Origin: Betaproteobacteria bacterium
GTDB taxonomy: Bacteria; Pseudomonadota; Gammaproteobacteria; Burkholderiales; Usitatibacteraceae
Assembly: GCA_016791265.1 (NCBI GenBank)
Contig: JAEUMY010000001.1
Span: 32,882-96,881 of the forward strand
DNA: 64,000 nt
Direction of reading: 5' to 3'
Shown: piece after piece, positions 1 to 64,000 of the stretch
Layout of the letters: every line of letters starts with the position of its first letter
How positions within the stretch are numbered: position 1 is the stretch's first letter
The notes under the pieces: generated by a model
Databases searched by the model: none
What the model was told of the DNA's origin: nothing
The model's input: only the letters and a program-made list of their open reading frames with translations
Made by a program: the position numbers and the translations under genes

Positions 1-818
1 CGAATCCAGTTGACGTTGCCGCGCAAGGTGTTGATCTCGCCATTGTGCGCAATCATCCGGAACGGGTGGGCCAAGTCCCAGGTCGGGAACGTGTTGGTGG
101 AGAAGCGCTGGTGCACGAGCGCCAGCGCGGTGGTCATGGTGGGGTCCAGCAGGTCGACGAAATATTCGCCCACCTGGTCCGCGAGCAACATGCCCTTGTA
201 GACGATGGTGCGCGTCGACATCGATGGCACGTAGAACTCCTTGCCATGGCGCAGGTTCAGCGCTTGGATGGCGTGGCCGGAACTCTTCCGGATGATGTAG
301 AGCTTGCGCTCCAGATCGTCCTGCGACATGTTGTTGCGCCCGCGGCCGATGAACACTTGGCGGACGATTGGCTCCACCGCGACGGCGGCTCGGGACAGCC
401 CCGCGTTTTGGGTCGGCACATCCCGCCAGCCCAAGAGGACCTGACCTTCGGCCTGGATGGCCCGTTCGATTTCCTGCTCGCACGCCATGCGCGAAGCGGC
501 TTCGCGCGGGAGGAACACCATGCCTACGCCGTACTGGCCAACGGCTGGCAAGGTCATTTTCTGCAGGCCGCACACGCGCCGCAGGTGTGCGTCCGGCAAC
601 TGAATGAGGATGCCGGCACCGTCACCCAGCAGGGGGTCATAGCCCGTTGCACCGCGGTGGGAGAGATTGTCCAGAATCTTCAGGCCCTGCTCGATGATCC
701 CGTGCGATTTCCCGCCCTTGATGTGGGCGATGAAGCCGACGCCACAGGCGTCATGTTCGTTTTGGGGGTCGTAAAGACCCTGTGGGCCGGGTGCTTGGCC
801 GTTGCGGGATTCCTGCAT
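1..818 (-). CDS. gltB: glutamate synthase large subunit, N-terminal glutamine amidotransferase part (partial, continues past window start)
   Basis: My own minus-strand translation from the ATG at 816-818 gives MQESRNGQAPGPQGLYDPQNEHDACGVGFIAHIKGGKSHGIIEQGLKILDNLSHRGATG.... This is the Ntn-amidotransferase CGVGF N-terminus typical of GltB. GAGGA lies 6 nt upstream. The ORF has no stop in the window, so it is missing from the ORF track. Confidence 0.85.
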   Translation of the reverse strand, partial: MQESRNGQAPGPQGLYDPQNEHDACGVGFIAHIKGGKSHGIIEQGLKILDNLSHRGATGYDPLLGDGAGILIQLPDAHLRRVCGLQKMTLPAVGQYGVGMVFLPREAASRMACEQEIERAIQAEGQVLLGWRDVPTQNAGLSRAAVAVEPIVRQVFIGRGRNNMSQDDLERKLYIIRKSSGHAIQALNLRHGKEFYVPSMSTRTIVYKGMLLADQVGEYFVDLLDPTMTTALALVHQRFSTNTFPTWDLAHPFRMIAHNGEINTLRGNVNWI

Positions 819-840
819 GGTGAGTCCTCAAAAAGTCGGG

Positions 841-859
841 TAGACAGCGTCGCTGTCTA
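841..859. promoter_or_regulatory. 19-bp palindrome TAGACAGCG-T-CGCTGTCTA in the gltB leader / divergent promoter region
   Basis: Perfect 9-bp arms, 23 nt upstream of the gltB ATG. A second palindrome, GACAG-C-CTGTC, sits at 866-876 and another GACAG at 890-894. Confidence 0.4.
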
Positions 860-1157
860 GTTTCTGACAGCCTGTCCGCCAGTGGCAAGGACAGACTTTG
901 CTGGCAAGGCTGGTGGCCTTGTGGGGGCGGACACACCGTCGATCTGCACGGCGGGACGGCCTGGGAGCTGCGGGGATGGAAGGATGATAACGACAGGCGT
1001 GTTGCGCCGCAACATGGAGGCGGACAACAGCGGCTGACGCGATGCAGGCGGTGGGGTGACTTTGATCCTGCGGCAGCGCTCGGCTCGCGTTGTACACTTC
1101 CGCTTGGCGCCATCGCGGCATCGCGACGCGCATTCGCCCCTACCCTCGAGGACGCAC

Positions 1158-2486
1158 ATGTCTGGAAAACAACTGGCCCAGCTCTTCCTGCCCATTCTTC
1201 TGGTCGCTGCATCGTTGCAAGGCTGTGGGTCTGGAGCGGTCTCGTCGCCGCCTAGCACCAACACCGGCGAGTTGCTGATCTTGCCGGCACAGGCGGATGT
1301 GTTTCCCAATACGCCCACCACCTTCACGATCAGCGGAGGCAGGCCCGGTTATGCGGTGTTTTCCTCGAATAACACCGTGATCCCTGTGACCCAGACTGTG
1401 GAAGGTGGTCAATTCACCATCATTGCGAGCGAAGTCGCGCAGGATACGAACGTCACCATCACAGTGCGCGATCAGAACAATGCAACCAAAGCGGCGACCG
1501 CTCTGGTCAAGGTTTCCACCCTCTCTAGTGCGGTAACTTTTACGCCTGTCGCACCGTCGGCCACAACCAACTGCGGGACGGGTGCGGTCATGTGCGGGGG
1601 GAGTGATGCATTGTTGCAGGTTCGATCGGTACAGAATGGTGTTCCACTTGCGAATCGCGCCCTCCGATTCGAAGTGGTCAACGGTCAGTTTGCCTTTGTG
1701 ACTTCTACAACCAGCGCCACCGCCACCACCCACACCGTTACGACCGACCAAAGCGGCACGGCCAACGTAACCCTTCGCGCGGGGGCAGGCGTGACCTCGC
1801 AGGCCGCAGTGCTGCGGTATACCGATGTCCCGACGGGTCAAGCGAAGACCTTTCCCTTCGCCATCACCCAATTCATCAACGGGGTGTCCACGCTCACGAT
1901 CATTCCATCCACAGCGAGTTGGATCGGCACAAACACTTCGAATTGCGCGGCAAACGTTTCGACGACGCATTACATTTTTGGCGGTACGCCGCCGTACACG
2001 GTTTCCAACACGTCGCCCTTGTTTGCGCAGGTGAGTCCATCGACAGTACTCGCCAGCGGAGGGGGCGTAAACGTCACGGTCACGGGTTCGGTGTGCAGCG
2101 CAGGCACGGGCGGTACACCATTCGTGGTGACGGATGCGGCGGGACTCACGACATCGTTCACGGTATCCAACACAGTCGGTACTGCGGCGCCACCTGGGCC
2201 ACCTGTTTCCGCTCCTGTTCTGGTGCCATCCAGTGTGACCTTGGCATGTGGTGAAAGCACTCAGGTTGCGGTCATTTTCACTGGCACGCTGGCAACAGCT
2301 GTCAGCCATCCTGCGCAAGTCACGGTGGCCAATGCGGGGGGCATTTTGACCGTGACCCGTGTGGATCCTGGGACTGTTGGGGGGGGGACGTCCGGCACCC
2401 AAGCTGTCGCGACGATCACGGTTTCGGATGGCACTCGAGTATCGACGGGCACCATCAATTACTCACCAACTGGTGTGTGCAACTAG
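1158..2486 (+). CDS. lipoprotein with Ig-like repeats (paralog A)
   Basis: I trimmed ORF 1056..2486 to the ATG at 1158. The N-terminus is MSGKQLAQLFLPILLVAASLQGC, a signal peptide plus lipobox. It carries two GG-x-x-P/G-Y modules and a central Big_1-like segment (TTDQSGTANVTLRAG). It is co-linear with the next gene. Confidence 0.7.
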   Translation: MSGKQLAQLFLPILLVAASLQGCGSGAVSSPPSTNTGELLILPAQADVFPNTPTTFTISGGRPGYAVFSSNNTVIPVTQTVEGGQFTIIASEVAQDTNVTITVRDQNNATKAATALVKVSTLSSAVTFTPVAPSATTNCGTGAVMCGGSDALLQVRSVQNGVPLANRALRFEVVNGQFAFVTSTTSATATTHTVTTDQSGTANVTLRAGAGVTSQAAVLRYTDVPTGQAKTFPFAITQFINGVSTLTIIPSTASWIGTNTSNCAANVSTTHYIFGGTPPYTVSNTSPLFAQVSPSTVLASGGGVNVTVTGSVCSAGTGGTPFVVTDAAGLTTSFTVSNTVGTAAPPGPPVSAPVLVPSSVTLACGESTQVAVIFTGTLATAVSHPAQVTVANAGGILTVTRVDPGTVGGGTSGTQAVATITVSDGTRVSTGTINYSPTGVCN

Positions 2487-2694
2487 CCAGAGAGAGGTGC
2501 TGGCCAGCGCAGAACCCAATTCGCGCCTCTCTGGACCCGCTGTCAAAGTCGCGCTTAATCCAATTTAATCAATGAGATATGGCTTCCCTGGGTGTTTGGG
2601 ACAGACCAAGCGAGCCCGGAACCTGTCGTCCATTCACGACCATAAAGTACTTGCATCAATCTGCAAGTTGCGCTTTAATAAAACTCGGTAACCC

Positions 2695-2700
2695 TATAAT
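2695..2700 (+). promoter_or_regulatory. candidate -10 box TATAAT upstream of lipoprotein paralog B
   Basis: Perfect TATAAT in the AT-rich 273-bp spacer, 60 nt before the GTG at 2760. The inverted repeat ACTTGCA-N6-TGCAAGT at 2649-2668 lies just upstream. There is no convincing -35. Confidence 0.25.
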
Positions 2701-2759
2701 TTTCGGCAACTATCTGGATTTCCACTAGACGGTTTCCGGCAAAGCGAAAGGAAACGACC

Positions 2760-4097
2760 GTGCTCAACGACTTCTTGCGTCGGTCCAACAAGACTCTGGT
2801 GGCGATCATGCTTGGCGCCTCGGCCCTCATCCTCCAGGCCTGCGGCGGCGGCGGGACATCCAGCGACACCGGGCTGAGGACTGGTGAGCTTGCGATTCTG
2901 CCGGCAACCTCGACCGTGTTCGCGGGCAATCCATTCACCTTCACGATCGCGGGTGGCACGGCCCCGTATCACTTGCAGAGTAGCGAGCCTGCGCTGCTGC
3001 CGCTCAATCTGACAACCAGTTCCAATACGTATACGGTTGTGCCGGGAAATCCTGCGGTCATCGACGCGGGCTTGCCCCCAGAAGCCTACCCAATTCGCAC
3101 GGTGAACGTTACCGTGCGTGACAATGGCGGACGGACGGCGCAGGCTAGCGTCGCCGTGGGTCAAAATTTCCTGCTCGGGTTCGATGTCACGATCTCGTCC
3201 ATTTCCGCATGTGGGCAAACGGGCGGCACTGGCGCAGCTGTTTCGGTATCAGCCTGCGCAGGCTTTGAGTCGCGCATCGACATCAGACCCTTCTCCGGAG
3301 GTCTCTTCCGCCCGAACCGTCGCGTTCGCTTCTCCGTCTTGTTTGGGCCACTTGCATACATTCAGGACGATAACGTTACGCTCGCGTCTACCTATACCAC
3401 TGTGACTGACTCGTTCGGCAGAACCTTTGCTCGATTTGTGCCGGCTTCAAATGCCCTGACGCAGTTTGTCGGCATCCGCCTGACGGACGTGGACTCGGGC
3501 TCATATCGGGACGTCGTGATCACGTTGCTGAGTGCGCCCACCGGCCCATTGACAGCGACACCTGCCACGCTGCCGGTTATTGCCGGGGGGACCACCTCAC
3601 AGTGCGGGCAGGGCCAGGCCAATGTGCTCATCACCGGCGGCGTACCACCTTACCGCGCGGTCACGACGGCGCCGCTCAGCGTACTCATCTCGCCATCCGA
3701 TATCCCGGCTAGCGGTGGCGTGCTCAATGTGTTCTATGGGGGTGGCCTGCCGCCAAATTGCGGAAGCGGTTCAATCGTCATCACCGATGCGGTTGGAGCA
3801 TCCGTGACTGTGACGGCCTCTTCGGCGCCTGGCACGGTAGCACCGACTCAGCCGCTCACCGTCTCGCCGACAAGCTTCTGCTTCACGGCCGCGGGTCAGA
3901 CCGGGACCGCGATTGCGCTGGGGGGCAATGCGACCAAGGTGGTCAACTCGGCCAATACTGCGATCGCGACCGCAGCGCTGGCGACGAATACAGTCACCAT
4001 CACAGCGGGGGCTGCGTTGGGCACTACCACTGTCAACGTGAACGATGGCGCCTCGTCGGTGAGTATCAACGTCACGCGTGCAGCGGTCTGCCCCTAA
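2760..4097 (+). CDS. lipoprotein with Ig-like repeats (paralog B)
   Basis: GTG start. LVAIMLGASALILQAC forms a signal peptide plus lipobox. The architecture matches paralog A: TGEL-ILPA...F-F-TI-GG-x-PY, then ITGGVPPY, then C-terminal Ig-like segments. Confidence 0.7.
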   Translation: MLNDFLRRSNKTLVAIMLGASALILQACGGGGTSSDTGLRTGELAILPATSTVFAGNPFTFTIAGGTAPYHLQSSEPALLPLNLTTSSNTYTVVPGNPAVIDAGLPPEAYPIRTVNVTVRDNGGRTAQASVAVGQNFLLGFDVTISSISACGQTGGTGAAVSVSACAGFESRIDIRPFSGGLFRPNRRVRFSVLFGPLAYIQDDNVTLASTYTTVTDSFGRTFARFVPASNALTQFVGIRLTDVDSGSYRDVVITLLSAPTGPLTATPATLPVIAGGTTSQCGQGQANVLITGGVPPYRAVTTAPLSVLISPSDIPASGGVLNVFYGGGLPPNCGSGSIVITDAVGASVTVTASSAPGTVAPTQPLTVSPTSFCFTAAGQTGTAIALGGNATKVVNSANTAIATAALATNTVTITAGAALGTTTVNVNDGASSVSINVTRAAVCP

Positions 4098-4123
4098 GAG
4101 CAGAAGCCGCTTGCGGTTCTCTC

Positions 4124-4158
4124 GCGGGCACCTTCGGGTGCCCGCTTTCGTTTTCTTG
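4124..4158 (+). terminator. Rho-independent terminator after lipoprotein B
   Basis: Stem GCGGGCACC, loop TTCG, stem GGTGCCCGC, followed by TTTCGTTTTCTTG. Confidence 0.8.
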
Positions 4159-4211
4159 TCGCCGGGCGTGGATCCAAACCGATGTCGCGCTGGACATCGA
4201 CAGATCGATAA

Positions 4212-5186
4212 ATGAATCTGAGTCTCTCTGCTTGGATTTGGGCGCTCGCAGCAGCGCTGCTCTCGGCAGTGCTGACCATCCTGGCGGCGGCCGTGTCGCG
4301 TCATACCGGCCTCCTGCTGGATCGTCCCAATGCCCGTTCACTACACCGCAGCCCGACCCCGCGTGCAGGAGGAATCGCCGTTTGCCTTACGGTCGCCTTG
4401 ACGGTGTCCGCATCCGGCCAGGGCATTTCCGGCGCAGTCCCGCTGACGGCTCTTGCGGTTGCGCTGATCTCCCTGTTGGATGACTGGCGAGCGCAGCCGG
4501 TGGCGCTGCGATTGGCAGTCCATGGCTTGGCGGCCATTGCGGCCGTGGCAAGTCTGTTCCCGGGGGCGTGGACAGCCTTGTTGGTTGCGCTGGTTGTTGT
4601 GTCGTCTGCAAATCTCTTCAACTTCATGGACGGCGCCGACGGTCTGGCAGCAACAATGGCTCTGATTGGATTCTCGACCCTGGGCTGGGCCGCGCTGGGT
4701 GCGAGTCATCAGATTGGACCGATCGCGTTGATCATCGCCGGCGCCGCCGGCGGGGTTCTGTTGTTCAACCTTCCGCCCGCCCGAGTTTTCCTGGGGGACG
4801 CTGGATCGATTCCGCTGGGATTCAGCGCGGCGCTGCTCTCAATTTGGGGGGTGCGAGACAGTCTGTGGCCGGCCTGGTTTCCCGTGCTTGTGTTCCTGCC
4901 CTTCCTGCTGGACGCGGGCGCCACGCTGCTTGTCCGAGTGTGGCGCCGGGAATGGTTCTGGCAGGCGCATCGCGAGCATCTGTATCAACGGTTAGTTCTC
5001 CGAGGCTGGACGCATACGAAACTACTGCTGGTCGTCACGCCCATCATGCTCATGACCTGTGTCCTGGCGTTGCTGCTTCTCCGCGTGCCCGTTGGCCTGC
5101 AATTTCCAGCTTTCCTCGGTGCCTGTCTCAGTTTGGCGACGACTTACGGAGTTGTGAATATTCGGCTTGCACGGCAGCCTGATTGA
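4212..5186 (+). CDS. glycosyltransferase family 4, undecaprenyl-phosphate HexNAc-1-phosphate transferase (WecA/WbpL/MraY family)
   Basis: Polytopic membrane protein with the family motifs LLDDW, NLFNFMDGADGL and VFLGDAGSIPLGF. Confidence 0.85.
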   Translation: MNLSLSAWIWALAAALLSAVLTILAAAVSRHTGLLLDRPNARSLHRSPTPRAGGIAVCLTVALTVSASGQGISGAVPLTALAVALISLLDDWRAQPVALRLAVHGLAAIAAVASLFPGAWTALLVALVVVSSANLFNFMDGADGLAATMALIGFSTLGWAALGASHQIGPIALIIAGAAGGVLLFNLPPARVFLGDAGSIPLGFSAALLSIWGVRDSLWPAWFPVLVFLPFLLDAGATLLVRVWRREWFWQAHREHLYQRLVLRGWTHTKLLLVVTPIMLMTCVLALLLLRVPVGLQFPAFLGACLSLATTYGVVNIRLARQPD

Positions 5187-5288
5187 GCCAATAATTCACT
5201 AGTAGTTGGTGTACTAAAAAAACAATTCGCCACGACATGTCGCGTGGCCCCGCGCGCAGGACCTGAACCTCGATTCTTGGAGCCTGCG

Positions 5289-6878
5289 ATGAAACTGAAT
5301 GTGGACATCTCGGCGGCTCGTCAAGCCGCCATCCTGGTGGTACTGGCTGCTACGGGTATCGCTGCCTACTTCGCTAACGCTATTTCGCTGGCAGGCCTTG
5401 GCGGGGTGGCGGCCGTCGTTGTCGCGCTCAGTTTGATGATTCGCGCAAAAGAGGACCTCGCTCCACGCAGAGGCTCTGCGGCAGACGGCGACAAGCCGAC
5501 GCCGATCCTTTGGGTGTCAAGTGCGGGTGAACTCGATCACTTGGATGGCGGGCGTCCATGCGGCGAGCAGTGGCGAGTGGTGGCTGCTTGCGGCATGGAT
5601 CAGTTCGCCAAAACGGTGCGCAGGAGCGGCGTGCGTCATGCCTGTGTGCCCTGTGACGATATGGGCAACGAGCATCGTCGCCGCCTGCTTGAACAGGCGG
5701 CTGAACTGGGTGTGACTTTGTGGCTGCCGGACGGGCGCGCAACTGAAGCGGACGGCGCCGTCCGGCTGCGAAGGTGGCGCATCGATGATGTCCTTATTTC
5801 CGATTCCGCCGACCCATCGGAGCTTTCAGTGCGGGAGCTTCTTGCTGGCAAAGTCGTTCTGGTGACTGGCGCTGGCGGCTCAATAGGGGGTGAGCTTTGC
5901 CGTCAAATCGCTTGCCATCAACCGAGCCTTCTAATTCTCTTTGAGCAAAGTGAGTTTGCCCTCTACAGCATCGAGCAGCAGATCGGAGATCAATTTCCGG
6001 AGCTGCCTACCATCGCGGTAATCGGAGACGTCAAGAGCGAGACGCGAGTCAATGACCTCATGCAGCGTTACAAGCCGGCCGTGGTCTTTCATGCGGCTGC
6101 TTACAAGCACGTGCCGCTCATGGAGGACTTGAATGCGTGGGAGGCTTTGCGCAACAACGTGTTTGGCACTTTCATCCTCGCACGCGCTGCGATCGATCAC
6201 TCGGTAGGAAAATTTGTACTCGTCTCCACCGACAAGGCGGTCAATCCGACCAATGTCATGGGCGCTTCCAAGCGACTTGCAGAGATGGTTTGCCAAGCAT
6301 TGCAGCAGACGACCCCGCTACCCAAGTTTGAAATGGTCCGCTTCGGAAATGTCCTGGGCAGCGCTGGAAGTGTCATTCCGAGGTTTGAAGACCAGATTTC
6401 CCGAGGGGGGCCTGTCACCGTGACTCACCCCGACATGGTTCGCTATTTCATGTCCGTTTCGGAAGCGGCGCGGCTGGTTCTACAGGCGGGCAGCATGGGA
6501 CTGGGCGGAGAGATTTTTGTGATGGACATGGGCAGGCCGGTAAGGATTTTAGATGTTGCCCAAGACATGATCAGGCTGTCCGGAAATGACCCCAAGTCGA
6601 TTCCAATAGCATTCAGCGGGCTCAGGCCTGGAGAGAAGCTCTTTGAAGAGCTTCTGCTTGAAGGTGAGGAAACCCGGGCAACACCCCACTCTCGCTTGCG
6701 AGTCGCCAAGGCTCGGGAAGTGCCGCCGCTGTGGCTTCCAGGACTGCTTGACTGGATCAAAGCCGAAGCAGGTCCGGATGAACAAGTACTGCGAAGAGAT
6801 CTAAAGAAGTGGGTCCCGGAATATGCAACGCCATTTCGGCCCCAACTCCGCGCGATCGGTGGAAGAATCCATAGTTGA
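5289..6878 (+). CDS. polysaccharide biosynthesis protein, CapD/WbpM/PglF-type NDP-sugar 4,6-dehydratase
   Basis: N-terminal TM segment, then the Rossmann motif VLVTGAGGSIGGEL, then FHAAAYKHVPLME and STDKAVNPTNVMGASKR. The start is either the ATG at 5289 or the GTG at 5244. Confidence 0.85.
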   Translation: MKLNVDISAARQAAILVVLAATGIAAYFANAISLAGLGGVAAVVVALSLMIRAKEDLAPRRGSAADGDKPTPILWVSSAGELDHLDGGRPCGEQWRVVAACGMDQFAKTVRRSGVRHACVPCDDMGNEHRRRLLEQAAELGVTLWLPDGRATEADGAVRLRRWRIDDVLISDSADPSELSVRELLAGKVVLVTGAGGSIGGELCRQIACHQPSLLILFEQSEFALYSIEQQIGDQFPELPTIAVIGDVKSETRVNDLMQRYKPAVVFHAAAYKHVPLMEDLNAWEALRNNVFGTFILARAAIDHSVGKFVLVSTDKAVNPTNVMGASKRLAEMVCQALQQTTPLPKFEMVRFGNVLGSAGSVIPRFEDQISRGGPVTVTHPDMVRYFMSVSEAARLVLQAGSMGLGGEIFVMDMGRPVRILDVAQDMIRLSGNDPKSIPIAFSGLRPGEKLFEELLLEGEETRATPHSRLRVAKAREVPPLWLPGLLDWIKAEAGPDEQVLRRDLKKWVPEYATPFRPQLRAIGGRIHS

Positions 6879-7182
6879 TGAACCGTGCTTGCCTTTCTCG
6901 TGGGCGGGCAGCGTCCCGCAGGGCTAAATCTTTCGTCGGGTGAGGCTGAGTATTCAGATGGGCACCAAGGCCGCCGCGATTCTGCTCGAAGAGCAGGGCG
7001 CGGAGATGGAAATGCAGCTACGATCAGCTTGCAGAGCTGATGGAGTTGGCCGACAGTTCTTCAGTCAAGCCCATCTTCGCAGCGGCATGATCGCGTCGTG
7101 CTACCTCTACGCGAAAACCCTCAGACCGCGGACATGTTTCCAGACTGGAATGACGGCGAGCGGTTGGCTCACTGAAAGCAGC

Positions 7183-7204
7183 AAAAATGCCACCTCTCGG
7201 TGGC
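7183..7204 (-). terminator. Rho-independent terminator of tRNA-Arg
   Basis: On the minus strand, GCCACC-GAGA-GGTGGC is followed by ATTTTTGC, starting 8 nt after the tRNA 3' end. Confidence 0.7.
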
Positions 7205-7211
7205 AATTCGG

Positions 7212-7288
7212 TGGCGCGCCCAGCAGGAGTCGAACCTGCGACCTTTGGCTTCGGAAACCAACACTCTATCCAACTGAGCTATGGGCGC
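7212..7288 (-). tRNA. tRNA-Arg (anticodon CCG)
   Basis: The reverse complement folds as a cloverleaf: GCGCCCA TA GCTC AGTTGGATA GAGT G TTGGT TTCCGAA GCCAA AGGTC GCAGG TTCGACT CCTGC TGGGCGC G CCA. The anticodon loop TT-CCG-AA and an encoded CCA are present. Confidence 0.9.
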
Positions 7289-7412
7289 ATCTGCAAACTT
7301 CTCAAGGGCGAGGAGTGTAGCGCGTTTCACCTGCGTCGGTCCATTCGCGGTGGGGCATTCGACGTGCTTGCCGCGCTTCGCCATTCGAGCAATGCCCAGC
7401 CGAGGCTGACGG

Positions 7413-7418
7413 TATAAT
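7413..7418 (+). promoter_or_regulatory. candidate -10 box (TATAATCCGCGC) upstream of cytochrome c gene
   Basis: Perfect TATAAT 36 nt before the ATG at 7454. The same 12-mer, TATAATCCGCGC, recurs at 47801 upstream of the RNB gene. The -35 is weak. Confidence 0.3.
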
Positions 7419-7453
7419 CCGCGCAGTCAATTCGGGAATCAAAAGGGAACAAC

Positions 7454-7984
7454 ATGTCACACGCAGAATCGCCCGGCGGCAAGTCCAATCCCGTCGGCAT
7501 GGCGATCGCCATCGCCGTGGGCACGCTCATGCTGGTCGTTGGCATCATCCTGCTCGCAAAGTACGCCGTGGGCACCCATTCTGTCGGCAAGGACACCAAG
7601 GCCGCGACGCCCGAGGCCGTTACCGAGCGCATCGCGCCGGTGGCAAAATTGGCGGTCGAAGGCGGACCGGCCGTGGCCGCATCGGTCTCCGCGCCACCCG
7701 CGCCAGCCGTGGCTTCGGTGGTGAGTACAGCCCCTGCTGGAAAAGTCGACGGCAAGTCCACCTATGACACCGCCTGCCTGGCCTGTCATGCGGCTGGCGT
7801 TGCCGGGGCGCCCAAAGTCGGCGACAAGCTCGCCTGGGGTGCTCGCATCAAGGCGGGCAACGCGGCGCTTTACGCGGCGGCGATCAAGGGCAAGGGGGCC
7901 ATGCCCGCAAAGGGCGGCAACACCACGTTGTCCGACGAAGCCGTGAAGGCTGCCGTCGACTACATGCTGGCGCAATCCAAGTAG
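7454..7984 (+). CDS. membrane-anchored c-type cytochrome (cytochrome c5 family)
   Basis: N-terminal TM helix, an Ala/Pro linker, the haem motif CLACH, and the C-terminal sequence AMPAKGG...AAVDYM. Confidence 0.85.
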   Translation: MSHAESPGGKSNPVGMAIAIAVGTLMLVVGIILLAKYAVGTHSVGKDTKAATPEAVTERIAPVAKLAVEGGPAVAASVSAPPAPAVASVVSTAPAGKVDGKSTYDTACLACHAAGVAGAPKVGDKLAWGARIKAGNAALYAAAIKGKGAMPAKGGNTTLSDEAVKAAVDYMLAQSK

Positions 7985-8011
7985 CCCGAAGCTGCAATGC
8001 ACGGCATTCCG

Positions 8012-8040
8012 AAGGGCGGTCTAGGCCGCCCTTTCCATTT
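8012..8040 (+). terminator. Rho-independent terminator after cytochrome c gene
   Basis: Stem AAGGGCGG, loop TCTAGG, stem CCGCCCTT, followed by TCCATTT. Confidence 0.65.
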
Positions 8041-8069
8041 CTGCCGCGTTCCTGTGTTGAATCGCGGCC

Positions 8070-8894
8070 ATGGCTGACTACGCCATCGGTGACTTGCAGG
8101 GCAGCCTGTCGGCGCTGGATCGATTGTTGGCGCGCATCGCGTTCCGCCCCGGGTGCGACCGAATCTGGCTCACCGGTGATCTCGTCAATCGCGGACCAGA
8201 CTCCCTAGGGTGCCTGATGCGTGTCAAGGGGCTCGGCGATTCGGCGCGTGTGGTGCTGGGTAATCACGACCTGCACTTCCTTTGTGTCGAAGCCGGAACG
8301 ACCTCGGCGCGCAAGGGCGACACGTTGGACGCCATTCTCGAAGCGCCTGCGCGTCGCGAGCTCGCGAATTGGCTGCGCGGCCTGCCGCTCGTGATCCGCG
8401 AAGACGATTGGCTCATGGTCCATGCCGGGCTCGCGCCGCAATGGGATGCAGCGGACGCGGTCCGACTTGCGGCTGAGGTCAGCGCGCGGCTGCTCGCGCC
8501 GGATTACGCCGACTTCCTCGCCAACCTCTACGGCGATCAACCAGACCGATGGGACCCGGAGCTGGCTGGCATGGATCGTTTGCGCTTCATTGTCAATGCG
8601 ATGACCCGAATGCGCATCTGCGACGCGGACGGCAGAGTGTTGCTGCGCTTCAAAGGCGAGCCTACGAGTGCGCCGGCAGGCACGCTACCCTGGTTCGACG
8701 TGCCGGCGCGCCGTACCACAGCGTCGCGCATCATCTGCGGCCACTGGTCGGCGTTGGGGCTCAGGTTGCGAGATGACCTCATCGCCGTGGACACCGGCTG
8801 CCTCTGGGGGCGAGCGTTGACGGCGGTGCGGTTGCACGATCGGACTGTGTTCCAGGTTCCCGGCGAGGCCGTCCCTGGCGACGGATCAGACTGA
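8070..8894 (+). CDS. apaH: bis(5'-nucleosyl)-tetraphosphatase, symmetrical
   Basis: MADYAIGDLQG...GDLVNRGPDS...GNHDLHFL metallophosphatase motifs in the ApaH arrangement. Confidence 0.9.
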   Translation: MADYAIGDLQGSLSALDRLLARIAFRPGCDRIWLTGDLVNRGPDSLGCLMRVKGLGDSARVVLGNHDLHFLCVEAGTTSARKGDTLDAILEAPARRELANWLRGLPLVIREDDWLMVHAGLAPQWDAADAVRLAAEVSARLLAPDYADFLANLYGDQPDRWDPELAGMDRLRFIVNAMTRMRICDADGRVLLRFKGEPTSAPAGTLPWFDVPARRTTASRIICGHWSALGLRLRDDLIAVDTGCLWGRALTAVRLHDRTVFQVPGEAVPGDGSD

Positions 8895-8905
8895 GGCGCA
8901 AACAA

Positions 8906-9922
8906 TCAGGACTGCTCGAACTGCTCGGTTTGCGCGGCCAATTCGCCGCCCAGCGGAAGAGGCTCCCTGATCACGTCCACGTCAAGAATGCGAGCGATCA
9001 GTGTCTCGCAGCGCGAGGCCAACTCCCGACGCTTGAACTGATCCGCGGGAAGCGGGTCCGCGCAGGTCACGTCCACGACAAGCTTGGGGCATTCGAGCAG
9101 GGCGCGGATGGACTGCGAAAAGGTGATGTCTTCGATATAGGCCGGCGCCACGCTCCGTTCGCCGCCTTCCTCGCGGTAGGCGATGGCAAGCGGCATGACC
9201 TTGGCGCCGCTCGCCACGGCGGGCTCGAACAGTGATGAGTGGAATTTTCTCAATCGGTCTCCGGCCGTCGTGGTGCCTTCCGGAAACAGGCCCACACAAT
9301 CGCCCCCGACCAACACATCATGCATCACCTGATTGATCTTGTGCGTGTCGCTCCGCTTCGCGCGCTTGATGAAAATGGTGCCGGTCTTTTCGCACAGCCA
9401 ACCCACGAAGGGCCAGTCGCGGATTTCGGACTTCGCCACGAAGCGGGTCGGCCGCACCGCGTTGATGACAAAGATGTCCAACCACGAGATATGGTTCGCG
9501 ACAATCACAAGATCAGGTGTCTGCCAAGCGGGTGGATGGCCGTGAATGTTGGGGATGATCCGCAAAATGCGCAGCAGCTTTCGTGACCACCAGCTTAGGA
9601 TGCGCGCGCGAAATGGCTGACTCGCGCGCGGAAAGAGGGTGGCGACAATGACGAACGCCGCGAGGGCATGCAGCGCGAGCCGCGTCCAGCGGAAAGCCCG
9701 AACGATGCGGGAGGTGCGCGGCGAGGAGCCGGTCAGGCCGCCTTCTGCGGCGCGGGCGTCATCCGAAAGTGCTGCGTGTAGCGCGTGCTCATCCGTTCCA
9801 TCGGCAGCAGCAGAAACAGGTCCGCCGTGTTGAAGTCCGCGTCCCAAGCCGGTTCTCCGCAAATGTGGGCGCCGACGCGCATGTAACCCTTGATGAGGGG
9901 CGGCATCCGCGCGATGGGACAA
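8906..9922 (-). CDS. olsA: lysophospholipid acyltransferase (PlsC family), probable lyso-ornithine-lipid acyltransferase
   Basis: Acyltransferase motifs NHISWLD (HX4D) and FPEGTTT, directly downstream of olsB. The longest ORF (TTG at 9922) overlaps olsB by 190 nt, so the true start is probably further downstream. No good start candidate was resolved. Confidence 0.7.
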   Translation of the reverse strand: MSHRADAAPHQGLHARRRPHLRRTGLGRGLQHGGPVSAAADGTDEHALHAALSDDARAAEGGLTGSSPRTSRIVRAFRWTRLALHALAAFVIVATLFPRASQPFRARILSWWSRKLLRILRIIPNIHGHPPAWQTPDLVIVANHISWLDIFVINAVRPTRFVAKSEIRDWPFVGWLCEKTGTIFIKRAKRSDTHKINQVMHDVLVGGDCVGLFPEGTTTAGDRLRKFHSSLFEPAVASGAKVMPLAIAYREEGGERSVAPAYIEDITFSQSIRALLECPKLVVDVTCADPLPADQFKRRELASRCETLIARILDVDVIREPLPLGGELAAQTEQFEQS

Positions 9923-10551
9923 GCCGTCGCGTTCGGAAACCGCTCAAGCAACCGGGCTGGGTGCCGAGGCGCCACGCGCCATGCGTTCGGAATGGGCGGA
10001 TTATCGCACAGGGCCTTGTAGACACTCGCGGCGAAGAGGCCGCCATCAGCCATGCCGATGCTCGCGCAACCGGCGAGATACCGGTTGTCACTTTCACGCA
10101 TGTAGGCGGCAAGACCCGCCCAGAGCAGCGTCATCACAGCGCCCGAGCGATGATCCGGATGCACACATGAGCGCCCCACCTCGACCAGCGTATCGCGAAT
10201 ATTCGCAAGGGCGCCAAGCTGAAACTCCGTCTCGGCGTAGTAGCCGCCCGCTGCGCGCGCGGCATGCGGAGGAAGAATTCGATAAGTGCCCACCACTGCG
10301 AGGCTCTCGGTGTCGCGAACAATGAGGTGATCGCAGTAGGCATCGAAGTGGTCGATATCCAGACCTACGCGAGTCGAGGCTTCGGGAAGCCGCGCGCCGA
10401 GTTCGTTCGCGAACACCTGATAGCGCAGCGCCTGCGCCTCCTGCACTTCCGACTCGGAGCCTGCCAGTCCGATGCGATAGCGGCCTGCGCGGCCGCTCGA
10501 CTCCGACGCGCCGCTGTCAGGGCGCAGATGGGAAAGATCTTCTTGACGCAT
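9733..10551 (-). CDS. olsB: GNAT-type N-acyltransferase, ornithine lipid synthase OlsB-like
   Basis: The segments LRYQVFANELGA...DHFDAYCDHLIVRD...GRSCVHPDHRSG match the OlsB / N-acyl amino acid synthase family. The gene is paired with a PlsC-type gene. Confidence 0.8.
   Translation of the reverse strand: MRQEDLSHLRPDSGASESSGRAGRYRIGLAGSESEVQEAQALRYQVFANELGARLPEASTRVGLDIDHFDAYCDHLIVRDTESLAVVGTYRILPPHAARAAGGYYAETEFQLGALANIRDTLVEVGRSCVHPDHRSGAVMTLLWAGLAAYMRESDNRYLAGCASIGMADGGLFAASVYKALCDNPPIPNAWRVAPRHPARLLERFPNATACPIARMPPLIKGYMRVGAHICGEPAWDADFNTADLFLLLPMERMSTRYTQHFRMTPAPQKAA
10195..10206. repeat. GCGAATATTCGC palindrome, copy 1
   Basis: Perfect 12-mer inside olsB, read as A-N-I-R (LANIRDT). 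Confidence 0.95.
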
Positions 10552-10644
10552 GGCACCCCCGTACGACGATACGGGGGCACCTTAGGTCACGACGATGACG
10601 CCGCCGTGACGGTCATGTGAAACTGCCGTGACGGCACTCGGCGA

Positions 10645-11103
10645 TCAGAAGCGAGATACGCGCGTGGCGCCTTGTCCGGACAGCACGCGAACCCGGTCAC
10701 CCACGCGGAATTGCTCGTCGGCCTCCTGCGTCACGGCGATGAGTTTGCCGCTGTCCAGTTTCACCGTGACCTCGATGCCCTTCCGGTCCGCGTTGGACTT
10801 TTCGATGGATTGGCCGATGATTCCGCCCACCACCGCGCCCGCGACGGCGCCGGCGACCGAGCCGCGGCCTTTGCCGACTTCGCTTCCGGCAATGCCGCCC
10901 AGGACGGCGCCCGTCGCCGTGCCAACACCGGTTTCGCTGCCGTCGATGCGCACATCGCGGACGCTTTCCACCACGCCCATGCGCACGGTCTGTTCGCCAC
11001 GCACTTGGCTGCGTGTGTAGTCGCCGCCGCCGAGACCGCGTTGCGCGCAACCACCCAGTGCCACCACGGCGCACACCGCCAAGCCGATTGCTTTCAGGTT
11101 CAT
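10645..11103 (-). CDS. glycine-zipper outer membrane lipoprotein (SlyB/Pcp family)
   Basis: I trimmed the ORF to MNLKAIGLAVCAVVALGGC, a signal peptide plus lipobox. The glycine zipper GAVLGGIAGSEVGKGRGSVAGAVAGAVVGGIIG follows. Confidence 0.85.
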   Translation of the reverse strand: MNLKAIGLAVCAVVALGGCAQRGLGGGDYTRSQVRGEQTVRMGVVESVRDVRIDGSETGVGTATGAVLGGIAGSEVGKGRGSVAGAVAGAVVGGIIGQSIEKSNADRKGIEVTVKLDSGKLIAVTQEADEQFRVGDRVRVLSGQGATRVSRF

Positions 11104-11113
11104 GAGTTTCTCC

Positions 11114-12049
11114 TTACCAAAGCTCGCTGCCAAATGCAGCGCGAAATTGTTCCGCCAGAGAGTCGCGCGTGAAGTGATGGTTCTGTGGACCTCTTTGCGC
11201 GATTTTGATACTGCCGAGGAGTGACGCCAACCGCCCCGTCTTTTCCCAACCCCATTGCGACTCCAATCCGTACAGGATGCCAGCGCGATAGGCATCGCCG
11301 CAACCCGTCGGGTCGGCCACCGCTTCAGGCGGAACCGCCGGAATGGTGATGTCCCGATCCCGGGTGTGAATCACCGAGCCCTGGCCGCCCAGGGTGACGA
11401 TGACCGCTTTGGCCTTGGCGGCGGCTTCGGCGACTCGCCGGCCCAGGCGATCCTCGATCATGCGGGCCTCGTAGTCATTGACCGTCACATAGTCGGCCAG
11501 TTCGATGACTTCGCGCAATTGCGTGGTATCGAAGATGGGTAGCGACTGCCCCGGATCGAAAATGAACGGCGTGCCCCGGGCGCTGAACTCCCGGCAGTGC
11601 TGCACCATCGCGTCGGGCGCGTCGGGTGCGACGATGCCCACACCGATGTCTCGCGCTTCCGAAACGTGGTTCTGCTTCGCCTCCGCCATCGCGCCGGGAT
11701 GAAAGGCGCTGATCTGGTTGTCGTCGATGTCGGTGGTGATGAAGGCCTGGGCGGTATACATGCCGTGAATCGGGCGGACGTGGGTCCGCGCCAGCCCCAG
11801 ATTGTCCAGGCGCTCCGCGTAGGGGCCAAAGTCGACGCCGACGGTCGCCATGATGAGCGGATTGCCGCCCAAAAGTTTCAGGTTGTAGGCGATGTTGCCC
11901 GCGCAGCCGCCAAACTCCTTGCGCAGTTCCGGCACGTGAAACGACACGCTCAGCACATGGATCTGGTCGGGAAGTATGTGCTTCTTGAACTGGTCGCGAA
12001 ACACCATGATGGTGTCGAACGCGAGGGAACCGCAGATCAGGGCGTGCAT
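11114..12049 (-). CDS. PfkB-family carbohydrate/nucleoside kinase (adenosine kinase-like)
   Basis: Start at MHALICGSLAFD. Family motifs GGCAGNIAYNL and DPTGCGDAYRAG are present. Confidence 0.85.
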   Translation of the reverse strand: MHALICGSLAFDTIMVFRDQFKKHILPDQIHVLSVSFHVPELRKEFGGCAGNIAYNLKLLGGNPLIMATVGVDFGPYAERLDNLGLARTHVRPIHGMYTAQAFITTDIDDNQISAFHPGAMAEAKQNHVSEARDIGVGIVAPDAPDAMVQHCREFSARGTPFIFDPGQSLPIFDTTQLREVIELADYVTVNDYEARMIEDRLGRRVAEAAAKAKAVIVTLGGQGSVIHTRDRDITIPAVPPEAVADPTGCGDAYRAGILYGLESQWGWEKTGRLASLLGSIKIAQRGPQNHHFTRDSLAEQFRAAFGSELW

Positions 12050-12150
12050 GGTGACGGGGTCGATGACGGGGAATTGGAGACGGGGAGGGCGGCAGGGATT
12101 ATACGTCCCGACCCCCATGATCAGACGCAAATGGGCATGGGCGAGACATT

Positions 12151-12162
12151 GCGAATATTCGC
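12151..12162. repeat. GCGAATATTCGC palindrome, copy 2
   Basis: Intergenic, between the DUF3426 gene stop and the PfkB-kinase start. It extends to the 16-bp palindrome TTGCGAATATTCGCAA (12149-12164). Confidence 0.95.
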
Positions 12163-12198
12163 AACGTCGCCGCGCCGTCCAGACGCTTCAGGCAACTG

Positions 12199-13089
12199 TC
12201 AGGGGAAGAACAGTTCAACGTGATAGCCGGCGGCATTGCCGAGCTGACTCTCGATGCGCACATTGATGGCCGTGCTGGCCCCGGGCGCCATCCCGTTGGC
12301 GCGAAGCGGCAAGGCGCCGAGATAGGCGTCGGGCGGCAGCACGCGTCGCGCCAGCGTCTGGTTGTTGGTGTCCGTCAGGCTGAGCTCGATATGCGGATAG
12401 TCCTGCACAACGCCGGCCCGATTGGCGATGGTCGCGGTCAGCAGAAAGCGTCCCTTCGTGCCGAGCTCCTCGATCAGGTCGGAACTTTCGACCTTCAGTG
12501 TGCTGATGTCGCGCCCCCAGGGCAAGGTGCAGCCCAAATGCTCGCAGGCCCTTTCCAGATAAGGGCGGAGAGCCGGGTACTGGCTCACCAGTGTGCTGCG
12601 CCACAGATAAGTGATCTGCAGCAGCAGCACCGCCGCTGCGAGAAACGCCAACACCGCCCATCCAATTGACCGAGGCTCGCGGACCGCTTCGCGGGGCAAG
12701 AGCGGGGCGTTGCGGTAGGGCCCGAGCGTGTTCAACCCCGGTGGCCGGGGAGGCAGCGAGGCATCGAGGAAGGCGGGCACCGAAGGCGGCCCGTTGAGGA
12801 CGATACCGGCGCTTGAAGCTGGGGCGCTCGGTGTCGGCGACTCCTCCAGCAGGGGCGCATCCATGGGCGCGTCTGTTGAAAAAGCCGACGGCGCTGTCGT
12901 CGCCGGCTGCGGTACCGGCTGCTGAGAAATCGGGCCGTCTCCCAGCGTGCTATCGATCCGTTGCAGTGATTCGAAGCTGTTGAACACATGCCGGCAGCGG
13001 CCGCACATCACCCGCCCGGAGCGCACATTGAGCTGCTCGGGCGAGACCTTGAACTGGGCCTGGCACTTGGGGCAGGTGGTCAGCAGCAT
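12199..13089 (-). CDS. zinc-ribbon (MJ0042-type) plus DUF3426 membrane protein
   Basis: Start at MLLTTCPKCQAQFKV...CGRCRHVF, a CxxC...CxxC ribbon. A Pro-rich linker, one TM helix and a C-terminal beta domain follow. The gene is downstream of prmA, as in many betaproteobacteria. Confidence 0.75.
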   Translation of the reverse strand: MLLTTCPKCQAQFKVSPEQLNVRSGRVMCGRCRHVFNSFESLQRIDSTLGDGPISQQPVPQPATTAPSAFSTDAPMDAPLLEESPTPSAPASSAGIVLNGPPSVPAFLDASLPPRPPGLNTLGPYRNAPLLPREAVREPRSIGWAVLAFLAAAVLLLQITYLWRSTLVSQYPALRPYLERACEHLGCTLPWGRDISTLKVESSDLIEELGTKGRFLLTATIANRAGVVQDYPHIELSLTDTNNQTLARRVLPPDAYLGALPLRANGMAPGASTAINVRIESQLGNAAGYHVELFFP

Positions 13090-13137
13090 CTCGGGAAAAA
13101 GGGTGGTGGAGAAGAAGCAGGCAGGGAAAACATGCAA

Positions 13138-14037
13138 TCAGGCAGGACGGTCACCACTCAAGCATACCCAATCTTCATCTTGTGCCGCCACGCTGAGGGA
13201 GATCCAGCGCGAATAGGCGGCGACAACGTCATCGGCCTGATGCGCGAGGATGCCCGACAGCGCCATCGCGCCGCCGGGCTGAACGCAGCGGGCGAGAAAG
13301 GGCGCCAGCATGATGAGCGGGTGCGAGAGGATGTTGGCGACCACCAGGTCAGCCGCCGCGGGGTGCGGATCGGAGGCGGACAGGAATGTCGCAGCGACTT
13401 CGTTCACATCCGCATTGTGGCGCGCGGTGATGAGCGCCTGATCGTCAATGTCCACGCCTACGGCGGCACCTGCGCCCAACTTCAGCGCCGCGATGGCGAG
13501 GATGCCCGAGCCGCAGCCGTAGTCGAGGACGGATGCGGTAGGCCGCCGGCCCAGTTGCGCCTCCAGCCAGCGCAGGCACAACCGAGTGGTGGGATGACTA
13601 CCGGTGCCGAAGGCGGCGCCGGGATCGATCTGGATCGGCAGCGCCCCGGCGGGGAGCGGATCGAGCGCGTGCCAGCTAGGCACGATCCATAGACGCTCGG
13701 AGACGGCGATAGGTTGGAACTGCGCCTGATTGGCACGCACCCAATCAATATCCGCGAGGAGCTCGACGCTGTACGCGGGGACTTCAAGTTCCAGCACCTC
13801 GGCGCAGGCGGCGAGTGCTGCCGCCACATCTTCGTCGGGCGGGAAGTGGGCCGCGACGTCGCACAGCGCCCAGAATCCCGGTTCGGCGCCGGGCTCGCCG
13901 AAAATCGGCTGTTCGTTCTGGGTGCCGGCCTCGGCGTCCTCGACGCTGACCGACAAGCAATTGAACTCCATCAGCGCGTCGGCGAACGCTTCGGCCTCCT
14001 GGCGCGCGAGCGTGAAGCGCACGGCGGTCACGCTCAT
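13138..14037 (-). CDS. prmA: ribosomal protein L11 methyltransferase
   Basis: SAM motif DYGCGSGILAIAALKLGA and the PrmA N-terminal domain. It lies downstream of accBC. Confidence 0.9.
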   Translation of the reverse strand: MSVTAVRFTLARQEAEAFADALMEFNCLSVSVEDAEAGTQNEQPIFGEPGAEPGFWALCDVAAHFPPDEDVAAALAACAEVLELEVPAYSVELLADIDWVRANQAQFQPIAVSERLWIVPSWHALDPLPAGALPIQIDPGAAFGTGSHPTTRLCLRWLEAQLGRRPTASVLDYGCGSGILAIAALKLGAGAAVGVDIDDQALITARHNADVNEVAATFLSASDPHPAAADLVVANILSHPLIMLAPFLARCVQPGGAMALSGILAHQADDVVAAYSRWISLSVAAQDEDWVCLSGDRPA

Positions 14038-14041
14038 GGGG

Positions 14042-15412
14042 TCACTCCCCGCTTTCGATGGCGATTTTCTTCTGCGCGTTCATCCGGTGTTCCAGGAAGT
14101 GAATGCTGATGCCACCCTGAATGAAAGCAGTATCGTTCAGCAGTTCCTGATGCAGCGGGATATTGGTCTGGATGCCGTCCACGATCATTTCGGACAGGGC
14201 CGTGCGCATGCGTGCGAGCGCCTGATCGCGCGTGTCGCCGTGGGCGATGACCTTCCCGATCAGCGAATCGTAGTGGGGCGGCACGTAGTAGCTCTGATAG
14301 GCGTGCGAATCGACGCGAATGCCCGGCCCGCCTGGCACATGGAACTGGGTGATGCGTCCGGGCGACGGCACGAAAGTCGTCGGATTCTCGGCGTTGATGC
14401 GACACTCGATGGCATGGCCGCGCAGCACCACGTCCTTTTGCCGATAGCGCAGCCGATGACCGGCCGCGACGCGAATCTGCTCTTGCACGATATCGATGCC
14501 GGTGATCATTTCAGTCACCGGATGCTCGACCTGCACGCGCGTGTTCATCTCGATGAAGTAGAACTCCTCGTTCTCGTAGAGGAATTCGAACGTGCCAGCG
14601 CCGCGATAGTTGAGCTTGCGGCAGGCTTCCGCGCAACGTTCTCCGATGCGGTCGCGGAGGCGCGACTTGAGCGCGGGTGCGGGCGCCTCCTCGATGATTT
14701 TCTGGTGGCGGCGCTGCATGGAGCAGTCGCGTTCCCACAGGAAAATCGCATTCTTGTGCTCATCGGCGAGCACCTGGATCTCGATGTGCCGCGGGTTCTC
14801 CAGAAACTTCTCCAGATACACCGTGGGATTGCCGAAAGCGGACTGGGCTTCGCTTCGAGTGAGGGTCACCGCATTGAGCAGCGCGGCTTCCGTGTGAACC
14901 ACCCGCATCCCGCGTCCGCCTCCGCCGCCCGCCGCCTTGATGATGACGGGATATCCAATGGAAGCCGCGATGCGGCGAATCTCCTTGGGGTCTTCCGGCA
15001 GGGCGCCTTCCGAGCCTGGCACGCAGGGAATGCCCACGCGTTTCATGGCGGCCTTGGCTTCGACCTTGTCGCCCATCATGCGAATGTTGTCGGGACGCGG
15101 GCCGATGAAGACGAAACCTGAGTTCTCCACTCGCTCGCAGAAGTCCGCATTCTCGGACAGGAAGCCATAGCCGGGATGGATGGCCTGCGCGTCTGTCACT
15201 TCGGCCGCGCTGATGATGGCGGGGATGTTGAGGTAGCTATCACGTGATGGCGCCGGGCCGATGCAAACCGACTCGTCGGCCAGCATGACGTACTTCGCAT
15301 CGGCATCGGCTTCCGAATGAACGGCGACCGTCTTGATGCCCAGCTCGCGGCAGGCGCGCTGGATGCGCAGCGCGATCTCGCCGCGATTGGCAATAAGGAC
15401 CTTCTCGAACAT
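14042..15412 (-). CDS. accC: acetyl-CoA carboxylase, biotin carboxylase subunit
   Basis: [17 protein letters not shown]... with the ATP-grasp and biotin carboxylase motifs. The start is trimmed to the conserved MFEK. Confidence 0.95.
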
Positions 15413-15455
15413 CGCCGGCTCTGCCGTCCGGCCGTAGGCAGCCATGTGGCAGCCC

Positions 15456-15905
15456 TTATTCGATGACGAAGAGCGGCTGGCCGTATTCCACCGGCTGGCC
15501 GTTCTCCACCAGAATCGCTTTGACCGTGCCGGCCATGTCGGATTCGATTTCGTTCAGGAGCTTCATCGCCTCGATGATGCAAAGCGTCTGCCCTTTGGTC
15601 ACGGACTGGCCGATTTCCACGAAGGATGGCGAGCCGGGCGAAGGCGAGCGATAGAAGGTTCCCACCATAGGGGCCTTCAGGGTGTGGCCAGCCGGTTCCA
15701 GAGGCGCCGGGGCGCTGGCTGCGGGCGCGGGGCCGGCCGTCGGTGTCGCCGCCATCGGCATCGGCGCCTGGGGCATATAGACCTGTGCGGAACCTGCGGT
15801 CGTGCGGGCGATGCGTACTTTTTCCTCGCCTTCGGTCACTTCCAGTTCGGCAATGCCGGATTCCTGGACGAGATCGATCAGCTTTTTCAATTTTCTGAGG
15901 TCCAT
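15456..15905 (-). CDS. accB: acetyl-CoA carboxylase, biotin carboxyl carrier protein
   Basis: [13 protein letters not shown]..., an Ala/Pro linker, and the biotinylation motif EAMKL. Confidence 0.95.
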
Positions 15906-15977
15906 GATGGGTCCTTGTTCTCCGCGCGAACCCTCTGACGGGGTCTGGCGCTGGTCAATCGATGACAACCGGTCGTA

Positions 15978-16457
15978 TCAGACGGCAGCGTGCTGCCGGG
16001 CGAGCGCTGCTTGCAGAGCCAGTTCGTAGGACTGGGCCCCGAAGCCGCAAATCACGCCCACTGCCAAGGGGGCCAGGTAGGAGTGGGATCGAAACGCCTC
16101 GCGGGCGTGAATGTTGGACAGATGCACTTCAATGAACGGCACTGCCACGGCTGCCAACGCATCCCGAAGTGCGACGCTGGTATGCGTCAAACCGGCGGCA
16201 TTGATCAGGATGATGTCGAATCCGCGCGCCTTCGCACCGTGAATTTCGTCGATCAGCGCTGATTCGGCGTTGCTCTGCACGCAATGCACGGCCGCACCGG
16301 ACGCCTTGGCTAGCGCCTCCAGTCGCCGATCGATCTCAGCCAGGGTCACTGAGCCGTAGATTTCCGGCTCGCGCGTGCCCAACAAATTGAGGTTGGGCCC
16401 GTGCAGCACCAAGACTTTGACCGCATTGCCTTGCGGAGCTGCCATGTTTTTAGCCAT
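15978..16457 (-). CDS. aroQ: type II 3-dehydroquinate dehydratase
   Basis: [21 protein letters not shown] signature. The start is uncertain: ATG at 16457 or 16445, or TTG at 16478. Confidence 0.9.
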
Positions 16458-16649
16458 AGGGGCGGCAGTTTGCCGCAAGTTCGGCGAAATTGTCCAGTTG
16501 TCGGGCGCCGTCAGGCGTGCTAGGACATCGCGGCGGGGCGTGGCAAGTTCACTGAAGGAGGGCTGTGGCGTATTTCTGCCAGCCCGTAGTGTGGTGTAAG
16601 GTCAGGCCAGGCGTCGATGCTGTCTGAAATTACATCTTGCAGTGTGTTT

Positions 16650-16661
16650 GCGAATATTCGC
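16650..16661. repeat. GCGAATATTCGC palindrome, copy 3
   Basis: Intergenic, 1 nt beyond the TlpA-like stop codon (16663-16665) and upstream of aroQ. 14-bp form TGCGAATATTCGCA. Confidence 0.95.
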
Positions 16662-16662
16662 A

Positions 16663-17214
16663 TCATTTGGGCGCATTTTCACGGATGATCAATGCCATCT
16701 CCTCATGGCTAAGTTGGCCGATCTTGTTCAGCAGCAAATCGCCTTTGGGGCTGAACACAAGGGTGTGCGGCAGCATGCCCAGGCGATTGCCCATTCGCCG
16801 CGAAAAGGCTACTGCACCTTCGGCGTCAGGCAATAGCGGATAACTGACCGGCGTCTGGGCCTGAAATAAGCGAACTTTATCGGCCGTATCGGCGGCAATA
16901 CCCACAATTTGCACGCCATTCTTTGCATTTTGCCGGAAGAAATTATCGAACATTGGCATTTCTTCCTTGCAAGGCGCGCACCAAGTTGCCCAGAAATTGA
17001 TGAAAAGCAGCTTGCCCTGCCATTGTCCCAGGGACTGCGGCCGGCCTTCCAGGTCAGGAAAACTGGCCGCCAACACGGCGGCATAGTTGACGCCTTCCAT
17101 GCTGGCAGGGGTACCGCCGATCTTGGCGGCGGGTTCTTTGGCGGCGAGCCACATGGCCACTGCTGCGGCAAACAGCAGCGCGCCCAAAAAAATGAATACT
17201 GGCGTCTTCGGCAT
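16663..17214 (-). CDS. TlpA-family thiol:disulfide oxidoreductase (thioredoxin fold, membrane anchored)
   Basis: N-terminal TM helix and the FWATWCAPCKEEMP CxxC motif. Confidence 0.85.
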   Translation of the reverse strand: MPKTPVFIFLGALLFAAAVAMWLAAKEPAAKIGGTPASMEGVNYAAVLAASFPDLEGRPQSLGQWQGKLLFINFWATWCAPCKEEMPMFDNFFRQNAKNGVQIVGIAADTADKVRLFQAQTPVSYPLLPDAEGAVAFSRRMGNRLGMLPHTLVFSPKGDLLLNKIGQLSHEEMALIIRENAPK

Positions 17215-17236
17215 CGCGGCCTGGTCGTCTGCGTGG

Positions 17237-17551
17237 TCAGGCGGTTTCGGATGCGATCCAGCCGAGGTAGCCCTCCAGACCGCGAACGGCGGGTAGGGCG
17301 ATGATCTCCGGCAGGTCGTAGGGGTGGTTTTCGAGAATCACGCGCTCCATCAGCGGATACACCGCCTCGGTCGACTTGATGAGCAAGGTGCATTCCGTGG
17401 CGTGTTCCACCTGGCCCTTCCAGCGGTACACCGACTGCCCGGCGGGCAGGATATGCACGCAGGCGGCGGCATGGGCGTCAAGCAGGATTTCCGCCAACTT
17501 TACAGCGCTGGGCGAGTCCGGTAGTGTGGTCATCACGACCAAGGCTGTCAT
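17237..17551 (-). CDS. cutA: divalent-cation tolerance protein CutA
   Basis: 104 aa, with the segments AACVHILP...SVYRWKG...HPYDLPEI typical of CutA1. Confidence 0.9.
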   Translation of the reverse strand: MTALVVMTTLPDSPSAVKLAEILLDAHAAACVHILPAGQSVYRWKGQVEHATECTLLIKSTEAVYPLMERVILENHPYDLPEIIALPAVRGLEGYLGWIASETA

Positions 17552-17704
17552 GGCGAATGTCCGTGTTGAGTGTGGGGGTCTAGCGTCCTGCTTGATGCGG
17601 CCATGCTCGTCCCGATATCAATCCGACACCTCCCGCTTGGCGTAATATCTTTGGCGAGTGAAGACTGTCCACTCGCACTGTCTTTTCCCGTTCGAGGCAC
17701 TTGC

Positions 17705-18106
17705 ATGCGCTACATCCTGCTGGCAATTCTAATCGGCTTTCCCCTGGCCGAAGCAGCCCTTCTGGTCACCGTGGGTGAAGGCCATGCCCTGTGGGTGATT
17801 GCATGGCTCGTCATGGCGGCGATCATCGGTGTCGCTCTCATCAAGGAAGCGCGATTTGCGCTCATCTCGCGGTTGGCCAGCTCCCTGGCCCAAGGGCGCT
17901 TCTCGCTCTCCGCGTTGATCGACAGCGGTCGCACCGTGCTGGCAGGCCTGCTGCTGATTTTTCCAGGACTTATGAGCGATGTCATGGCGCTCGTCCTGTT
18001 GCTGTTGCCCGTTCGCTCCCGAGAGATCGAGTTGCGGTCCGCCTACGCGCCTCATTTCACCCCGCGTTCCGGCGTCATCGAGGGCGAGTATCGCCACGAG
18101 CGCTGA
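17705..18106 (+). CDS. fxsA: FxsA family membrane protein
   Basis: Start at MRYILLAILIGFPLAE. The LLIFPGLMSDVMALVLLLP motif is present. Confidence 0.85.
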   Translation: MRYILLAILIGFPLAEAALLVTVGEGHALWVIAWLVMAAIIGVALIKEARFALISRLASSLAQGRFSLSALIDSGRTVLAGLLLIFPGLMSDVMALVLLLLPVRSREIELRSAYAPHFTPRSGVIEGEYRHER

Positions 18107-19019
18107 GCGCCTCAGCCACTTCGGCGCAAGACAATCCGGCCAACAGGTCGGCCACTGTCGGAAACGCCAGCCGAACGCCCAACTCATCCTTCAGCCGCCG
18201 ATTGGACAAGCGGCGCGATTCGCGCAGAAACGAAAGCAAGGCCGGCGGCAAGGTCTTCTCGGCTTCGCCGCGGCTGATGCGCCTTGGCCGGGGCAGGCCA
18301 AATCGATCCGCGACCAGATCAAAATAGTGGCCCATCCTCAATGGCGCGTCGTCGCAACAGTGATAGTTGCGCCCGTTTGATCCCCGAAACAGCGCGGCCA
18401 CCGTGGCCCGCGCCAAGTCATCGGCATGGATGTGATTGCTGTAGCTGTCTTCGTCTGCCCGCAGCGCCGGCGTGCCCGCCGTCAATCTGGCGAGCGGCAG
18501 ACGGTCTTTTGCATAAATGCCGGGCGCGCGCAGCACGCACTGCGAGCGCATGGCCGGCGCAGAGCGCATCCATCGCCTGAGCGCCCGCTCCGCATCGACC
18601 CGTCGCTTGGCGCGGTCGTTGGTGGGGCGAAGCGGCCGCGCCTCCGTCACCCACTCACCGCCGCAGTCGCCGTAAACACCGGTGGTGCTGAGGTAGACCA
18701 GACGCCGCGAACGCACGCCATGCGAATATTCGCGTCCGGAAGGGGTCTTAGAGAGAGCCGCGAGAAGGTTGCGCGTGCGCGTATCGACACGAAGGTGCGC
18801 GGGCGGCGGCGCCAGATGGATGACGCAGTCGGCCAACGCGGCGGCGCGCGCCAGGGTCGCCCTGTCGTCCAGGTCGCCGATCAGGGGCACCACACCCAGC
18901 GTGCGCAGTCGGTCGGCCTTCGCCGGATCGCGAATTAGGCCGTAGAGCCGGAAGCGCTTTGCGAGCAGTGGGGCCAGGCGCGCCGCCACATCCCCGAAGC
19001 CCACGATCAGTATTCGCAT
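18075..19019 (-). CDS. NAD-dependent epimerase/dehydratase (SDR family)
   Basis: Start at MRILIVGFGDVA (Rossmann fold). Its 3' end converges with and overlaps fxsA by 32 nt. Confidence 0.8.
   Translation of the reverse strand: MRILIVGFGDVAARLAPLLAKRFRLYGLIRDPAKADRLRTLGVVPLIGDLDDRATLARAAALADCVIHLAPPPAHLRVDTRTRNLLAALSKTPSGREYSHGVRSRRLVYLSTTGVYGDCGGEWVTEARPLRPTNDRAKRRVDAERALRRWMRSAPAMRSQCVLRAPGIYAKDRLPLARLTAGTPALRADEDSYSNHIHADDLARATVAALFRGSNGRNYHCCDDAPLRMGHYFDLVADRFGLPRPRRISRGEAEKTLPPALLSFLRESRRLSNRRLKDELGVRLAFPTVADLLAGLSCAEVAEALSARGDTRPR
18722..18733. repeat. GCGAATATTCGC palindrome, copy 4
   Basis: Inside the SDR epimerase gene, read as E-Y-S (GREYSHG). Confidence 0.95.
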
Positions 19020-19088
19020 CGATTGAGTATAGTGTGAAACTCGCGCAAGGCCGCCGCCCCCAACCCCGAAGTGCATTGAAGTCCGCTC

Positions 19089-20141
19089 ATGAACGCCGCC
19101 GTCGAAACCCCGCCCGCCACCACCTCCCGCGCCGTCCGCCTCCCCAGCGGCAACACCTTCCAGGTTGACGTCGGCGAGACCGTGCTCGCCGCCGCCATGC
19201 GTCAGAACATCGGGCTCCCCTACGGGTGCCGCAACGGCGCGTGCGGCTCATGCAAGGGCACCATCGTGTCAGGTGAGGTGGACTACGGCGCATATCAGGC
19301 GCGCACGCTCACTGATGCGGAAAAGGCGCAGGGCAAGGCGCTTTTCTGCTGCGCCAAACCCAAAACCGATCTTGTGCTCGATGTGCGTGAAATCAGCGCG
19401 GGCGACATTCAGGTTCGCACGTTGCCCTGCCGCGTCGAGAAGATCGACAAACTCGCGCACGATGTCGTGGCGCTGAAACTCCGGCTGCCAGCCAACGAGC
19501 GCCTGCAATTTCGCGCCGGGCAGTACATCGACATTCTCTTGAAAGACGGCAAGCGACGCAGCTTCTCCATGGCCAACGCGCCGCATGCCGACGAGTTCAT
19601 CGAGCTGCACATTCGCGCCGTTCCCGGGGGCACGTTCTCGCAGCACGTCATGCACGAGATGAAGGAGCGCGCGATCCTCCGCTTCGAAGGCCCGCTGGGC
19701 AGCTTCTGCCTCAACGAGGATTCCGACAAGCCCATCATCTTCATGGCGGGCGGCACGGGCTTCGCGCCGATCAAGGCCATCATCGAGCATGCGCTGCACG
19801 CCCACATCGACCGCCAGATGGTGCTGTACTGGGGGGCTCGCTCGCTGCGCGATCTGTATCTGCCCGACCTGCCGGCAAAATGGCAACGCGAATATTCGCA
19901 TCTCACATTCATTCCCGTGCTGTCCGATCCGCTGCCCGAGGACCATTGGCAGGGTCGCACCGGGCTGGTCCATCAAGCCATCCTGGACGACTTCTCCGAC
20001 ATGGCGGGCTACGAGGTCTATGCCTGCGGCGCCCCCATCATGATCGAGGTGGGCCAGCGGGCATTTGCGGCGCGGGGCCTGCCGCCGGAAGCATTCTTCG
20101 CAGACTCGTTCACCTACGCCGCCGCACCCGCCGGCGTCTGA
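19089..20141 (+). CDS. 2Fe-2S ferredoxin / FNR-type NAD(P)H oxidoreductase (AscD/Fre-like)
   Basis: Plant-type cluster motif CRNGACGSCK...C, an FAD motif RSFSMA, and an NAD motif MAGGTGFAP. Confidence 0.85.
   Translation: MNAAVETPPATTSRAVRLPSGNTFQVDVGETVLAAAMRQNIGLPYGCRNGACGSCKGTIVSGEVDYGAYQARTLTDAEKAQGKALFCCAKPKTDLVLDVREISAGDIQVRTLPCRVEKIDKLAHDVVALKLRLPANERLQFRAGQYIDILLKDGKRRSFSMANAPHADEFIELHIRAVPGGTFSQHVMHEMKERAILRFEGPLGSFCLNEDSDKPIIFMAGGTGFAPIKAIIEHALHAHIDRQMVLYWGARSLRDLYLPDLPAKWQREYSHLTFIPVLSDPLPEDHWQGRTGLVHQAILDDFSDMAGYEVYACGAPIMIEVGQRAFAARGLPPEAFFADSFTYAAAPAGV
19888..19899. repeat. GCGAATATTCGC palindrome, copy 5
   Basis: Inside the ferredoxin-reductase gene, read as E-Y-S (QREYSHL). 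Confidence 0.95.
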
Positions 20142-20173
20142 TGCATTCCAGACTTTTTCTCAAGGAGCCCACC

Positions 20174-20674
20174 ATGATCAAGATTGGCGACACCCTGCCC
20201 GACGGCACACTCACCGAATTCATCGAAGAAGAGACCGCGGGCTGCACCATCGGCCCCAACAGCTTCAAGGTCGCCGACCTCGTGAAAGGCAAGAAGATTG
20301 TCGTCTTCGGCTTGCCGGGCGCCTTCACGCCAACCTGTTCAGCCAAACATGTGCCGGGCTACGTGCAGCAGCATGATGCGTTGAAGGCCAAGGGTGTGGA
20401 CGAAATCTGGTGCGTGTCGGTGAACGATGCCTTCGTCATGGGCGCTTGGGCCAAGGAGCAGAAGACGGCGGGCAAGGTCCGCATGCTGGGCGACGGCAGC
20501 GCCGCGTGGACCAAGGCGCTGGGGCTTGAGCTCGACCTGATCGCGCGAGGCATGGGCATCCGCATGCAGCGCTTCTCCATGCTGGTCGAGGACGGGCTGG
20601 TCAAGTCGTTCAATCTCGAAGGACCCGGCAAGTTCGAAGTCTCCGATGCCGACACCATGCTGAAACAGGTCTGA
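20174..20674 (+). CDS. peroxiredoxin (Prx5/AhpC-TSA type)
   Basis: Start at MIKIGDTLPDG. The peroxidatic site GLPGAFTPTCS is present. GGAG lies 8 nt upstream. Confidence 0.9.
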   Translation: MIKIGDTLPDGTLTEFIEEETAGCTIGPNSFKVADLVKGKKIVVFGLPGAFTPTCSAKHVPGYVQQHDALKAKGVDEIWCVSVNDAFVMGAWAKEQKTAGKVRMLGDGSAAWTKALGLELDLIARGMGIRMQRFSMLVEDGLVKSFNLEGPGKFEVSDADTMLKQV

Positions 20675-20707
20675 CGCTTCGTCGACAAACTCGCTACACC
20701 CGCGCTT

Positions 20708-20719
20708 GCGAATATTCGC
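20708..20719. repeat. GCGAATATTCGC palindrome, copy 6
   Basis: Intergenic, occupying -15..-4 relative to the argC ATG (20723). 14-bp form. Confidence 0.95.
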
Positions 20720-20722
20720 ACC

Positions 20723-21643
20723 ATGACCCGACCTTCCCTATTCATCGACGGCGAGCACGGCACCACTGGGCTGCTCATCCGCGAGCTGCTGGACGAACGC
20801 GCGGACATCGAAGTCATCAGCATCGCCCCCGAGAAGCGCAAGGACCTCTCCGAGAGAAAGCGGCTGCTCAATGCGGCGGACCTGGCCATCTTGTGTCTGC
20901 CGGATGACGCGGCGCGCGAGTCGGTGGCGATGATCGACAACCCGACGACACGCGTCATCGACGCCAGCACCGCTCATCGCGTGCATCCGGACTGGGTGTT
21001 CGGCTTCCCCGAAATGATGCCCGGTCAGGCTGAGAAGGTCGCGCACGCAAAGCGGGTCGCCAATCCCGGCTGCTGGTCAACCTGCTACATCGCGCTGGTG
21101 CGGCCGCTTGTGGACGCAGGCTTGATCCCGTCCGCTGCCGCGCTCACCTGCTGGGGCGTGTCCGGCTACTCGGGCGGTGGTCGGCAGATGATCGAGTCTT
21201 TTGAAGATCCGAAGACCGCGCGCAATTTCATCGGTTACGGCTTTGGCCTGAAGCACAAGCACCTTCCAGAGATGCAGCACTACAGCGGGCTCGACTTGCC
21301 GCCGCTCTTCACGCCGGCGGTGGGCCGGTATCGTCAGGGCATGCTGGTGCAGGTGCCGTTGCCGTCGGGTGTGCAGAAGGCGGGGACATCGGCGGCGGAT
21401 GTGTCGGCCTGCTGGCAACGGCACTATGCCGGCCAAGCGCATGTTGAAGTGCTGGTGTCCACCACGCCCCCGGCGGAATTGGACCCGGAAGCCTTGAATG
21501 GCACCAACCAGCTTCAGCTCTTCGTGTTTGACAATCCCGACCTTGCCCAGACTCTGCTCGTGGCCCGGCTGGACAACCTGGGCAAAGGGGCGGGCCGCGC
21601 CGCATTGCAGAACGCGTCCCTCATGCTGGGGCTGTCAGTCTGA
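20723..21643 (+). CDS. argC: N-acetyl-gamma-glutamyl-phosphate reductase (short ArgC type)
   Basis: 306 aa, [10 protein letters not shown]..., with the active-site sequence ANPGCWSTC. Confidence 0.9.
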
Positions 21644-22969
21644 CGCGTTTTTAGCTGGTGCCACCTCCCCCAGGCGGAACCAGTCCACCTTGCGGGTCAG
21701 CACCATCACGGTCGCGAGCGCGGCGAAGAGCAGGAGCGTGCCCAGCACCAGCGCGTTGTCCTCCGACAACAGGAGCCCGTAGAGCGCAAGGTAGAGCAGG
21801 CCAAACAACGCGCCAAAGCCCAAGCCGCGGCGCCGACTGTTCAGCACATGGCTGATGTAGAAACTCATCAGCCCCACGCAGGCCACCGAGGCCGCAAGGT
21901 AGGCCGCGCCGAATGCCAGATGCTCCGACAGGCTCACGATGAGCAGGAAGAACACCGCGAGTGCCAGTCCCACCAAGCCATATTGCAATGGATGCATGGC
22001 GGCGCCTTTCAAAATTTCGATCAGGAAAAACGCGGCGAAGGTGAGAGCCACGAACAAGATGCCGTACTTCACTGCGCGTTCCGCCGTGAGGTAGATGTTC
22101 ACCGGCTCGATGAAGCGCACGCCGAAGTTCTCCAGCACCGGATTGGCGCTTTGGAGCAGCCGGTCGTTCTGGCTGGCGTAGTGAGTCACATCCCAGGTTG
22201 CGCGAAAGCCGGCGTCGCCGATGGTCTTGTCGACTGGCAGGAAGCTGCCTTGAAAGTTGGGATGCGGCCACGGCGAATGCAAGGTGACCTGCGTGCGCTG
22301 CCCCAGCGGGGCGAAGTTGAGCGCGCCGGTGCCGATCCAGTTCAACTTCACACTGGCTTCGATGGATTGCGTTTTCTCGTCCGGCCACTTGCCCACCGAT
22401 GCGTGCAAGCCGTTGGCGAGTCGGTCAAACCCGGTGCCGGGGTGTACCGTGAGGGCCGAGCCATTCCACGTCACTTCCGGCGCACCGATGATGCCGCGCG
22501 CGTCTGAAAGGCCAATGGCGATCCATGCGTCCAGCTGCTCCACCACTTCGCGTTTCAGCCCCGTTCCGAGCATGGCCGGCACCTCGAAGCGGAGCCGCCA
22601 CCGGCTTTCCGACTTCAACACCTGCGCCTTGTAGAGCCCCTTGAAGCGCGCGTCGGCGTCGGTGATCACTTCAAGTTTCGCCTCGATCGGCGTGAACATG
22701 GCCGTGCGGGTGACGGGTGTGGTGACCGTGCGATAGCGCTTCAACGGTTCGCTCCACGATTCCTCGGTCACCTGTTCGATGTAGCGAACGACGAGAAACG
22801 GCGTCGTGGCCGTTTGCGCATGCGCGGCGCTGGCCGCGATGGTCTGCTCCACCTCCATCTGCCGATGCTGGCGCGCGGAGATCAGGCCCTCGATCAGTTT
22901 GAGAGGGACAAGCAGGAGGAGGATGAGAACCCCGACGGAAAACAGTTTGAGCGCGAGAGACTTTTGCAT
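21635..22969 (-). CDS. creD: cell envelope integrity inner-membrane protein CreD
   Basis: Start at [24 protein letters not shown] large periplasmic loop is followed by about five C-terminal TM helices, which is the CreD topology. Confidence 0.8.
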
Positions 22970-23171
22970 GAGCGGGTCCGGTGACTGTGCGTTGAGCCGA
23001 GAGTTGATTCGAGGTCTCCTCCTCGCGTTCCCCAGCCCGCGGCTCGCAAGCGGCGGGCGCGATTCGGGCTGAAACGACACGCAGTTATCGTTTCAAGAAC
23101 CCCGGAATTGCCCCAGAGGGCGCCCGCCCGGGAGGAGAGACCGGGCGAGCGCCATGCTCCGAGAAGGTGGG

Positions 23172-23417
23172 CTATCGGGACTCGACAGCCTGGGGTGCGT
23201 TGGCCAGCGCGGCCTCAGCGTCATCGAAGTGCTGATGGCTCGCGACCAGCCAGACGACGAGCCCCGACACGATGCCGAACACGAGGCCGCTCGCGACGGC
23301 CACCAAGGCCATGCGCAGGAACTCGCGACCGCCACTTCTTGCCAATGTGACGGCGGGTTGGGTGACGGGCTCAGGACGGCGAAGGGTGCTTTTGATCGAG
23401 GCGATGCGAGCTTGCAT
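23172..23417 (-). CDS. small single-pass membrane protein (hypothetical)
   Basis: 81 aa with GC-rich third codon positions, GGAG 8 nt upstream of the ATG, and one TM helix (LVAVASGLVFGIVSGLVVWLV). I recognise no family. Confidence 0.45.
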   Translation of the reverse strand: MQARIASIKSTLRRPEPVTQPAVTLARSGGREFLRMALVAVASGLVFGIVSGLVVWLVASHQHFDDAEAALANAPQAVESR

Positions 23418-23459
23418 GGCAGTCTCCAGTGGTGTCGCGGGGGTGATGCCATTGAAGTC

Positions 23460-23520
23460 CCGAATTCGGTCCGAATGCGGGTGGACATTCGGGAAGAGTG
23501 ATTGCCGAATGTGGCCGAAT
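23460..23520. promoter_or_regulatory. cluster of CCGAAT / ATTCGG hexamers in divergent promoter region
   Basis: CCGAAT at 23460, 23471, 23505 and 23515, forming pairs spaced 11 and 10 bp. ATTCGG at 23464 and 23487. CCGAATTCGG at 23460-23469 is a 10-bp palindrome. Confidence 0.45.
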
Positions 23521-23592
23521 CATGACGCGGCGCGCACCGGTGCGAGCCCTTCCCGGCTTGCGGTTATAGTGCGGCGCATCACCCGCCCCATG

Positions 23593-23604
23593 GCGAATAT
23601 TCGC
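23593..23604. repeat. GCGAATATTCGC palindrome, copy 7
   Basis: Intergenic, 19 nt upstream of the response-regulator ATG and just before its GGAGAG SD. Confidence 0.95.
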
Positions 23605-23623
23605 AACGAGAACGGAGAGCAAC

Positions 23624-24313
23624 ATGGCAAAACGCGTGGCCCTGGTCGAGGACGACACCACCATCCGCGACAACATTTCCGATGCGCTGAAGAAGTATGG
23701 CTACGAGGTCCTGCCCTTCGACTCGCGCGCCGAGGCGATGGCCGTGCTGAAAACGCGCTTGCCCGACATGGCTCTCATCGACATCGGCCTGGGTGCGGAA
23801 GTGGATGGCGGCTTCACGCTCTGCCGCGATTTGCGCGCCCTGTCCGAGCAGCTTCCCATCATCATTCTCTCGGCGCGCGACAGCGATTTCGACATCGTCT
23901 CGGGCCTGCGCCTCGGCGCCGACGACTATCTCACCAAGGACACGAGTCTCCCGCATCTCATGGCCCGCATCGCGGCGCTGTTCCGCCGGGTCGACGCCTT
24001 CGGCGAGGCGCCGCGCAGCGAGGAGATCGTGGAGCGCGGCGAGCTTCGGCTTGACCTGAATCGCCTCGTGGCGACCTGGAAGGGCCAGCCCGTCGTGCTG
24101 ACCGTGACCGAGTTCTGGATGGTGCATGCGCTGGTCAAATTCGTCGGTCACGTGAAGAATCGCGACCAGTTGATGGGCGAGGCCGAGATGGTGGTGGACG
24201 ACAGCACCATCACGTCGCACATGAAGCGCATCCGCAAGAAATTCATCGCCGTCGATGCCGCGTTCGACGCCATCGAAACGGTGTACGGCATGGGTTACCG
24301 CTGGACGGCCTGA
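23624..24313 (+). CDS. OmpR/PhoB-family response regulator
   Basis: Receiver domain (VALVEDD...ALIDIGLG...) plus a winged-helix C-terminus (...TVYGMGYRW). GGAGAG SD at 23614-23619. Confidence 0.9.
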   Translation: MAKRVALVEDDTTIRDNISDALKKYGYEVLPFDSRAEAMAVLKTRLPDMALIDIGLGAEVDGGFTLCRDLRALSEQLPIIILSARDSDFDIVSGLRLGADDYLTKDTSLPHLMARIAALFRRVDAFGEAPRSEEIVERGELRLDLNRLVATWKGQPVVLTVTEFWMVHALVKFVGHVKNRDQLMGEAEMVVDDSTITSHMKRIRKKFIAVDAAFDAIETVYGMGYRWTA

Positions 24314-25945
24314 TTGAAGTTCCTGTTTTCCATTCGCGGCAAACTCCTCCTGGTCTCGTTGGCGCTCCTCGCGATTCCGGTGGTGGGCTATCGCTTCGTC
24401 ACCCACATGGAAGCCTTCCTGCGTGAAAGCCAGGAGGAGGCGCTGGTGGGCACCACGCGCGCGATCGCGGCGTCCCTGTCCGAGCGCCCCGGCCTTTTCA
24501 CGCGCCGCGATACGACGCCGGAGGATGCCGCCGAGCTGGAACGAAGGCAGATCGTCGCGCTCTTTGGCGGCTCCGACCCCGAGGCTGTGGCCACCCTGGG
24601 GGGCGCCTATCAGCCTTCGCCCGACATCGAGCGCACGCTGGAGCTGCTCGGCCGCAGCGCGGCACGCATCTGGGTGGTGGATTCGGCGTCCCGCGTCCGC
24701 GGGCTGTCGGGTTCGCTGAAGCCAAAGCGTGCGGAGGCCGCGAGCGAGGCGGCCGATGCCTATCGCCCGTTGAGTCGCGCGCTGGTCAGGCTGTTGCGAT
24801 TGCCCACCGGCGATGCCAAGGATGATCCGGAGCTCGGCCAGCGTGCGGTGATGGCCCAGGTGGATCGCGCGTTGATCGGCGCACCGTCGGCCGTGTGGCG
24901 CTACACCCGCGACCGCCAGGGCGTGGTGCTCTCCGCGGCCCAGCCGGTGTGGGCGGGCGATGACATCGTCGGCGCGGTGGTGGTGGAGGAAACCACCGGC
25001 GCCATCCAGCTATTGAAGCTTGAAGCGCTGGAAAATCTCCTCACCATCACGCTCATCGTGTTCATCGCGGGTTTCGTCACGCTCATCCTGTTCGCGTGGC
25101 GGCTGGCCGCGCGGGTGCGCACGCTCGGGCGCGCCGCCGACGCCGCCATCGACGCCCAGGGCCGCATCCGCGGCGACTTGGCGCCGTCCGACGCGAGCGA
25201 CGAGCTGGGCGAACTCTCGCGCAATCTCGCCGCGACCGTGCGACGGCTGAAAGACTACAACCAGCATCTGGAGAGCTTGGCCGCGCGGCTGTCGCACGAG
25301 TTGCGCACCCCGGTCGCCGTGGTGCGCTCGTCACTCGACAATCTGAAGCTCCAGTCCGTGTCGCCGGAGGCCACGGTGTACATTGAGCGGGCCGACATCG
25401 GCGTGCAACGGCTATCGACTTTGATCGGGCGCCTTTCGGAGGCCACGCAGCTTGAGCGCTTCCTGCAAGGGACCGAGCGCGAGACGTTTGATCCGGGTGA
25501 AGTCATCGCCGGTTGCATCGAAGGTTATCGCGCGACATTCCCCTCGCGAATATTCGCATTCACCAACGAGGTCGCCGGGCCGACACTGGTCGGCGTGCCC
25601 GACGCCATCGCGCAGCTTCTGGACAAGCTCGTTGCCAACGCCATCGACTTTCACGTCGCCGGCACACCCATCGACATTCGGCTCGCCCGCGCTGGGCGCC
25701 ATCTCGTGCTCACCGTGAGCAACGAGGGGCCGCTCTTGCCAGCCGGTTCTTCGGCCACCTTGTTCTCATCCATGGTTTCTCATCGCGCGGGGGCCAGCGA
25801 AGAGGGCGGGCATTTGGGAATGGGGCTTTACATCGTGCGCCTGATCGCCGAGTACCACGGCGGATTTCCCGAAGCCGCCAATCGCGCCGATGGCCGCGGC
25901 GTCGAGATCCGGGTTTGGCTCTCGCCTGGCAGTGGCGCCGCGTGA
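24314..25945 (+). CDS. sensor histidine kinase (periplasmic sensor, HAMP, HisKA, HATPase)
   Basis: The TTG start abuts the regulator's stop codon. Two TM segments, the H-box LSHELRTPV, the N-box region, and the G-box GMGLYIV. Confidence 0.9.
   Translation: MKFLFSIRGKLLLVSLALLAIPVVGYRFVTHMEAFLRESQEEALVGTTRAIAASLSERPGLFTRRDTTPEDAAELERRQIVALFGGSDPEAVATLGGAYQPSPDIERTLELLGRSAARIWVVDSASRVRGLSGSLKPKRAEAASEAADAYRPLSRALVRLLRLPTGDAKDDPELGQRAVMAQVDRALIGAPSAVWRYTRDRQGVVLSAAQPVWAGDDIVGAVVVEETTGAIQLLKLEALENLLTITLIVFIAGFVTLILFAWRLAARVRTLGRAADAAIDAQGRIRGDLAPSDASDELGELSRNLAATVRRLKDYNQHLESLAARLSHELRTPVAVVRSSLDNLKLQSVSPEATVYIERADIGVQRLSTLIGRLSEATQLERFLQGTERETFDPGEVIAGCIEGYRATFPSRIFAFTNEVAGPTLVGVPDAIAQLLDKLVANAIDFHVAGTPIDIRLARAGRHLVLTVSNEGPLLPAGSSATLFSSMVSHRAGASEEGGHLGMGLYIVRLIAEYHGGFPEAANRADGRGVEIRVWLSPGSGAA
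25546..25557. repeat. GCGAATATTCGC palindrome, copy 8
   Basis: Inside the histidine kinase gene, read as R-I-F-A (PSRIFAFT). Confidence 0.95.
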
Positions 25946-26047
25946 CAGCAACCGTTTGCAATCACCGCGCGCCACACTCTGCTACATCCAGACGCACTCG
26001 ATTGGCCTACGCTGTCTCAAATTGCTTCGAAAGGGAGGGCGTCCACC

Positions 26048-26575
26048 ATGCGAATATTCGCGCTGATGTGCAGCACCATTTTCGGCGTTGCCGCGCTGGC
26101 TGAGGCGCAGACCGCATCGCCACCGCCGAAGCCCTGCACCGCGCCGGAGGCCCGGCAATTCGACTTCTGGTTGGGCGACTGGACCGCGCGCTTCGCCGGC
26201 GGTGACGGCAAGACGGTGACCGGCCGCAACACCGTCGGCACGCTGTACGACGGTTGCGTCATCGTCGAGCAATTCGACGGCGCGCCCGGCTCGCCGCTGA
26301 AGGGCATGAGCCACTCCGTCTACGACGGCAACGCCAAGCGCTGGAAGCAAACCTGGGTGGACAACAGCGGCGGCTACCTCGACTTCATCGGCGGCTGGGA
26401 AGGCGACCGCATGATTCTCACCCGCGAAACCGAGCGCAACGGCCAACGCTTTCAGCAGCGCATGGTGTGGTTCGACATCAGCCGTGAGGCCTTCAACTGG
26501 CACTGGGAGCGCTCCGATGACGGCGGCAAGACGTGGAAAGTGAACTGGCGCATCGCGTATCAGCGCAGGCAATAG
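26048..26575 (+). CDS. secreted protein of unknown function (DUF1579-like beta-barrel?)
   Basis: Signal peptide MRIFALMCSTIFGVAALAEAQ and GGGAGGG SD. The DUF family assignment is tentative. Confidence 0.6.
   Translation: MRIFALMCSTIFGVAALAEAQTASPPPKPCTAPEARQFDFWLGDWTARFAGGDGKTVTGRNTVGTLYDGCVIVEQFDGAPGSPLKGMSHSVYDGNAKRWKQTWVDNSGGYLDFIGGWEGDRMILTRETERNGQRFQQRMVWFDISREAFNWHWERSDDGGKTWKVNWRIAYQRRQ
26050..26061. repeat. GCGAATATTCGC palindrome, copy 9
   Basis: Overlaps a start codon: ATG CGA ATA TTC GCG gives MRIFA, the first residues of a signal peptide. Confidence 0.95.
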
Positions 26576-26739
26576 CGCCGGCACAGTCCGACAGCGGACG
26601 GCCATGATCGGCATGAAACCGTTGCAGACCGTCTGACACAACCCGCTATGCTCGTCACACTCGCAAGCAGCGCCGCCCGCCTTCGCGCCGCCCGCGACCG
26701 TCCCGCACCGCTGCCGTGCGCCACCGTGGTGTCCTCCCG

Positions 26740-27393
26740 ATGAGTCTGCAAACCTCCGTGCAAAGCGACCGCAATCCCTGGCTGGACATTCCCGCCACCG
26801 AGTATCAGGCGCACATGCAGTCGCCCGATGTCGCCCAGAGCGGCGTGTTGGCGGAGTTGTTCGGTATTGCGCTGCGCGCCGCGCAACCCGCCTCGATCCT
26901 GCTCTTGGGCTGCGGCACCGGCAACGGCTTGCAGCTCGTTGACGATCAGGTGACCAAAAGCGTGACCTGCATCGACATCAATCCGGCCTACCTGTCGGAG
27001 CTTGCGACGCGACTGCCCGCGCCCGGCCATGACCGGTCGTTGATCGAGATGGATTTGAACACGGGCGCGCTGCCGCCCGGCCCGTTCGATCTGGTGCATG
27101 CGCCGTTCGTGTTCGAATTTCTCGACTGGCGGCCGCTGGTGCCGAAAGTCGCCGCCGTGCTGGCGCCGGGCGGGCTCTTCACTGTCGTGATTCAGCGCGA
27201 AAGCCGCACCGTCGCCGCGCGCACGCCGACGCCGTACTTCACCCTGCGACGGCTTGACGCGCTGTTCAACTATGTCGATCCGCTGGATCTGGGCGCGGTC
27301 GCCATTGACAGTGGACTCACTCTGGCGGCCCAGCGCGACGTCATGCTGCCGCGGCAGAAGTCGTTCACCTTGCTGACGTTCAATCGCGTCTAA
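26740..27393 (+). CDS. class I SAM-dependent methyltransferase
   Basis: Motif I ILLLGCGTGNG. The start is the ATG at 26740 or the GTG at 26716. Confidence 0.75.
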   Translation: MSLQTSVQSDRNPWLDIPATEYQAHMQSPDVAQSGVLAELFGIALRAAQPASILLLGCGTGNGLQLVDDQVTKSVTCIDINPAYLSELATRLPAPGHDRSLIEMDLNTGALPPGPFDLVHAPFVFEFLDWRPLVPKVAAVLAPGGLFTVVIQRESRTVAARTPTPYFTLRRLDALFNYVDPLDLGAVAIDSGLTLAAQRDVMLPRQKSFTLLTFNRV

Positions 27394-27436
27394 GAGGGCC
27401 TTGCGGAGGTTGTGTGTCGCGCCCGCTCCGGGCGTC

Positions 27437-28639
27437 TCAGCCGGCCAGTTCAGCGCTTCGCCGGATATGCCGCGCCGCCTCTGCCGGTTTGCCGAGCCGC
27501 TCCATGAGATTGGCGAGTGTCATGTGCGCGTCCAATGTCGGCGCCAGCGCCACGCTCGCCTCGAGATAGCTCTGCGCCTTGCCCCACAGGCCCTGGCGCA
27601 TGCAAAGCTTGCCCAGCGCGAGCAGCAGCGACGCATCGCGGGCCTGCGCGCGCAACCACTTCTCCGCGCGCTCAATCTGCACCAGGGTCGCGTCGGCGCG
27701 GCAGTCCCCGTACATCCGGGCAAGCCCGCTGTCCCACGCGCCGCGATCCAGCGTCTCCTCGATCACCGCCGCCGCCTCGGGGCCCGCGCCCAGCTTGTTG
27801 AGCGCCCGCGCCACCGCGCCCGCGATATCCGCGTCAAAGCGTGAAGCGCCGTCCAGATCGCGCCAGAGCGCGAGCAGGCCATCGCGGCTGGCGGCATTCT
27901 CCTTGATGAGTTCCAGCTCCGCATGCTGGCGAATCTGCTGTGCGGCGAGGTCGGGCATGAGCCCGGTCTTCACCACGCGCTTCAGCGTGTCCAGCACGTT
28001 GGGCCACTGCCGCTCGGCCAGCTCCGCCTCCAGCTTCATCTTGAGTACGCCGGAATTTCTCGGGTCGGCCGCATTCAGGCGGCGGAGGATGGTCAGCGCT
28101 TCGGCGGCCTTGCCGTCAGCCAGCAACACGTAGGCCAGCGACGCATCGCGCATGCCGCCGGCTTCGGTGTCATTGGCGGCGGAGATTTCTTTCAAGTACG
28201 GCAGTGCCTGCGTGGGCTGACCGGACTCGAATGCAGCCCAGGCCGCGACCGTGGCACCCATCTCCCGCAGCTCCGCGCCCGCTTCGCGTTGCTCGGCCAG
28301 CCGACGCGCGGACTTCTCGGCCGCGTCGAAGCGGCCGGAAAAGAGCGCGCGCAGCGAGGTGAGCAAGTCCGCGCGCGCCGCGTCACGCGCCTTTTCCGCA
28401 TTCCACGCCGCGAGACGGCGCGGCGCTTGCCACGCGAGCCGTGCGGCACGGGTGAGGAGGTACAGCGTGATGAATCCCGCCACCAGCAACACCACCGCGA
28501 GGTTCAAGGACAACTCCGCCCGGTAGCCGGCCGCGACGATGACGACGTAACCTTCGCTGTACTTGCCCGCCAGGGCGATGCCCACGGCGAGAATGGCGAG
28601 GCCCAGGAGCCACAGCGTGGCGCGCAACGCGGCGCTCAT
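27437..28639 (-). CDS. hemY: HemY-like TPR membrane protein (heme biosynthesis-associated)
   Basis: HemY_N-type double TM N-terminus followed by TPR repeats. It is the last gene of the hemCDXY cluster. Confidence 0.85.
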   Translation of the reverse strand: MSAALRATLWLLGLAILAVGIALAGKYSEGYVVIVAAGYRAELSLNLAVVLLVAGFITLYLLTRAARLAWQAPRRLAAWNAEKARDAARADLLTSLRALFSGRFDAAEKSARRLAEQREAGAELREMGATVAAWAAFESGQPTQALPYLKEISAANDTEAGGMRDASLAYVLLADGKAAEALTILRRLNAADPRNSGVLKMKLEAELAERQWPNVLDTLKRVVKTGLMPDLAAQQIRQHAELELIKENAASRDGLLALWRDLDGASRFDADIAGAVARALNKLGAGPEAAAVIEETLDRGAWDSGLARMYGDCRADATLVQIERAEKWLRAQARDASLLLALGKLCMRQGLWGKAQSYLEASVALAPTLDAHMTLANLMERLGKPAEAARHIRRSAELAG

Positions 28640-28640
28640 G

Positions 28641-29702
28641 TCAGCGCGCTCCCCGGGCGGTTTCGCGCGCCGAGCGGGCGGCGCGCACCGCGTTCACGCT
28701 GCCGTTGATGTCGGGCACGGCGATGTTGAGCGCACTGTCCTGCAAGACCTTGAGATTGGCGAGTGCGGCGGCCGTGGGCTTCGCCTGGGTGTCGAAGTAC
28801 TTCGCGACCCATGCGCGGGCCAGCTTCAGATCCTCGCGGTAATGGGTCTCGTCCCTGGCGAGCAGGGCCATGCGCGCACCGAGCAGGCGGAGCTTCAGGT
28901 TCTCTTTCAGAAAGTACGTCTGGTTCGGTGTGAGAAGCCCGGCCTCGTCCGCCCCCACCTTGCGGATGCGCATGAGCTCGCGAAGCTCGCGCCAGGCGTC
29001 ATCGGCGAGACGGCTGAACCAGCCGTCCTCGGCCTTGCGAATATTCGCGGGGGGCGCGGCAACGATGCTGGCGGGGCCGGACGCGAGGGGCAGCGTGTCG
29101 ATCTGCTGCACCAGCGCATCCAGTTTCACGGTCATGCCGCTGAGATCAACCCAGGGCAGCACCTTCAGTTTTTCCAGGTCAGCGTTGATGGCGCGGCGCA
29201 TGGCGGCCGTTTGCAACTTGTCCGCGCGGGCGAGGCGCTGGTCGGCCGACTGCAACGCGCCGATGGCCGCCTTCACATTGCCCGCGAGCGCCAGCTGTTG
29301 CGCGGCGATATTGAGCGTCTGTTCCACCTCGGCGAGCAGCCAGTCGTCGGGTGCGCGGGACAGCTCGCGATACATTTCCTCCAGCGCGATGCGCTGCGTC
29401 TGGGTGTCGGCCAACTGGGTTTCGAATTGCTCCAGCCGGTTCTGCGCTTCGATCACCTGGGTCTGCAGGCGGCGGGTGAGGGCGGCGGACTGGCTGAGTT
29501 GACGATCCAGGTCCGCCACCTTCTGCCCCAGCGCCTGCTGCACCGCCTCATCGCGCGCCTGGGTTTGCCAGGCGACCGCGATGATGCCCCCAAGCGCCAG
29601 AAGTGCGATGAGGAGCGCCGCCCAGGTCAGGGTCGATGCGCGGGCACCCTGCCGGGGCCGGGGAGAGGGGGGTAAAGGCGGGTTTGCGGTCGGGTCTTCC
29701 AT
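28641..29702 (-). CDS. hemX: HemX-like membrane protein (putative uroporphyrinogen-III C-methyltransferase family)
   Basis: Single TM helix (ALLIALLALGGIIAVAW) plus a coiled-coil periplasmic domain, located between hemD and hemY. Confidence 0.8.
   Translation of the reverse strand: MEDPTANPPLPPSPRPRQGARASTLTWAALLIALLALGGIIAVAWQTQARDEAVQQALGQKVADLDRQLSQSAALTRRLQTQVIEAQNRLEQFETQLADTQTQRIALEEMYRELSRAPDDWLLAEVEQTLNIAAQQLALAGNVKAAIGALQSADQRLARADKLQTAAMRRAINADLEKLKVLPWVDLSGMTVKLDALVQQIDTLPLASGPASIVAAPPANIRKAEDGWFSRLADDAWRELRELMRIRKVGADEAGLLTPNQTYFLKENLKLRLLGARMALLARDETHYREDLKLARAWVAKYFDTQAKPTAAALANLKVLQDSALNIAVPDINGSVNAVRAARSARETARGAR
29037..29048. repeat. GCGAATATTCGC palindrome, copy 10
   Basis: Inside hemX, read as A-N-I-R (PPANIRKAE). 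Confidence 0.95.
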
Positions 29703-29744
29703 GGCGCGATGGTGCAGTGGGATACGGTGCGTGGCAAGCGAAAA

Positions 29745-30509
29745 TCAGTGTTCGGGCGAGGCGAGCGCATGGCTGAGAGCCTCATCGCCCAGCCCGGCGA
29801 CGACGATGTCGCCGAACCCCGCGGCACGCGCAGCCTCGCCAATCCGCGCATGGGGCACGATCACCCGGCACTGTCGCAAATTGGGGGTGCCTGCCAGCAT
29901 TGCCAAGAGGGCATCCAGTGATTCGACGCTCATGATCTGGATGACATTCAGCGCGCCCGTCTCGATGGCGGCGGCGATGGCGGCGACGCGGGCCGGGTCG
30001 TGCGGCGCGGGGTCGCGACGGTAGCAGGTCGCGGCGATGACGGTCGCGCCACGCGCGGCCAGCGTCGCGGCCAGCGTTTTCCGGCCACCGCCTTCGCTTT
30101 CGCCGCGAAAGATCAGCACGGTGCGACCCTGCACGTCGCGCAGCGCGGCCATCGCGAGCAGGCTTTCGCTGTCGTGGCCATCGGCCGGAACGACGTCGAC
30201 AGCCACATTCGCGTTGGCGAGCGCGCTGGCGGTGGCCGCACCGATGGCGGCTAAGCGTGGGCCGGCTGTCGCGATGTTCCGTTCGGCCAAGGCCGCCAAA
30301 CCAAACTCGACCGCGTTGGCGCTCACGAAAATGGCGAGGTCGGCGGCGCGGTAACGAGCGAGCGCCGCATCCAGTTCGGGTGAGGCGAGCGGGGTCAGTT
30401 GCAACAGCGGCAGGTGTTCCGCGCGATGACCCGCGGCGCGCAATGCCGCCAGCGTGCGGCCGAGCTGGCGCGACGGTCGCGTGACCAGCACGCCGCGGCA
30501 GGCTGTCAT
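29745..30509 (-). CDS. hemD: uroporphyrinogen-III synthase
   Basis: 254 aa with the HemD fold pattern (VLVTRP...IFVSANAV...). It overlaps the hemC stop codon by 4 nt. Confidence 0.85.
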   Translation of the reverse strand: MTACRGVLVTRPSRQLGRTLAALRAAGHRAEHLPLLQLTPLASPELDAALARYRAADLAIFVSANAVEFGLAALAERNIATAGPRLAAIGAATASALANANVAVDVVPADGHDSESLLAMAALRDVQGRTVLIFRGESEGGGRKTLAATLAARGATVIAATCYRRDPAPHDPARVAAIAAAIETGALNVIQIMSVESLDALLAMLAGTPNLRQCRVIVPHARIGEAARAAGFGDIVVAGLGDEALSHALASPEH

Positions 30510-31456
30510 TGTTTCGCGGCGGCGAGCTGGTCGAGAATGGCGCGCGCACCGTTGGCGAGAAGTCGCTCGCCCAGCGCATGCCCCAAGGCTTTGGCCTCCT
30601 CCGGCCGGCCACTGATGGTGTCGCGCAGATGTCTCGATCCATCCGGCAGCCCGATGAAGCCTTCCAGCGTCAGCGTACGCCCGGCGTCGATGCGCGCGTG
30701 GCCGGCCAGCGGCACGTCGCAGCTGCCGAGCAGTGTGGCGCCCAGCGCGCGCTCGGCCGTCACCGCCGCCGTGGTGTGGTCGTCGGTCAGCGGGGCCAGC
30801 AGCGCGGCGACGTCGTCGCGGCCTTCGCGAAACTCGATCGCGAGCGCGCCCTGGCCGATGGCGGGCAGGCTGTCACCGGTGGAGAGCACCGAGCGGATGC
30901 GGTCTCCCAGACCCAGCCGGCGCAACCCTGCCGCCGCGAGAATGATCGCGTCGTACTGTCCCTCGTCCAGCTTGGCGAGCCGGGTGCCGACGTTTCCTCG
31001 CAGTGACCGGATTTCGAGGTGCGGGAACTTGAGCCTGAGCTGACACTCGCGGCGCAGGCTGCTCGTGCCCACAACGGCGCCCTTGGGCAGGGCGGCCAGA
31101 TGGTCGTGGCGATTCGATACAAAAGCATCCTCCGGGGTCTCGCGCTCGCCCACGGTGATCAGGGTGAAGCCCGCTGGCAGGTGGGCCGGCATGTCCTTCA
31201 TCGAGTGTACGGCGAGGTCGGCGCGGCCATCAGCGAGCGCCACTTCCAGCTCTTTGATGAACAAGCCCTTGCCGCCGATTTGCGCGAGCGGCCGGTCGAG
31301 AATCTGATCGCCCTGCGTGGTCATGCCGAGCACGTCGACCGCGAGGCCCGCATGCAGCGCCATGAGCCGCGCTCGTATCATGTGGGTTTGAACCAGCGCG
31401 AGCTTGCTTTCACGCGAGGCGATGACAATTTTTGCGATCGGTGCGGGAGCGTTCAT
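30506..31456 (-). CDS. hemC: hydroxymethylbilane synthase (porphobilinogen deaminase)
   Basis: Start at MNAPAPIAKIVIASRESKLALVQT, which matches the position of the conserved N-terminus. GKGLFIKELE and other HemC motifs are present. Confidence 0.9.
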   Translation of the reverse strand: MNAPAPIAKIVIASRESKLALVQTHMIRARLMALHAGLAVDVLGMTTQGDQILDRPLAQIGGKGLFIKELEVALADGRADLAVHSMKDMPAHLPAGFTLITVGERETPEDAFVSNRHDHLAALPKGAVVGTSSLRRECQLRLKFPHLEIRSLRGNVGTRLAKLDEGQYDAIILAAAGLRRLGLGDRIRSVLSTGDSLPAIGQGALAIEFREGRDDVAALLAPLTDDHTTAAVTAERALGATLLGSCDVPLAGHARIDAGRTLTLEGFIGLPDGSRHLRDTISGRPEEAKALGHALGERLLANGARAILDQLAAAKQ

Positions 31457-31458
31457 CA

Positions 31459-31470
31459 GCGAATATTCGC
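31459..31470. repeat. GCGAATATTCGC palindrome, copy 11
   Basis: Occupies -14..-3 relative to the hemC start codon (31454-31456, minus strand). Confidence 0.95.
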
Positions 31471-31555
31471 AAGGTGCGGCGCGCGAATGTGGCGAGGGTG
31501 CGGGAGCGGGCGATGGTAGCACGCAGCCTGCGGCGGCCTTCCGCCTGAAGACACC

Positions 31556-31975
31556 ATGGAATCCCTGACTTCACCCGAAGCCGGATTGACAGGCCTCTTT
31601 CTCTCGGCGTTTTTGGCGGCGACGTTGCTGCCCGGCGGGTCCGAGGTCGCCTTCGTCGCGTTCGTGAGCTGGCAACCCGCGTCGGCGTGGACGGCGCTGG
31701 GTGTGGCGACGCTGGGCAATACGCTGGGCGGCCTCACCTCGGTGTGGCTGGGGCGACGCCTCCCAGAGGCGCCCGCCGGACGCCACTTTCCACGACTGGA
31801 TCGGTGGATGAAGCGTCACGGCGCATTCACCCTGCTTCTGGCCTGGCTGCCGGTCGTGGGCGATGCACTCTGCGTGTTGGCGGGCTGGCGCCGTGTGCCG
31901 TGGGGGCCGGCCACGCTGTGCATGGGCCTGGGCAAGGGGCTCCGCTACCTTGCCCTGCTCGTCTGGGTCGGCTGA
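31556..31975 (+). CDS. YqaA/DedA-family membrane protein
   Basis: 139 aa, with FLSAFLAATLLPGGSEV and the LLLAWLPVVGDAL motif. Confidence 0.8.
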   Translation: MESLTSPEAGLTGLFLSAFLAATLLPGGSEVAFVAFVSWQPASAWTALGVATLGNTLGGLTSVWLGRRLPEAPAGRHFPRLDRWMKRHGAFTLLLAWLPVVGDALCVLAGWRRVPWGPATLCMGLGKGLRYLALLVWVG

Positions 31976-32098
31976 GTCGCATAGGCACACGAAACAGTCG
32001 GGTATGCCGCTCTGGATCATTGCTGCGCTGCGGTAAACTCGTTATTGCCCACCCGTGCGGGTGGCGATCTGGCCCGTTCATGAGAGCGAATCGTCGCA

Positions 32099-35000
32099 AT
32101 GGATCATCCCGCGAGAGCCTTGTTGCATCCTGAGTCCCCGCCTGTCGCGGAACGCGCCTGCGCGCGCCTGCGCGAGATTCCCTACAACTACACGTCGTTC
32201 TCCGACCGCGAAATCATCATTCGCCTCCTGGGTGAGGACACGTGGCGCATTCTTGATGAACTCCGCGCGGAGCGGCGCACCGGCCGCTCCGCGCGCATGC
32301 TGTACGAGGTGCTGGGCGATATTTGGGCGGTGGAGCGTAATCCGTACTTGCAGGATGACTTGCTCGACAATCCCAAGCGCCGGCTGGCGTTGGTCGAGGC
32401 GATGCGCCATCGCCTGCGCGAGATCGAGCGCCGCCGCCAGGGCGACCGCGACCCCGAGTCGCTGCCGCGCTCGGAAAAAGTCGCGCGACTGCTCAAGGAA
32501 GCGCATGCGGCGGTCAGTCGCTTCGAGAACGATTTCGCCGAGACCTGGAAGTTGCGCAAGAAAGTGATGTCGCGCCTCGCCCGCGTCACGCGCAAGGACA
32601 ATGTCCAGTTCGATGGCCTGGCCCGCGTCTCGCACGTCACCGACGCCACCGACTGGCGCGTCGAGTATCCCTTCGTGGTCGTGCATCCGGACACGGAGGA
32701 AGAGTGCCAGCCGATCGTGAAGGCCTGCATCGAGCTGGGGCTCACATTGATTCCGCGCGGTGGTGGCACGGGCTACACCGGCGGCGCCATTCCGCTGACG
32801 CGATTGTCCGCGGTGATCAATACGGAGAAGCTGGATCGCTTGGGCAGCGTCATGCCGAAGGCGCTGCCCGGCGTGGACAAACCCGTGCCCACATTGCATT
32901 GTGGTGCGGGTGTGGTGACCCGGCGCGCGATGGAGGCCGCGGAAGCGGCCGGACTGGTGTGGGCCTGCGATCCCACCTCGGCCGATGCGTCGTGCATTGG
33001 CGGCAACATCGCCATGAATGCCGGCGGCAAGAAGGCCGTGCTGTGGGGAACGGCGCTCGACAATCTCGCGTCGTGGCGCATGGTCACGCCGGACGCCGAC
33101 TGGCTGGAAGTGGAACGGCTGGACCACAACCTCGGCAAGATTCACGACATCGATGTCGCGCGTTTCCGCGTGCGCCGCTTTGAAGCCAGGAGCGACGGCA
33201 GTCCAGGCGCGCAAAAGTCGGAAGAGGTTCTGGACATTCCCGGCCGCACGTTCCGCAAGGCCGGGCTTGGCAAGGACGTCACCGACAAGTTCCTGGCGGG
33301 CCTGCCCGGCGTGCAAAAGGAAGGCTGCGACGGCCTCATCACCTCGGCGACGTTCATCGTGCATCGCATGCCTGCGAATATTCGCACCGTGTGCCTGGAG
33401 TTTTTCGGCAACGCCAAGGAGGCGGTGCCGGCCATTGTCGAGATCAAGAACTATCTCGACCAGCATCCCAAGGCGATCCTCGCCGGTCTGGAGCATCTCG
33501 ACGCCCGCTATCTCAAGGCCATCGGCTACGCGACCAAAGCGCATCGCCACGGCACGCCGAAGATGGTGCTGGTCGGCGACATTGTGAGCGATGACGAAAA
33601 AGCGGTGATGGAGGCGGCCAGTCAGGTCGTGAAGCTGGCCAATGCGCGCCACGGCGAGGGTTTTATCGCGGTGACGGCCGAGACGCGCAAGAAATTCTGG
33701 CTGGACCGTGCGCGCACGGCCGCCATCGCGAAACACACCAACGCGTTCAAGATCAACGAGGACGTGGTCATTCCGCTGGATCGTCTTGGCGAATATTCGG
33801 AAGGCATCGAGCGCATCAACATCGAGCTTTCCATCGGCAACAAGCTGAAGCTCGCCGATGAGCTGGAACAGTTCTTCACCGGCGATCTGCCGCTGGCGCA
33901 GGAAGGCGAAGTGCTGCCCAGCGCGGAAGTGATCGGTGATCGCGCCGACACCGCGCTGGCCCTGGTGCGGTCGACGCGTGAACGCTGGGACGCCTTGTTG
34001 GCGGGGCTGGATGCGCCGTCGCCGGATCATCCGGGCCGCACCGGCTTTTCCGTGCTGCAGGATCACACCGCGCGCGTGTCGTGGAAGGCGGAGCTGAAGA
34101 CGCCACTGGAGCAGATCTTCACCGGCCGTGACTTCACGCCCATCCTGAAACGCTGCGAGGAGATCCACAAGCGGGTGCTGAAGAGTCGCGTATTCGTGGC
34201 GCTGCACATGCACGCCGGCGACGGCAACGTGCATACCAACATCCCCGTCAATTCCGACGACTACGCGATGCTGCAGGAAGCCAATACGGCGGTCGCGCGC
34301 ATCATGGCGTTCGCGCGCAGCCTGGGCGGCGTCATCTCGGGCGAGCACGGTATCGGCATCACCAAGTTCGAATTCCTGACGCCGGAGGAGGTCGCACCCT
34401 TCACCGCGTACAAGCAACGCATCGATCCCACGGGGCGATTCAACAAGGGTAAGCTGTTGATCGGCGCGGACCTGCATCGCGCCTACACGCCCAGCTTCAG
34501 CCTGCTCGGCGCCGAGTCGCTCATCATGGAACAGAGCGACATCGGCCAGATCGCCGACTCCATCAAGGACTGCCTGCGCTGTGGCAAGTGCAAGCCGGTG
34601 TGTTCGACGCATGTGCCGCGCGCCAACCTGCTCTACAGCCCGCGCAACAAGGTGCTCGCCACTTCGCTGCTCATCGAAGCGTTCCTGTACGAGGAGCAGA
34701 CAAGGCGCGGCGTGTCCTTGCGCCACTTCGACGAGTTCGGTGACGTGGCGGACCATTGCACGGTCTGCCACAAATGCGAGAACCCATGCCCGGTGGACAT
34801 CGACTTCGGCGACGTGTCCATCGCCATGCGCAATCTCCTGCGCAAGGAAGGGAAGACCAAGTTCAACCCGGGCGCCAAGGCTGCGATGTTCTATCTCAAC
34901 GCCACCGACCCCGCCACCATCAAGCTGGTGAAGACGGTGATGATTGATTGGGGCTACAAGCTGCAGCGTCTTGGTCACAGCATCGGTCGCAAGTTCCTGC

Positions 35001-35977
35001 TCCCGCAGTTGCAGACCCGCCGCCCGCCGGCCACCGTGGGCAAGCCGGCCATCAAGGCGCAGGTCATCCACTTCATCAACAAACCCATGCCGGGCAACCT
35101 GCCCAAGAAGACGGCGCGCGCGCTTCTCGACATCGAGGACGACGCGGTGGTGCCCATCATCCGCGACGTGACGAAGGTCACGGAGGATTCGGACGCGGTG
35201 TTCTACTTCCCCGGCTGCGGCTCGGAGCGGCTGTTCGGCCAGGTGGGGCTCGCCACGCAGGCCATGCTGTTCGATCTCGGCGTGCAGACCGTGCTGCCGC
35301 CCGGCTACCTCTGCTGCGGCTATCCGCAGACCGCCTCGGGCAACCACGACAAAGGGCAGCAGATCACCACCGACAACCGCGTGTTGTTCCACCGTGTGGC
35401 CAACACGTTGAACTATCTCGACATCAAGACCGTCATCGTGTCCTGCGGCACGTGCATGGACCAATTGTCGAAGTATGAATTCGAGAAAATCTTTCCCGGC
35501 TGCCGCCTCCTGGATATCCACGAGTACCTGATGGAGAAAGGCGTGAAGCTCGATGGCGTGGAAGGCGTGCGCTACATGTATCACGACCCCTGCCACACGC
35601 CCATGAAAACGCACCAGCCCATCAAGGTGGTGAATCAGCTCATGGGAACGCCGGTGGCGCTGAACGACCGCTGCTGTGGCGAGTCCGGCACCCTGGCCGC
35701 CACCCGACCCGACATCTCCACCCAGGTCCGCTTCCGCAAGGAAGAGGAAATGAAGAAGGGTGTTGCGAATATTCGCACCAGTGGCTTCGAGGGCAAGGTG
35801 AAAGTGCTCACCTCTTGTCCGTCCTGCCTGCAGGGCCTCTCTCGTTACGACAATGACAGCGGCACCACGGCTGACTACATCGTGGTCGAAATGGCGAAGC
35901 ATCTGCTAGGCAAGGACTGGATGAAGCAGTACGTCGCGCGGGCCAATGACGGCGGCATCGAAAGAGTATTGCTCTGA
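32099..35977 (+). CDS. fused DUF3683 / FAD-linked oxidase (GlcD-like) / Fe-S CCG-domain (GlcF-like) oxidoreductase
   Basis: 1292 aa. N-terminal [13 protein letters not shown] domain, then FAD_binding_4 ([11 protein letters not shown]), then two ferredoxin-type motifs [11 protein letters not shown] and [12 protein letters not shown], then Cys-rich CCG repeats (FPGCGSE, HDPCH). Confidence 0.9.
33374..33385. repeat. GCGAATATTCGC palindrome, copy 12
   Basis: Inside the fused oxidoreductase gene, read as A-N-I-R (MPANIRTV). 14-bp form. Confidence 0.95.
33789..33800. repeat. one-mismatch variant GCGAATATTCGG
   Basis: Inside the fused oxidoreductase gene (LGEYSEG). The last base is G instead of C. 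Confidence 0.7.
35765..35776. repeat. GCGAATATTCGC palindrome, copy 13
   Basis: Inside the same oxidoreductase gene, read as A-N-I-R (GVANIRTS). 14-bp form. Confidence 0.95.
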
Positions 35978-36131
35978 CGGCGCCGCATCGGAGTGGCTGC
36001 CGTCGCCGTATCACGACAGAGGCGCCCTAGGGGAACCTCCCAGTGGACAAAACAGCCCGCAGGGGACATAGTGCCGGGCTGATCCCGGCGGCCACAAGCC
36101 GCCTCCCATCACTCACCATTTCGTCGCCGAC

Positions 36132-39100
36132 ATGATGATCTCAATTCGTTCCCTCACCCTCGTTCTCTCGGCATCCTTGGCCGGGTTCCTGTCCGCGTGC
36201 GCCGTGCAGCCGGCCACGCACCAGCAAGTCGCGGAGTACAAACCCGCGGCCGGCTTCGAGTCGGCGACCAAGCGGTCGGTGCCGCGCGAGCAACGCAAGC
36301 GCGAGCGCGCCAAGATTTCCGCCCAGTACCACCTGGAGATGGAGGCCGACGAGAACGGACCGCCCAGTGCGGCGCAGTTGTTCCGCGCGCTGGCGCAACG
36401 CGAGTCGCTGGTGCGTTCGCCGCTGGACACCGCCGCCAAGTTGGCCGGCGTGACCTCGGCCACGTGGCAGGAGTTGGGGCCCGGCAATATCGGCGGACGG
36501 CTGCGCACCATCGCCATCGATCCGCGCAACGCCTCGCGAATTTTCGTGGGTGCCGCCTCGGGCGGCATCTGGCTGTCGGAGAACGCCGGCGGCTCCTGGC
36601 GGCCGATCAATGATTTCCTGGGAAGCCTCTCCGTGACGACGTTGGTGTTCGATCCCGCGAATCCGAACATCATGTTCGCCGGCACGGGCGAGGGCAGCGC
36701 AGGTCTGGTGGGTGTGGGCCTGTTCAAATCGACCGACAGCGGCCTCACCTGGAATTACCTCGCCAACACCACGCCGGACAACGATCAGGATTGGCGCTTC
36801 GTGAACCGCATCGCCATCCATCCCCAGCAGACCAACATCATGCTGGTCGGCACCACCAACGGCAACAACCGTGCGAACGGTGCGATCTTCCGCACCATCG
36901 ACGGGGGCAATTCCTGGACAAAGGTTGCGACCTTCAAGACGCCGGACATCCAGTTCGACCCGAACAATCCCAGCCAGGCCGTTGCCGGCCGCGAGGATGG
37001 CTTCATTTCCTATTCGCGGGACGCAGGCGCCACCTGGCAGGCGACCGCCCAACTCGTCACCAACCTGAACAACAACAACACCGGCCGCGCCGAAATCGCC
37101 TGGTCGCGCGGTCAGCCCAATCTGGTCTACGCGTCCATCGATCACAGCGAAGGGCAGGTGTGGAAGTCCGAGGACGCCGGCGCCACCTGGACGCAGACCG
37201 CAAATCCCAAGCACCTTCGTGATCAGGGCGACTACGACAACGCCATCTGGGCGGACCCGACCGATTCGCTGCACGTCATCACCGGAGGCATCGATCTTTA
37301 CCAGTCGCGTGACGGGGGTCTCAACTTCACCCGCATCAGCACGTGGCAAGCCTGGCCGCAATCGCCACACGCCGATCAGCATGCCATCGCGGCCGTTCCC
37401 GGATTTTCGGCCAACAACCCCGTGGTCTACTTCGGCAACGACGGCGGCATCTATCGCGCCGACAACATTTTCCAGGTCAACAACGGCAGCTCGTCGACCA
37501 CCAACGGCTGGCGCAATCTCAACAACGGGTTGGGCGTGACCCAGTTCTACGGCGGCGCCGGCAACCGCGCGGCGGGCGGCAAGATCATCGGCGGCACGCA
37601 GGACAACGGCTCCTTGCAACTGGGCACCGGTTCCAACTGGTTCATGTGGGCGGGTGGTGACGGCGGCTTCTCCGCGGTCGATCCGGTCGATGACCGCACC
37701 ATTTACGGTGAATACGTCTATCTCTCGCTTCACCGATCGGTCGATGGCGGCACGCGCCAGTACATCTGCTCAGGTATCACCGAAGGGCTGAAGGCAGTCG
37801 AGGGCGGCAATACCTACTGCGGCGCGAATGCCACGCAGAAGGCCAACTTCATCGCGCCCTTCATTCTCGATCCCAATAATCGGGAGCGCATGCTGGCGGG
37901 CGCCAATTCGCTGTGGGTGTCGAACAATGTGAAGGCCGCGGCGCCGAGCTGGACCGCCATCAAGCCGCCCATCGGCGGCGACGCGGGCACCAACTACATC
38001 AATGCGATCGCAGTGGCCGAAGGCAATGCCAACATTGTCTGGGTCGGCCACAATGGCGGCCAGGTGTTCAAGTCAGTCAACGGTCTTGCTGCCGCGCCAA
38101 ACTGGACGCAAATGAATGGACTCCCCAGCCGCCAGGTGGCGCGCATCCTCATTCATCCGACCAATCACAATAACGTGATCGTGTCCTACACCGGCTTCGC
38201 CGCGTCCAATCTCTGGCAGACGCTGGACGGTGGCGCCACCTGGTCCTCCGCCATCATGTCCAACCTGCCAGCGGCGCCGATCTTCTCCGTCGCGCGTCAT
38301 CCCAACAAGGACACCTGGCTTTATGTCGGCACCTCGGTGGGCCTCTTTGCCAGCGAAAACGGCGGCCAGTCCTGGTCCACCAGCAACGACGGCCCGGCCA
38401 ACGTGCGTGTGCGCGATCTCTTTTGGTACAGCAACACCGAACTCGTCGCGGCCACCTATGGCCGCGGCATGTACAAGGCGACCATCAACCGTCCCGGCCC
38501 GGACAATTACCAAGGCGCGTGGTGGGCCGGCGCCAGCGAAAACGGCTGGGGCCTGTCGTTTGTCCAGCACGGCCAGACGCTCGCGGCAGGGTGGTACTAC
38601 TTCAATGCGCAGGGTCAGCCCACCTGGGCCATCGTGCCAGGTTGCAGCTGGGATGCTTCTTTCACCACCTGCACGGGCAACGTGACCGCCTCCACCGGAA
38701 GCTGGCTCGGGAACTACACTGGCATCCTCACCCAGAACGTCATTGGCACCGTGACGTTCAGCTTCACCAGTGCGACAGCCGGCACGATGAGTTGGAACAT
38801 AGGGGGCCAGCAGGCCACCAAGTCCATCAGCAAGATCAACTACAATTCGGGCGCCTCCCCCTCCGGCATCGACTACACCGACATCTGGTGGGGCGGCCAG
38901 GCGCAGAACGGCTGGGGCGTGGCCTTGCTGCAACAAGGCGGTATCCTCGCTGGGTCGTGGTACACCTACAACCAGCAGAACCAGCCGGTGTGGTACCTGA
39001 TCAATGGCGGCAGCTGGACCAGTCCGAGTGTATTCACGGCGCCGTTGACGCGCGCCACCGGCTCGCCGTTGATTGGCGCAACCTACAACCCTTCCGCGCT

Positions 39101-39218
39101 TGCTTCAACCAATGCGGGCACGATCACGATCACTTTCACCGACGCGGCGAATGCCACCATGAACTACACCGTTGACGGCGTGACCCAGACCAAGTCGATC
39201 ACGCGGCTGGCGTTCTGA
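36132..39218 (+). CDS. large lipoprotein with BNR/Asp-box beta-propeller repeats and two C-terminal WW..GWG modules
   Basis: Lipobox LAGFLSAC. There are at least 7 S-x-D-x-G-x-T-W type repeats (STDSGLTW, TIDGGNSW, SRDAGATW, SEDAGATW, TLDGGATW, SENGGQSW...). The C-terminal ~115-aa module is duplicated. Confidence 0.85.
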   Translation: MMISIRSLTLVLSASLAGFLSACAVQPATHQQVAEYKPAAGFESATKRSVPREQRKRERAKISAQYHLEMEADENGPPSAAQLFRALAQRESLVRSPLDTAAKLAGVTSATWQELGPGNIGGRLRTIAIDPRNASRIFVGAASGGIWLSENAGGSWRPINDFLGSLSVTTLVFDPANPNIMFAGTGEGSAGLVGVGLFKSTDSGLTWNYLANTTPDNDQDWRFVNRIAIHPQQTNIMLVGTTNGNNRANGAIFRTIDGGNSWTKVATFKTPDIQFDPNNPSQAVAGREDGFISYSRDAGATWQATAQLVTNLNNNNTGRAEIAWSRGQPNLVYASIDHSEGQVWKSEDAGATWTQTANPKHLRDQGDYDNAIWADPTDSLHVITGGIDLYQSRDGGLNFTRISTWQAWPQSPHADQHAIAAVPGFSANNPVVYFGNDGGIYRADNIFQVNNGSSSTTNGWRNLNNGLGVTQFYGGAGNRAAGGKIIGGTQDNGSLQLGTGSNWFMWAGGDGGFSAVDPVDDRTIYGEYVYLSLHRSVDGGTRQYICSGITEGLKAVEGGNTYCGANATQKANFIAPFILDPNNRERMLAGANSLWVSNNVKAAAPSWTAIKPPIGGDAGTNYINAIAVAEGNANIVWVGHNGGQVFKSVNGLAAAPNWTQMNGLPSRQVARILIHPTNHNNVIVSYTGFAASNLWQTLDGGATWSSAIMSNLPAAPIFSVARHPNKDTWLYVGTSVGLFASENGGQSWSTSNDGPANVRVRDLFWYSNTELVAATYGRGMYKATINRPGPDNYQGAWWAGASENGWGLSFVQHGQTLAAGWYYFNAQGQPTWAIVPGCSWDASFTTCTGNVTASTGSWLGNYTGILTQNVIGTVTFSFTSATAGTMSWNIGGQQATKSISKINYNSGASPSGIDYTDIWWGGQAQNGWGVALLQQGGILAGSWYTYNQQNQPVWYLINGGSWTSPSVFTAPLTRATGSPLIGATYNPSALASTNAGTITITFTDAANATMNYTVDGVTQTKSITRLAF

Positions 39219-39219
39219 G

Positions 39220-39660
39220 ATGGGCGGGGTGAGCGGATGCGAATTGTGCGAGCAGCCTGGCGGCGTGCTGTTGTGGCGGGACGACCGCCTGCGCGTGGTT
39301 CGCGTCGATGATCCCGACTATCCGTCGTTCTGCCGGGTCATCTGGAACGACCATGTGAAGGAGTTAACTGACCTTGGCCGCGCCGACCGCGAATATTCGC
39401 TGGAAGTGGTGTGCGCCGTGGAACTCTCACTGCGGCGCAGCTTGAGACCTGACAAGATAAACGTGGCCAGTTTGGGTAACATGACCCCGCATCTGCATTG
39501 GCATGTGATTCCGCGCTTCGCCGACGACCGGCATTTTCCCAATCCGGTCTGGGCCGAGGCCAGGCGGGAATGCACCGTCAACGCGGCAGCGAAGCGCATC
39601 CCCGATGATGTGCTCAGAAAACAACTGGTCGACCTGCTTGGCGGCACCTTTCGGGAGTAA
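39220..39660 (+). CDS. HIT-family nucleotide hydrolase
   Basis: Histidine triad HLHWHVIPR. The start is 1 nt after the preceding stop codon. Confidence 0.85.
   Translation: MGGVSGCELCEQPGGVLLWRDDRLRVVRVDDPDYPSFCRVIWNDHVKELTDLGRADREYSLEVVCAVELSLRRSLRPDKINVASLGNMTPHLHWHVIPRFADDRHFPNPVWAEARRECTVNAAAKRIPDDVLRKQLVDLLGGTFRE
39389..39400. repeat. GCGAATATTCGC palindrome, copy 14
   Basis: Inside the HIT gene, read as E-Y-S (DREYSLE). It is the only copy with neither a 5' T nor a 3' A flank. Confidence 0.95.
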
Positions 39661-39704
39661 CCAACCGGCGCTGCGCGGATCGCGCGATGCTCGCGGAGGA
39701 TGCA

Positions 39705-41360
39705 ATGTCGTACACCCTTTCTTCACCGCCCACCCGGCCGCCCAAGCTGGGGCGACCCGCTGATGGAGCCACCCGACCCATGAGCCTGCCCTTCACCGAT
39801 GCCCGTTCCTGCAAGGACTGGCTGAAAGAAATTCCGCTCACCAACGCGGGCCAGGCGCAGCGTCTCATGCTCGAGGCGGTGCGCAACCTCAATCGCGCCG
39901 ACTTTCCCGCGTTGGAGCGCCTGACCTGCCTCGAGCTCATGCGCGACAAGGTCTCGTTCGTCCAGGCCGAGCAGCGCTCCCGCTATGCCGGCAAGACCGT
40001 GCCGCTGTCCTCCGCCGACATGGCCGTGTGGGACACCTCGCGGCAACTGGTCGAAGAGATGGAGGCGGGCTACCGCAAGTGCTTCGAGCTGGTCGGTCAA
40101 GGCGACACCAGCGTGGAGCCGCATCTGGCGCTCATCATCCAGCGCACCATGCGCTATATCGGCCTGCAGATGCTGTTCGCCGGCATCCTGTATCGCCGCT
40201 TCGATCCCGGACTCTGGATGCGCCTGCATTTGCAGTGGATCGAGGCCGAGAGCCGCGGCCTCGCGCTCAACAAGGTGAAGGACAGCGTCGGCAGCATTGA
40301 TGGCGTCTCGAGCGTGACGGCGGCCTATGTCGCCATCCTGCTGGCCCAGCTCGCGCGCACCCATGAGCTCGGCACCCGCCAAATGGATTTTCTGGACGCC
40401 ATCCTGAAGCGGTTCGCCGCAAAGGTGACGGTGAGCCTGTCTCCGGTGTCCGCGCGTCCCGGGCATCTCCTGTCTGTCGATCTCTTCACCAACGCCGGCG
40501 CTTCCACCGACCCCGGCGCTCGGGAAAGCGATCACGTGCGCTTCCTCGACGTCACGGCACTCTCCAAGAGTCTCCGCGCGCGCGTGGTGAAGTTGCAGGA
40601 AGGCGAGTCGCCCGCAGCGATGAGCCTCCCCACCGACTGGCCCGTGGGCGAGATGACGACGCAACTCCGCCGCCTGCACAAGCTCTGGTGCGAACCGGTG
40701 CCCATGTTGCCGCCCGGCATCGTGCCCAGTCAGACCCATGCCATCGTGTGCTTCGGTCTGGATCAATTTCACTACTTTCTGACCGGCGCCCCCTTCGAGC
40801 AGCCGGGGCGCAAGCGCGAACTGTCACGTCAGGAGTTGAACGACATCGCCATGTTCGGCAAGGTGTCCGAGCAGACCATGAAGAGCCTCTATGTCGAGGT
40901 CAAGTTCACCACCGAATCATGGGGCATCATCGAGGAGACGCGCGGCGCGCTGAAACTCATGCGCCCAGGCAACAGCGCCCAGGGTCTCGCGGTCGGTCGG
41001 CTCATGGGCGTTCGGCTCAGCGTGCAATCGCCCTGGATGGTCGCGGTGGTGAGCGCCATCCTGGCCGAGGCCGACGGCACGCATCACGCCACGCTGACGC
41101 TGCTCCCCGGCGCACCGGCGGCTGTGGCCGTGCGCGCCGCCGACCAGCGCAATCGCACAGGCTCGCAGTACGTGCCGGCGCTCACGCTGCCCGCCGTTCC
41201 CGCGCTCAATGTCGAGGAAACCGTGCTGATCCCTTCCAATCTCACGCCGCCCGGCCGCGGCGTCGATATCGCCCTCACCGGTCAGGCCCAGGGCAAGGAG
41301 ATCACCGTGCATGAGGTCATCGAACGCGGCGTGGATTTCGAGCGCGTCACTTTCTTCTGA
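39705..41360 (+). CDS. conserved hypothetical protein (about 550 aa, no recognisable motif)
   Basis: Long ORF with coding-type GC3 bias. The start is the ATG at 39705 or 39687. A strong terminator follows. I cannot assign a family. Confidence 0.6.
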   Translation: MSYTLSSPPTRPPKLGRPADGATRPMSLPFTDARSCKDWLKEIPLTNAGQAQRLMLEAVRNLNRADFPALERLTCLELMRDKVSFVQAEQRSRYAGKTVPLSSADMAVWDTSRQLVEEMEAGYRKCFELVGQGDTSVEPHLALIIQRTMRYIGLQMLFAGILYRRFDPGLWMRLHLQWIEAESRGLALNKVKDSVGSIDGVSSVTAAYVAILLAQLARTHELGTRQMDFLDAILKRFAAKVTVSLSPVSARPGHLLSVDLFTNAGASTDPGARESDHVRFLDVTALSKSLRARVVKLQEGESPAAMSLPTDWPVGEMTTQLRRLHKLWCEPVPMLPPGIVPSQTHAIVCFGLDQFHYFLTGAPFEQPGRKRELSRQELNDIAMFGKVSEQTMKSLYVEVKFTTESWGIIEETRGALKLMRPGNSAQGLAVGRLMGVRLSVQSPWMVAVVSAILAEADGTHHATLTLLPGAPAAVAVRAADQRNRTGSQYVPALTLPAVPALNVEETVLIPSNLTPPGRGVDIALTGQAQGKEITVHEVIERGVDFERVTFF

Positions 41361-41387
41361 CGCATCTTCAGCCGTACAAGGAATGAT

Positions 41388-41399
41388 GCGAATATTCGC
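41388..41399. repeat. GCGAATATTCGC palindrome, copy 15
   Basis: Intergenic between convergent genes, 9 nt before the terminator hairpin. 14-bp form. Confidence 0.95.
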
Positions 41400-41408
41400 A
41401 TCTACCGA

Positions 41409-41441
41409 AGCGCCCGCGGCATGCGGGCGCTTTCCTTTTTT
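41409..41441 (+). terminator. Rho-independent terminator between convergent genes
   Basis: Stem AGCGCCCGC, loop GGCAT, stem GCGGGCGCT, followed by TTCCTTTTTTC. Confidence 0.8.
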
Positions 41442-41456
41442 CAAGCCTGAAGAGGG

Positions 41457-42404
41457 CTATCGCCCCGCCGCGACTTTTTCGACCGCCTCGATGAACCACG
41501 TCGCCGCGTCGAATCCGGTCTGCTCGAAAATCTCCACCATGCAAGTCGGTGAGGTCACGTTCACTTCGGTGAGGTAGTCGCCGATCACGTCCAGCCCGAC
41601 GAATAGCAGCCCATCCGCCACGAGTTGCGGACCGATGGTCTCCGCGATCTCGCGGTCGCGGTCCGAAATCGGCTGCGCCACACCCTTGCCGCCGGCGGCG
41701 AGATTGCCGCGCGTTTCGCCAGCCTTGGGAATGCGGGCCAGGCAATAGGGCGCCGGCTTGCCGTTGATCACCAGCACGCGCTTGTCGCCTTTCACGATCT
41801 CCGGGATGTAGCGCTGCGCCATGATGGTCTCGGCGCCGTTGACCGTCTGAACTTCAATGATGGCGTTGCGATTGGGGTCGTCCTTCCTCACCCGGAAAAT
41901 CGACGTGCCGCCCATGCCATCCAGTTTTTTGAGAATCACGTCGCTCTGCGCGTCGATGAACGCGTTCAACCGCGCGATGTCCTTGGTGACCAGCATGGGC
42001 ACCGTGAACCGCGGGAACTTGTGGGTGGCGAATTTCTCGTTGTAGTCACGCAAGCTGCGCGGGCGGTTGATGACTATCACTCCCTGCGACTCGGCCAGCT
42101 CCAGCAACAGGGTCGCGTAGAAGAACTCCATGTCGAACGGCGGGTCTTTGCGCATCAGCACCGCGGCAAACGCCGACAGCGCGACGTCGCGATGAGGCTC
42201 GGCGTCGAACCAATTCGCGTTGTCGGCGCGCACCGTCAGCTTGCGAATATTCGCAACAACCGTCGCGCTGCTTGCGGCCATGTCGCGCGGCTCGAACGCG
42301 TACACCTCATGCCCACGTTTGGCCGCCGCGCGCATCATCGCGATGGTGGAATCCTTGGCCGGCTTCAGCTTCTCCAGCGGATCGATGCAGAAGGCGAGCT
42401 TCAT
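41457..42404 (-). CDS. gshB: glutathione synthetase
   Basis: MKLAFCIDPLEKL...LMRKDPPFD...KLDGMGG...ETRGNLAAGG, the prokaryotic GshB ATP-grasp pattern. Confidence 0.95.
   Translation of the reverse strand: MKLAFCIDPLEKLKPAKDSTIAMMRAAAKRGHEVYAFEPRDMAASSATVVANIRKLTVRADNANWFDAEPHRDVALSAFAAVLMRKDPPFDMEFFYATLLLELAESQGVIVINRPRSLRDYNEKFATHKFPRFTVPMLVTKDIARLNAFIDAQSDVILKKLDGMGGTSIFRVRKDDPNRNAIIEVQTVNGAETIMAQRYIPEIVKGDKRVLVINGKPAPYCLARIPKAGETRGNLAAGGKGVAQPISDRDREIAETIGPQLVADGLLFVGLDVIGDYLTEVNVTSPTCMVEIFEQTGFDAATWFIEAVEKVAAGR
42243..42254. repeat. GCGAATATTCGC palindrome, copy 16
   Basis: Inside gshB, read as A-N-I-R (VVANIRKL). 16-bp form TTGCGAATATTCGCAA (42241-42256). Confidence 0.95.
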
Positions 42405-43711
42405 GCCGTCACGGCTTCCGGCTCGGCCATTTCATCAAAATCCTCCGCCAGTTTTTCCAGCTCCAATGACGCGGCCAACATCGCGAGACGCGCCACCACG
42501 CCATAGGTGTAGAAGCGATTTGGCGGCGCATCGGGATTGCTCCCGCAGTCGGGCGAATGACAATCGGTGGCGAAGGCGAGCGGCGAGAAGCTCATGCCGC
42601 GCGAATTGAGGTTCTCATCCACGCCGCGCTCGGTGTTGATGCGGTAGAAGCCGCCCACGACATAGCTGTCCATCATGTAGACCACCGGTTCCGCGGTCGA
42701 ATTGTTGACCGTCTCCACCGTGCGCACGCCTTCCTGGATGATGACCTCGGTGACCGGCAGACCCTCCTTGATCACCGCCATCTTGTTGCGTTCCTTGCGG
42801 TTGAGGCCTCGCACCTCGTCCGGCGACTTCACGCTCATCACGCCCATGCCGTACGTGCCGGCATCGGCCTTCACCATCACGAAAGGCGTGTCGTCGATGC
42901 CGTACTGCTTGTACTTCTCACGCACCTCAGTCAGCACGGCGTCGACATTGGCGGCGAGACACTCCTCGCCTTCCTGCACCGCGAAATTGACCTTGCCGCA
43001 TTGCGAGAACACCGGATTGATGAGCCAAGGATCGATGCCGATCAGCTTGGCGAACTCCTCGGCCGCGCGGTCATAGGCGTGAAAGTGCAGCGACTTCCGC
43101 CGCGTGGTCCACCCGGCGTACAGCGGCGGCACGACCGATTGTTGAATGCCGCGCAGGATGCCGGGAATGCCGGCGGAAAGATCATTGTTGAGCAGGACGG
43201 CGCAGGGGTCGAAGCCATCAAGACCGACGCGATTGCCTTTGCGTTGCACGGGTTCCAGCAGGAGCTTCTCGCCACCGGCCGTTTCCACTTCTGTGGGGCC
43301 GGTGAGATCGGGGATGAGGCTGCCCAGCCGCACCGTGAGCCCGGCACCTTCGAGAATGCGTTTCAGGGTTGCGACGTTTTGCAGGTAGAACAGATTGCGC
43401 GTGTGGTTCTCCGGCACGAGCAGAAAGCGCTGCGTGTCCGGGCAGATCTTCTGCACCGCCGACATCGTCGCCTGCACGCACAGGCCCATGAAGTCGGGGT
43501 TGAGATTATTGAAGCCGCCGGGAAAGAGATTGGTGTCCACCGGCGCCAGCTTGTAGCCGGCGTTGCGCAGATCGACCGAGGAATAGAAGGGGACGGTGTG
43601 CTCGGTCCACTTCAGGCGGAACCAGCGCTCGATGGCCGGGCGGGCGTCGATGATTTGTTTTTCCAGCGCCAACAATGGGCCGGTGAGGGAGGTGGTGAGA
43701 TGCGGGACCAT
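42401..43711 (-). CDS. gshA: glutamate--cysteine ligase (beta/gamma-proteobacterial short type)
   Basis: 436 aa, overlapping gshB by 4 nt. The N-terminus is ...IERWFRLKWTEHTVPFYSSVDLRNAGYKLAPVDTNLFPGGFNN. Confidence 0.85.
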   Translation of the reverse strand: MVPHLTTSLTGPLLALEKQIIDARPAIERWFRLKWTEHTVPFYSSVDLRNAGYKLAPVDTNLFPGGFNNLNPDFMGLCVQATMSAVQKICPDTQRFLLVPENHTRNLFYLQNVATLKRILEGAGLTVRLGSLIPDLTGPTEVETAGGEKLLLEPVQRKGNRVGLDGFDPCAVLLNNDLSAGIPGILRGIQQSVVPPLYAGWTTRRKSLHFHAYDRAAEEFAKLIGIDPWLINPVFSQCGKVNFAVQEGEECLAANVDAVLTEVREKYKQYGIDDTPFVMVKADAGTYGMGVMSVKSPDEVRGLNRKERNKMAVIKEGLPVTEVIIQEGVRTVETVNNSTAEPVVYMMDSYVVGGFYRINTERGVDENLNSRGMSFSPLAFATDCHSPDCGSNPDAPPNRFYTYGVVARLAMLAASLELEKLAEDFDEMAEPEAVTA

Positions 43712-43782
43712 GGCGAACTTTGTCGGCGCGATCAGCGTTAAATGACAGCGGCCGGGACGAATTCAAGGGCTGCCAGTGTAGC

Positions 43783-43806
43783 TCACAAAGCGAGCCATCT
43801 TTGTGA
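43783..43806. promoter_or_regulatory. inverted repeat TCACAAAG-N8-CTTTGTGA in the gshA / DMT divergent spacer
   Basis: Perfect 8-bp arms at 43783-43790 and 43799-43806, lying 72 nt from the gshA start and 85 nt from the DMT-family gene start. Confidence 0.3.
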
Positions 43807-43890
43807 CCAGAATTCCCCCTCGTTGTGAGGGGAGGTCACAGGCCCCCGATGCTAAACTCGCCGCGTCCTGTCCGCATCACAAGGCTCCCC

Positions 43891-44253
43891 ATGAGTGCCA
43901 GCGCAGTTCTCACCAGCCCCATCGCGACCACGGTCGGCCTGCTCATCGCGTCCAATGTCTTCATGACGTTCGCCTGGTATGGCCATCTCAAGCATTTCAA
44001 CGAGAAGCCTTGGATCATCGCGGCACTCATCGCCTGGGGCATCGCGCTGTTCGAGTATCTGTTGCAGGTGCCGGCCAACCGCATCGGCTTCACGGTAATG
44101 AATCTGGCGCAGCTGAAGATCCTCCAGGAAGTCATCACGCTGGCGGTGTTCGTGCCCTTCGCCGTGTTCTACATGGGCGAGACCATCCGCTGGAACTATC
44201 TTTGGGCGGGGTTTTGCCTCATGGGCGCGGTGTATTTTATTTTCAAGGGCTGA
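43891..44253 (+). CDS. DMT-superfamily small membrane protein (DUF486)
   Basis: Start at MSASAVLTSPIATTV. FMTFAWYGHLK and four TM helices are present. Confidence 0.8.
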   Translation: MSASAVLTSPIATTVGLLIASNVFMTFAWYGHLKHFNEKPWIIAALIAWGIALFEYLLQVPANRIGFTVMNLAQLKILQEVITLAVFVPFAVFYMGETIRWNYLWAGFCLMGAVYFIFKG

Positions 44254-44255
44254 CA

Positions 44256-44588
44256 ATGAAAATTCCTCTGCTGATGCTGGTTGCGGCGCTTTCCATGCCG
44301 GTACTCGCCGGTGACTCCGACAAATTGGAACCAGTCACGGCCCGGGCTGTGCTGGAAAAGGTCTCAAGGATGTATGAACGTGAATGCGGCAGGCCGACGC
44401 GATGCGGCTTGACCGTTGATGCCCGTGGCGCCTGTGCGTACGAAGTCGGCGTGACCTCACCAGTGCCGATTCATGAAGGCAGCAAGCCCGATCAGCATGG
44501 CAACCATGTCTTCTGGTTGTGCCTCGACAAACAGGGAACGGTTCAGCATCGACTGAACGGCACGTCCCGCAACTGGCCCCGCGCCTGA
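44256..44588 (+). CDS. small secreted protein (hypothetical)
   Basis: MKIPLLMLVAALSMPVLAG signal peptide, 110 aa, 4 Cys. The ATG is 2 nt after the preceding stop codon. Confidence 0.55.
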   Translation: MKIPLLMLVAALSMPVLAGDSDKLEPVTARAVLEKVSRMYERECGRPTRCGLTVDARGACAYEVGVTSPVPIHEGSKPDQHGNHVFWLCLDKQGTVQHRLNGTSRNWPRA

Positions 44589-44601
44589 ATCTCTTTCCAC
44601 C

Positions 44602-45960
44602 GTGCACATCCACATCCTCGGCATCTGCGGCACGTTCATGGGCGGCATCGCCGCCATCGCCAAAGAGGCCGGCCACACCGTCACCGGCTGCGACGCCAAT
44701 GTCTATCCGCCCATGTCCACCCAGCTCGAAGCGCTGGGCATCAAGTTGCATCAGGGTTTCGATGCCGAGCAACTCAACACCTTCAAGGCCGACATGTACG
44801 TGGTGGGCAACGCGATGACGCGCGGCCGGCCGGTCATCGAGGAAATTCTCAATCGCGGTCTGCCCTACACCTCCGGCCCGCAGTGGCTCGCAGAAAACGT
44901 GTTGCGCGACAAATGGGTGCTGGCCGTGGCGGGCACGCATGGCAAGACGACGACAACCTCCATCCTCGCGTGGCTACTGGAGCACGGGGGATTGAATCCC
45001 GGTTTTCTCATCGGCGGGGTGCCGCTGGATTTCGGTGTCTCCGCGCGCCTGACCGACTCGCCCTTCTTCGTGGTGGAGGCGGATGAATACGACACGGCCT
45101 TCTTCGACAAGCGTTCCAAGTTCGTCTGGTACCGGCCGCGCACGGCGATTCTCAACAATCTCGAGTTCGATCACGCGGACATCTTCCCCGACATCGAGGC
45201 CATCGAGCGCCAGTTTCATCATCTCGTGCGAACGGTGCCAGGCAATGGGCTTCTGGTGGTGAACGGCACGGAGCAGTCGCTCGGGCGCGTGCTCTCGAAG
45301 GGGTGCTGGAGCGGGGTCGAAGCTTTCGGCCCCGGCCACATGTGGGACTTCCGGCGCGGCGCGGAGGAAGGCCAATTCGAGGTGTTGCTGAACGGCGCGC
45401 CCAAAGGCATCGTGGGCTGGTCGCAGACGGGCGCGCACAACATGATGAACGCGTTGGCCGCGGTCGCGGCGGCGCGGCACGCGGGCGTGCCAGTCAAGTC
45501 CGCGGTGGAGGCGCTGTCGGAGTTCGGTGGCGTGAAGCGGCGGATGGAAGTGCGGGGTGAGGCGAAAGGGGTGACGGTGTATGACGACTTCGCCCACCAT
45601 CCCACGGCCATTCGCGAAACCATCGCCGGCCTGCGCCGCAAGCTCGCCGCGTACAAGACGCCACAGCGAATATTCGCAGTGCTGGAGCCGCGCTCCAACA
45701 CCATGAAAATGGGCGCGGTGCGCGATGCGCTGGCGCCGAGTTTGTCCGGCGCCGACTTCACGTTCTGCTATGCCAAGAACCTCGGCTGGGATGTCGCCGG
45801 CGCGCTCTCACCACTGGGCACCAAGGCGGCGGTCTTCGAGGATGTCGAGGTGCTCATCACCGCCATGAAACCCATGCTGCAAGCCGGCGATCACGTGCTT
45901 GTCATGAGCAACGGCGGCTTCGACAACATTCATCAACGCCTGCTGGATGCCTTGCAATGA
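44602..45960 (+). CDS. mpl: UDP-N-acetylmuramate:L-alanyl-gamma-D-glutamyl-meso-diaminopimelate ligase
   Basis: GTG start. ILGICGTFMGG..., AVAGTHGKTTT and VLEPRSNTMK follow the Mpl pattern. Confidence 0.9.
   Translation: MHIHILGICGTFMGGIAAIAKEAGHTVTGCDANVYPPMSTQLEALGIKLHQGFDAEQLNTFKADMYVVGNAMTRGRPVIEEILNRGLPYTSGPQWLAENVLRDKWVLAVAGTHGKTTTTSILAWLLEHGGLNPGFLIGGVPLDFGVSARLTDSPFFVVEADEYDTAFFDKRSKFVWYRPRTAILNNLEFDHADIFPDIEAIERQFHHLVRTVPGNGLLVVNGTEQSLGRVLSKGCWSGVEAFGPGHMWDFRRGAEEGQFEVLLNGAPKGIVGWSQTGAHNMMNALAAVAAARHAGVPVKSAVEALSEFGGVKRRMEVRGEAKGVTVYDDFAHHPTAIRETIAGLRRKLAAYKTPQRIFAVLEPRSNTMKMGAVRDALAPSLSGADFTFCYAKNLGWDVAGALSPLGTKAAVFEDVEVLITAMKPMLQAGDHVLVMSNGGFDNIHQRLLDALQ
45666..45677. repeat. GCGAATATTCGC palindrome, copy 17
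   Basis: Inside mpl, read as R-I-F-A (PQRIFAVLEPRS), directly before the conserved LEPRSNT segment. Confidence 0.95.
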
Positions 45961-46796
45961 GAACGTACGCCTACCGCATCATCAACGTCTTCACGCGGGG
46001 CGGGACGCTGACCGGGAATCCGCTCTGTGTGTTCGAAAACGGCGAGGGGCTCTCCGACGACGAGATGCAGGCGCTGGCGTTGCAGTTCAACTTGTCCGAA
46101 ACGACGTTCATTTTGCCGTCAGACAAGGCGAATGCCCGGGTGCGGATCTTCACCCCGGCCTATGAAATGCCGTTCGCCGGTCATCCCACGCTGGGCACGG
46201 CGCATGTGGTCAACGCGCTGCGGAACGCAGGCGGCGTGCTGAAGCTGGAGATGAAGGCGGGTGTCATTCCGGTTGCCTTTGATGGCACGCGTTGGGCGCT
46301 CTCGGCCAACGCGCCGCGCTGGCGCGAAGTCGCGGAGTCGCGCGAGTTTCTCGCCGACATGCTGGGCCTGCCGGTCGCGGCCCTCGGTGAGCGTCCGCTG
46401 TGGGTCAACGCGGGCAAGGAGCAACTGGTGATCCCGCTGACCTCGCCGGACCACGTGCGTGCCGTGAAGCCCAAGACTGATCCGTTCTGGCGATTGCAGA
46501 GCGAAGACGGCCAGAGCATGGCCTATGTCTTCGCGCCGCAGGACGACCACACGATTGTCTGTCGCTTCTTCTTCCCCAAGGCCCCGGCGATTCTGGAAGA
46601 CCCGGCAACAGGCTCGGCCTGTTCCAACCTCGGCGGCTGGTTCGTGGCCATGCGGCACGGACCACAAGCGTTAACGGTGTTGCAGGGCGATCAAGTCGGG
46701 CGCCCCTCCACGCTCTTCCTGCGCGTGGACGAGCAAGGGCGAATATTCGTCGGGGGCGGCGTTGTCGAACTGGGTGCCGGTGTCATCAACCTGTGA
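45957..46796 (+). CDS. PhzF-family isomerase
   Basis: NVFT...GNPLCVF...LSETTF... PhzF signature. Confidence 0.85.
   Translation: MRTYAYRIINVFTRGGTLTGNPLCVFENGEGLSDDEMQALALQFNLSETTFILPSDKANARVRIFTPAYEMPFAGHPTLGTAHVVNALRNAGGVLKLEMKAGVIPVAFDGTRWALSANAPRWREVAESREFLADMLGLPVAALGERPLWVNAGKEQLVIPLTSPDHVRAVKPKTDPFWRLQSEDGQSMAYVFAPQDDHTIVCRFFFPKAPAILEDPATGSACSNLGGWFVAMRHGPQALTVLQGDQVGRPSTLFLRVDEQGRIFVGGGVVELGAGVINL
46739..46750. repeat. one-mismatch variant GCGAATATTCGT
   Basis: Inside the PhzF-family gene (QGRIFVGG). The last base is T instead of C. Confidence 0.7.
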
Positions 46797-47359
46797 GGCC
46801 CATCGTCTACCTGCACGGGTTCAACAGCTCGCCCGACTCCAAGAAAACGGCGGCCTTGAAGCGGTATCTGGAACGCGGCGGCCAGGGCGAGCGCTACCAC
46901 TGCCCGAAGTTGTCCCACCGGCCGTCCGAAGCCATGCGCGACCTGGAAGCGTTGCTCGCGCGGCTGGGCGAATTCGCCCTGATCGGCAGCTCACTGGGCG
47001 GGTTCTATGCCACCCATCTGACAGAGCGGCATGGCTGCAAGGCCGTCCTGGTCAACCCGGCTGTGCGCGCTGATCGCCTGTTGGCGCCGTTTGTCGGGCC
47101 GCAAACCAATCTCTACTCGGGCGAGAAGTACGACTTCACCCCCGGCCATGTCGCCGATCTGTCGGCGCTCGTCCCGCGGAAACCGCTATCCGTCGCGCGC
47201 TATTGGTTGTTGGTCGAGTCGGGCGACGCGACGCTGGACTACCGCGAGGCCGTGGCCCACTATGCAGGGTCGCGGCAGACCGTGATCGAAGGCGGCGATC
47301 ATGGTTTCCAGTCCTGGGATCGATTGCTGCCGGAAGTGGTCGAATGGTTGAGCCGCTAG
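46793..47359 (+). CDS. YqiA/YcfP-family alpha/beta-hydrolase (esterase)
   Basis: IVYLHGFNSSPDS and the nucleophile elbow GSSLGG. Confidence 0.85.
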   Translation: MRPIVYLHGFNSSPDSKKTAALKRYLERGGQGERYHCPKLSHRPSEAMRDLEALLARLGEFALIGSSLGGFYATHLTERHGCKAVLVNPAVRADRLLAPFVGPQTNLYSGEKYDFTPGHVADLSALVPRKPLSVARYWLLVESGDATLDYREAVAHYAGSRQTVIEGGDHGFQSWDRLLPEVVEWLSR

Positions 47360-47378
47360 TTCGGCGGCGGCAAGGAGA

Positions 47379-47765
47379 ATGAACATGATGATGGCTTGCG
47401 GTGGATTGTTGCTGTTGATGGGCGTCCTGTCCGGCTTGTTGCTGACTGGATCCCCCTTCGGCCTGGGTTCCGAAAACCTCGGCTGGGTCACGTGGGTACT
47501 CTTCCCCGGCTTCACCCTGATCGGCTACGCCTTCCTGATCCTGCCCGCCCGCACCGCGCAGGTGGTGATGATCACCCGCGTCTGCGGCGGCCTCCTGTTG
47601 CTGCTGGCCACGCTCGCCGCGGTCGGCCTGTTTGTCTCCGCCACCGGCGTGAAGCCCGCCGTCGGCGACACGCTGGTGTTGTGGTACGTGCTGGTGCTGG
47701 GCCTCATCCTCGGCCCGACCGGGTTGGCAGTGCAGCCGGAGAAGACCGCCTCGACCGCGGGTTAG
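47379..47765 (+). CDS. hypothetical membrane protein (4 TM)
   Basis: 128 aa and entirely hydrophobic. GGAGA SD upstream. Confidence 0.55.
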   Translation: MNMMMACGGLLLLMGVLSGLLLTGSPFGLGSENLGWVTWVLFPGFTLIGYAFLILPARTAQVVMITRVCGGLLLLLATLAAVGLFVSATGVKPAVGDTLVLWYVLVLGLILGPTGLAVQPEKTASTAG

Positions 47766-47800
47766 CGCGCAGTCTGAAAGGAATCGCGCTCGGGCGGCGA

Positions 47801-47806
47801 TATAAT
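47801..47806 (+). promoter_or_regulatory. candidate -10 box (TATAATCCGCGC) upstream of RNB ribonuclease gene
   Basis: Perfect TATAAT 41 nt before the ATG at 47847. The same 12-mer occurs at 7413. Confidence 0.3.
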
Positions 47807-47846
47807 CCGCGCTCGATTGTCAGCGCCCGTTCGGGCTTGAGATTCC

Positions 47847-49736
47847 ATGCCCGAGTTTGTGTTTTACGAAGAAGATGGCGGCTTCAAGTCGGGCAGCGTG
47901 ATGTCCGACATCGGCACCTCCTTGCAAGTCGAAGCCGTCTCCGGCAAGCGGAGCAAGATCAAGTCGGGCCACGTGTTGCTCCGCTTCGCCTCGCCCGGCC
48001 TCGTCGAATTCGCGCAAGCCTCGCAGGCGCGGGCCGATGAAATCGACCCTGACTTTCTCTGGCAAGTCTGCGGCCCGGACGAGTTCGGCTTCGCCGATCT
48101 CGCCCACGACTATTACGGTCATGCGCCCAGCGCGGTGGAAGCGGCCGCTGTCGCCATCAAGCTGCACGCGAGCCCGATGTACTTCTACAAGAAAGGAAAG
48201 GGCCGCTACAAGGCGGCGCCGGAGGAGAATCTCAAGGCCGCGCTCGCCTCGTTAGAGAAGAAGCAGAGGCAGGCCGAGCAGATCGCCACTTGGGTGGCAG
48301 AGCTGAAGACCGGGCGCTGTCCGGACGCGCTCAAGTCGCAGGTCACCATGCTGCTCTACAAGCCGGACCGCAACACGCTGGAAATGAAGGCGCTGGAGCA
48401 GGCTTGCGCCGAGACCGGACTGACACCGGTGCGGCTGCTGGCGTCGACCGGCGCGCTGACGTCACACCATGACCATCACCTGAAGCGCTTTCTCGTCGAG
48501 TATTTCCCCGAGGGGCGAGACGCCGACGTGAAGGTGTCACTCAGCGAATATTCGCATCCGCCCTTTGCGAATATTCGCACCTTCAGCATCGACGACGAGG
48601 AAACCACCGAGATCGATGACGCATTTTCAGTGGTCGCGAGAGACGAGGGCGGGTGGCGCATTGGAGTGCATATCGCCGCGCCGGCCGTCCTGTTTGATCG
48701 CGAGTCCTCGCTGGAAGCGCTGGCGGCCAAGCGGCTTTCCACCGTCTATTTCCCCGGCGACAAGATCACCATGCTGCCGCCCAACGCCGTGGCGACTGGC
48801 ACGTTGGCGGCAGGCAACGAGGTGCCGGTCGTGTCGCTGTATGTGGACGTGAACGCGGACCTGTCTCTCGGCGCCACGCACTCGACCATCGAGCGCGTCA
48901 CCATCACTGCGAATATTCGCATTCAGGAATTGGCGGCGCGCTTCACGCCGGAACACCTCGCGGCCGATACCGTGCCAGGGGAGTTCGGCAGGGAACTGGC
49001 GGTGCTCTGGCGCATCGCCAATCAACTCAAGACATTGCGCGGCGATACCGCCGAGGATCTCACCGGCAAGGTGGACTACAACTTCGCAGTCGAGAATGAT
49101 CGCGTCGCCATCACCACGCGCCAACGCGGCAACCCCATTGACCTCACCGTGTCGGAGTGGATGATTTTCGCCAACAGCACCTGGGGCAAGCTCCTGGCCG
49201 ATCATGGGGTGGCGGCCATTTATCGGTCGCAGTCCAATGGCCGCACGCGCATGAGTCTGGAAGCGCTGCCGCACGAGGGGCTGGGTGTCGCCCAATACGC
49301 GTGGAGCACGTCGCCACTGCGCCGCTACGTCGATCTCGCCAACCAGCGCCAACTGGTGGCGCTGCTCTCCCAGCAAACGCCGCACTGGCCCAAGCGCTCG
49401 CCCGAGCTCGTCGAAGTCGCGCGCCGCTTCGAACTGACCTACGACGCGTACAACGAATTCCAGCGCGGCATGGAGCGCTATTGGGTGCTGCGCTGGTTTC
49501 ATCAGGAAGGCGCCACTCGTTTCGCCGCCACCGTGCTGCGCGAAGACCTGGTGCGGGCCAAAGAGCTGCCGCTGGTCACGCGCGTGCCCGGCATGACCGA
49601 TCAGCCGGCGGGAACGCATGTCTGGATCGAGGTCGCCGATATCGACTTCTGGGCGCCGGACGCCACCTTCCGCTTTGCTGGAAGAATCGACGGGCGAATC
49701 GAAGGCGGCAATGACAATGCAGTGCAATCCCCCTAG
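47847..49736 (+). CDS. RNB-domain exoribonuclease (RNase II family)
   Basis: RNB catalytic motifs (TEIDDAFSV, ...YFPGDKITMLP, SPLRRYVDL). Confidence 0.85.
   Translation: MPEFVFYEEDGGFKSGSVMSDIGTSLQVEAVSGKRSKIKSGHVLLRFASPGLVEFAQASQARADEIDPDFLWQVCGPDEFGFADLAHDYYGHAPSAVEAAAVAIKLHASPMYFYKKGKGRYKAAPEENLKAALASLEKKQRQAEQIATWVAELKTGRCPDALKSQVTMLLYKPDRNTLEMKALEQACAETGLTPVRLLASTGALTSHHDHHLKRFLVEYFPEGRDADVKVSLSEYSHPPFANIRTFSIDDEETTEIDDAFSVVARDEGGWRIGVHIAAPAVLFDRESSLEALAAKRLSTVYFPGDKITMLPPNAVATGTLAAGNEVPVVSLYVDVNADLSLGATHSTIERVTITANIRIQELAARFTPEHLAADTVPGEFGRELAVLWRIANQLKTLRGDTAEDLTGKVDYNFAVENDRVAITTRQRGNPIDLTVSEWMIFANSTWGKLLADHGVAAIYRSQSNGRTRMSLEALPHEGLGVAQYAWSTSPLRRYVDLANQRQLVALLSQQTPHWPKRSPELVEVARRFELTYDAYNEFQRGMERYWVLRWFHQEGATRFAATVLREDLVRAKELPLVTRVPGMTDQPAGTHVWIEVADIDFWAPDATFRFAGRIDGRIEGGNDNAVQSP
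48544..48555. repeat. GCGAATATTCGC palindrome, copy 18
   Basis: Inside the RNB ribonuclease gene, read as E-Y-S (LSEYSHP). It is 11 nt from copy 19. Confidence 0.95.
48567..48578. repeat. GCGAATATTCGC palindrome, copy 19
   Basis: Inside the RNB ribonuclease gene, read as A-N-I-R (PFANIRTF). 14-bp form. Confidence 0.95.
48909..48920. repeat. GCGAATATTCGC palindrome, copy 20
   Basis: Inside the RNB ribonuclease gene, read as A-N-I-R (ITANIRIQ). 14-bp form. Confidence 0.95.
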
Positions 49737-49768
49737 AATCGCAGGATGCATTTGAGGCGATTCCATTC

Positions 49769-50728
49769 ATGCTGATCCAGCGCGGCAAAGAACTTTCCGC
49801 CGCCATCGACGCGAGACTCAACCATCTCGCGGCAGTCCCGCCTCCCCCGATTGCCCTGAAGGTCCGTGACAAGCTGTCGCTCACGGTGCCGATGCAGTCG
49901 TCCATTCTCGTTTCCGTCGCATTTCACGCGCTGCTCATCATCGGCTTGGGCTTCGCCGTCTCGCCCATCAATCTCGCGGCGCCGCACAATGTGCTGGAGG
50001 TCGTGCTGGTCAACAGCAAGTCCGCCAAGCGGCCCGACAAGGCGGACGCCCTCGCGCAGGCCAATCTCGATGGCGGCGGCAATGTCGACGACAAGCGTCG
50101 CGCCAAATCGCCATTCCCCAACCTGCCTGAGGAGCGCAAAACCGCCGAAGATGTGAAGCAGGCCGACGTCCGCGTGAAGCAGATGGAGCAGGAGCTGAAA
50201 CAGCTCATGACCCAGGCCAATTCGCGCGCCAAGGTGGTGCAAGCCGAGATGAACAACGCGCCGTCGGGGGTGCCCGACCCGGCCACGACGGCGGACCTCA
50301 TCAAGCGCAATCAGGAAATCGAGCGGCTGGAAGCGCAAATTTCGCGCGAGTATCAAGCGTATCAGCAGCGCCCGAAGCGGACCTTTGTCGGCGCGCGCAC
50401 CATGGAATCGCGGTTTGCGACCTATGTGGACGGCTGGCGGGTCAAAGTCGAGCGGGTCGGCAACATCAACTATCCGCAAGAGGCGCGCGACCGCAACATT
50501 CAGGCGTCATTGCAGATGACGGTCGCCATCAAGGCCAACGGCGACATCGAGAACATCGAGATCAGCCGTTCCTCAGGCCACAAGTTCCTCGACCGCGCGG
50601 CCATGCGCATTGTGCGCATGTCCGGTCCCTTCGAGCCGTTCCCACCTGCGCTGAAGAAGGACACGGACGTGCTGCACATCACGCGCACGTTTTTCTTCAC
50701 CAAAGAAGAAGTCCTCCAGACCGAGTAG
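49769..50728 (+). CDS. TonB-family energy transducer
   Basis: N-terminal TM helix, a charged linker, and a TonB C-terminal domain (YPQEARDRNIQASLQMTVAIKANGDIENIEISRSSGHKFLDRAA). Confidence 0.8.
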   Translation: MLIQRGKELSAAIDARLNHLAAVPPPPIALKVRDKLSLTVPMQSSILVSVAFHALLIIGLGFAVSPINLAAPHNVLEVVLVNSKSAKRPDKADALAQANLDGGGNVDDKRRAKSPFPNLPEERKTAEDVKQADVRVKQMEQELKQLMTQANSRAKVVQAEMNNAPSGVPDPATTADLIKRNQEIERLEAQISREYQAYQQRPKRTFVGARTMESRFATYVDGWRVKVERVGNINYPQEARDRNIQASLQMTVAIKANGDIENIEISRSSGHKFLDRAAMRIVRMSGPFEPFPPALKKDTDVLHITRTFFFTKEEVLQTE

Positions 50729-50742
50729 CTCCGCTCGGGCCT

Positions 50743-51633
50743 TCACAACTTTCGTCTGACACTCGCGGCCAGCTTGCGGGCCACGACTTGATCGAGCTGT
50801 GTGTTCCAGGCCAACACCACTTCGATTGCCAACGCATCCGCACCTTCCAGCGGCCGATAGGCGAGGCCGGGCACCGTGGTGCGATCCCGGCTGCGATTGA
50901 TGAGGGTGAAACCTTCACCGTTCGCGATGCGCTCCAGGGTCAGGAGCTGCGCCAATTCAACATTGATGAACTTCGGCTTCAGGCCGCTTGCTTTCAGCAC
51001 TTGCTTCAACAAATCGTAGTAGGCGGGATTGAAGTTGCGCGGCCACCAGAATATGGGTAGTCCGGCCAAGTCCTTGAGCCGCACGGTGCGCTTCTTCGCC
51101 GCCGCGTGCCCGGCGGGCAGCGCCGCCAGCAGCGGATCGACGAATGCATGCTCGAACACGCAGGCGCCCAGCGCGACTGGCTGGGAGACGAGGGCGGCCG
51201 CCAGCCGGCCTTCGCGCAAATCCTCGGCGATCTGCGGCGAACGCTGGCCGATGGCGAGCGTGAAGCCATGAGGCCCGAATCGCTTGGCAAGCAGCACGCG
51301 AAATTGCTTCGCTTGCGCGGCGGTGACTGTGAGCGATGTCGCGAATGCAGGCAGCGACTTCACATGCCGCTGGCGGATGGTTTCGACCATCCCGTCAGCT
51401 TGCAGCAGCAGCTTGCGCGACTCGTCGAGCAACTCGGCGCCCGCCGCCGTCAATGCCACGCGCCGGGTGTCGCGTTCCAGCAGCGGCAGGCCCACGATGT
51501 CCTCCAGCTCCTGAATTTGCCGCGACAGGGGCGGCTGCGACACTCCCAGCCTCTCCGCCGCGCGGCGAAAGTTGAGCTCGCTCGCCACGGCGGCGTAGTA
51601 GCGCAAATGGCGCAAGGTGAGTCGATTGGACAT
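50743..51633 (-). CDS. LysR-family transcriptional regulator
   Basis: Start at MSNRLTLRHLRYYAAVASELNFRRAAERLGVSQPPLSRQIQELE, which is the wHTH, followed by the substrate-binding domain. Confidence 0.9.
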   Translation of the reverse strand: MSNRLTLRHLRYYAAVASELNFRRAAERLGVSQPPLSRQIQELEDIVGLPLLERDTRRVALTAAGAELLDESRKLLLQADGMVETIRQRHVKSLPAFATSLTVTAAQAKQFRVLLAKRFGPHGFTLAIGQRSPQIAEDLREGRLAAALVSQPVALGACVFEHAFVDPLLAALPAGHAAAKKRTVRLKDLAGLPIFWWPRNFNPAYYDLLKQVLKASGLKPKFINVELAQLLTLERIANGEGFTLINRSRDRTTVPGLAYRPLEGADALAIEVVLAWNTQLDQVVARKLAASVRRKL

Positions 51634-51656
51634 GGGCTGGGCAGCGATCACGGGCT

Positions 51657-51675
51657 TGATACCTTTCCAGTATCA
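51657..51675. promoter_or_regulatory. LysR-type box TGATAC-N7-GTATCA (ATAC-N7-GTAT, T-N11-A)
   Basis: Perfect 6-bp inverted repeat, 24 nt upstream of the LysR gene start and 99 nt upstream of the divergent gene at 51774. Confidence 0.6.
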
Positions 51676-51773
51676 GCAAAAGAGTCATTCCTGCCAAGAG
51701 GGTGCGCACGTAAGGTGCGAGTCCGGCTGCGTGTCATCCGGTCTTCTCTCCCAATCGCACACAAGGACAACCC

Positions 51774-52592
51774 ATGAACCGCCTCACACACGACCTCAGA
51801 AAAGCCGCCGCCGCGTGCGTCATCGGCGCGGCGTTATGGCATCCGCCTGCCCAGGCCTCGGATGCGAATCATCCCGTCAACTTCTCCGACATCTGGTGGA
51901 ATGCCGCCGAGTCCGGCTGGGCCACCTATGTCGCGCATCATGGCGACACTGCCGGTTTTGGCTTGCTGGTTCATGACGCAGAGGGCCGGCCATTTCATGT
52001 CACCGGCGGGCTGCGTCTCATCGCGCGCACCAATCCGGGTTTTCATCCGGTGTTTGGTGGCACGCTCATCGCCACCACGGGTCCCGGCTTCGGTGGTGTG
52101 TTCGACCCCGTGCAAGTCACGCGCCGCGTGGTGGGTGCGGCGACCTTTGAACCGCTGTCGGCCAACACTGCGCGGCTCTCATACAGCATTGACGGGGTCA
52201 CCGTCATCAAGACAGTGAGCCGCATGACCATCGATACGCCCGACATCGGCGGCGTGTATCGCCATGTGCAGCGCCTGGACTTTCAGGCCGGCACGCCGGG
52301 CATGGCGCCGCGCAACTATGACGCAGGCGTGCTGACGGTGGACCATCAGGGTGCGTCGGTGTCCATGCGCTTCGACGGCGAGAAGAGCCGCTGCGACTAT
52401 CAGGGGCAGTACGCGCAGAATGGCCGCTATGGCGAAATCACCGGTGTTTACGGCTGTGATGGCGGCGGTGGCGGCGCCTTTCGCATGACGGAAGTGGAGC
52501 GAAGTGCGAGCGGGCTTTCCGGGAAATTCAGCACCCTGCAAGGCGCAACAGGCTTTGTGCGCGGCAACTTCTCGGCACTGCCCGGCAACTGA
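51774..52592 (+). CDS. secreted protein carrying one WW..GW module (unknown function)
   Basis: Signal peptide ...AALWHPPAQA. The segment FSDIWWNAAESGWATYVAHHGD... is homologous to the two C-terminal modules of the 36132 protein. Confidence 0.7.
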   Translation: MNRLTHDLRKAAAACVIGAALWHPPAQASDANHPVNFSDIWWNAAESGWATYVAHHGDTAGFGLLVHDAEGRPFHVTGGLRLIARTNPGFHPVFGGTLIATTGPGFGGVFDPVQVTRRVVGAATFEPLSANTARLSYSIDGVTVIKTVSRMTIDTPDIGGVYRHVQRLDFQAGTPGMAPRNYDAGVLTVDHQGASVSMRFDGEKSRCDYQGQYAQNGRYGEITGVYGCDGGGGGAFRMTEVERSASGLSGKFSTLQGATGFVRGNFSALPGN

Positions 52593-52616
52593 GTTCCGCC
52601 AGACGGCCCGGCCGCA

Positions 52617-54140
52617 TCAAACTTTCTTGACGACGGCGTACAGCGCCAACGTCCGCTTCCGCGCCAAGGCGTGATCCACCACCGGCGCGGGATAGTCCTT
52701 GCCGATCACGCACCCGGCCGCTTGCTGCTCCAGGGGTGGCAGCGTCCACGGTGCGTGGATGTATTTGTCCGGCACCTTGGCGAGTTCTGGCAGGTAACGC
52801 CGGATGAACTCGCCTCGCGGATCGAAGCGCTCTGACTGGGTCACGGGATTGAAAATGCGGAAGTAGGGCTGCGCGTCGCAGCCGGATGACGCGGCCCACT
52901 GCCACCCGCCGTTGTTGGCCGCGAGATCGAAGTCGTTCAGATTGTCGGCGAAATACTTCTCGCCCCAGCGCCAGTCGATGTGCAGGTCCTTGGTGAGAAA
53001 CGACGCCGCGATCATGCGCAGCCGGTTATGCATGTAGCCGGTTTGATTGATCTGGCGCATCGCGGCGTCCACGATGGGGTAGCCGGTCCTGGCCTCGCAC
53101 CACGCGGCGAACAGCGTATTGTCATTGGGCCAGCGAATGGCGTCGTACTCGCGCTTGAACGCGCTTTCGACGACATGCGGGTGGTGCCAGAGAATCTGGA
53201 AGTAGAAGTCGCGCCACACGAGTTCGGACAGCCAGGTGGCCGCACCTTCCCCCTTGCCGTGCAGGGCGTGCGTGACCAGTTCGCGAATCGAGACAGTGCC
53301 GAAGCGATTGTGAACCGACAGGTGGGAGACGCCCTTCACCGCCGGATAGTCGCGCGCGGCCTTGTAGTCGCCGATGCGCTTCACGAAATCCTCGACCAGC
53401 GCCTTAGCACCCGTCATGCCGGGCATGATGCCCAGCGCGCGCTCTGAAAAAGTCCGGGGGACTGCTTCAGGGCGCCGCAGGCGGACCCGGCGGGATGCTT
53501 CCTCAGCCTCATGCTCGGGGAGCGCAATATTCGCACTCTCGAATCCCAGGTTCGCCAGAGTGGGTATGCCGCCGGAAGGGGGCCTCGCCAACGACTTTGC
53601 ATGTTTCTCCACCGGGTATGCGCGCTGAAAGAATCCGCCGCCAGCGTCAAGCTTCTTCAACCACGCGTTCTTGTATGGCGTGAACACGCTGAACGTGCCG
53701 CCGCTTTGGGTCGTCACCTCGTTCTTCTCGAATATCACCGTGTCCTTGAACGTCTTGAGCGCGATGCCCTGCGGCTTGAGCGCGTCCGCGACCGCGGCGT
53801 CGCGGCTGATGGCGGCGGGCTCGTAGTCGTGATTGGCATAGACCGCTTCCACCCCGAGTTCGGCTGCCAGCGCCGGGATCGCCTCGCGTGCCCGCGCATG
53901 GCGCGCGATGAGGCCGCCCCCCTGTTTTCTCAGCGCCGCGTCGAGTTCAATGACACTGCCGTGGATGAACTCCACCCTGCGGTCCCGCCTTGACGGCAAC
54001 GCGTCGAGAATTTCAGTGTCGAAGATGAACACGCACCAGACCGCGTCCGAATCCTTCAGCGCATGATAGAGGCCGGCATTGTCGTGGTCGCGCAGGTCGC
54101 GGCGGAACCAGAACAAGGTGCGTTGAAGCGGCTTCGTCAT
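52617..54140 (-). CDS. phr: deoxyribodipyrimidine photolyase / cryptochrome family
   Basis: Start at MTKPLQRTLFWFRRDLRDHDN. The C-terminal FAD domain has WRDFYF, TGYPIVDAAMRQL-like and GWMHNRLRM-like motifs. Confidence 0.9.
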   Translation of the reverse strand: MTKPLQRTLFWFRRDLRDHDNAGLYHALKDSDAVWCVFIFDTEILDALPSRRDRRVEFIHGSVIELDAALRKQGGGLIARHARAREAIPALAAELGVEAVYANHDYEPAAISRDAAVADALKPQGIALKTFKDTVIFEKNEVTTQSGGTFSVFTPYKNAWLKKLDAGGGFFQRAYPVEKHAKSLARPPSGGIPTLANLGFESANIALPEHEAEEASRRVRLRRPEAVPRTFSERALGIMPGMTGAKALVEDFVKRIGDYKAARDYPAVKGVSHLSVHNRFGTVSIRELVTHALHGKGEGAATWLSELVWRDFYFQILWHHPHVVESAFKREYDAIRWPNDNTLFAAWCEARTGYPIVDAAMRQINQTGYMHNRLRMIAASFLTKDLHIDWRWGEKYFADNLNDFDLAANNGGWQWAASSGCDAQPYFRIFNPVTQSERFDPRGEFIRRYLPELAKVPDKYIHAPWTLPPLEQQAAGCVIGKDYPAPVVDHALARKRTLALYAVVKKV

Positions 54141-54192
54141 GACGAGAATTTGGAGATGCCGGGGTTGAGGCAGTAGAATAGCGAACTTCGAG

Positions 54193-54753
54193 ATGCTTCC
54201 CGTCAATCTCACCAACCACTTCCTCATCGCCATGCCCGGCATGGTCGATCCGTATTTTTCCAAAACCCTGACGTTCATCTGCGAGCACAACGACAAGGGC
54301 GCGCTCGGCCTGGTCGTCAACAAGCCCATCGACGTGACCCTGGGCAATCTCTTCGAGCAGGTCGAGATCCCGCTGGATGACCAAGCGCTGTCCGCGCAAT
54401 CGCTCTACTTTGGCGGCCCGGTGCAGGTGGATCGCGGGTTCGTCTTGCATGAGCCGCATGGCGTGTGGAGTTCCTCGCTCAAGGTTGGGCCGCACCTCGC
54501 GCTCACCACCTCGAAGGACATTCTTGAGGCGATGGCCAAGGGTGAAGGCCCGCGCCGCCAGTTGATCACGCTGGGCTACGCCGGCTGGTCGGCGGGGCAG
54601 CTGGAGGAAGAAATCAAGAAGAACGGCTGGCTCACCGTCGAGGCCGATCCCGAGACCATTTTCGGCCTCTCTGCGGAAGCGCGATTGGAAGGGGCCATGG
54701 CGAAGCTCGGACTGAACTTCGGCAATCTCTCCGATCAGGCGGGGCACGCGTGA
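54193..54753 (+). CDS. algH: YqgE/AlgH-family protein
   Basis: LTNHFLIAMPGMVDPYFSKTLTFICEHN signature. Confidence 0.9.
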   Translation: MLPVNLTNHFLIAMPGMVDPYFSKTLTFICEHNDKGALGLVVNKPIDVTLGNLFEQVEIPLDDQALSAQSLYFGGPVQVDRGFVLHEPHGVWSSSLKVGPHLALTTSKDILEAMAKGEGPRRQLITLGYAGWSAGQLEEEIKKNGWLTVEADPETIFGLSAEARLEGAMAKLGLNFGNLSDQAGHA

Positions 54754-55187
54754 CCGGGGGATCGGGCACCGTTCTCGCCTTCGATTTTGGCGAGAAGCGC
54801 GTCGGCGTCGCCACGGGCGCCGCGAATATTCGCATTGCGCATCCACTGGAAACCATCCACGCCGAATCGAACGATGACCGCTTTACGCGCATCGCGACCC
54901 TGCTGGCCGAGTGGCAACCCACGCAATTGGTCGTGGGGCTGCCCACGCACATCGACGGCACGGAACATGAGCTGACCCGGCTTGCGCGCAAGTTCGCCAA
55001 TCGGCTCAATGGCCGCTTCAACCTTCCAGTCGCGCTGGTTGACGAGCGGCTCACATCCGCCGAAGCCGAAGAACGCTTGCGCGAAGTGGGCATCACCGGT
55101 CGCGGGCAGAAGGCGCATGTGGATGCCGTGGCCGCGCAATCCATTCTGCAATCCTGGTTCGATCAACATCATGACCAAACTACCTGA
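54750..55187 (+). CDS. ruvX: Holliday junction resolvase-like protein RuvX (YqgF)
   Basis: LAFDFGEKRVGVA...VVGLP...DERLTS, the YqgF pattern. Confidence 0.9.
   Translation: MTGGSGTVLAFDFGEKRVGVATGAANIRIAHPLETIHAESNDDRFTRIATLLAEWQPTQLVVGLPTHIDGTEHELTRLARKFANRLNGRFNLPVALVDERLTSAEAEERLREVGITGRGQKAHVDAVAAQSILQSWFDQHHDQTT
54822..54833. repeat. GCGAATATTCGC palindrome, copy 21
   Basis: Inside ruvX, read as A-N-I-R (GAANIRIA). Confidence 0.95.
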
Positions 55188-55689
55188 CGTGTCCTCGCTC
55201 ATCACCGAGCTGGCCCGCGCCATCGGCACGCCGCCGGCGGGCACGGTGCTGGTCGGCATTCACACCGGCGGCGTGTGGGTGGCCGAGAAACTGTCGGCCG
55301 CAATGCCCGTGAAGCTGCCGATGGGCACGCTCGCCATCACGCTGCATCGTGATGACTACGACCGGCGCGGCATCGCGCGCAACGCCAACAACGGCCTGCG
55401 CGTCGCACATTCAACAAGCACCCGCATGCCGATGGACATCACCGACCGTCACGTCCTGCTCGTGGACGATGTCATCGCCAGCGGCCGCACCGTGCGCGCG
55501 GCCATGAACGAGCTGTTCGACTTCGGGCGCCCGGCGAGCGTCAAGTTCGCCTGCCTAGCCGACCGGGGCGGGCGCGAACTGCCGGTCATGCCCGACTACT
55601 GCCCGCTGAAGCTCGACGTGCCGCAAGGTGAAGAAGTCGTGCTCGGCAAAGATGGCGACCGCCTGACCCTGCAATTCCACAAGAAATAG
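55171..55689 (+). CDS. pyrR: bifunctional pyrimidine operon regulator / uracil phosphoribosyltransferase PyrR
   Basis: Start at [10 protein letters not shown]. The PRPP motif [17 protein letters not shown] is present. Confidence 0.85.
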
Positions 55690-55694
55690 ATCAC

Positions 55695-56657
55695 ATGCCA
55701 GCGCACCCGCAACTCGACAGCCAGGGCAACCTGAAGCACCTCCTCACCACCGAGGGGCTGCCGCGACGACTCATCGAACAGGTTCTCGAAACCGCCGACC
55801 AGTTCGTGTCGATCGGTGAGCGCGAGGTGAAGAAGGTGCCGCTGCTCCGCGGCAAGTCGGTCTTCAATCTTTTCTTCGAGAACTCCACCCGGACCCGCAC
55901 CACGTTCGAAATCGCCGCAAAGCGACTGTCGGCAGACGTGATCAACCTCAACATCGGCGCGAGCTCCACCAGCAAGGGCGAGTCGCTGCTCGACACCATC
56001 GACAATCTGGCCGCGATGGATGCGGACATGTTCGTCGTGCGGCACCACTCGTCGGGCGCCCCCTATCTCATCGCCCAGCATGTGAAGCCCGGCGTGGCCG
56101 TGGTCAATGCGGGCGATGGCCGCCACGCGCATCCCACTCAGGGTTTGCTGGACATGTACACCATCCGCCACTACAAGAAGGATTTCACCCGGCTCACCGT
56201 CGCCATCGTGGGCGACGTGCTGCATTCTCGCGTCGCGCGTTCCCAGATCCACGCGCTCACCACGCTGGGCGTGCCGGAGGTGCGCGTGATCGGTCCACGC
56301 ACGCTGCTGCCCGCCGATGTGGAGCGACTCGGTGTGAAGGTGTTCCACGACATGAAGCGCGGGCTGGAGGGGGCCGACGTGGTGGTGATGTTGCGACTTC
56401 AGAATGAGCGCATGAACGGCCCGCTGCTGCCCAGCGCGCAGGAATTCTTCAAAACCTACGGCCTCACGGCGGACAAGCTCGCGCGCGCCAAGCCCGATGC
56501 CATCGTGATGCATCCCGGCCCCATGAATCGGGGCGTGGAAATCGATTCCCCCATCGCCGACGGGACGCAGAGCGTGATCCTGCCGCAAGTGACCTTCGGG
56601 ATCGCGGTGAGGATGGCGGTCATGAGCCTGCTCGGCGCGGGAGGCCGCCATGAGTAA
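55695..56657 (+). CDS. pyrB: aspartate carbamoyltransferase catalytic subunit
   Basis: [17 protein letters not shown] and HPGPMNRG motifs. Confidence 0.95.
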
Positions 56658-57936
56658 CACCATGAACGTCGAAATCAAGAATGGACGGGTTGTCGACCCG
56701 GCCAGTGGTGCCGATGCGATGCAGTCGATCTACGTTGTCGATGGACGCATCGCCGCGGTGGGAAACGCGCCGAAGGACTTCAACGCGGATCGCGTCATCG
56801 ATGCCGCTGGCAAGATCGTGTGTCCGGGCCTGGTGGACTTGTCCGCGCGTTTGCGCGAGCCTGGCAATGAACACAAGGCCACGCTGGAATCCGAAATGCG
56901 CGCGGCGGTCGCGGGCGGCGTGACCAGTCTCGTCTGCCCGCCGGATACCGATCCGCCCCTGGATGAGCCCGGCCTCGTGGAGATGCTGAAGCGCCGCGCC
57001 GATGCGCTGAAGCAGGCGCGCGTCTATCCGCTGGGTGCGCTGACCCAGGGGCTGAAGGGTCAACGCCTGGCGGAGATGGGCGCGTTGACCGAGGCGGGTT
57101 GCGTCGGCTTCTTCCAGGCGGATTGCCCGCTCACTGACACCAATGTGCTGTGGCGCGCCATGCAGTACGCCGCGACACACGGCTTCACGATCTGGCTGCG
57201 CCCGGAGGATGCGCATCTCGCCACAGGGGGGGTCGCGCACGACGGCGAAATGGCCACGCGGCTCGGGTTGCCCGCCATTCCCGCCGTCGCGGAAACCATC
57301 GCGGTGCAAACCATCGTCACGCTGGTGGCCGAGACGGGCTGTCGCGTGCATCTCGCACGCATCTCCGCCGCACCCAGTCTCGCGGTCATCGCTGCCGCCA
57401 AGAAAGCGGGTCTGCCGCTCACCTGCGATGTCGGCATCCACCATCTGCTCCTGGCCGACCGCGACATTGGTTACTTCGATCCGCAGTATCGCTTCACCCC
57501 ACCGCTCCGCGATGTGCGCGACCGCGATGCCTTGCGTCAGGGCGTGGTGTCGGGCGTGATCGACGCCATCTGTTCGGACCACACGCCGGTCGACGACGAC
57601 GAGAAGCAGGTGCCGTTTGACGAAGCGACACCCGGCGCCACCGGCCTGGAGCTGCTGCTGCCGCTCACGCTGAAGTTCGCCGCCGAGATGAAGCTGCCGC
57701 TGAAGAATGCGCTGGCGAAAATCACATCCGCCCCCGCCGCGCTGCTGGGCATTCCCGCCGGCACGCTCGCGGTCGGCTCGCCGGCGGATCTCTGTATCTT
57801 CGACGAGCAGGCGTTCTGGGCCGTCACCCCGCGCACGCTCTGTTCACAGGGCAAGAACACGCCGTGGATGAAGCGCGAGCTCGTCGGCAAGGTGACGCAG
57901 ACGGTGGTAGGCGGGCAGACGGTGTTTCCGGGCTGA
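56650..57936 (+). CDS. pyrC: dihydroorotase-like protein, probably the non-catalytic PyrC' type
   Basis: Amidohydrolase fold overlapping pyrB by 8 nt. The position of the metal-binding D-x-H-x-H reads [14 protein letters not shown], so no His-x-His is present. Confidence 0.8.
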
Positions 57937-57985
57937 TCGTCCGCGCTGCGACTCTCAAGCAATATTCTCAGCACCCGTCGGCAAT

Positions 57986-58528
57986 TCAGTCCGTTGCCAA
58001 AATGCGCACCAGATTGATGTGCGTCTGACCGCGCTTGGGTTGCACGTTCACCAGGCGGAAGTTGTTGGGTTTGCCGGCCTTGAAAACGTACTCGCCTTTC
58101 TTGCCGCGATCATCATTGCAGTCCAATGATGTCTTGTTGCCGGACTTGTCGCGCGGCGCCTTCTTCGGGCCGGGGTTGGGCGCGTCGACGCTGCAGTCGA
58201 TGATCTCGCCGTATTCGCCAAGCGCCTTGCGGTAGTAGGCGGCCGTCTTCTCGGCGGACTCATTCGTCATCAATTGCAGTGCTGCAATCTTGAAACCGAA
58301 CAGCCCTCCCCAGGCGGCGAAAGTGAGGCCGCTGCCTTCATCGCCGTCGTCCTTGCGGCGCACGGCACCGGGCATGATGGGGAGCCCGACGCTCTTGGCG
58401 CTGGCCTCGTTTTCAAGTACCAGTCCGGCGCTCAAAGACTTCTTCTCCTCGGCATGGCCAGGGGCGGCGCCCAGCAGCAGTCCGGTGGCGAGTGCGGTGA
58501 GCAGTACGGCGAGGTGGGTGCGGATCAT
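57986..58528 (-). CDS. exported hypothetical protein
   Basis: Signal peptide MIRTHLAVLLTALATGLLLGAAPGHA. The protein is Lys-rich, has 2 Cys, and I recognise no family. Confidence 0.55.
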   Translation of the reverse strand: MIRTHLAVLLTALATGLLLGAAPGHAEEKKSLSAGLVLENEASAKSVGLPIMPGAVRRKDDGDEGSGLTFAAWGGLFGFKIAALQLMTNESAEKTAAYYRKALGEYGEIIDCSVDAPNPGPKKAPRDKSGNKTSLDCNDDRGKKGEYVFKAGKPNNFRLVNVQPKRGQTHINLVRILATD

Positions 58529-58647
58529 GGGCCCTCCCGGGGCGGCGTTTGGAGTGCCAGGAGCGTAGCGCGAGCGCGCCGTGTCCGCGAGGGGGTGGGC
58601 GACGGATTGCAGAAAGCACGGCCCGGAATGCAGGGGGCGCGGCGACT

Positions 58648-58653
58648 TATAAT
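58648..58653 (+). promoter_or_regulatory. candidate -10 box TATAAT upstream of prlC
   Basis: Perfect TATAAT 29 nt before the ATG at 58682. There is no clear -35. Confidence 0.25.
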
Positions 58654-58681
58654 CACGGCCTCACTCCCCGCTGATGCCGCC

Positions 58682-60742
58682 ATGAATCCCTTGCTCGATT
58701 TTTCCGGTCTTCCCCGTTTCAATGCTGTTCGCGCCGAGCATGTGCAGCCGGCCGTCGAACAACTCATCATCGAAGGCCGTGCGGCCGTCGAGGCTGCGGT
58801 GGTGGAAACGACGCCGCCCACCTGGGACAATTTCGTGCGGCCGCTGGATGATGCCGGCGAGCGTTTGTCCCGCGCCTGGGGTCAGGTGTCGCATCTCAAC
58901 GCGGTGATGAATTCGCCCGAGCTGCGCGATGCGTACAACGCCATGCTGCCGGTGCTGACCCAGTACTACACCGAGCTGGGCCAGGACGAACGCCTCTATG
59001 CCAAGTACAAGGCGCTCCGCGCCTCCAGCGAATATTCGCAGTTGTCCGATGCGCAGAAGAAAACGCTGGAAAACGAGCTGCGTGATTTCCGCCTCTCCGG
59101 CGCGGAGTTGCCCGAGGCCGAGAAGGCCCGCTTCAAGGCCTTGCAGGAAGAGCTCTCCACGCTTTCATCGCGCTTCAATGACAACGTGCTGGATGCGACC
59201 AACGACTTCGCGCTGTACGTCGCTGACGCACACCATCTGGCTGGCCTGCCCGACGATGTGAAGCAGGTGGCCAAGGAGGCGGCGGAGAAGGACGGCAAGC
59301 CCGGCTGGAAGCTCACGCTGCACATGCCTTGCTACCTGCCGGTGATGCAGTACGCCGATCATCGGCCGCTGCGCGAGCAGCTCTATCGCGCCTATGTGAC
59401 CCGTGCGTCCGACCAGTCGCTGGCGGACAAAGCGAAGGACTGGGACAACACTGCGAATATTCGCAATCTGCTGAAGCTCCGCCAGGAGTCAGCCGAGCTG
59501 CTGGGCTTTGCCAATTTCGCCGAGCTGTCGCTCGCCACCAAAATGGCGCGCACGCCTGCGGAGGTGGTGGGCTTCCTGCGCGAGCTGGGGGCCAAGGCCA
59601 AACCCTATGCCGAGCGCGACATGCGGGAACTGACGGATTACGCCCGGCGCGAGCTCGGCATGCCCGATGTGCAGGCCTGGGACATTCCCTACGTGAGCGA
59701 GAAACTGCGTGTGGCCAAATATGCGTTCTCCGATCAAGAGGTGAAGCAGTACTTCCCCGAGCCGGTGGTGCTGGACGGCATGTTCCGCGTGGTGAAGTCC
59801 ATCTTCGGCATCGAGGTGCGTCCAGCCACGGCCGAGACCTGGCATGCTGATGTGCGCTTCTTCGACGTGCTGAACGAGGCGGGCGAGCGCATCGGCCAGT
59901 TCTTCCTTGATCTCTACGCCCGCGACAAGAAGCGCGGCGGTGCGTGGATGGATGATGTGATGGCTCGCCGTCGCGTGGGCAACGCCGTGCAGATTCCGGT
60001 GGCGTACCTCACCTGCAATTTCTCCGCACCGGTGGGTGGCAAGCCGGCACTGTTCACCCACGACGAAGTCATCACCCTGTTCCACGAGTTCGGCCACGGG
60101 CTGCATCACCTGCTGACCCAGGTCGATGAGCTGGCCGTGTCCGGCATCAGCGGCGTGGAATGGGATGCGGTCGAACTGCCCAGCCAGTTCATGGAGAACT
60201 TCTGCTGGGAGTGGGAGGTGCTGAAGCACATGACGAAACACGTCGATTCCGGTGAGTCGCTACCGCGCGCGCTGTTCGACAAGATGCTGGCCGCCAAGAA
60301 TTTCCAGAATGGCATGGGCTTCGTGCGGCAATTGGAGTTCGCGCTCTTCGACATGCGCCTGCATGCCGACTTTGACGTGTTGAATGGCGACATGCTGGCG
60401 CTGCTGGCCGATGTGCGCCGCGAGGTGGCGGTCATCAAGCCGCCCGAGTGGAATCGCTTCCCGCATCAGTTCGGACACATTTTCGGGGGTGGCTACGCAG
60501 CGGGCTACTACAGCTACAAGTGGGCGGAAGTGCTGTCCGCCGACGCCTACGCCGCGTTCGAGGAGCATCCCGGGGGCGTGCTGAACCGCGAGGTCGGCCG
60601 CAAGTTTCAGATGGAGGTGCTGGCAGCCGGCGGCGCGCGCCCGGCCATGGCGTCATTCAAGGCGTTTCGCGGGCGCGAGCCGTCCACCGCCGCGCTCATC
60701 AGGCACAATGGAATGGATGAACCGCTCGCCATGGCCGCCTGA
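58682..60742 (+). CDS. prlC: oligopeptidase A (M3 family zinc metallopeptidase)
   Basis: Start at MNPLLDFSGLPRF. The zinc motif HEFGHGLHH is present. The track ORF (58274) begins upstream inside the neighbouring gene. Confidence 0.9.
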   Translation: MNPLLDFSGLPRFNAVRAEHVQPAVEQLIIEGRAAVEAAVVETTPPTWDNFVRPLDDAGERLSRAWGQVSHLNAVMNSPELRDAYNAMLPVLTQYYTELGQDERLYAKYKALRASSEYSQLSDAQKKTLENELRDFRLSGAELPEAEKARFKALQEELSTLSSRFNDNVLDATNDFALYVADAHHLAGLPDDVKQVAKEAAEKDGKPGWKLTLHMPCYLPVMQYADHRPLREQLYRAYVTRASDQSLADKAKDWDNTANIRNLLKLRQESAELLGFANFAELSLATKMARTPAEVVGFLRELGAKAKPYAERDMRELTDYARRELGMPDVQAWDIPYVSEKLRVAKYAFSDQEVKQYFPEPVVLDGMFRVVKSIFGIEVRPATAETWHADVRFFDVLNEAGERIGQFFLDLYARDKKRGGAWMDDVMARRRVGNAVQIPVAYLTCNFSAPVGGKPALFTHDEVITLFHEFGHGLHHLLTQVDELAVSGISGVEWDAVELPSQFMENFCWEWEVLKHMTKHVDSGESLPRALFDKMLAAKNFQNGMGFVRQLEFALFDMRLHADFDVLNGDMLALLADVRREVAVIKPPEWNRFPHQFGHIFGGGYAAGYYSYKWAEVLSADAYAAFEEHPGGVLNREVGRKFQMEVLAAGGARPAMASFKAFRGREPSTAALIRHNGMDEPLAMAA
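59028..59039. repeat. GCGAATATTCGC palindrome, copy 22
   Basis: Inside prlC, read as E-Y-S (SSEYSQL). Confidence 0.95.
59453..59464. repeat. GCGAATATTCGC palindrome, copy 23
   Basis: Inside prlC, read as A-N-I-R (NTANIRNL). 14-bp form. Confidence 0.95.
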
Positions 60743-60791
60743 TCGGATGTGCTGAAGAGAAAGCGGCCCGAATTCACTGGAGGAGGTGATC

Positions 60792-61430
60792 ATGCGTCAC
60801 GCAATCAGGCTGGTCCTCGTGTTGTCGTTCGCCGTATTCGCGTTTCCTGTCGCCGCGCAAAGCGTGTACCGCTGGGTCGACAAGGATGGCAAGGTTCACT
60901 ATGGCGACTCGCCGCCGGCCGAAAACAAGACCGTGCAGCAGAAGAACCTGAAGGCCGGGCAGGGCGTCAACACCGACAACCTGCCGTTCGCTGTCCGAGA
61001 CGCGATGCAGCGAAACCCGGTGACAGCCTTTCTCACCAACTGCGGTCAGCCTTGCGATGGCGCGCGCAATCTGCTGACCAAGCGCGGCGTGCCTTACACG
61101 GTGAAGGACCCCGAAAACAATCCGAACGACGCCGATGCGTTGAAGGCGCTCGCAGGCGCCATCGAGGTGCCGTTCCTGCAAGTCGGCGACCGCTCGATCC
61201 GCGGGTTCACCGAGGAAAGCTGGAACAGCGCGATCGATGCCGGCGGCTATCCGCGCCTCAATCCGTTCACCAAGCCGCCGGAGCCGAAGAAGTCCGAAAT
61301 GCCGAAGGACCGGGAATTCGTCAAACCCGGAAAGGATGGCAAGACGCCTGAGAAGGCTGCGCCCGCCAAGTCGCCCAGCGATGCCAAGTCCGCGCCGAGT
61401 GACGCGAAGCCTGCCACGCCCGGCAAGTGA
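60792..61430 (+). CDS. DUF4124 plus glutaredoxin-like domain periplasmic protein
   Basis: Signal peptide, then VYRWVDKDGKVHYGDSPP (DUF4124), then a CGQPC thioredoxin-fold segment and a Lys/Pro-rich tail. Confidence 0.75.
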   Translation: MRHAIRLVLVLSFAVFAFPVAAQSVYRWVDKDGKVHYGDSPPAENKTVQQKNLKAGQGVNTDNLPFAVRDAMQRNPVTAFLTNCGQPCDGARNLLTKRGVPYTVKDPENNPNDADALKALAGAIEVPFLQVGDRSIRGFTEESWNSAIDAGGYPRLNPFTKPPEPKKSEMPKDREFVKPGKDGKTPEKAAPAKSPSDAKSAPSDAKPATPGK

Positions 61431-62194
61431 AGCTCGTCACCTGGAATGTCAACAGTCTCAACGTGCGCCTGCCGCACGTCGAGGACTGGTTGAAGGCGCA
61501 CCAACCGGAAGCCCTCTGTCTGCAGGAAATCAAGATGGAGGACGCCAGGTTTCCGCGCGAGGCCATCGAGTCGCTCGGCTATCACGTGGTGTTCGATGGT
61601 CAGAAGACGTACAACGGCGTCGCCATCATCGCCAAGTCGAGGCCGGAGGATGTCGCGCGTGGCATTGCGGGTTTTGCCGACGAGCAAAGGCGCGTCATCG
61701 CGGCGACCGTCAACGGTGTGCGCGTGGTGTGTGTTTATGTTCCCAACGGCCAGAGTCTTGATTCGGACAAGTATCAGTACAAGCTCGCCTGGCTGAAGGC
61801 GCTCACCGGCTGGCTGGGCGGTGAGTTGAAGCTTTATCCAGATCTCGCGCTTCTTGGCGACTACAACATCGCGCCGGAAGATCGCGATGTGCATGACCCC
61901 AAGGCGTGGGAGGGTCAGGTGCTGGTGAGTGAGCCTGAACGCGCGGCATTTCGCGGCTTGCAGGCGCTGGGGCTCGCCGACAGCTTTCGTCTCTTCGATC
62001 AACCGGAGAAGAGCTTCACGTGGTGGGATTACCGCATGAATGGCTTCAAGCGCAATCTTGGGCTTCGCATTGACCATGTGATGCTGTCCGCCTCCCTGGT
62101 GGCGCGGTGCCAGGCGTCGTCCATCGATATCGAGCCGCGCAAACTCGAACGCCCCTCGGATCACACCCCCGCCTTCGCCGTCGTCGCCGACTGA
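61427..62194 (+). CDS. xthA: exodeoxyribonuclease III
   Basis: GTG start. MKLVTWNVNSLNVR...CLQEIK...GDYNIAP...DHVM...SDHTP motifs. Confidence 0.95.
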   Translation: MKLVTWNVNSLNVRLPHVEDWLKAHQPEALCLQEIKMEDARFPREAIESLGYHVVFDGQKTYNGVAIIAKSRPEDVARGIAGFADEQRRVIAATVNGVRVVCVYVPNGQSLDSDKYQYKLAWLKALTGWLGGELKLYPDLALLGDYNIAPEDRDVHDPKAWEGQVLVSEPERAAFRGLQALGLADSFRLFDQPEKSFTWWDYRMNGFKRNLGLRIDHVMLSASLVARCQASSIDIEPRKLERPSDHTPAFAVVAD

Positions 62195-62204
62195 CCTGCT
62201 CGCC

Positions 62205-64000
62205 ATGCCCATCCAGCAGCGCGATCTTTTCTCGTCCACGTCCATCCGCGCCGCGGGCGGTTTCGGCAAGGTCGTGTCGGGCAGTGAGCGGCCGCTGCGC
62301 GATCTGGTGAAACGCGCCGCCGTGGCCACCGATGCCGATGTCGCGATGCTGTCTTTCATTGATGGCGACATCGAGTGGTGCAAGTGCTGCGAAGGTGCGG
62401 CGGTCGGCGAGTGGTCGCGCTCGGCCAGCTTGTGGGCGCCGCTGCGCGAGGGCATTGACGGTGAGAACACGCCCATCAATCCCGACGTGCGAGTCATGCC
62501 GGCGCTGGGCGATCTTTCGGGTTGGCGCAACCATCCGCTGCGTGCCGAAGCGCCCGAGCTCACCTCGGCTGCGATGGCCCCGGTCGTGGATGGCGATGGG
62601 CTGGTGGCGGGCATGCTCGCCGTGTTCAGCCTTGGCCCTCGCGAATATTCGCAACCGGAGCGGGAGGCGCTGGCCAATCTCGCGCGGCTGGTCTCCACGC
62701 GCCTGATGTTGCAACGTTCGTCAGCGGACGACACCAAGCCGCGCGCCCAGCCGCGAACGGACGCGCTGCTCCAACCCGCGCGCCAGCGCGCGCGTGCGGA
62801 GTCAGCGCCGCCGCCCGCGCCGATGGCGGCGGACGCGGAGCAGATCGATCAAGGCGCGCTGGCAAGCGAGCTCGCGCGGCTCAACCAGCAACTTGAAGGA
62901 GAGATGGCGAGTCGGCAGGATGCGCAGTCGCAGCTCGAGCGCGAGCGTTCGTTCTCGGATGCCGCCATCGCGGCGCTGCCGGGCGCGTTCTATATGTTCA
63001 ATCAGGCCGGTCGGATGCTCCGCTGGAACCGCAATTTCACTGACGCTTCAGGCTATTCCGATGCCGAGGTGACTGAAAAGAAGCCCGTCGACTTCGTCAT
63101 TCCGGAGGATCAGTCGCAAGTCGTCAAGGCCATTGCCCGCGTGTTCAGCGAGCGGCGCGAAGTGTCGATCGAGGCGCGTTTCCTCCACAAGTCGGGTGAA
63201 GTGGCGCCCTATCTTTTCACCGGGCGGCCGGCCGAGCTCAACGGCGAGACCGTGCTCATCGGCGTCGGTCGAGACATCAGCGACCGCAAACGCGCCGAGC
63301 AGCAGCTTTTGCAAACCAAGGAGCGCCTGCATCTAGCGCTCACCGGGTCCGGTCTCGCCATGTGGGACTGGGATCTCAGCACCAACACCGTCTACTTCAA
63401 CGAAGGCTGGGGATCGCTGCTCGGTGCGGCTGCGCGCGAAGCCGTCCATCGCGGCACCGAGGTTTTCGACTGGAACCACCCGGACGACAAGGAGATTTTC
63501 CGCAGCGCGCTGAATGCGGCCATGAAGGGCGACTCGGAGTTCTTCACCGCCGAGTACCGTGTGCAGAATGACCGGGGCGAGTGGGTCTGGATCCACACCC
63601 GCGGAAAGGTCACCGAACGAGATGACCAGGGACTCGCGACGCGCATGACCGGCGTGTCGGAAAACATCACCGAGCGCAAGGTTGCCGAGGAGCGCGCCGA
63701 GTTTCTCGCCACACGCGATCCGCTCACAGGCCTGCCCAACCGCATGCTGCTGAATGATCGGCTGGAGCAGGGCATCGCCGCCGCCGCGCGGTCGAAGAAG
63801 AAGCTTGCCTTCATGTTCATCGACCTGGATCGGTTCAAGTTCATCAACGACTCGCTGGGCCACCACATTGGCGACGAACTCTTGAAGCAGGTGGCGACGC
63901 GGCTGGCGTCCTGCGTCCGCGCCACCGACACCGTCGCCCGACTGGGCGGCGACGAGTTCGCGGTGATCCTCGCGGACTTGAAGGACGAGCAGGGCGTGAG
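62205..64000 (+). CDS. GAF-like / PAS / PAS / GGDEF signalling protein (partial, continues past window end)
   Basis: My own translation from the ATG at 62205 gives MPIQQRDLFSS.... Two PAS modules (...FYMFNQAGRMLRWN..., ...WDWDLSTNTVYFNEGW...) are followed by the GGDEF domain (DPLTGLPNR...RLGGDEF). There is no stop in the window, so it is absent from the ORF track. Confidence 0.85.
   Translation, partial: MPIQQRDLFSSTSIRAAGGFGKVVSGSERPLRDLVKRAAVATDADVAMLSFIDGDIEWCKCCEGAAVGEWSRSASLWAPLREGIDGENTPINPDVRVMPALGDLSGWRNHPLRAEAPELTSAAMAPVVDGDGLVAGMLAVFSLGPREYSQPEREALANLARLVSTRLMLQRSSADDTKPRAQPRTDALLQPARQRARAESAPPPAPMAADAEQIDQGALASELARLNQQLEGEMASRQDAQSQLERERSFSDAAIAALPGAFYMFNQAGRMLRWNRNFTDASGYSDAEVTEKKPVDFVIPEDQSQVVKAIARVFSERREVSIEARFLHKSGEVAPYLFTGRPAELNGETVLIGVGRDISDRKRAEQQLLQTKERLHLALTGSGLAMWDWDLSTNTVYFNEGWGSLLGAAAREAVHRGTEVFDWNHPDDKEIFRSALNAAMKGDSEFFTAEYRVQNDRGEWVWIHTRGKVTERDDQGLATRMTGVSENITERKVAEERAEFLATRDPLTGLPNRMLLNDRLEQGIAAAARSKKKLAFMFIDLDRFKFINDSLGHHIGDELLKQVATRLASCVRATDTVARLGGDEFAVILADLKDEQGV
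62641..62652. repeat. GCGAATATTCGC palindrome, copy 24
   Basis: Inside the N-terminal GAF-like region of the GGDEF gene, read as E-Y-S (GPREYSQP). Confidence 0.95.

Follow-up and report, generated by a model that had tools for sequence, protein, structure and literature searches.

The window, as we call the whole 64,000-nucleotide stretch of DNA analysed here, contains 24 perfect copies of the 12-bp palindrome GCGAATATTCGC. An exact search located them at the same 24 starts listed in an earlier reading made from the letters alone (the sequence-only reading), and nowhere else in the window. Together with two one-mismatch copies, they are distributed as follows (strands are those of the genes):

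10195-10206, perfect copy in an Acetyltransf_5-like gene (9733-10551, minus strand), reading A-N-I-R
12151-12162, perfect copy in the spacer between a PfkB-like kinase gene (11114-12130, minus strand) and a DUF3426 gene (12199-13137, minus strand), with a TATAAT box about 47 nt downstream
16650-16661, perfect copy in the spacer between a DHquinase_II gene (15978-16478, minus strand) and a thioredoxin-like gene (16663-17214, minus strand), both identified from synteny with L001-L004
18722-18733, perfect copy in an epimerase-like gene (18075-19076, minus strand), reading E-Y-S
19888-19899, perfect copy in a Fer2/FAD-binding oxidoreductase gene (19089-20141, plus strand), reading R-E-Y-S-H
20708-20719, perfect copy ending 3 nt upstream of the ATG of a semialdehyde-dehydrogenase-like gene (20723-21643, plus strand)
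23593-23604, perfect copy within the 5' leader of a response-regulator gene (23624-24313, plus strand), downstream of a conserved TATAGT box and ahead of the ribosome-binding site
25546-25557, perfect copy in a sensor histidine-kinase gene (24314-25945, plus strand), reading R-I-F-A
26050-26061, perfect copy overlapping the ATG (26048) of a DUF1579-like secreted-protein gene, reading M-R-I-F-A
29037-29048, perfect copy in a hemX-like gene (28641-29702, minus strand), reading A-N-I-R
31459-31470, perfect copy lying 2 nt before the probable start codon of hemC (minus strand); the Porphobil_deam domain begins past the Met that follows it
33374-33385 and 35765-35776, perfect copies in a DUF3683/FAD-oxidase/CCG gene (32099-35977, plus strand), each reading A-N-I-R
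33789-33800, one-mismatch copy GCGAATATTCGG, deviating at the outermost base
39389-39400, perfect copy in a HIT-domain gene (39184-39660, plus strand), in the E-Y-S frame
41388-41399, perfect copy in the spacer between convergent genes (39687-41360, plus strand; gshB, 41457-42404, minus strand), part of the 18-bp palindrome GATGCGAATATTCGCATC
42243-42254, perfect copy in the glutathione synthetase gene gshB (41457-42404, minus strand), reading A-N-I-R
45666-45677, perfect copy in a Mur-ligase (mpl-like) gene (44602-45960, plus strand), reading Q-R-I-F-A
46739-46750, one-mismatch copy GCGAATATTCGT, deviating at the outermost base
48544-48555, perfect copy in an RNB (RNase II/R-like) gene (47847-49736, plus strand), reading S-E-Y-S-H
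48567-48578, perfect copy in the same RNB gene, 11 bp past the preceding one, reading A-N-I-R
48909-48920, perfect copy in the same RNB gene, reading A-N-I-R-I
54822-54833, perfect copy in a ruvX/yqgF-like gene (54750-55187, plus strand), reading A-N-I-R
59028-59039, perfect copy in a peptidase M3 gene (58274-60742, plus strand), reading S-E-Y-S-Q
59453-59464, perfect copy in the same peptidase M3 gene, reading A-N-I-R
62641-62652, perfect copy in a GAF-PAS-GGDEF gene (62082 to beyond 63998, plus strand), reading R-E-Y-S-Q

No copy appeared in any of 100 dinucleotide-preserving shuffles of the window, and the Markov expectation ranged from 0.0024 at order 0, close to the 0.002 per 64 kb estimated by the sequence-only reading, to 0.008 at order 4, computed with motif copies masked. 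Set against the 24 copies found, these values place the observed/expected ratio above 3,000 (approximately 3,000-10,000 across orders 0-4), at a density of about 375 copies per Mb, so that the Markov comparison which that reading had proposed, run here on the window, bears out the excess. Near-copies comprised two sequences with one mismatch and three with two; 3.5 with up to two mismatches are expected by chance. GAATATTC was the sole outlying palindromic 8-mer (observed/expected 82; at most 2.8 for the others), and outside the word both AATATT and GAATATTC occurred at chance level, 24 of their totals of 30 and 27, respectively, lying within it. In this one window, copies were spaced more evenly than random (CV 0.65 vs 0.96, P = 0.016). 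Bases 1-10194 held none where 4.5 were expected (P = 0.011); this copy-free block is a lower-GC polysaccharide region adjoining a tRNA gene.

According to the gene map, 18 of the 24 copies (75%) are coding and 6 non-coding, matching the three quarters previously assigned to genes. Across L001-L004, 11 of 22 copies were found in non-coding DNA, which accounts for 11% of the sequence (P = 6e-6). Coding copies use all three frames at 9:6:3 (ANIR > EYS > RIFA), a usage that tracks codon rarity, and non-coding copies have no fixed place with respect to promoters, being located around -60, in a 5' leader or between convergent genes.

The site extends beyond the dodecamer. Of the half-sites, 62-69% have T/A at -1/+1; fainter preferences continue out to +/-4, and those from -1 to -4 were replicated in three datasets, which gives a symmetric footprint of about 20 bp, caTT-GCGAATATTCGC-AAtg. 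In agreement with the sequence-only reading, copies have unrelated flanks once past the first few bases, with no similarity beyond +/-4, but the flanks are non-random. Overall, 124 perfect and 19 one-mismatch copies were counted; the outermost base is the deviating position in 11 of the 19, the near-invariant core is the ten-base CGAATATTCG, and no deamination signature was found among the one-mismatch variants. The symmetric flanks point to a dimeric DNA-binding reader rather than to a 4-8-bp methyltransferase site, and from the perfect two-fold symmetry and the fading of information over about 20 bp we infer that duplex DNA would be read by a symmetric protein dimer. This footprint, the non-coding enrichment and the sharp taxonomic limit described below are additions to the sequence-only account.

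GCGAATATTCGC is a genome-wide signature word of one genus-level clade of uncultured soil Burkholderiales. Its presence beyond a single assembly, about which the sequence-only reading had asked, was established in four independent sister-species assemblies (Logan SRR31327517, GCA_033764435.1, GCA_031394355.1 and JGI 3300015615), which carry 190-330 copies per Mb, with 4-7 copies per 21 kb in each, in DNA only 73-78% identical to the window; in GCA_031394355.1, it occurs on at least 18 contigs. Since the word is common to independent assemblies, an artefact is excluded. Neither the 12-mer nor its 10-mer core was found in the nearest sister lineage (AccC 88-90% identical, syntenic) or in 844 kb from more distant relatives. 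In a scan of 185,579 species genomes, other taxa among the matches listed showed one match per stretch (L011-L117 were examined for multiple copies).

At orthologous sites, outgroups have unrelated sequence of equal length (for instance, TGGGATAGTCTT), indicating that copies arose in place, by point substitution and not by insertion. This equality of length, together with flanks that are unrelated beyond +/-4, supports the earlier view that the copies are not MITE, REP or IS termini. The substitutions that create the word alter amino acids and bring in minor codons: REYSH at 19888 stands where outgroups have RDHPN, KEHPN or KDYPN, ANIRI at 48909 where 34 outgroup homologues have ANLRH, and QRIFA at 45666 where ARILA or ARIVA is found, the outgroup peptides being ASTRR or APVKR at 42243 (gshB) and EPHPE or DMHPE at 48544. 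A new lineage-specific copy was detected at L003:13609. The force involved acts on the DNA sequence itself, and is strong enough to change encoded residues and to force the use of minor codons.

Existing copies are also retained far better than adjacent sequence. Indeed, among genomes 73-78% identical, 54 of 85 aligned copies were kept at 12/12, compared with 5.4 expected from control 12-mers (approximately 10-fold), which answers affirmatively the question of conservation at orthologous positions in sister species. The copy at 19888 is intact in L001, L002 and L004 (one mismatch in L003), that at 25546 is intact in the same three within flanks 70-74% identical, that at 10195 has a perfect ortholog at L001:15213 and a one-mismatch ortholog in L002, and that at 18722 has an orthologous copy at L003:6739. 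Among non-coding copies, 20708 is kept at L001:4628 and L002:4544 and missing, with indels, in L003 and L004; 23593 is kept in L001, L002 and L003 and missing in L004 and L005 despite a retained promoter box; and the spacer holding 12151 contains a copy in L001, L002 and L003, although the surrounding DNA is unalignable.

Like HIP1 (GCGATCGC) and the alternate cyanobacterial palindromes, GCGAATATTCGC is a single short palindrome running through genes and spacers at hundreds of copies per Mb (300-2700 for HIP1; PMC4390886). HIP1, too, spreads through substitution and keeps its orthologous positions (PMC5861425), has its one-base deviations mostly at outer bases (PMC4390886), and shares palindromic flank extensions, lineage specificity and the arms GCGA...TCGC. 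However, HIP1 is 8-10 bp long, against 12 bp with a 20-bp footprint, its hosts are cyanobacteria instead of Burkholderiales, and its observed/expected ratios are 15-300, against more than 3,000. Unlike HIP1, GCGAATATTCGC has an A/T-only core in a 64% G+C genome, contains no GATC or CGATCG-type methyltransferase site, and its inner core is not enriched by itself.

Further parallels are offered by the DUS of Neisseriaceae and the USS of Pasteurellaceae, which likewise show about one copy per 1-3 kb, a strong core with weaker flank preferences, over-representation in non-coding DNA and, within genes, at protein-tolerant places (PMC2817400), evolution by point mutation with long-term positional stability, spacing evener than random, and a family- or genus-level distribution. 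These sequences are asymmetric and occur in both orientations, whereas GCGAATATTCGC is a perfect palindrome, without similarity to any DUS dialect or USS and, unlike Neisseria DUS, without an inverted-pair terminator arrangement; biased uptake is a demonstrated property of DUS and USS and a conjectural one of GCGAATATTCGC. The chromosome-organising sites parS, Noc NBS, SlmA SBS and MatP matS are also conserved 12-16-bp palindromes located within and between genes, but a genome has about 10-100 of them, confined to certain regions, whereas it would hold GCGAATATTCGC well over 1,000 times, and the word appears on many contigs. REP/BIME elements and MITEs are repeated palindromic sequences as well, but they exceed it in length, are imperfect and extragenic, and insert as units, in contrast to a word with no shared flanks that lies mostly in genes and arises by substitution. 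A genuine MITE, quite unlike GCGAATATTCGC, was observed in L005.

The most likely role, which we favour tentatively, would be that of a self-DNA tag in natural transformation, amplified by biased uptake or recombination. Fragments with the word would be preferentially bound, taken up or recombined, so that alleles gaining it would spread and alleles losing it would be replaced, a form of molecular drive; purifying selection on proteins would prune it from constrained codons, and such pruning would produce the spacer excess and the frame bias. Molecular drive is accepted for DUS and USS, and has lately been proposed for HIP1. Uptake sequences shape proteomes likewise (PMC2817400), and HIP1, which is conserved within and between ORFs (PMC5861425), is now tied to transformation (bioRxiv 10.1101/2024.09.10.611283; 10.64898/2026.06.24.733823). 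Counting against a tag, the window, which encodes only housekeeping functions, yielded no gene for competence, a pilin receptor or any other reader. The asymmetry of known uptake sequences also counts against it, as does the one characterised receptor, ComP, being to our knowledge a monomer. A palindrome would be no less suited to an HTH-type dimer in the cytoplasm than to an uptake receptor, and direct selection for a chromosomal function would predict lasting conservation of position just as well.

An alternative that we consider rather unlikely is that GCGAATATTCGC is a dense site for an abundant, sequence-specific nucleoid or chromosome-organising protein, an HTH-type dimer comparable to ParB/parS, Noc/NBS, SlmA/SBS or MatP/matS, its copies being kept by direct selection for chromosome structure. 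Such dimers read perfect palindromes with half-sites of about 10 bp, in keeping with the graded 20-bp footprint, and orthologous conservation and even spacing fit as well; for HIP1, chromosome structure is the function favoured in PMC5861425. Nevertheless, with more than 1,000 sites, the fitness gained from any one of them would be too small for selection to overcome constraints on amino acids and codons or to assemble new sites through several substitutions, and no candidate protein was identified. Moreover, known organiser sites are all 10-100 times less dense than the word is in the window.

Doubtful to a similar degree is the ratchet put forward for HIP1 by Elhai (2015), according to which an orphan DNA methyltransferase would mark an inner sequence, after which short-patch or mismatch repair dependent on methylation would turn near-matches into the complete word, leaving it as a by-product. 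The outer arms shared with HIP1 and the clustering of one-mismatch copies at the first or last base, as reported for HIP1 (PMC4390886), agree with this proposal. On the other hand, ten near-invariant bases and information over some 20 bp contrast with methyltransferase sites of usually 4-8 bp, AATATT and GAATATTC have a chance-level frequency elsewhere, and the enriched unit is at least 10 bp. Inner AATATT speaks in favour, being a known type II site, that of SspI, from a Sphaerotilus, also Burkholderiales. The lack of a deamination signature does not, and screening 320 kb of clade DNA for motifs revealed no DNA methyltransferase, weak evidence given that this is less than 10% of a genome. A methyltransferase by-product is weakened.

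It is very improbable that a global transcription factor controlling a very large regulon uses the copies as its operators: the palindrome has operator size and several copies lie near start codons or promoters (20708, 23593, 26050, 31459 and 12151), but most are coding, in all frames, non-coding ones lack a fixed promoter position, and, unlike in real regulons, all 12 bases are identical at each copy. Mobile-element termini or remnants (MITE, REP, IS), an artefact of assembly or adapters, or an accident of composition, for which repetition alone would speak, have a negligible probability, being refuted by shuffles and Markov models that give about zero copies, by occurrence in five independently assembled genomes 22-27% divergent, by dissimilar flanks and equal-length word-free sites, and by retention.

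Whereas the self-DNA tag is a tentative role, GCGAATATTCGC itself belongs with HIP1, DUS and USS as a lineage-specific genomic signature word, and its sequence, host and footprint are all new. The proposal of a dispersed, non-mobile, HIP1/DUS-like word in a betaproteobacterial genome is sustained by independent assemblies, substitution origin and orthologous conservation, and its presumed novelty by full-text literature searches, in which no description of GCGAATATTCGC as a genomic repeat was found. It adds a new example to the rare class formed by HIP1 and the Neisseria and Haemophilus DNA-uptake sequences.

An exact search of the window recovered 24 perfect copies of the dodecamer GCGAATATTCGC (hereafter the word; bare coordinates are copy starts in the window), equivalent to 375 per Mb, at the same 24 starts that the sequence-only reading had listed. 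None appeared in any of 100 dinucleotide-preserving shuffles of the window, and Markov models fitted to the window after masking of the word copies predicted between 0.0024 (order 0) and 0.008 (order 4) copies, an observed/expected ratio (O/E) of approximately 3,000-10,000; the earlier rough estimate of about 0.002 copies was therefore correct. The distribution of copies around the consensus is very sharp, with two one-mismatch and three two-mismatch near-copies in the window; chance would yield 3.5 with at most two mismatches. Among palindromic 8-mers, GAATATTC was the sole outlier (O/E 82; next best, 2.8). Almost all instances of AATATT (30), GAATATTC (27), and the 10-mer CGAATATTCG (26) lie inside the full word, and the inner core showed no enrichment of its own.

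The genes of the window are ordinary housekeeping genes, including accBC, prmA, hemCDXY, gshAB, ruvX, pyrB, and genes encoding an mpl-like ligase, an RNase II/R-like (RNB) protein, a photolyase, a peptidase M3, two-component systems, and a GGDEF protein. Two further genes stand in succession:

Window 36132-39218, + strand: 1028-aa protein with Sortilin/Vps10-type repeats
Window 39687-41360, + strand: 557-aa protein with no Pfam match, following the Sortilin/Vps10-type gene

The AccC protein of the window is 94-96% identical to proteins of uncultured "Burkholderiales/Betaproteobacteria bacterium" MAGs, and syntenic 21-kb loci were available from independent projects: L001 (Logan SRR31327517), L002 (GCA_033764435.1), L003 (GCA_031394355.1), and L004 (JGI 3300015615). 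These contain 7, 6, 4, and 5 perfect copies, respectively (190-330 per Mb), the word being the commonest 12-mer in L001 and the first or second in L002-L004. The window and the four loci are 73-78% identical to one another in aligned DNA and thus represent five different species. Since the word recurs in independent projects and in genomes this divergent, an adapter, assembly, or engineering artefact is excluded.

The word has sharp taxonomic limits. When the 14-mer TGCGAATATTCGCA was scanned over one genome per species (185,579 species), at least 107 stretches matched. Among the stretches listed, about one quarter came from two MAGs of the clade (in one case, from at least 18 contigs) and contained the 12-mer 2-7 times within 8 kb or less, whereas every other taxon listed had a single match per stretch, as chance predicts. 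The nearest sister lineage has the same gene order (AccC 88-90% identical; G+C approximately 0.58), and neither the 12-mer nor its 10-mer core was found in approximately 85 kb of its DNA (L005, L318-L322, and L238). No copy was detected in 844 kb from more distant relatives found via the RNB protein, and no comparably over-represented palindrome was present in those word-free loci. A metagenome scan with the same protein returned relatives at up to 62% identity, which were used as outgroups, and no new clade members; a scan of viral contigs revealed none rich in the word. A possible "dialect" of the word in sister locus L005 was rejected, the repeated 12-mers there being the terminal inverted repeat (TIR) of an unrelated MITE-like element with two copies of about 170-210 bp and TIRs CTAGTACTGTGACTCAGAAATAGCGGA... 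and ...TTTCTGAGTCACAGTACTAG:

L005:806-970: MITE-like element, one copy
L005:13364-13582: MITE-like element, other copy

A candidate analogous word in Usitatibacter, CGAGCTCG, with 10 occurrences per 21 kb (L009 and L010), proved unremarkable (O/E 2.7, order-2 Markov).

Comparison of orthologous sites revealed how copies arise. At alignable sites, genomes without a copy carry unrelated sequence of equal length at the same place, as where four genomes have GCGAATATTCGC, L003 has GCGAATAGTCGC, and outgroups have TGGGATAGTCTT or TGGGATGATCCC; because the word-free sites are equal in length, copies must have been built by point substitution and not by insertion. Within genes, this has changed proteins: compared with outgroups, REYSH replaces RDHPN, KEHPN, or KDYPN; ANIRI replaces ANLRH (34 outgroup homologues); QRIFA replaces ARILA or ARIVA; and SEYSH replaces EPHPE. 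Copies also impose the minor codons AAT, ATT, TAT, CGA, and ATA, and 3 of the 16 ATA codons in window genes lie inside word copies. New copies are still being made, as seen at L003:13609, where a perfect copy faces unrelated sequence in the other genomes and a half-site in L004. Once present, copies are retained: conservation at orthologous positions in sister species, proposed earlier as a check, was found at all 12 positions in 54 of the 85 copy-by-genome comparisons in aligned DNA, versus 5.4 predicted from control 12-mers of those alignments. The spacer that follows the DUF3426 gene shows essentially no conservation among the window, L001, L002, and L003 other than the copy. What operates here is a force on the DNA sequence itself, one that generates copies through substitution and keeps them.

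Copies are dispersed over genes and spacers. Three quarters are intragenic in the window (6 of 24 lie in non-coding DNA), as the sequence-only reading had stated. In L001-L004, according to the gene calls supplied with those loci, 11 of 22 copies are not fully within a gene, against 11% non-coding DNA (P = 6e-6). The intragenic copies of the window are read as ANIR (9), EYS (6), or RIFA (3), the order expected from codon rarity. Spacing is more even than random (CV 0.65 versus 0.96; longest gap, 5.9 kb; P = 0.016, a single modest test). Bases 1-10194, of lower G+C (0.605), contain no copies versus 4.5 expected (P = 0.011). Polysaccharide-biosynthesis genes (Glycos_transf_4, Polysacc_synt_2) occupy the first 7 kb and end at the only Rfam match of the window:

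Window 7212-7288, - strand: tRNA-Arg(CCG) gene, at the edge of the polysaccharide block (window 1-7200)

This word-free block of lower G+C might represent a surface-polysaccharide island subject to horizontal exchange.

Non-coding copies occupy no constant position relative to promoters. Copy 12151 (counterparts L001:13249 and L002:13252) has a TATAAT box about 47 nt downstream, and copy 23593 (counterparts L001:3137, L002:3050, and L003:1736) lies in the 5' leader of a response-regulator gene, between an upstream -10 box (TATAGT) and the ribosome-binding site; these promoter-like boxes are conserved, even in genomes without the copy. Only copy 41388 lies between convergent genes. Three copies adjoin start codons, against about 0.2 by chance (a rough estimate, not a computed value): 20708 ends 3 nt before an ATG, 26050 overlaps one, and 31459 precedes the likely hemC ATG by 2 nt. 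No Shine-Dalgarno sequence was seen between copy 20708 and its ATG, and the other two leave no room for one. Inside the RNB gene, two perfect copies just 11 bp apart (window 48544-48578) lie within a longer inverted repeat, TGAAGGTG...CACCTTCA, and a third copy is found at 48909.

The anatomy of the site was resolved in pooled clade DNA (320 kb), which contains 124 perfect and 19 one-mismatch copies. In 11 of the latter the mismatch falls on the outermost base, versus 17% expected; because deviations concentrate there, the 10-mer CGAATATTCG is a near-invariant core. Outside the word, three separate datasets agree on flank preferences that are mirrored on the opposite side.

Base preferences flanking the word (position; preferred base; information)
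-1; T; about 1 bit
-2; T; 0.2-0.3 bit
-3; A, rarely T; 0.1-0.4 bit
-4; C; 0.10-0.16 bit
beyond -6; no preference; no information

The full footprint is a symmetric sequence of about 20 bp, caTT-GCGAATATTCGC-AAtg (as a 20-mer, CATTGCGAATATTCGCAATG), whose information fades gradually outwards. This is the profile that a symmetric protein dimer would produce, suggesting a dimeric reader of the duplex. The sites of type II methyltransferases, of 4-8 bp, are much shorter.

The properties of the word match point by point those of the class of hyper-abundant genomic words. As with HIP1, the highly iterated palindrome of cyanobacteria, a palindrome reaches hundreds or more per Mb against composition-aware expectation, its single copies, scattered through coding and non-coding sequence, stem from substitution and not transposition, orthologous positions are conserved above neutral expectation, and one-base deviations are biased to the first or last base. 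HIP1 itself occurs at 300-2700 per Mb, and both outer-base deviations and palindromic extensions are described for it (PMC4390886), as is conservation within and between ORFs (PMC5861425). As with the DNA uptake sequences (DUS/USS) of Neisseriaceae and Pasteurellaceae, a 9-12-mer is hyper-abundant throughout the genome in an entire lineage, about once every 1-3 kb, is in excess in non-coding DNA, and sits in tolerant protein parts and frames, variable residues being those replaced; DUS/USS likewise have a point-mutational origin, are accommodated by proteomes, and are in excess in non-coding DNA (PMC2817400). The HIP1/DUS-like class proposed from the sequence alone is thus supported. The word is, however, neither system. 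HIP1 is GCGATCGC or a close derivative in cyanobacteria, and here the word is different, the host belongs to Burkholderiales, the footprint is longer, and no self-enriched methyltransferase-type site is embedded. DUS/USS, for which ComP is the uptake receptor and ComN/PpdA have been proposed, are asymmetric, occur in both orientations, and in Neisseria often form inverted pairs at terminators, whereas the word is a perfect palindrome, and biased uptake, demonstrated for DUS/USS, is a candidate property here. Full-text literature searches found the exact 12-mer or 10-mer only in synthetic oligonucleotides and in one operator predicted for Shewanella, TGGCgaAtaTtcGCCA, and never as a genomic repeat, and a topical search brought up no account of a word of this kind among Betaproteobacteria other than Neisseriaceae, bearing out the claim of novelty. 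The word is therefore a real, previously undescribed, lineage-specific signature word, kin of the HIP1/DUS/USS class.

Regarding its cause, well over 1,000 copies are expected per genome, each with little fitness effect, so selection on individual sites is a less plausible explanation than a drive acting on every copy. Among drives of this type, the best documented operates in natural transformation, where tagged DNA is preferentially taken up or recombined, and HIP1 has been linked to transformation in recent work (10.1101/2024.09.10.611283; 10.64898/2026.06.24.733823). The word would accordingly serve as a self-DNA tag, favouring uptake or recombination of tagged DNA in natural transformation, a reading that we put forward tentatively, at somewhat short of even chances. 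Dense binding by a nucleoid protein with sequence specificity is favoured by the palindrome, the spacing, and the conservation, but the density and the protein-altering gains speak against it, making it unlikely. Equally improbable is a repair ratchet linked to methylation, a mechanism put forward for HIP1, which the outer-base deviations would fit; a recognised length of at least 10 bp and a core without enrichment of its own argue against it, and the same length weakens the methyltransferase role suggested by the sequence-only reading. No DNA methyltransferase was found among the window genes, and a catalytic-motif screen of the 320 kb of clade DNA found none, which is weak negative evidence; its three candidates were unrelated proteins (patatin, TctB, and cytochrome c). 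The remaining probability belongs to a mechanism not yet described.

A mobile element, repeat-family terminus, regulon operator, RNA motif, and chance are ruled out. Copies share no flanks, are not inserted as a unit, and are not restricted to extragenic DNA, so they are not REP, MITE, or IS termini, as had been anticipated; operators of a transcription-factor regulon are inconsistent with 75% intragenic copies, variable promoter positions, and identity of all copies; and an RNA hairpin or terminator with a stem of only 4 bp, in any orientation and frame, was likewise discarded. Restriction-site avoidance or enrichment was rejected with the core alone at chance level. A Chi-like site was set aside, since Chi sites lack symmetry, follow the direction of replication, and show only modest enrichment.

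To our knowledge, hyper-abundant genomic words are known from three lineages only, Neisseriaceae, Pasteurellaceae, and cyanobacteria, and their origin (selection versus molecular drive), and for HIP1 even the function, has been debated for some 30 years. The word adds an independent example: a perfect 12-bp palindrome whose centre is A/T-only although the genome is G+C-rich, and whose graded 20-bp footprint suggests a dimeric reader. Its copies hold a clear record of construction by amino-acid-changing substitutions, which makes it a clean system to measure the strength of the driving force. The phylogenetic boundary is sharp, five species about 75% identical in DNA having the word and the next lineage none despite conserved gene order, and the question of the reader protein is therefore tractable by comparative genomics. 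Returning to uptake and recombination, the word might be an independently evolved palindromic self-recognition signal with a dimeric receptor of about 20-bp footprint, in a soil Burkholderiales genus and recent enough to be absent from the syntenic sister lineage, a possibility that we regard as less likely than not; if true, a simple comparison of gene presence and absence could reveal the reader protein and, through it, the origin of such words.

Follow-up and report, generated by a model that had tools for sequence, protein, structure and literature searches.

How does a single 12-nucleotide palindrome come to be written into the proteins of a betaproteobacterium in all three reading frames, and into its spacers as well? 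The window, i.e. the whole stretch of 64,000 nucleotides analysed here (host of 64% GC), contains 24 exact copies of the perfect palindrome GCGAATATTCGC between 10195 (first base of the first copy) and 62652 (last base of the last), or ~0.4 copies per kb. None is expected from 100 dinucleotide-preserving shuffles (0.00), and the excess over base composition is ~10^4-fold (~0.0024 copies expected at 63.7% GC, by our own arithmetic), while only two one-mismatch variants were found. Of the 48 half-sites, 33 have A as the flanking base at +1 and one has C; the 12-mer thus forms the strict core within the 14-bp dyad TGCGAATATTCGCA (T-GCGAATATTCGC-A). Copies are spaced more evenly than random (CV.65, P=.016, over 23 intervals), and a polysaccharide cluster of low GC content, at the window's left end, has zero copies (P=.011).

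The word marks a narrow, genus-like clade and is near-absent or absent in sister lineages. Indeed, at least five species-level genomes, all from a single uncultured clade of betaproteobacteria, carry 0.33–0.50 copies per kb, the word-rich relatives, compared through pieces of ~20 kb of each genome, being L081, L082/L329, L083 and L084 (amino-acid identity to the window.85–.90). By contrast, L085 has one copy in 13 kb, and the search for the word returned no copy in L330, L086, L087 and L088, nor in 80 other betaproteobacterial loci.

A sequence-only reading of this DNA had counted the same 24 copies, with the same coordinates and genes, and placed 18 of them in coding sequences, six being intergenic; a recount also returns its frame ratio of 9:6:3 for ANIR, xEYSx and RIFA, respectively. 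The coding copies, with their state in relatives and outgroups, are the following:

10195..10206, olsB (9733-10551, minus strand), ANIR; exact in L081 and L082; outgroups QHLR, gap-free.
18722..18733, SDR-family gene (18075-19019, minus strand), R-EYS-H; exact in L081, GCGAATGTTCGC in L082.
19888..19899, ferredoxin/flavin reductase gene (19089-20141, plus strand), R-EYS-H; exact in L081 and L082; outgroups AEHPN, gap-free.
25546..25557, histidine kinase gene (24314-25945, plus strand), S-RIFA, codons CGA ATA TTC; exact in L081, L082 and L329; outgroups RDLV or AELR, gap-free.
26050..26061, overlapping the start of ORF 26048-26575, M-RIFA; window-specific, L081 having MRFNQ at equal length and a check of L082 and L329 finding it conserved in neither.
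29037..29048, hemX (28641-29702, minus strand), ANIR; exact in L082 and L329; variable linker in outgroups, no gap at the word.
33374..33385, fused FAD/Fe-S oxidoreductase gene (32099-35977, plus strand), residue 426, ANIR; exact in L329; replaces a conserved KH[IV]R (K in 109, H in 105 and R in 120 of 120), gap-free.
35765..35776, same oxidoreductase gene, residue 1223, ANIR; exact in L329; outgroups [DGA][KA]LR, gap-free.
39389..39400, HIT gene (39220-39660, plus strand), R-EYS-L; exact in L329, L083 and L084; outgroups R[AE]RLM, gap-free.
42243..42254, gshB (41457-42404, minus strand), ANIR; exact in L329, L083 and L084; AHTR opposite in E. coli GshB (1gsa), gap-free.
45666..45677, mpl (44602-45960, plus strand), Q-RIFA; exact in L329, L083 and L084; RILA in orthologues (R in 79, I in 78, L in 68 and A in 80 of 80), gap-free.
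48544..48555, RNB-domain gene (47847-49736, plus strand), residue 233, S-EYS-H; exact in L083 and L084; series xDFSQ/AEFSQ to SEYSQ/REYSH, no indel.
48567..48578, same RNB gene, residue 241, ANIR; exact in L083, GCGGATGTGCAG (ADVQ) in L084, ANVR in L085.
48909..48920, same RNB gene, residue 355, ANIR; exact in L083 and L084; outgroups ANLR (N in 24, L in 23 and R in 23 of 24), ANIR being seen only in relatives of at least 83% identity.
54822..54833, ruvX (54750-55187, plus strand), ANIR; exact in L083 and L084; LETR in L085.
59028..59039, prlC, S-EYS-Q; exact in L084, interrupted in L083 by an 84-nt in-frame structured insert; PDWSS in 4ka8, gap-free.
59453..59464, prlC, ANIR; DNTAIID in 4ka8 versus DNTANIR, no gap at the word; a site covered by no close relative.
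62641..62652, GAF-PAS-GGDEF gene (62205 to beyond the window end, plus strand), R-EYS-Q; consensus P-R-E-L-S among 146 GAF homologues.

The intergenic copies are:

12151..12162, 20 nt upstream of the pfkB start (12130, minus strand); exact in L081 and L082 despite diverged, indel-bearing flanks.
16650..16661, upstream of aroQ; window-specific, absent from L081 and L082 where it was looked for, L082 aligning straight through the site with no gap of 12 nt.
20708..20719, 3 nt upstream of the argC ATG (20723); the word, ACC and ATG are kept in L081 and L082.
23593..23604, 19 nt upstream of a response-regulator start (23624); exact in L081, L082 and L329.
31459..31470, upstream of the true hemC start, the hemC profile matching the maximal ORF only from residue 32 onwards; L329 has an exact copy at the orthologous site (9332).
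41388..41399, ~10 nt upstream of a bidirectional terminator beside the gshB 3' end; at an equal position relative to the terminator in L084 (3794), absent from L083 and L329 where it was looked for.

Three near-matches complete the picture:

33789..33800, one-mismatch GCGAATATTCGG in the oxidoreductase gene; conserved at L329 11706 in the orthologous gene, 415 nt from the residue-426 copy in both.
46739..46750, one-mismatch GCGAATATTCGT in a PhzF-like gene, RIFV; conserved in L083 (8808) and L084 (8841), GCGCATCTTTGT in L085.
32086..32097, two-mismatch GCGAATCGTCGC just upstream of the oxidoreductase start; probably a decaying copy of the word, L329 having GCGAATCTTCGC (9982, one mismatch) similarly placed right before its own oxidoreductase start, with orthology taken from position rather than alignment.

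When aligned with orthologues from genomes that lack the word, 17 of the 18 coding copies fall in gap-free columns, so that the words were made by point substitution and not by insertion, as the sequence-only reading had argued. Orthologous 12-mers in word-free outgroups have on average 4.9 mismatches to the word versus 9.0 for the background (P<5e-6), and the ancestral peptides at word sites include RILA, ANLR, PRELS and KHIR. These comparisons indicate that words arose mostly at sites whose DNA and peptide were already near the word: across graded relatives of the RNB gene, ANLR and A[DN]V[QR] both lead to ANIR, and AEFSQ leads to SEYSQ, and in Mpl the outgroup codons CGC ATC CTC GCC are replaced by CGA ATA TTC GCA. 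Gains needed 3–6 substitutions and usually changed 1–3 residues per site, the oxidoreductase copy at residue 426 being the only one to override a conserved dipeptide (KH to AN); the RNB copy at residue 241 is, on sequence comparison, a recent gain.

The claims that had been attached to this model fared unevenly. The E. coli YqgF segment given for ruvX was correct (in a gap-free alignment of 136 residues with 1nmn, GVAVGQRITGTARPL stands opposite GVATGAANIRIAHPL). Unchanged length holds for all coding copies except that of the SDR gene, which sits in a clade-specific loop of variable length around the word (CEYSQ, REYSQ, GEYSP and GECSR in relatives; shorter in outgroups). For mpl, the absence of extra residues is true of the word itself, RIFA abutting VLEPRSNT without a gap against 80 orthologues, but in the word-bearing clade four further residues (YKTP) stand immediately upstream; the coding copies of SDR and Mpl thus lie in or beside clade-specific insertions. 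At the GAF site, the 45 homologue rows shown (of 146) are all free of gaps and insertions at the word, and two additional columns within REYSQ stem from other sequences. The idea that copies settle at tolerant positions is incomplete, several standing in conserved look-alike peptides (RILA in Mpl, ANLR in RNB, PRELS in GAF). Such ancestral look-alikes in other codons had been named as evidence against the model; formally they are, but logically they strengthen substitution. Nothing demands gene conversion, the other origin that had been offered.

Once formed, the word is retained. Twenty of the 22 testable copies, coding and intergenic, occur at orthologous positions in other species, with 7/7, 7/9, 9/10, 7/8 and 7/8 retained in the individual comparisons (P about 1e-6 to 1e-8), a set that counts intergenic copies whose flanks are indel-ridden, against 5.7–15% of control 12-mers fully retained. 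Four-fold-site identity to the relatives is.50–.63 versus a distant-outgroup plateau of.46–.56, i.e. saturated. Most copies are old and kept across species rather than being generated continually. Word sites are all-or-none with almost no intermediates, an appearance owing to the fast decay of lost copies to ~5 mismatches; the one-mismatch variants deviate at a terminal base and are themselves conserved. The word also imposes rare codons (ATA, 1.9% of Ile; CGA, 6.4% of Arg; ATT, 20% of Ile). The frame-usage comparison that had been suggested gave an observed ANIR:xEYSx:RIFA usage of.50:.33:.17, between the.45:.13:.41 expected from peptide frequency and the.74:.24:.02 expected from codon cost, of which it is a compromise. 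The claimed constraint at the DNA level is borne out by the three frames and spacers, the rare codons and the 12/12 identity across species. Overall, the observation of the earlier reading is confirmed and its interpretation partly supported.

The word is best explained as a selectively maintained 14-bp dyad of the HIP1/USS kind. Each copy was built in place by point substitutions at near-word sites, its length unchanged, and has since been kept at 12/12 by purifying selection on DNA, or by a homogenising force equivalent to it, which prevails over codon preference and, at a few residues, over amino-acid preference. A protein that binds or processes DNA sequence-specifically, probably as a dimer, may read the dyad, which could serve as a self tag favouring uptake and/or recombination of conspecific DNA in natural transformation. 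The cellular role would be that of such a tag or of a nucleoid-protein site; a clade-specific, hyper-abundant word of the HIP1/USS/DUS kind that tags conspecific DNA is the reading we prefer, and we hold it to be somewhat probable. Exact conservation might also be the product of a strong and continuing sequence-specific bias in repair or conversion, without selection for a function. A small uncultured betaproteobacterial group has had a palindrome mutated into its genes and spacers about every 2–3 kb, and then kept unchanged across species, in a way that recalls the uptake sequences of Neisseria and Haemophilus and the cyanobacterial HIP1.

Other explanations have to be weighed against this one. 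A miniature mobile element or its footprint, adding four codons by in-frame insertion, is very improbable. In its favour, 12 nt would leave the frame intact, the window's SDR loop exceeds that of typical outgroups by exactly four residues, the additional Mpl residues are also four, and a separate 84-nt repeat is inserted within one L083 copy. However, the SDR loop varies by 9–12 residues among relatives, so that its length is simply unstable, the Mpl residues are not the word itself, and insertion is contradicted by gap-free alignments with up to 146 homologues, with precursor codons in the same columns and outgroup sites already near the word. Selection of ANIR, EYS and RIFA at the protein level, with DNA identity as a by-product, we consider the least credible of all. 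It could draw on the conserved look-alike peptides at some host sites, but one word yields three unrelated peptides, the six intergenic sites are equally conserved, similar outgroup peptides use other codons, and synonymous positions in the word are fixed on rare codons whereas four-fold sites elsewhere are saturated; intergenic copies and synonymous-site conservation contradict it.

Two further accounts bear on function. The dyad might bind an abundant nucleoid or chromosome-organising protein, with copies kept for architecture and unrelated to uptake, which we regard as rather unlikely. Strict-cored dyads of 14 bp are what dimeric DNA-binding proteins typically recognise, a predicted Shewanella operator contains the identical 12-mer core (PMC2532739), and the even spacing and conservation in coding and non-coding DNA would fit, as would the case for periodicity and architecture made for HIP1 by Xu et al. 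2018 (PMC5861425). Known architectural sites with such a shape, however, number tens per genome and not one per 2–3 kb, the motifs of abundant nucleoid proteins are degenerate, no candidate protein was identified in the ~20-kb genome pieces, and the account by itself leaves the copy-free, putatively acquired polysaccharide cluster unexplained. A functionless word driven by a mutational ratchet, e.g. methylation-directed or very-short-patch mismatch repair with a bias towards the word, as in Elhai's model of HIP1, has a still smaller chance. The terminal-base variants, as for HIP1 (PMC4390886), and the all-or-none sites would suit it, and so would a sharp clade boundary, through the acquisition of one enzyme; but HIP1 conservation is taken as selection and not replenishment (PMC5861425). 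Moreover, repair bias works only on near-matches whereas gains needed several substitutions, the one-mismatch variants stay conserved instead of being 'corrected', decaying copies occur, and 12–14 bp is long for a methyltransferase site.

Among known systems, parS, matS, SlmA and Noc sites are strict 12–16-bp dyads of dimeric proteins, tolerated in genes and conserved, with ~10–100 per genome in confined regions. The clade word is some 10–100 times denser and, over 54 kb, shows no confinement to a region. USS of Pasteurellaceae and DUS of Neisseriaceae resemble it in density (~one per 1–2 kb; PMC2817400), in coding copies spread over several frames with a bias from codon preference (comparable frame and codon effects: Findlay & Redfield 2009, PMC2817400), in their peptide-tolerant sites, in their absence from recently acquired genes and in their lineage-specific 'dialects', and DUS also occur in Betaproteobacteria. 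Yet USS/DUS are asymmetric with many one-mismatch variants, whereas the clade word is a perfect palindrome without such a variant cloud, and they are defined by an uptake phenotype, DUS also by the ComP receptor.

HIP1 and the alternate HIPs of cyanobacteria (GCGATCGC; PMC5861425, PMC4390886) are likewise palindromic and massively over-represented, occur in all gene frames and in spacers with orthologous-site conservation beyond background (within and between ORFs; PMC5861425), are non-randomly spaced, have one-off variants that deviate at terminal bases and are also conserved, and show clade-specific replacement or absence; the identical outer half-sites GCGA...TCGC may be coincidence. HIP1 is, however, a GC-rich 8-mer found across a phylum, whereas the betaproteobacterial word is 12–14 bp long with an AT-rich centre, confined to a genus-like clade, of lower density and with far fewer one-off variants; and HIPs are tied to methyltransferases, whereas this word has no known cognate and is longer than usual methyltransferase sites. 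The reported spread of HIP1 by nucleotide substitution, for which Robinson et al. 1997 is cited in PMC4390886, parallels the origin proposed here, and HIP1 enhances transformation (bioRxiv 10.1101/2024.09.10.611283), a role in uptake or recombination now being proposed for it.

The 12-nt palindrome GCGAATATTCGC, hereafter the word, occurs 24 times between positions 10195 and 62652 of the window. Chance or base composition was rejected as its origin, 0.00 copies being found in 100 dinucleotide-preserving shuffles. It is the perfect 12-nt palindrome implied by the three peptides read from it, and the top palindrome both of the window (k=8, 10, 12 and 14) and of all word-rich relatives analysed (k=8, 10 and 12). 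ORF assignment, verified by GC at codon positions and by NCBIfam and Pfam, places 18 of the 24 copies (75%) in genes and the remaining six in intergenic DNA. Nine coding copies are read as Ala-Asn-Ile-Arg (ANIR), six as x-Glu-Tyr-Ser-x (xEYSx) and three as Arg-Ile-Phe-Ala (RIFA). The gene list, coding share and 9:6:3 frame distribution proposed in the sequence-only reading were all correct, the mapping having also settled the copies at 31459, which lies upstream of the hemC profile start, and 62641. The latter is hosted by a + strand GAF-PAS-GGDEF gene, which starts at 62205, runs out of the window and reads GPREYSQPE at the word. The 496-aa ORF 61247-62737(-) was rejected as its host, being antisense to real genes: DUF4124 (60786-61430), exonuclease III (61427-62194) and the GGDEF gene itself. 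A 130-codon upstream extension of the prlC ORF (58274-58663) is also without support from the family profile.

Copies are spaced more evenly than random (CV.65; P=.016). Intergenic DNA makes up 11.7% of the sequence and contains 6/24 copies, a mild excess (P=.053). The first 10.2 kb (1-10194) hold no copy (P=.011). Within it, positions 1-7300 form a polysaccharide-biosynthesis cluster of lower GC (.605), adjoining tRNA-Arg(CCG) at 7212-7288 (-) and including:

4212-5186: GT4
5244-6878: CapD-like gene
Three ORFs without a Pfam match

Given its lower GC, its role in polysaccharide synthesis and its tRNA-Arg neighbour, this cluster is plausibly recently acquired DNA.

A second repeated 12-mer, GGCGCCACCTGG, was rejected as a comparable case, since it merely encodes Asp-box repeats: three of its four copies (37026-38243, and 2186) encode ordinary D-[AG]-G-A-T-W repeats, which belong to a sortilin/BNR-like protein at 36132-39218. 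An RNA family was likewise rejected, the only Rfam match in the window being the tRNA. Two intergenic settings were recorded in passing. At 20708-20725, the arrangement of word, ACC and the ATG of argC is kept in three genomes; the word stands there in the Shine-Dalgarno place, and no Shine-Dalgarno sequence is evident. The copy at 41388 lies approximately 10 nt upstream of a bidirectional terminator at the junction of a fimW-like gene and gshB, as does the copy at 3794 of L084, a locus piece from a word-rich relative. A DUF3617 gene found between these two genes in L083, L084, L329 and L330 is absent from the window (41360-41457).

Each coding copy was compared with orthologues from word-free genomes.

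Coding copies against word-free orthologues
Mpl: 80 orthologues; RIFA opposite R-I-L-A (R79, I78, L68, A80 of 80); no gap
RNB, three sites: 24 locus orthologues and a graded protein series; no gap at any
Oxidoreductase, residue 426: 120 homologues; KH[IV]R opposite; no gap
Oxidoreductase, residue 1223: 120 homologues; [DGA][KA]LR opposite; no gap
ruvX: E. coli YqgF (1nmn); 136 residues without gap; segment GVAVGQRITGTARPL
gshB: E. coli GshB (1gsa); 308 residues without gap; AHTR opposite ANIR
prlC, two sites: oligopeptidase A (4ka8); no gap at either word
GAF domain (62641): 146 homologues; PREYS opposite consensus P-R-E-L-S
olsB, reductase, HIT, kinase, hemX, ORF 26048: fewer outgroups; no gap at word

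No length change was found at the word in 17 of the 18 coding copies, and the model of a mobile, inserting 12-mer was accordingly rejected. The claim that copies arise by substitution and not by insertion is thus upheld, precursor codons being in place, and the E. coli YqgF segment quoted in its support proved correct. Nor does the word behave like a REP/MITE-type element, whose copies are insertions and mostly intergenic. The exception is the SDR copy, which sits in a loop whose expansion is confined to the word-bearing clade; around the word, the length of this loop (18700-18760) differs among the three closest genomes. In Mpl (45650-45677) there is no gap at the word, but the word-bearing clade has four additional residues (YKTP) directly upstream of Q-RIFA. 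Two coding copies thus adjoin clade-specific length changes: either loops prone to indels are favoured by words, or indels are promoted locally by the palindrome itself. One word has itself been interrupted. At L083:21509-21608, orthologous to window 59028, the prlC word is split into GCGAATAT and TCGC by an 84-nt in-frame insert, which has a strong fold (MFE -52.5 kcal/mol) and is translated as 28 added residues. Of this insert, 45 nt recur in intergenic DNA of L083 (20360-20404) and 22 nt in L084; it is a small REP/MITE-like repeat that landed within the palindrome.

Codon-level comparison reveals what was replaced. In Mpl, CGC ATC CTC GCC became CGA ATA TTC GCA; at RNB site 355, GCG AAT CTG CGC or GCC AAC CTG CGC became GCG AAT ATT CGC; and the precursor at RNB site 241 is GCC AAC GTG CGC (ANVR). 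The RNB protein series serves as a time course: relatives of at most 72% identity all have ANLR, ANIR occurs only at 83% or above, and AEFSQ or xDFSQ precede SEYSQ or REYSH. At 11 sites, the corresponding 12-mer of the closest outgroup without the word has on average 4.9 mismatches to it, versus 9.0 for all 12-mers of the same loci (P<5e-6), indicating that words arose at places that resembled them beforehand in both DNA and peptide.

The idea that copies occupy tolerant positions therefore needs qualification: the host positions include variable ones, but also several conserved peptides in which it was enough to replace Leu or Val by Ile, or Leu by Phe or Tyr. To say that the word dictates tetrapeptides goes too far. 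Conserved residues were truly overridden once (KH to AN, in the oxidoreductase). Changes are usually conservative, of the kinds just named, and are paid for in rare codons: among Ile codons outside words, ATA accounts for 1.9% and ATT for 20%, and among Arg codons CGA accounts for 6.4%. Frame usage (.50:.33:.17) falls between the amino-acid expectation (.45:.13:.41) and the codon expectation (.74:.24:.02), a comparison that the sequence-only reading had called for; uptake sequences have been described as behaving in this way (PMC2817400). As such, the effect on coding frames is no novelty, and repeats the documented effect of DNA uptake sequences (USS/DUS); the precursor-to-product series reveal the extent to which protein sequence can yield to a constraint at the DNA level.

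Of greater interest are the exact conservation of sites across species and a sharp phylogenetic boundary. Relatives, which are uncultured MAGs, were reached via protein searches, with fragments of approximately 20 kb per genome.

Copies of the word in relatives, with amino-acid identity to the window
Word-rich (L081, L082/L329, L083, L084): identity.85-.90; 7-11 copies per 21-24 kb
Word-poor (L085): identity.73; 1 copy in 13 kb
Word-free (L330): identity.75; 0 in 19 kb
Word-free (L086, L087, L088): identity.56-.70; 0

Over approximately 150 kb in five genomes, density is 0.33-0.50 per kb. The word-rich genomes share 77-83% DNA identity with the window and are thus different species. Among other Betaproteobacteria, the word was found in 0/80 Mpl-anchored loci (approx. 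1.4 Mb) in a scan of genome contigs, the best Mpl identity being 70% and no close relative being included. The split between word-rich and word-poor or word-free genomes indicates that a single short branch saw the gain of the trait, or its strong amplification. The single exact copy of L085 (8571-8582) is intergenic, orthologous to no window copy, and expected by chance with a probability of approximately 4e-4 (our arithmetic from base composition); the system may be present at low density outside the word-rich clade. In viral and metagenome contigs, the matches listed for the 14-mer were single chance matches only, in loci of median GC.43-.46.

Between the window and word-rich relatives, identity at four-fold degenerate sites is.50-.63, close to the distant-outgroup plateau (.46-.56), so that synonymous sites are essentially saturated. 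Against this background, 20 of the 22 testable window copies are matched by the word at the orthologous place in one or more other species. Among them are five of the six intergenic copies, the flanks of several of which (12151, 23593) are full of indels. Across five comparisons, the word is fully retained in 78-100% of cases versus 5.7-15% for control 12-mers from the same alignments (P of approx. 1e-6 to 1e-8 per genome); the L083 copy orthologous to 59028 was scored as interrupted, not conserved, giving 7/8 in that genome. At the window-specific sites 16650 and 26050, alignments to relatives are highly diverged.

Flank analysis widened the dyad to T-GCGAATATTCGC-A, the outer base being A in 33/48 half-sites and C in 1/48. 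Only two one-mismatch sites occur in the window, at 33789-33800 (...CGG) and 46739-46750 (...CGT). Both are unchanged at the matching place in relatives. In each, the deviant base is the final one, at which the host protein requires a Val codon or one beginning with G. Such conserved variants, deviating only at the terminal base, suggest a functional core CGAATATTCG (a 10-11-mer) with preferred outer bases. Counting the window and its relatives, there are approximately four distinct one-off sites versus approximately 28 distinct exact sites; three of the four (33789, 46739 and orthologues) deviate at the last base and one (L082 10296) internally, although these numbers are small. Two-mismatch sites in the window number three versus approximately 2.3 expected by chance (our arithmetic).

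Sites that differ between species are few, and then differ by a large amount:

Second gshB site: word in L083, L084 and L329; GCGCGACGTCGC in the window
L083 14618: word in L083; GGCAGTACGCGC in the window
RNB 241: word in the window; GCGGATGTGCAG in L084

Upstream of the oxidoreductase start, L329 has one mismatch and the window two, probably reflecting decay of a copy. A copy once hit would be freed from the DNA-level constraint and would revert quickly to preferred codons and residues, which in our reading would make sites look all-or-none. It seems very improbable that, instead of base-by-base assembly, a sequence-writing process puts in and removes each site as a whole. That idea draws on presence and absence states that differ at approximately 5/12 positions in species only 13-19% diverged in DNA, on one- and two-mismatch intermediates at or near chance level, and on few one-off variants that are stable rather than transitional. 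Its candidate writers would be short-patch templated repair or conversion replacing approximately 12 nt at unchanged length, by an enzyme gained on the single branch parting the word-rich clade from its word-free sisters.

What is established is a hyper-abundant word specific to one clade, which arose by substitution and is kept by selection or by a sequence-specific force of similar strength. Selection on the peptides was rejected as the cause. Transcription-factor regulons and centromere-like dyads comprise few sites, in promoters or one region, unlike the word with its 24 sites in 52 kb, 18 of them intragenic. The role we prefer is that of a self-DNA tag for uptake or recombination, which would be read by a dimeric protein. 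Two other explanations are live: the word could be the site of a nucleoid protein, or it could be the product of a repair ratchet. HIPs, the iterated palindromes of cyanobacteria, are tied to methyltransferases that recognise the word or its core; by family, neither of the methyltransferases of the window, prmA and a class I SAM enzyme (26716-27393), acts on DNA. Exact conservation and a sharp boundary make the underlying system tractable. The on/off boundary is so sharp (amino-acid identity of approx..88 versus.75) that phyletic profiling of complete genomes could identify the responsible protein, and the long, strict dyad (TGCGAATATTCGCA) should serve easily as bait for a binding protein.

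A literature search found no description of the word. The sole lead was a predicted Shewanella operator, TGGCgaAtaTtcGCCA, which shares the 12-mer core but is flanked by bases that the copies of the window avoid (PMC2532739). The nearest counterparts of the word are HIP1 of cyanobacteria and USS/DUS. HIP1 is palindromic, conserved within and between ORFs, accompanied by terminal-base one-off variants and non-randomly spaced (PMC5861425, PMC4390886). Recent work showed that it increases the efficiency of transformation (bioRxiv 10.1101/2024.09.10.611283), and it has been proposed as an uptake signal (bioRxiv 10.64898/2026.06.24.733823). Like HIP1, the word is perfectly palindromic and exceeds its expected frequency by orders of magnitude, it lies in all ORF frames (9:6:3) and between ORFs (six copies), its sites are conserved between genomes beyond background, and its few one-off deviations fall mostly on a terminal base. 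The outer half-sites of the word (GCGA-ATAT-TCGC) are, perhaps by coincidence, those of HIP1 (GCGA-TCGC). The function of HIP1 is still debated after three decades and, to our knowledge, uptake sequences are known experimentally from few families only. USS/DUS are comparable in frame and codon effects, and may be so in density and in their absence from acquired genes (PMC2817400): they number hundreds to thousands of copies in the core genome, approximately one per kb, and are lacking in recently acquired DNA. In the fragments covered, the word has 0.33-0.50 copies per kb and none in the low-GC polysaccharide cluster. Its codon-explained frame bias, tolerated residues and origin without insertions also follow their pattern (PMC2817400).

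The differences are equally clear. HIP1 is a cyanobacterial 8-mer, whereas the word is a 12-14-mer in Betaproteobacteria; USS/DUS are asymmetric with abundant one-mismatch variants, whereas the word is a perfect palindrome without a cloud of one-offs. It is longer than either (12-14 bp), combines an AT-rich core with a genome rich in GC, is palindromic unlike USS/DUS and lies outside the cyanobacteria unlike HIPs. Therefore, the word works like HIP1 and USS/DUS without membership of either family, as an independent system of the HIP1/uptake-sequence kind in a different phylum.
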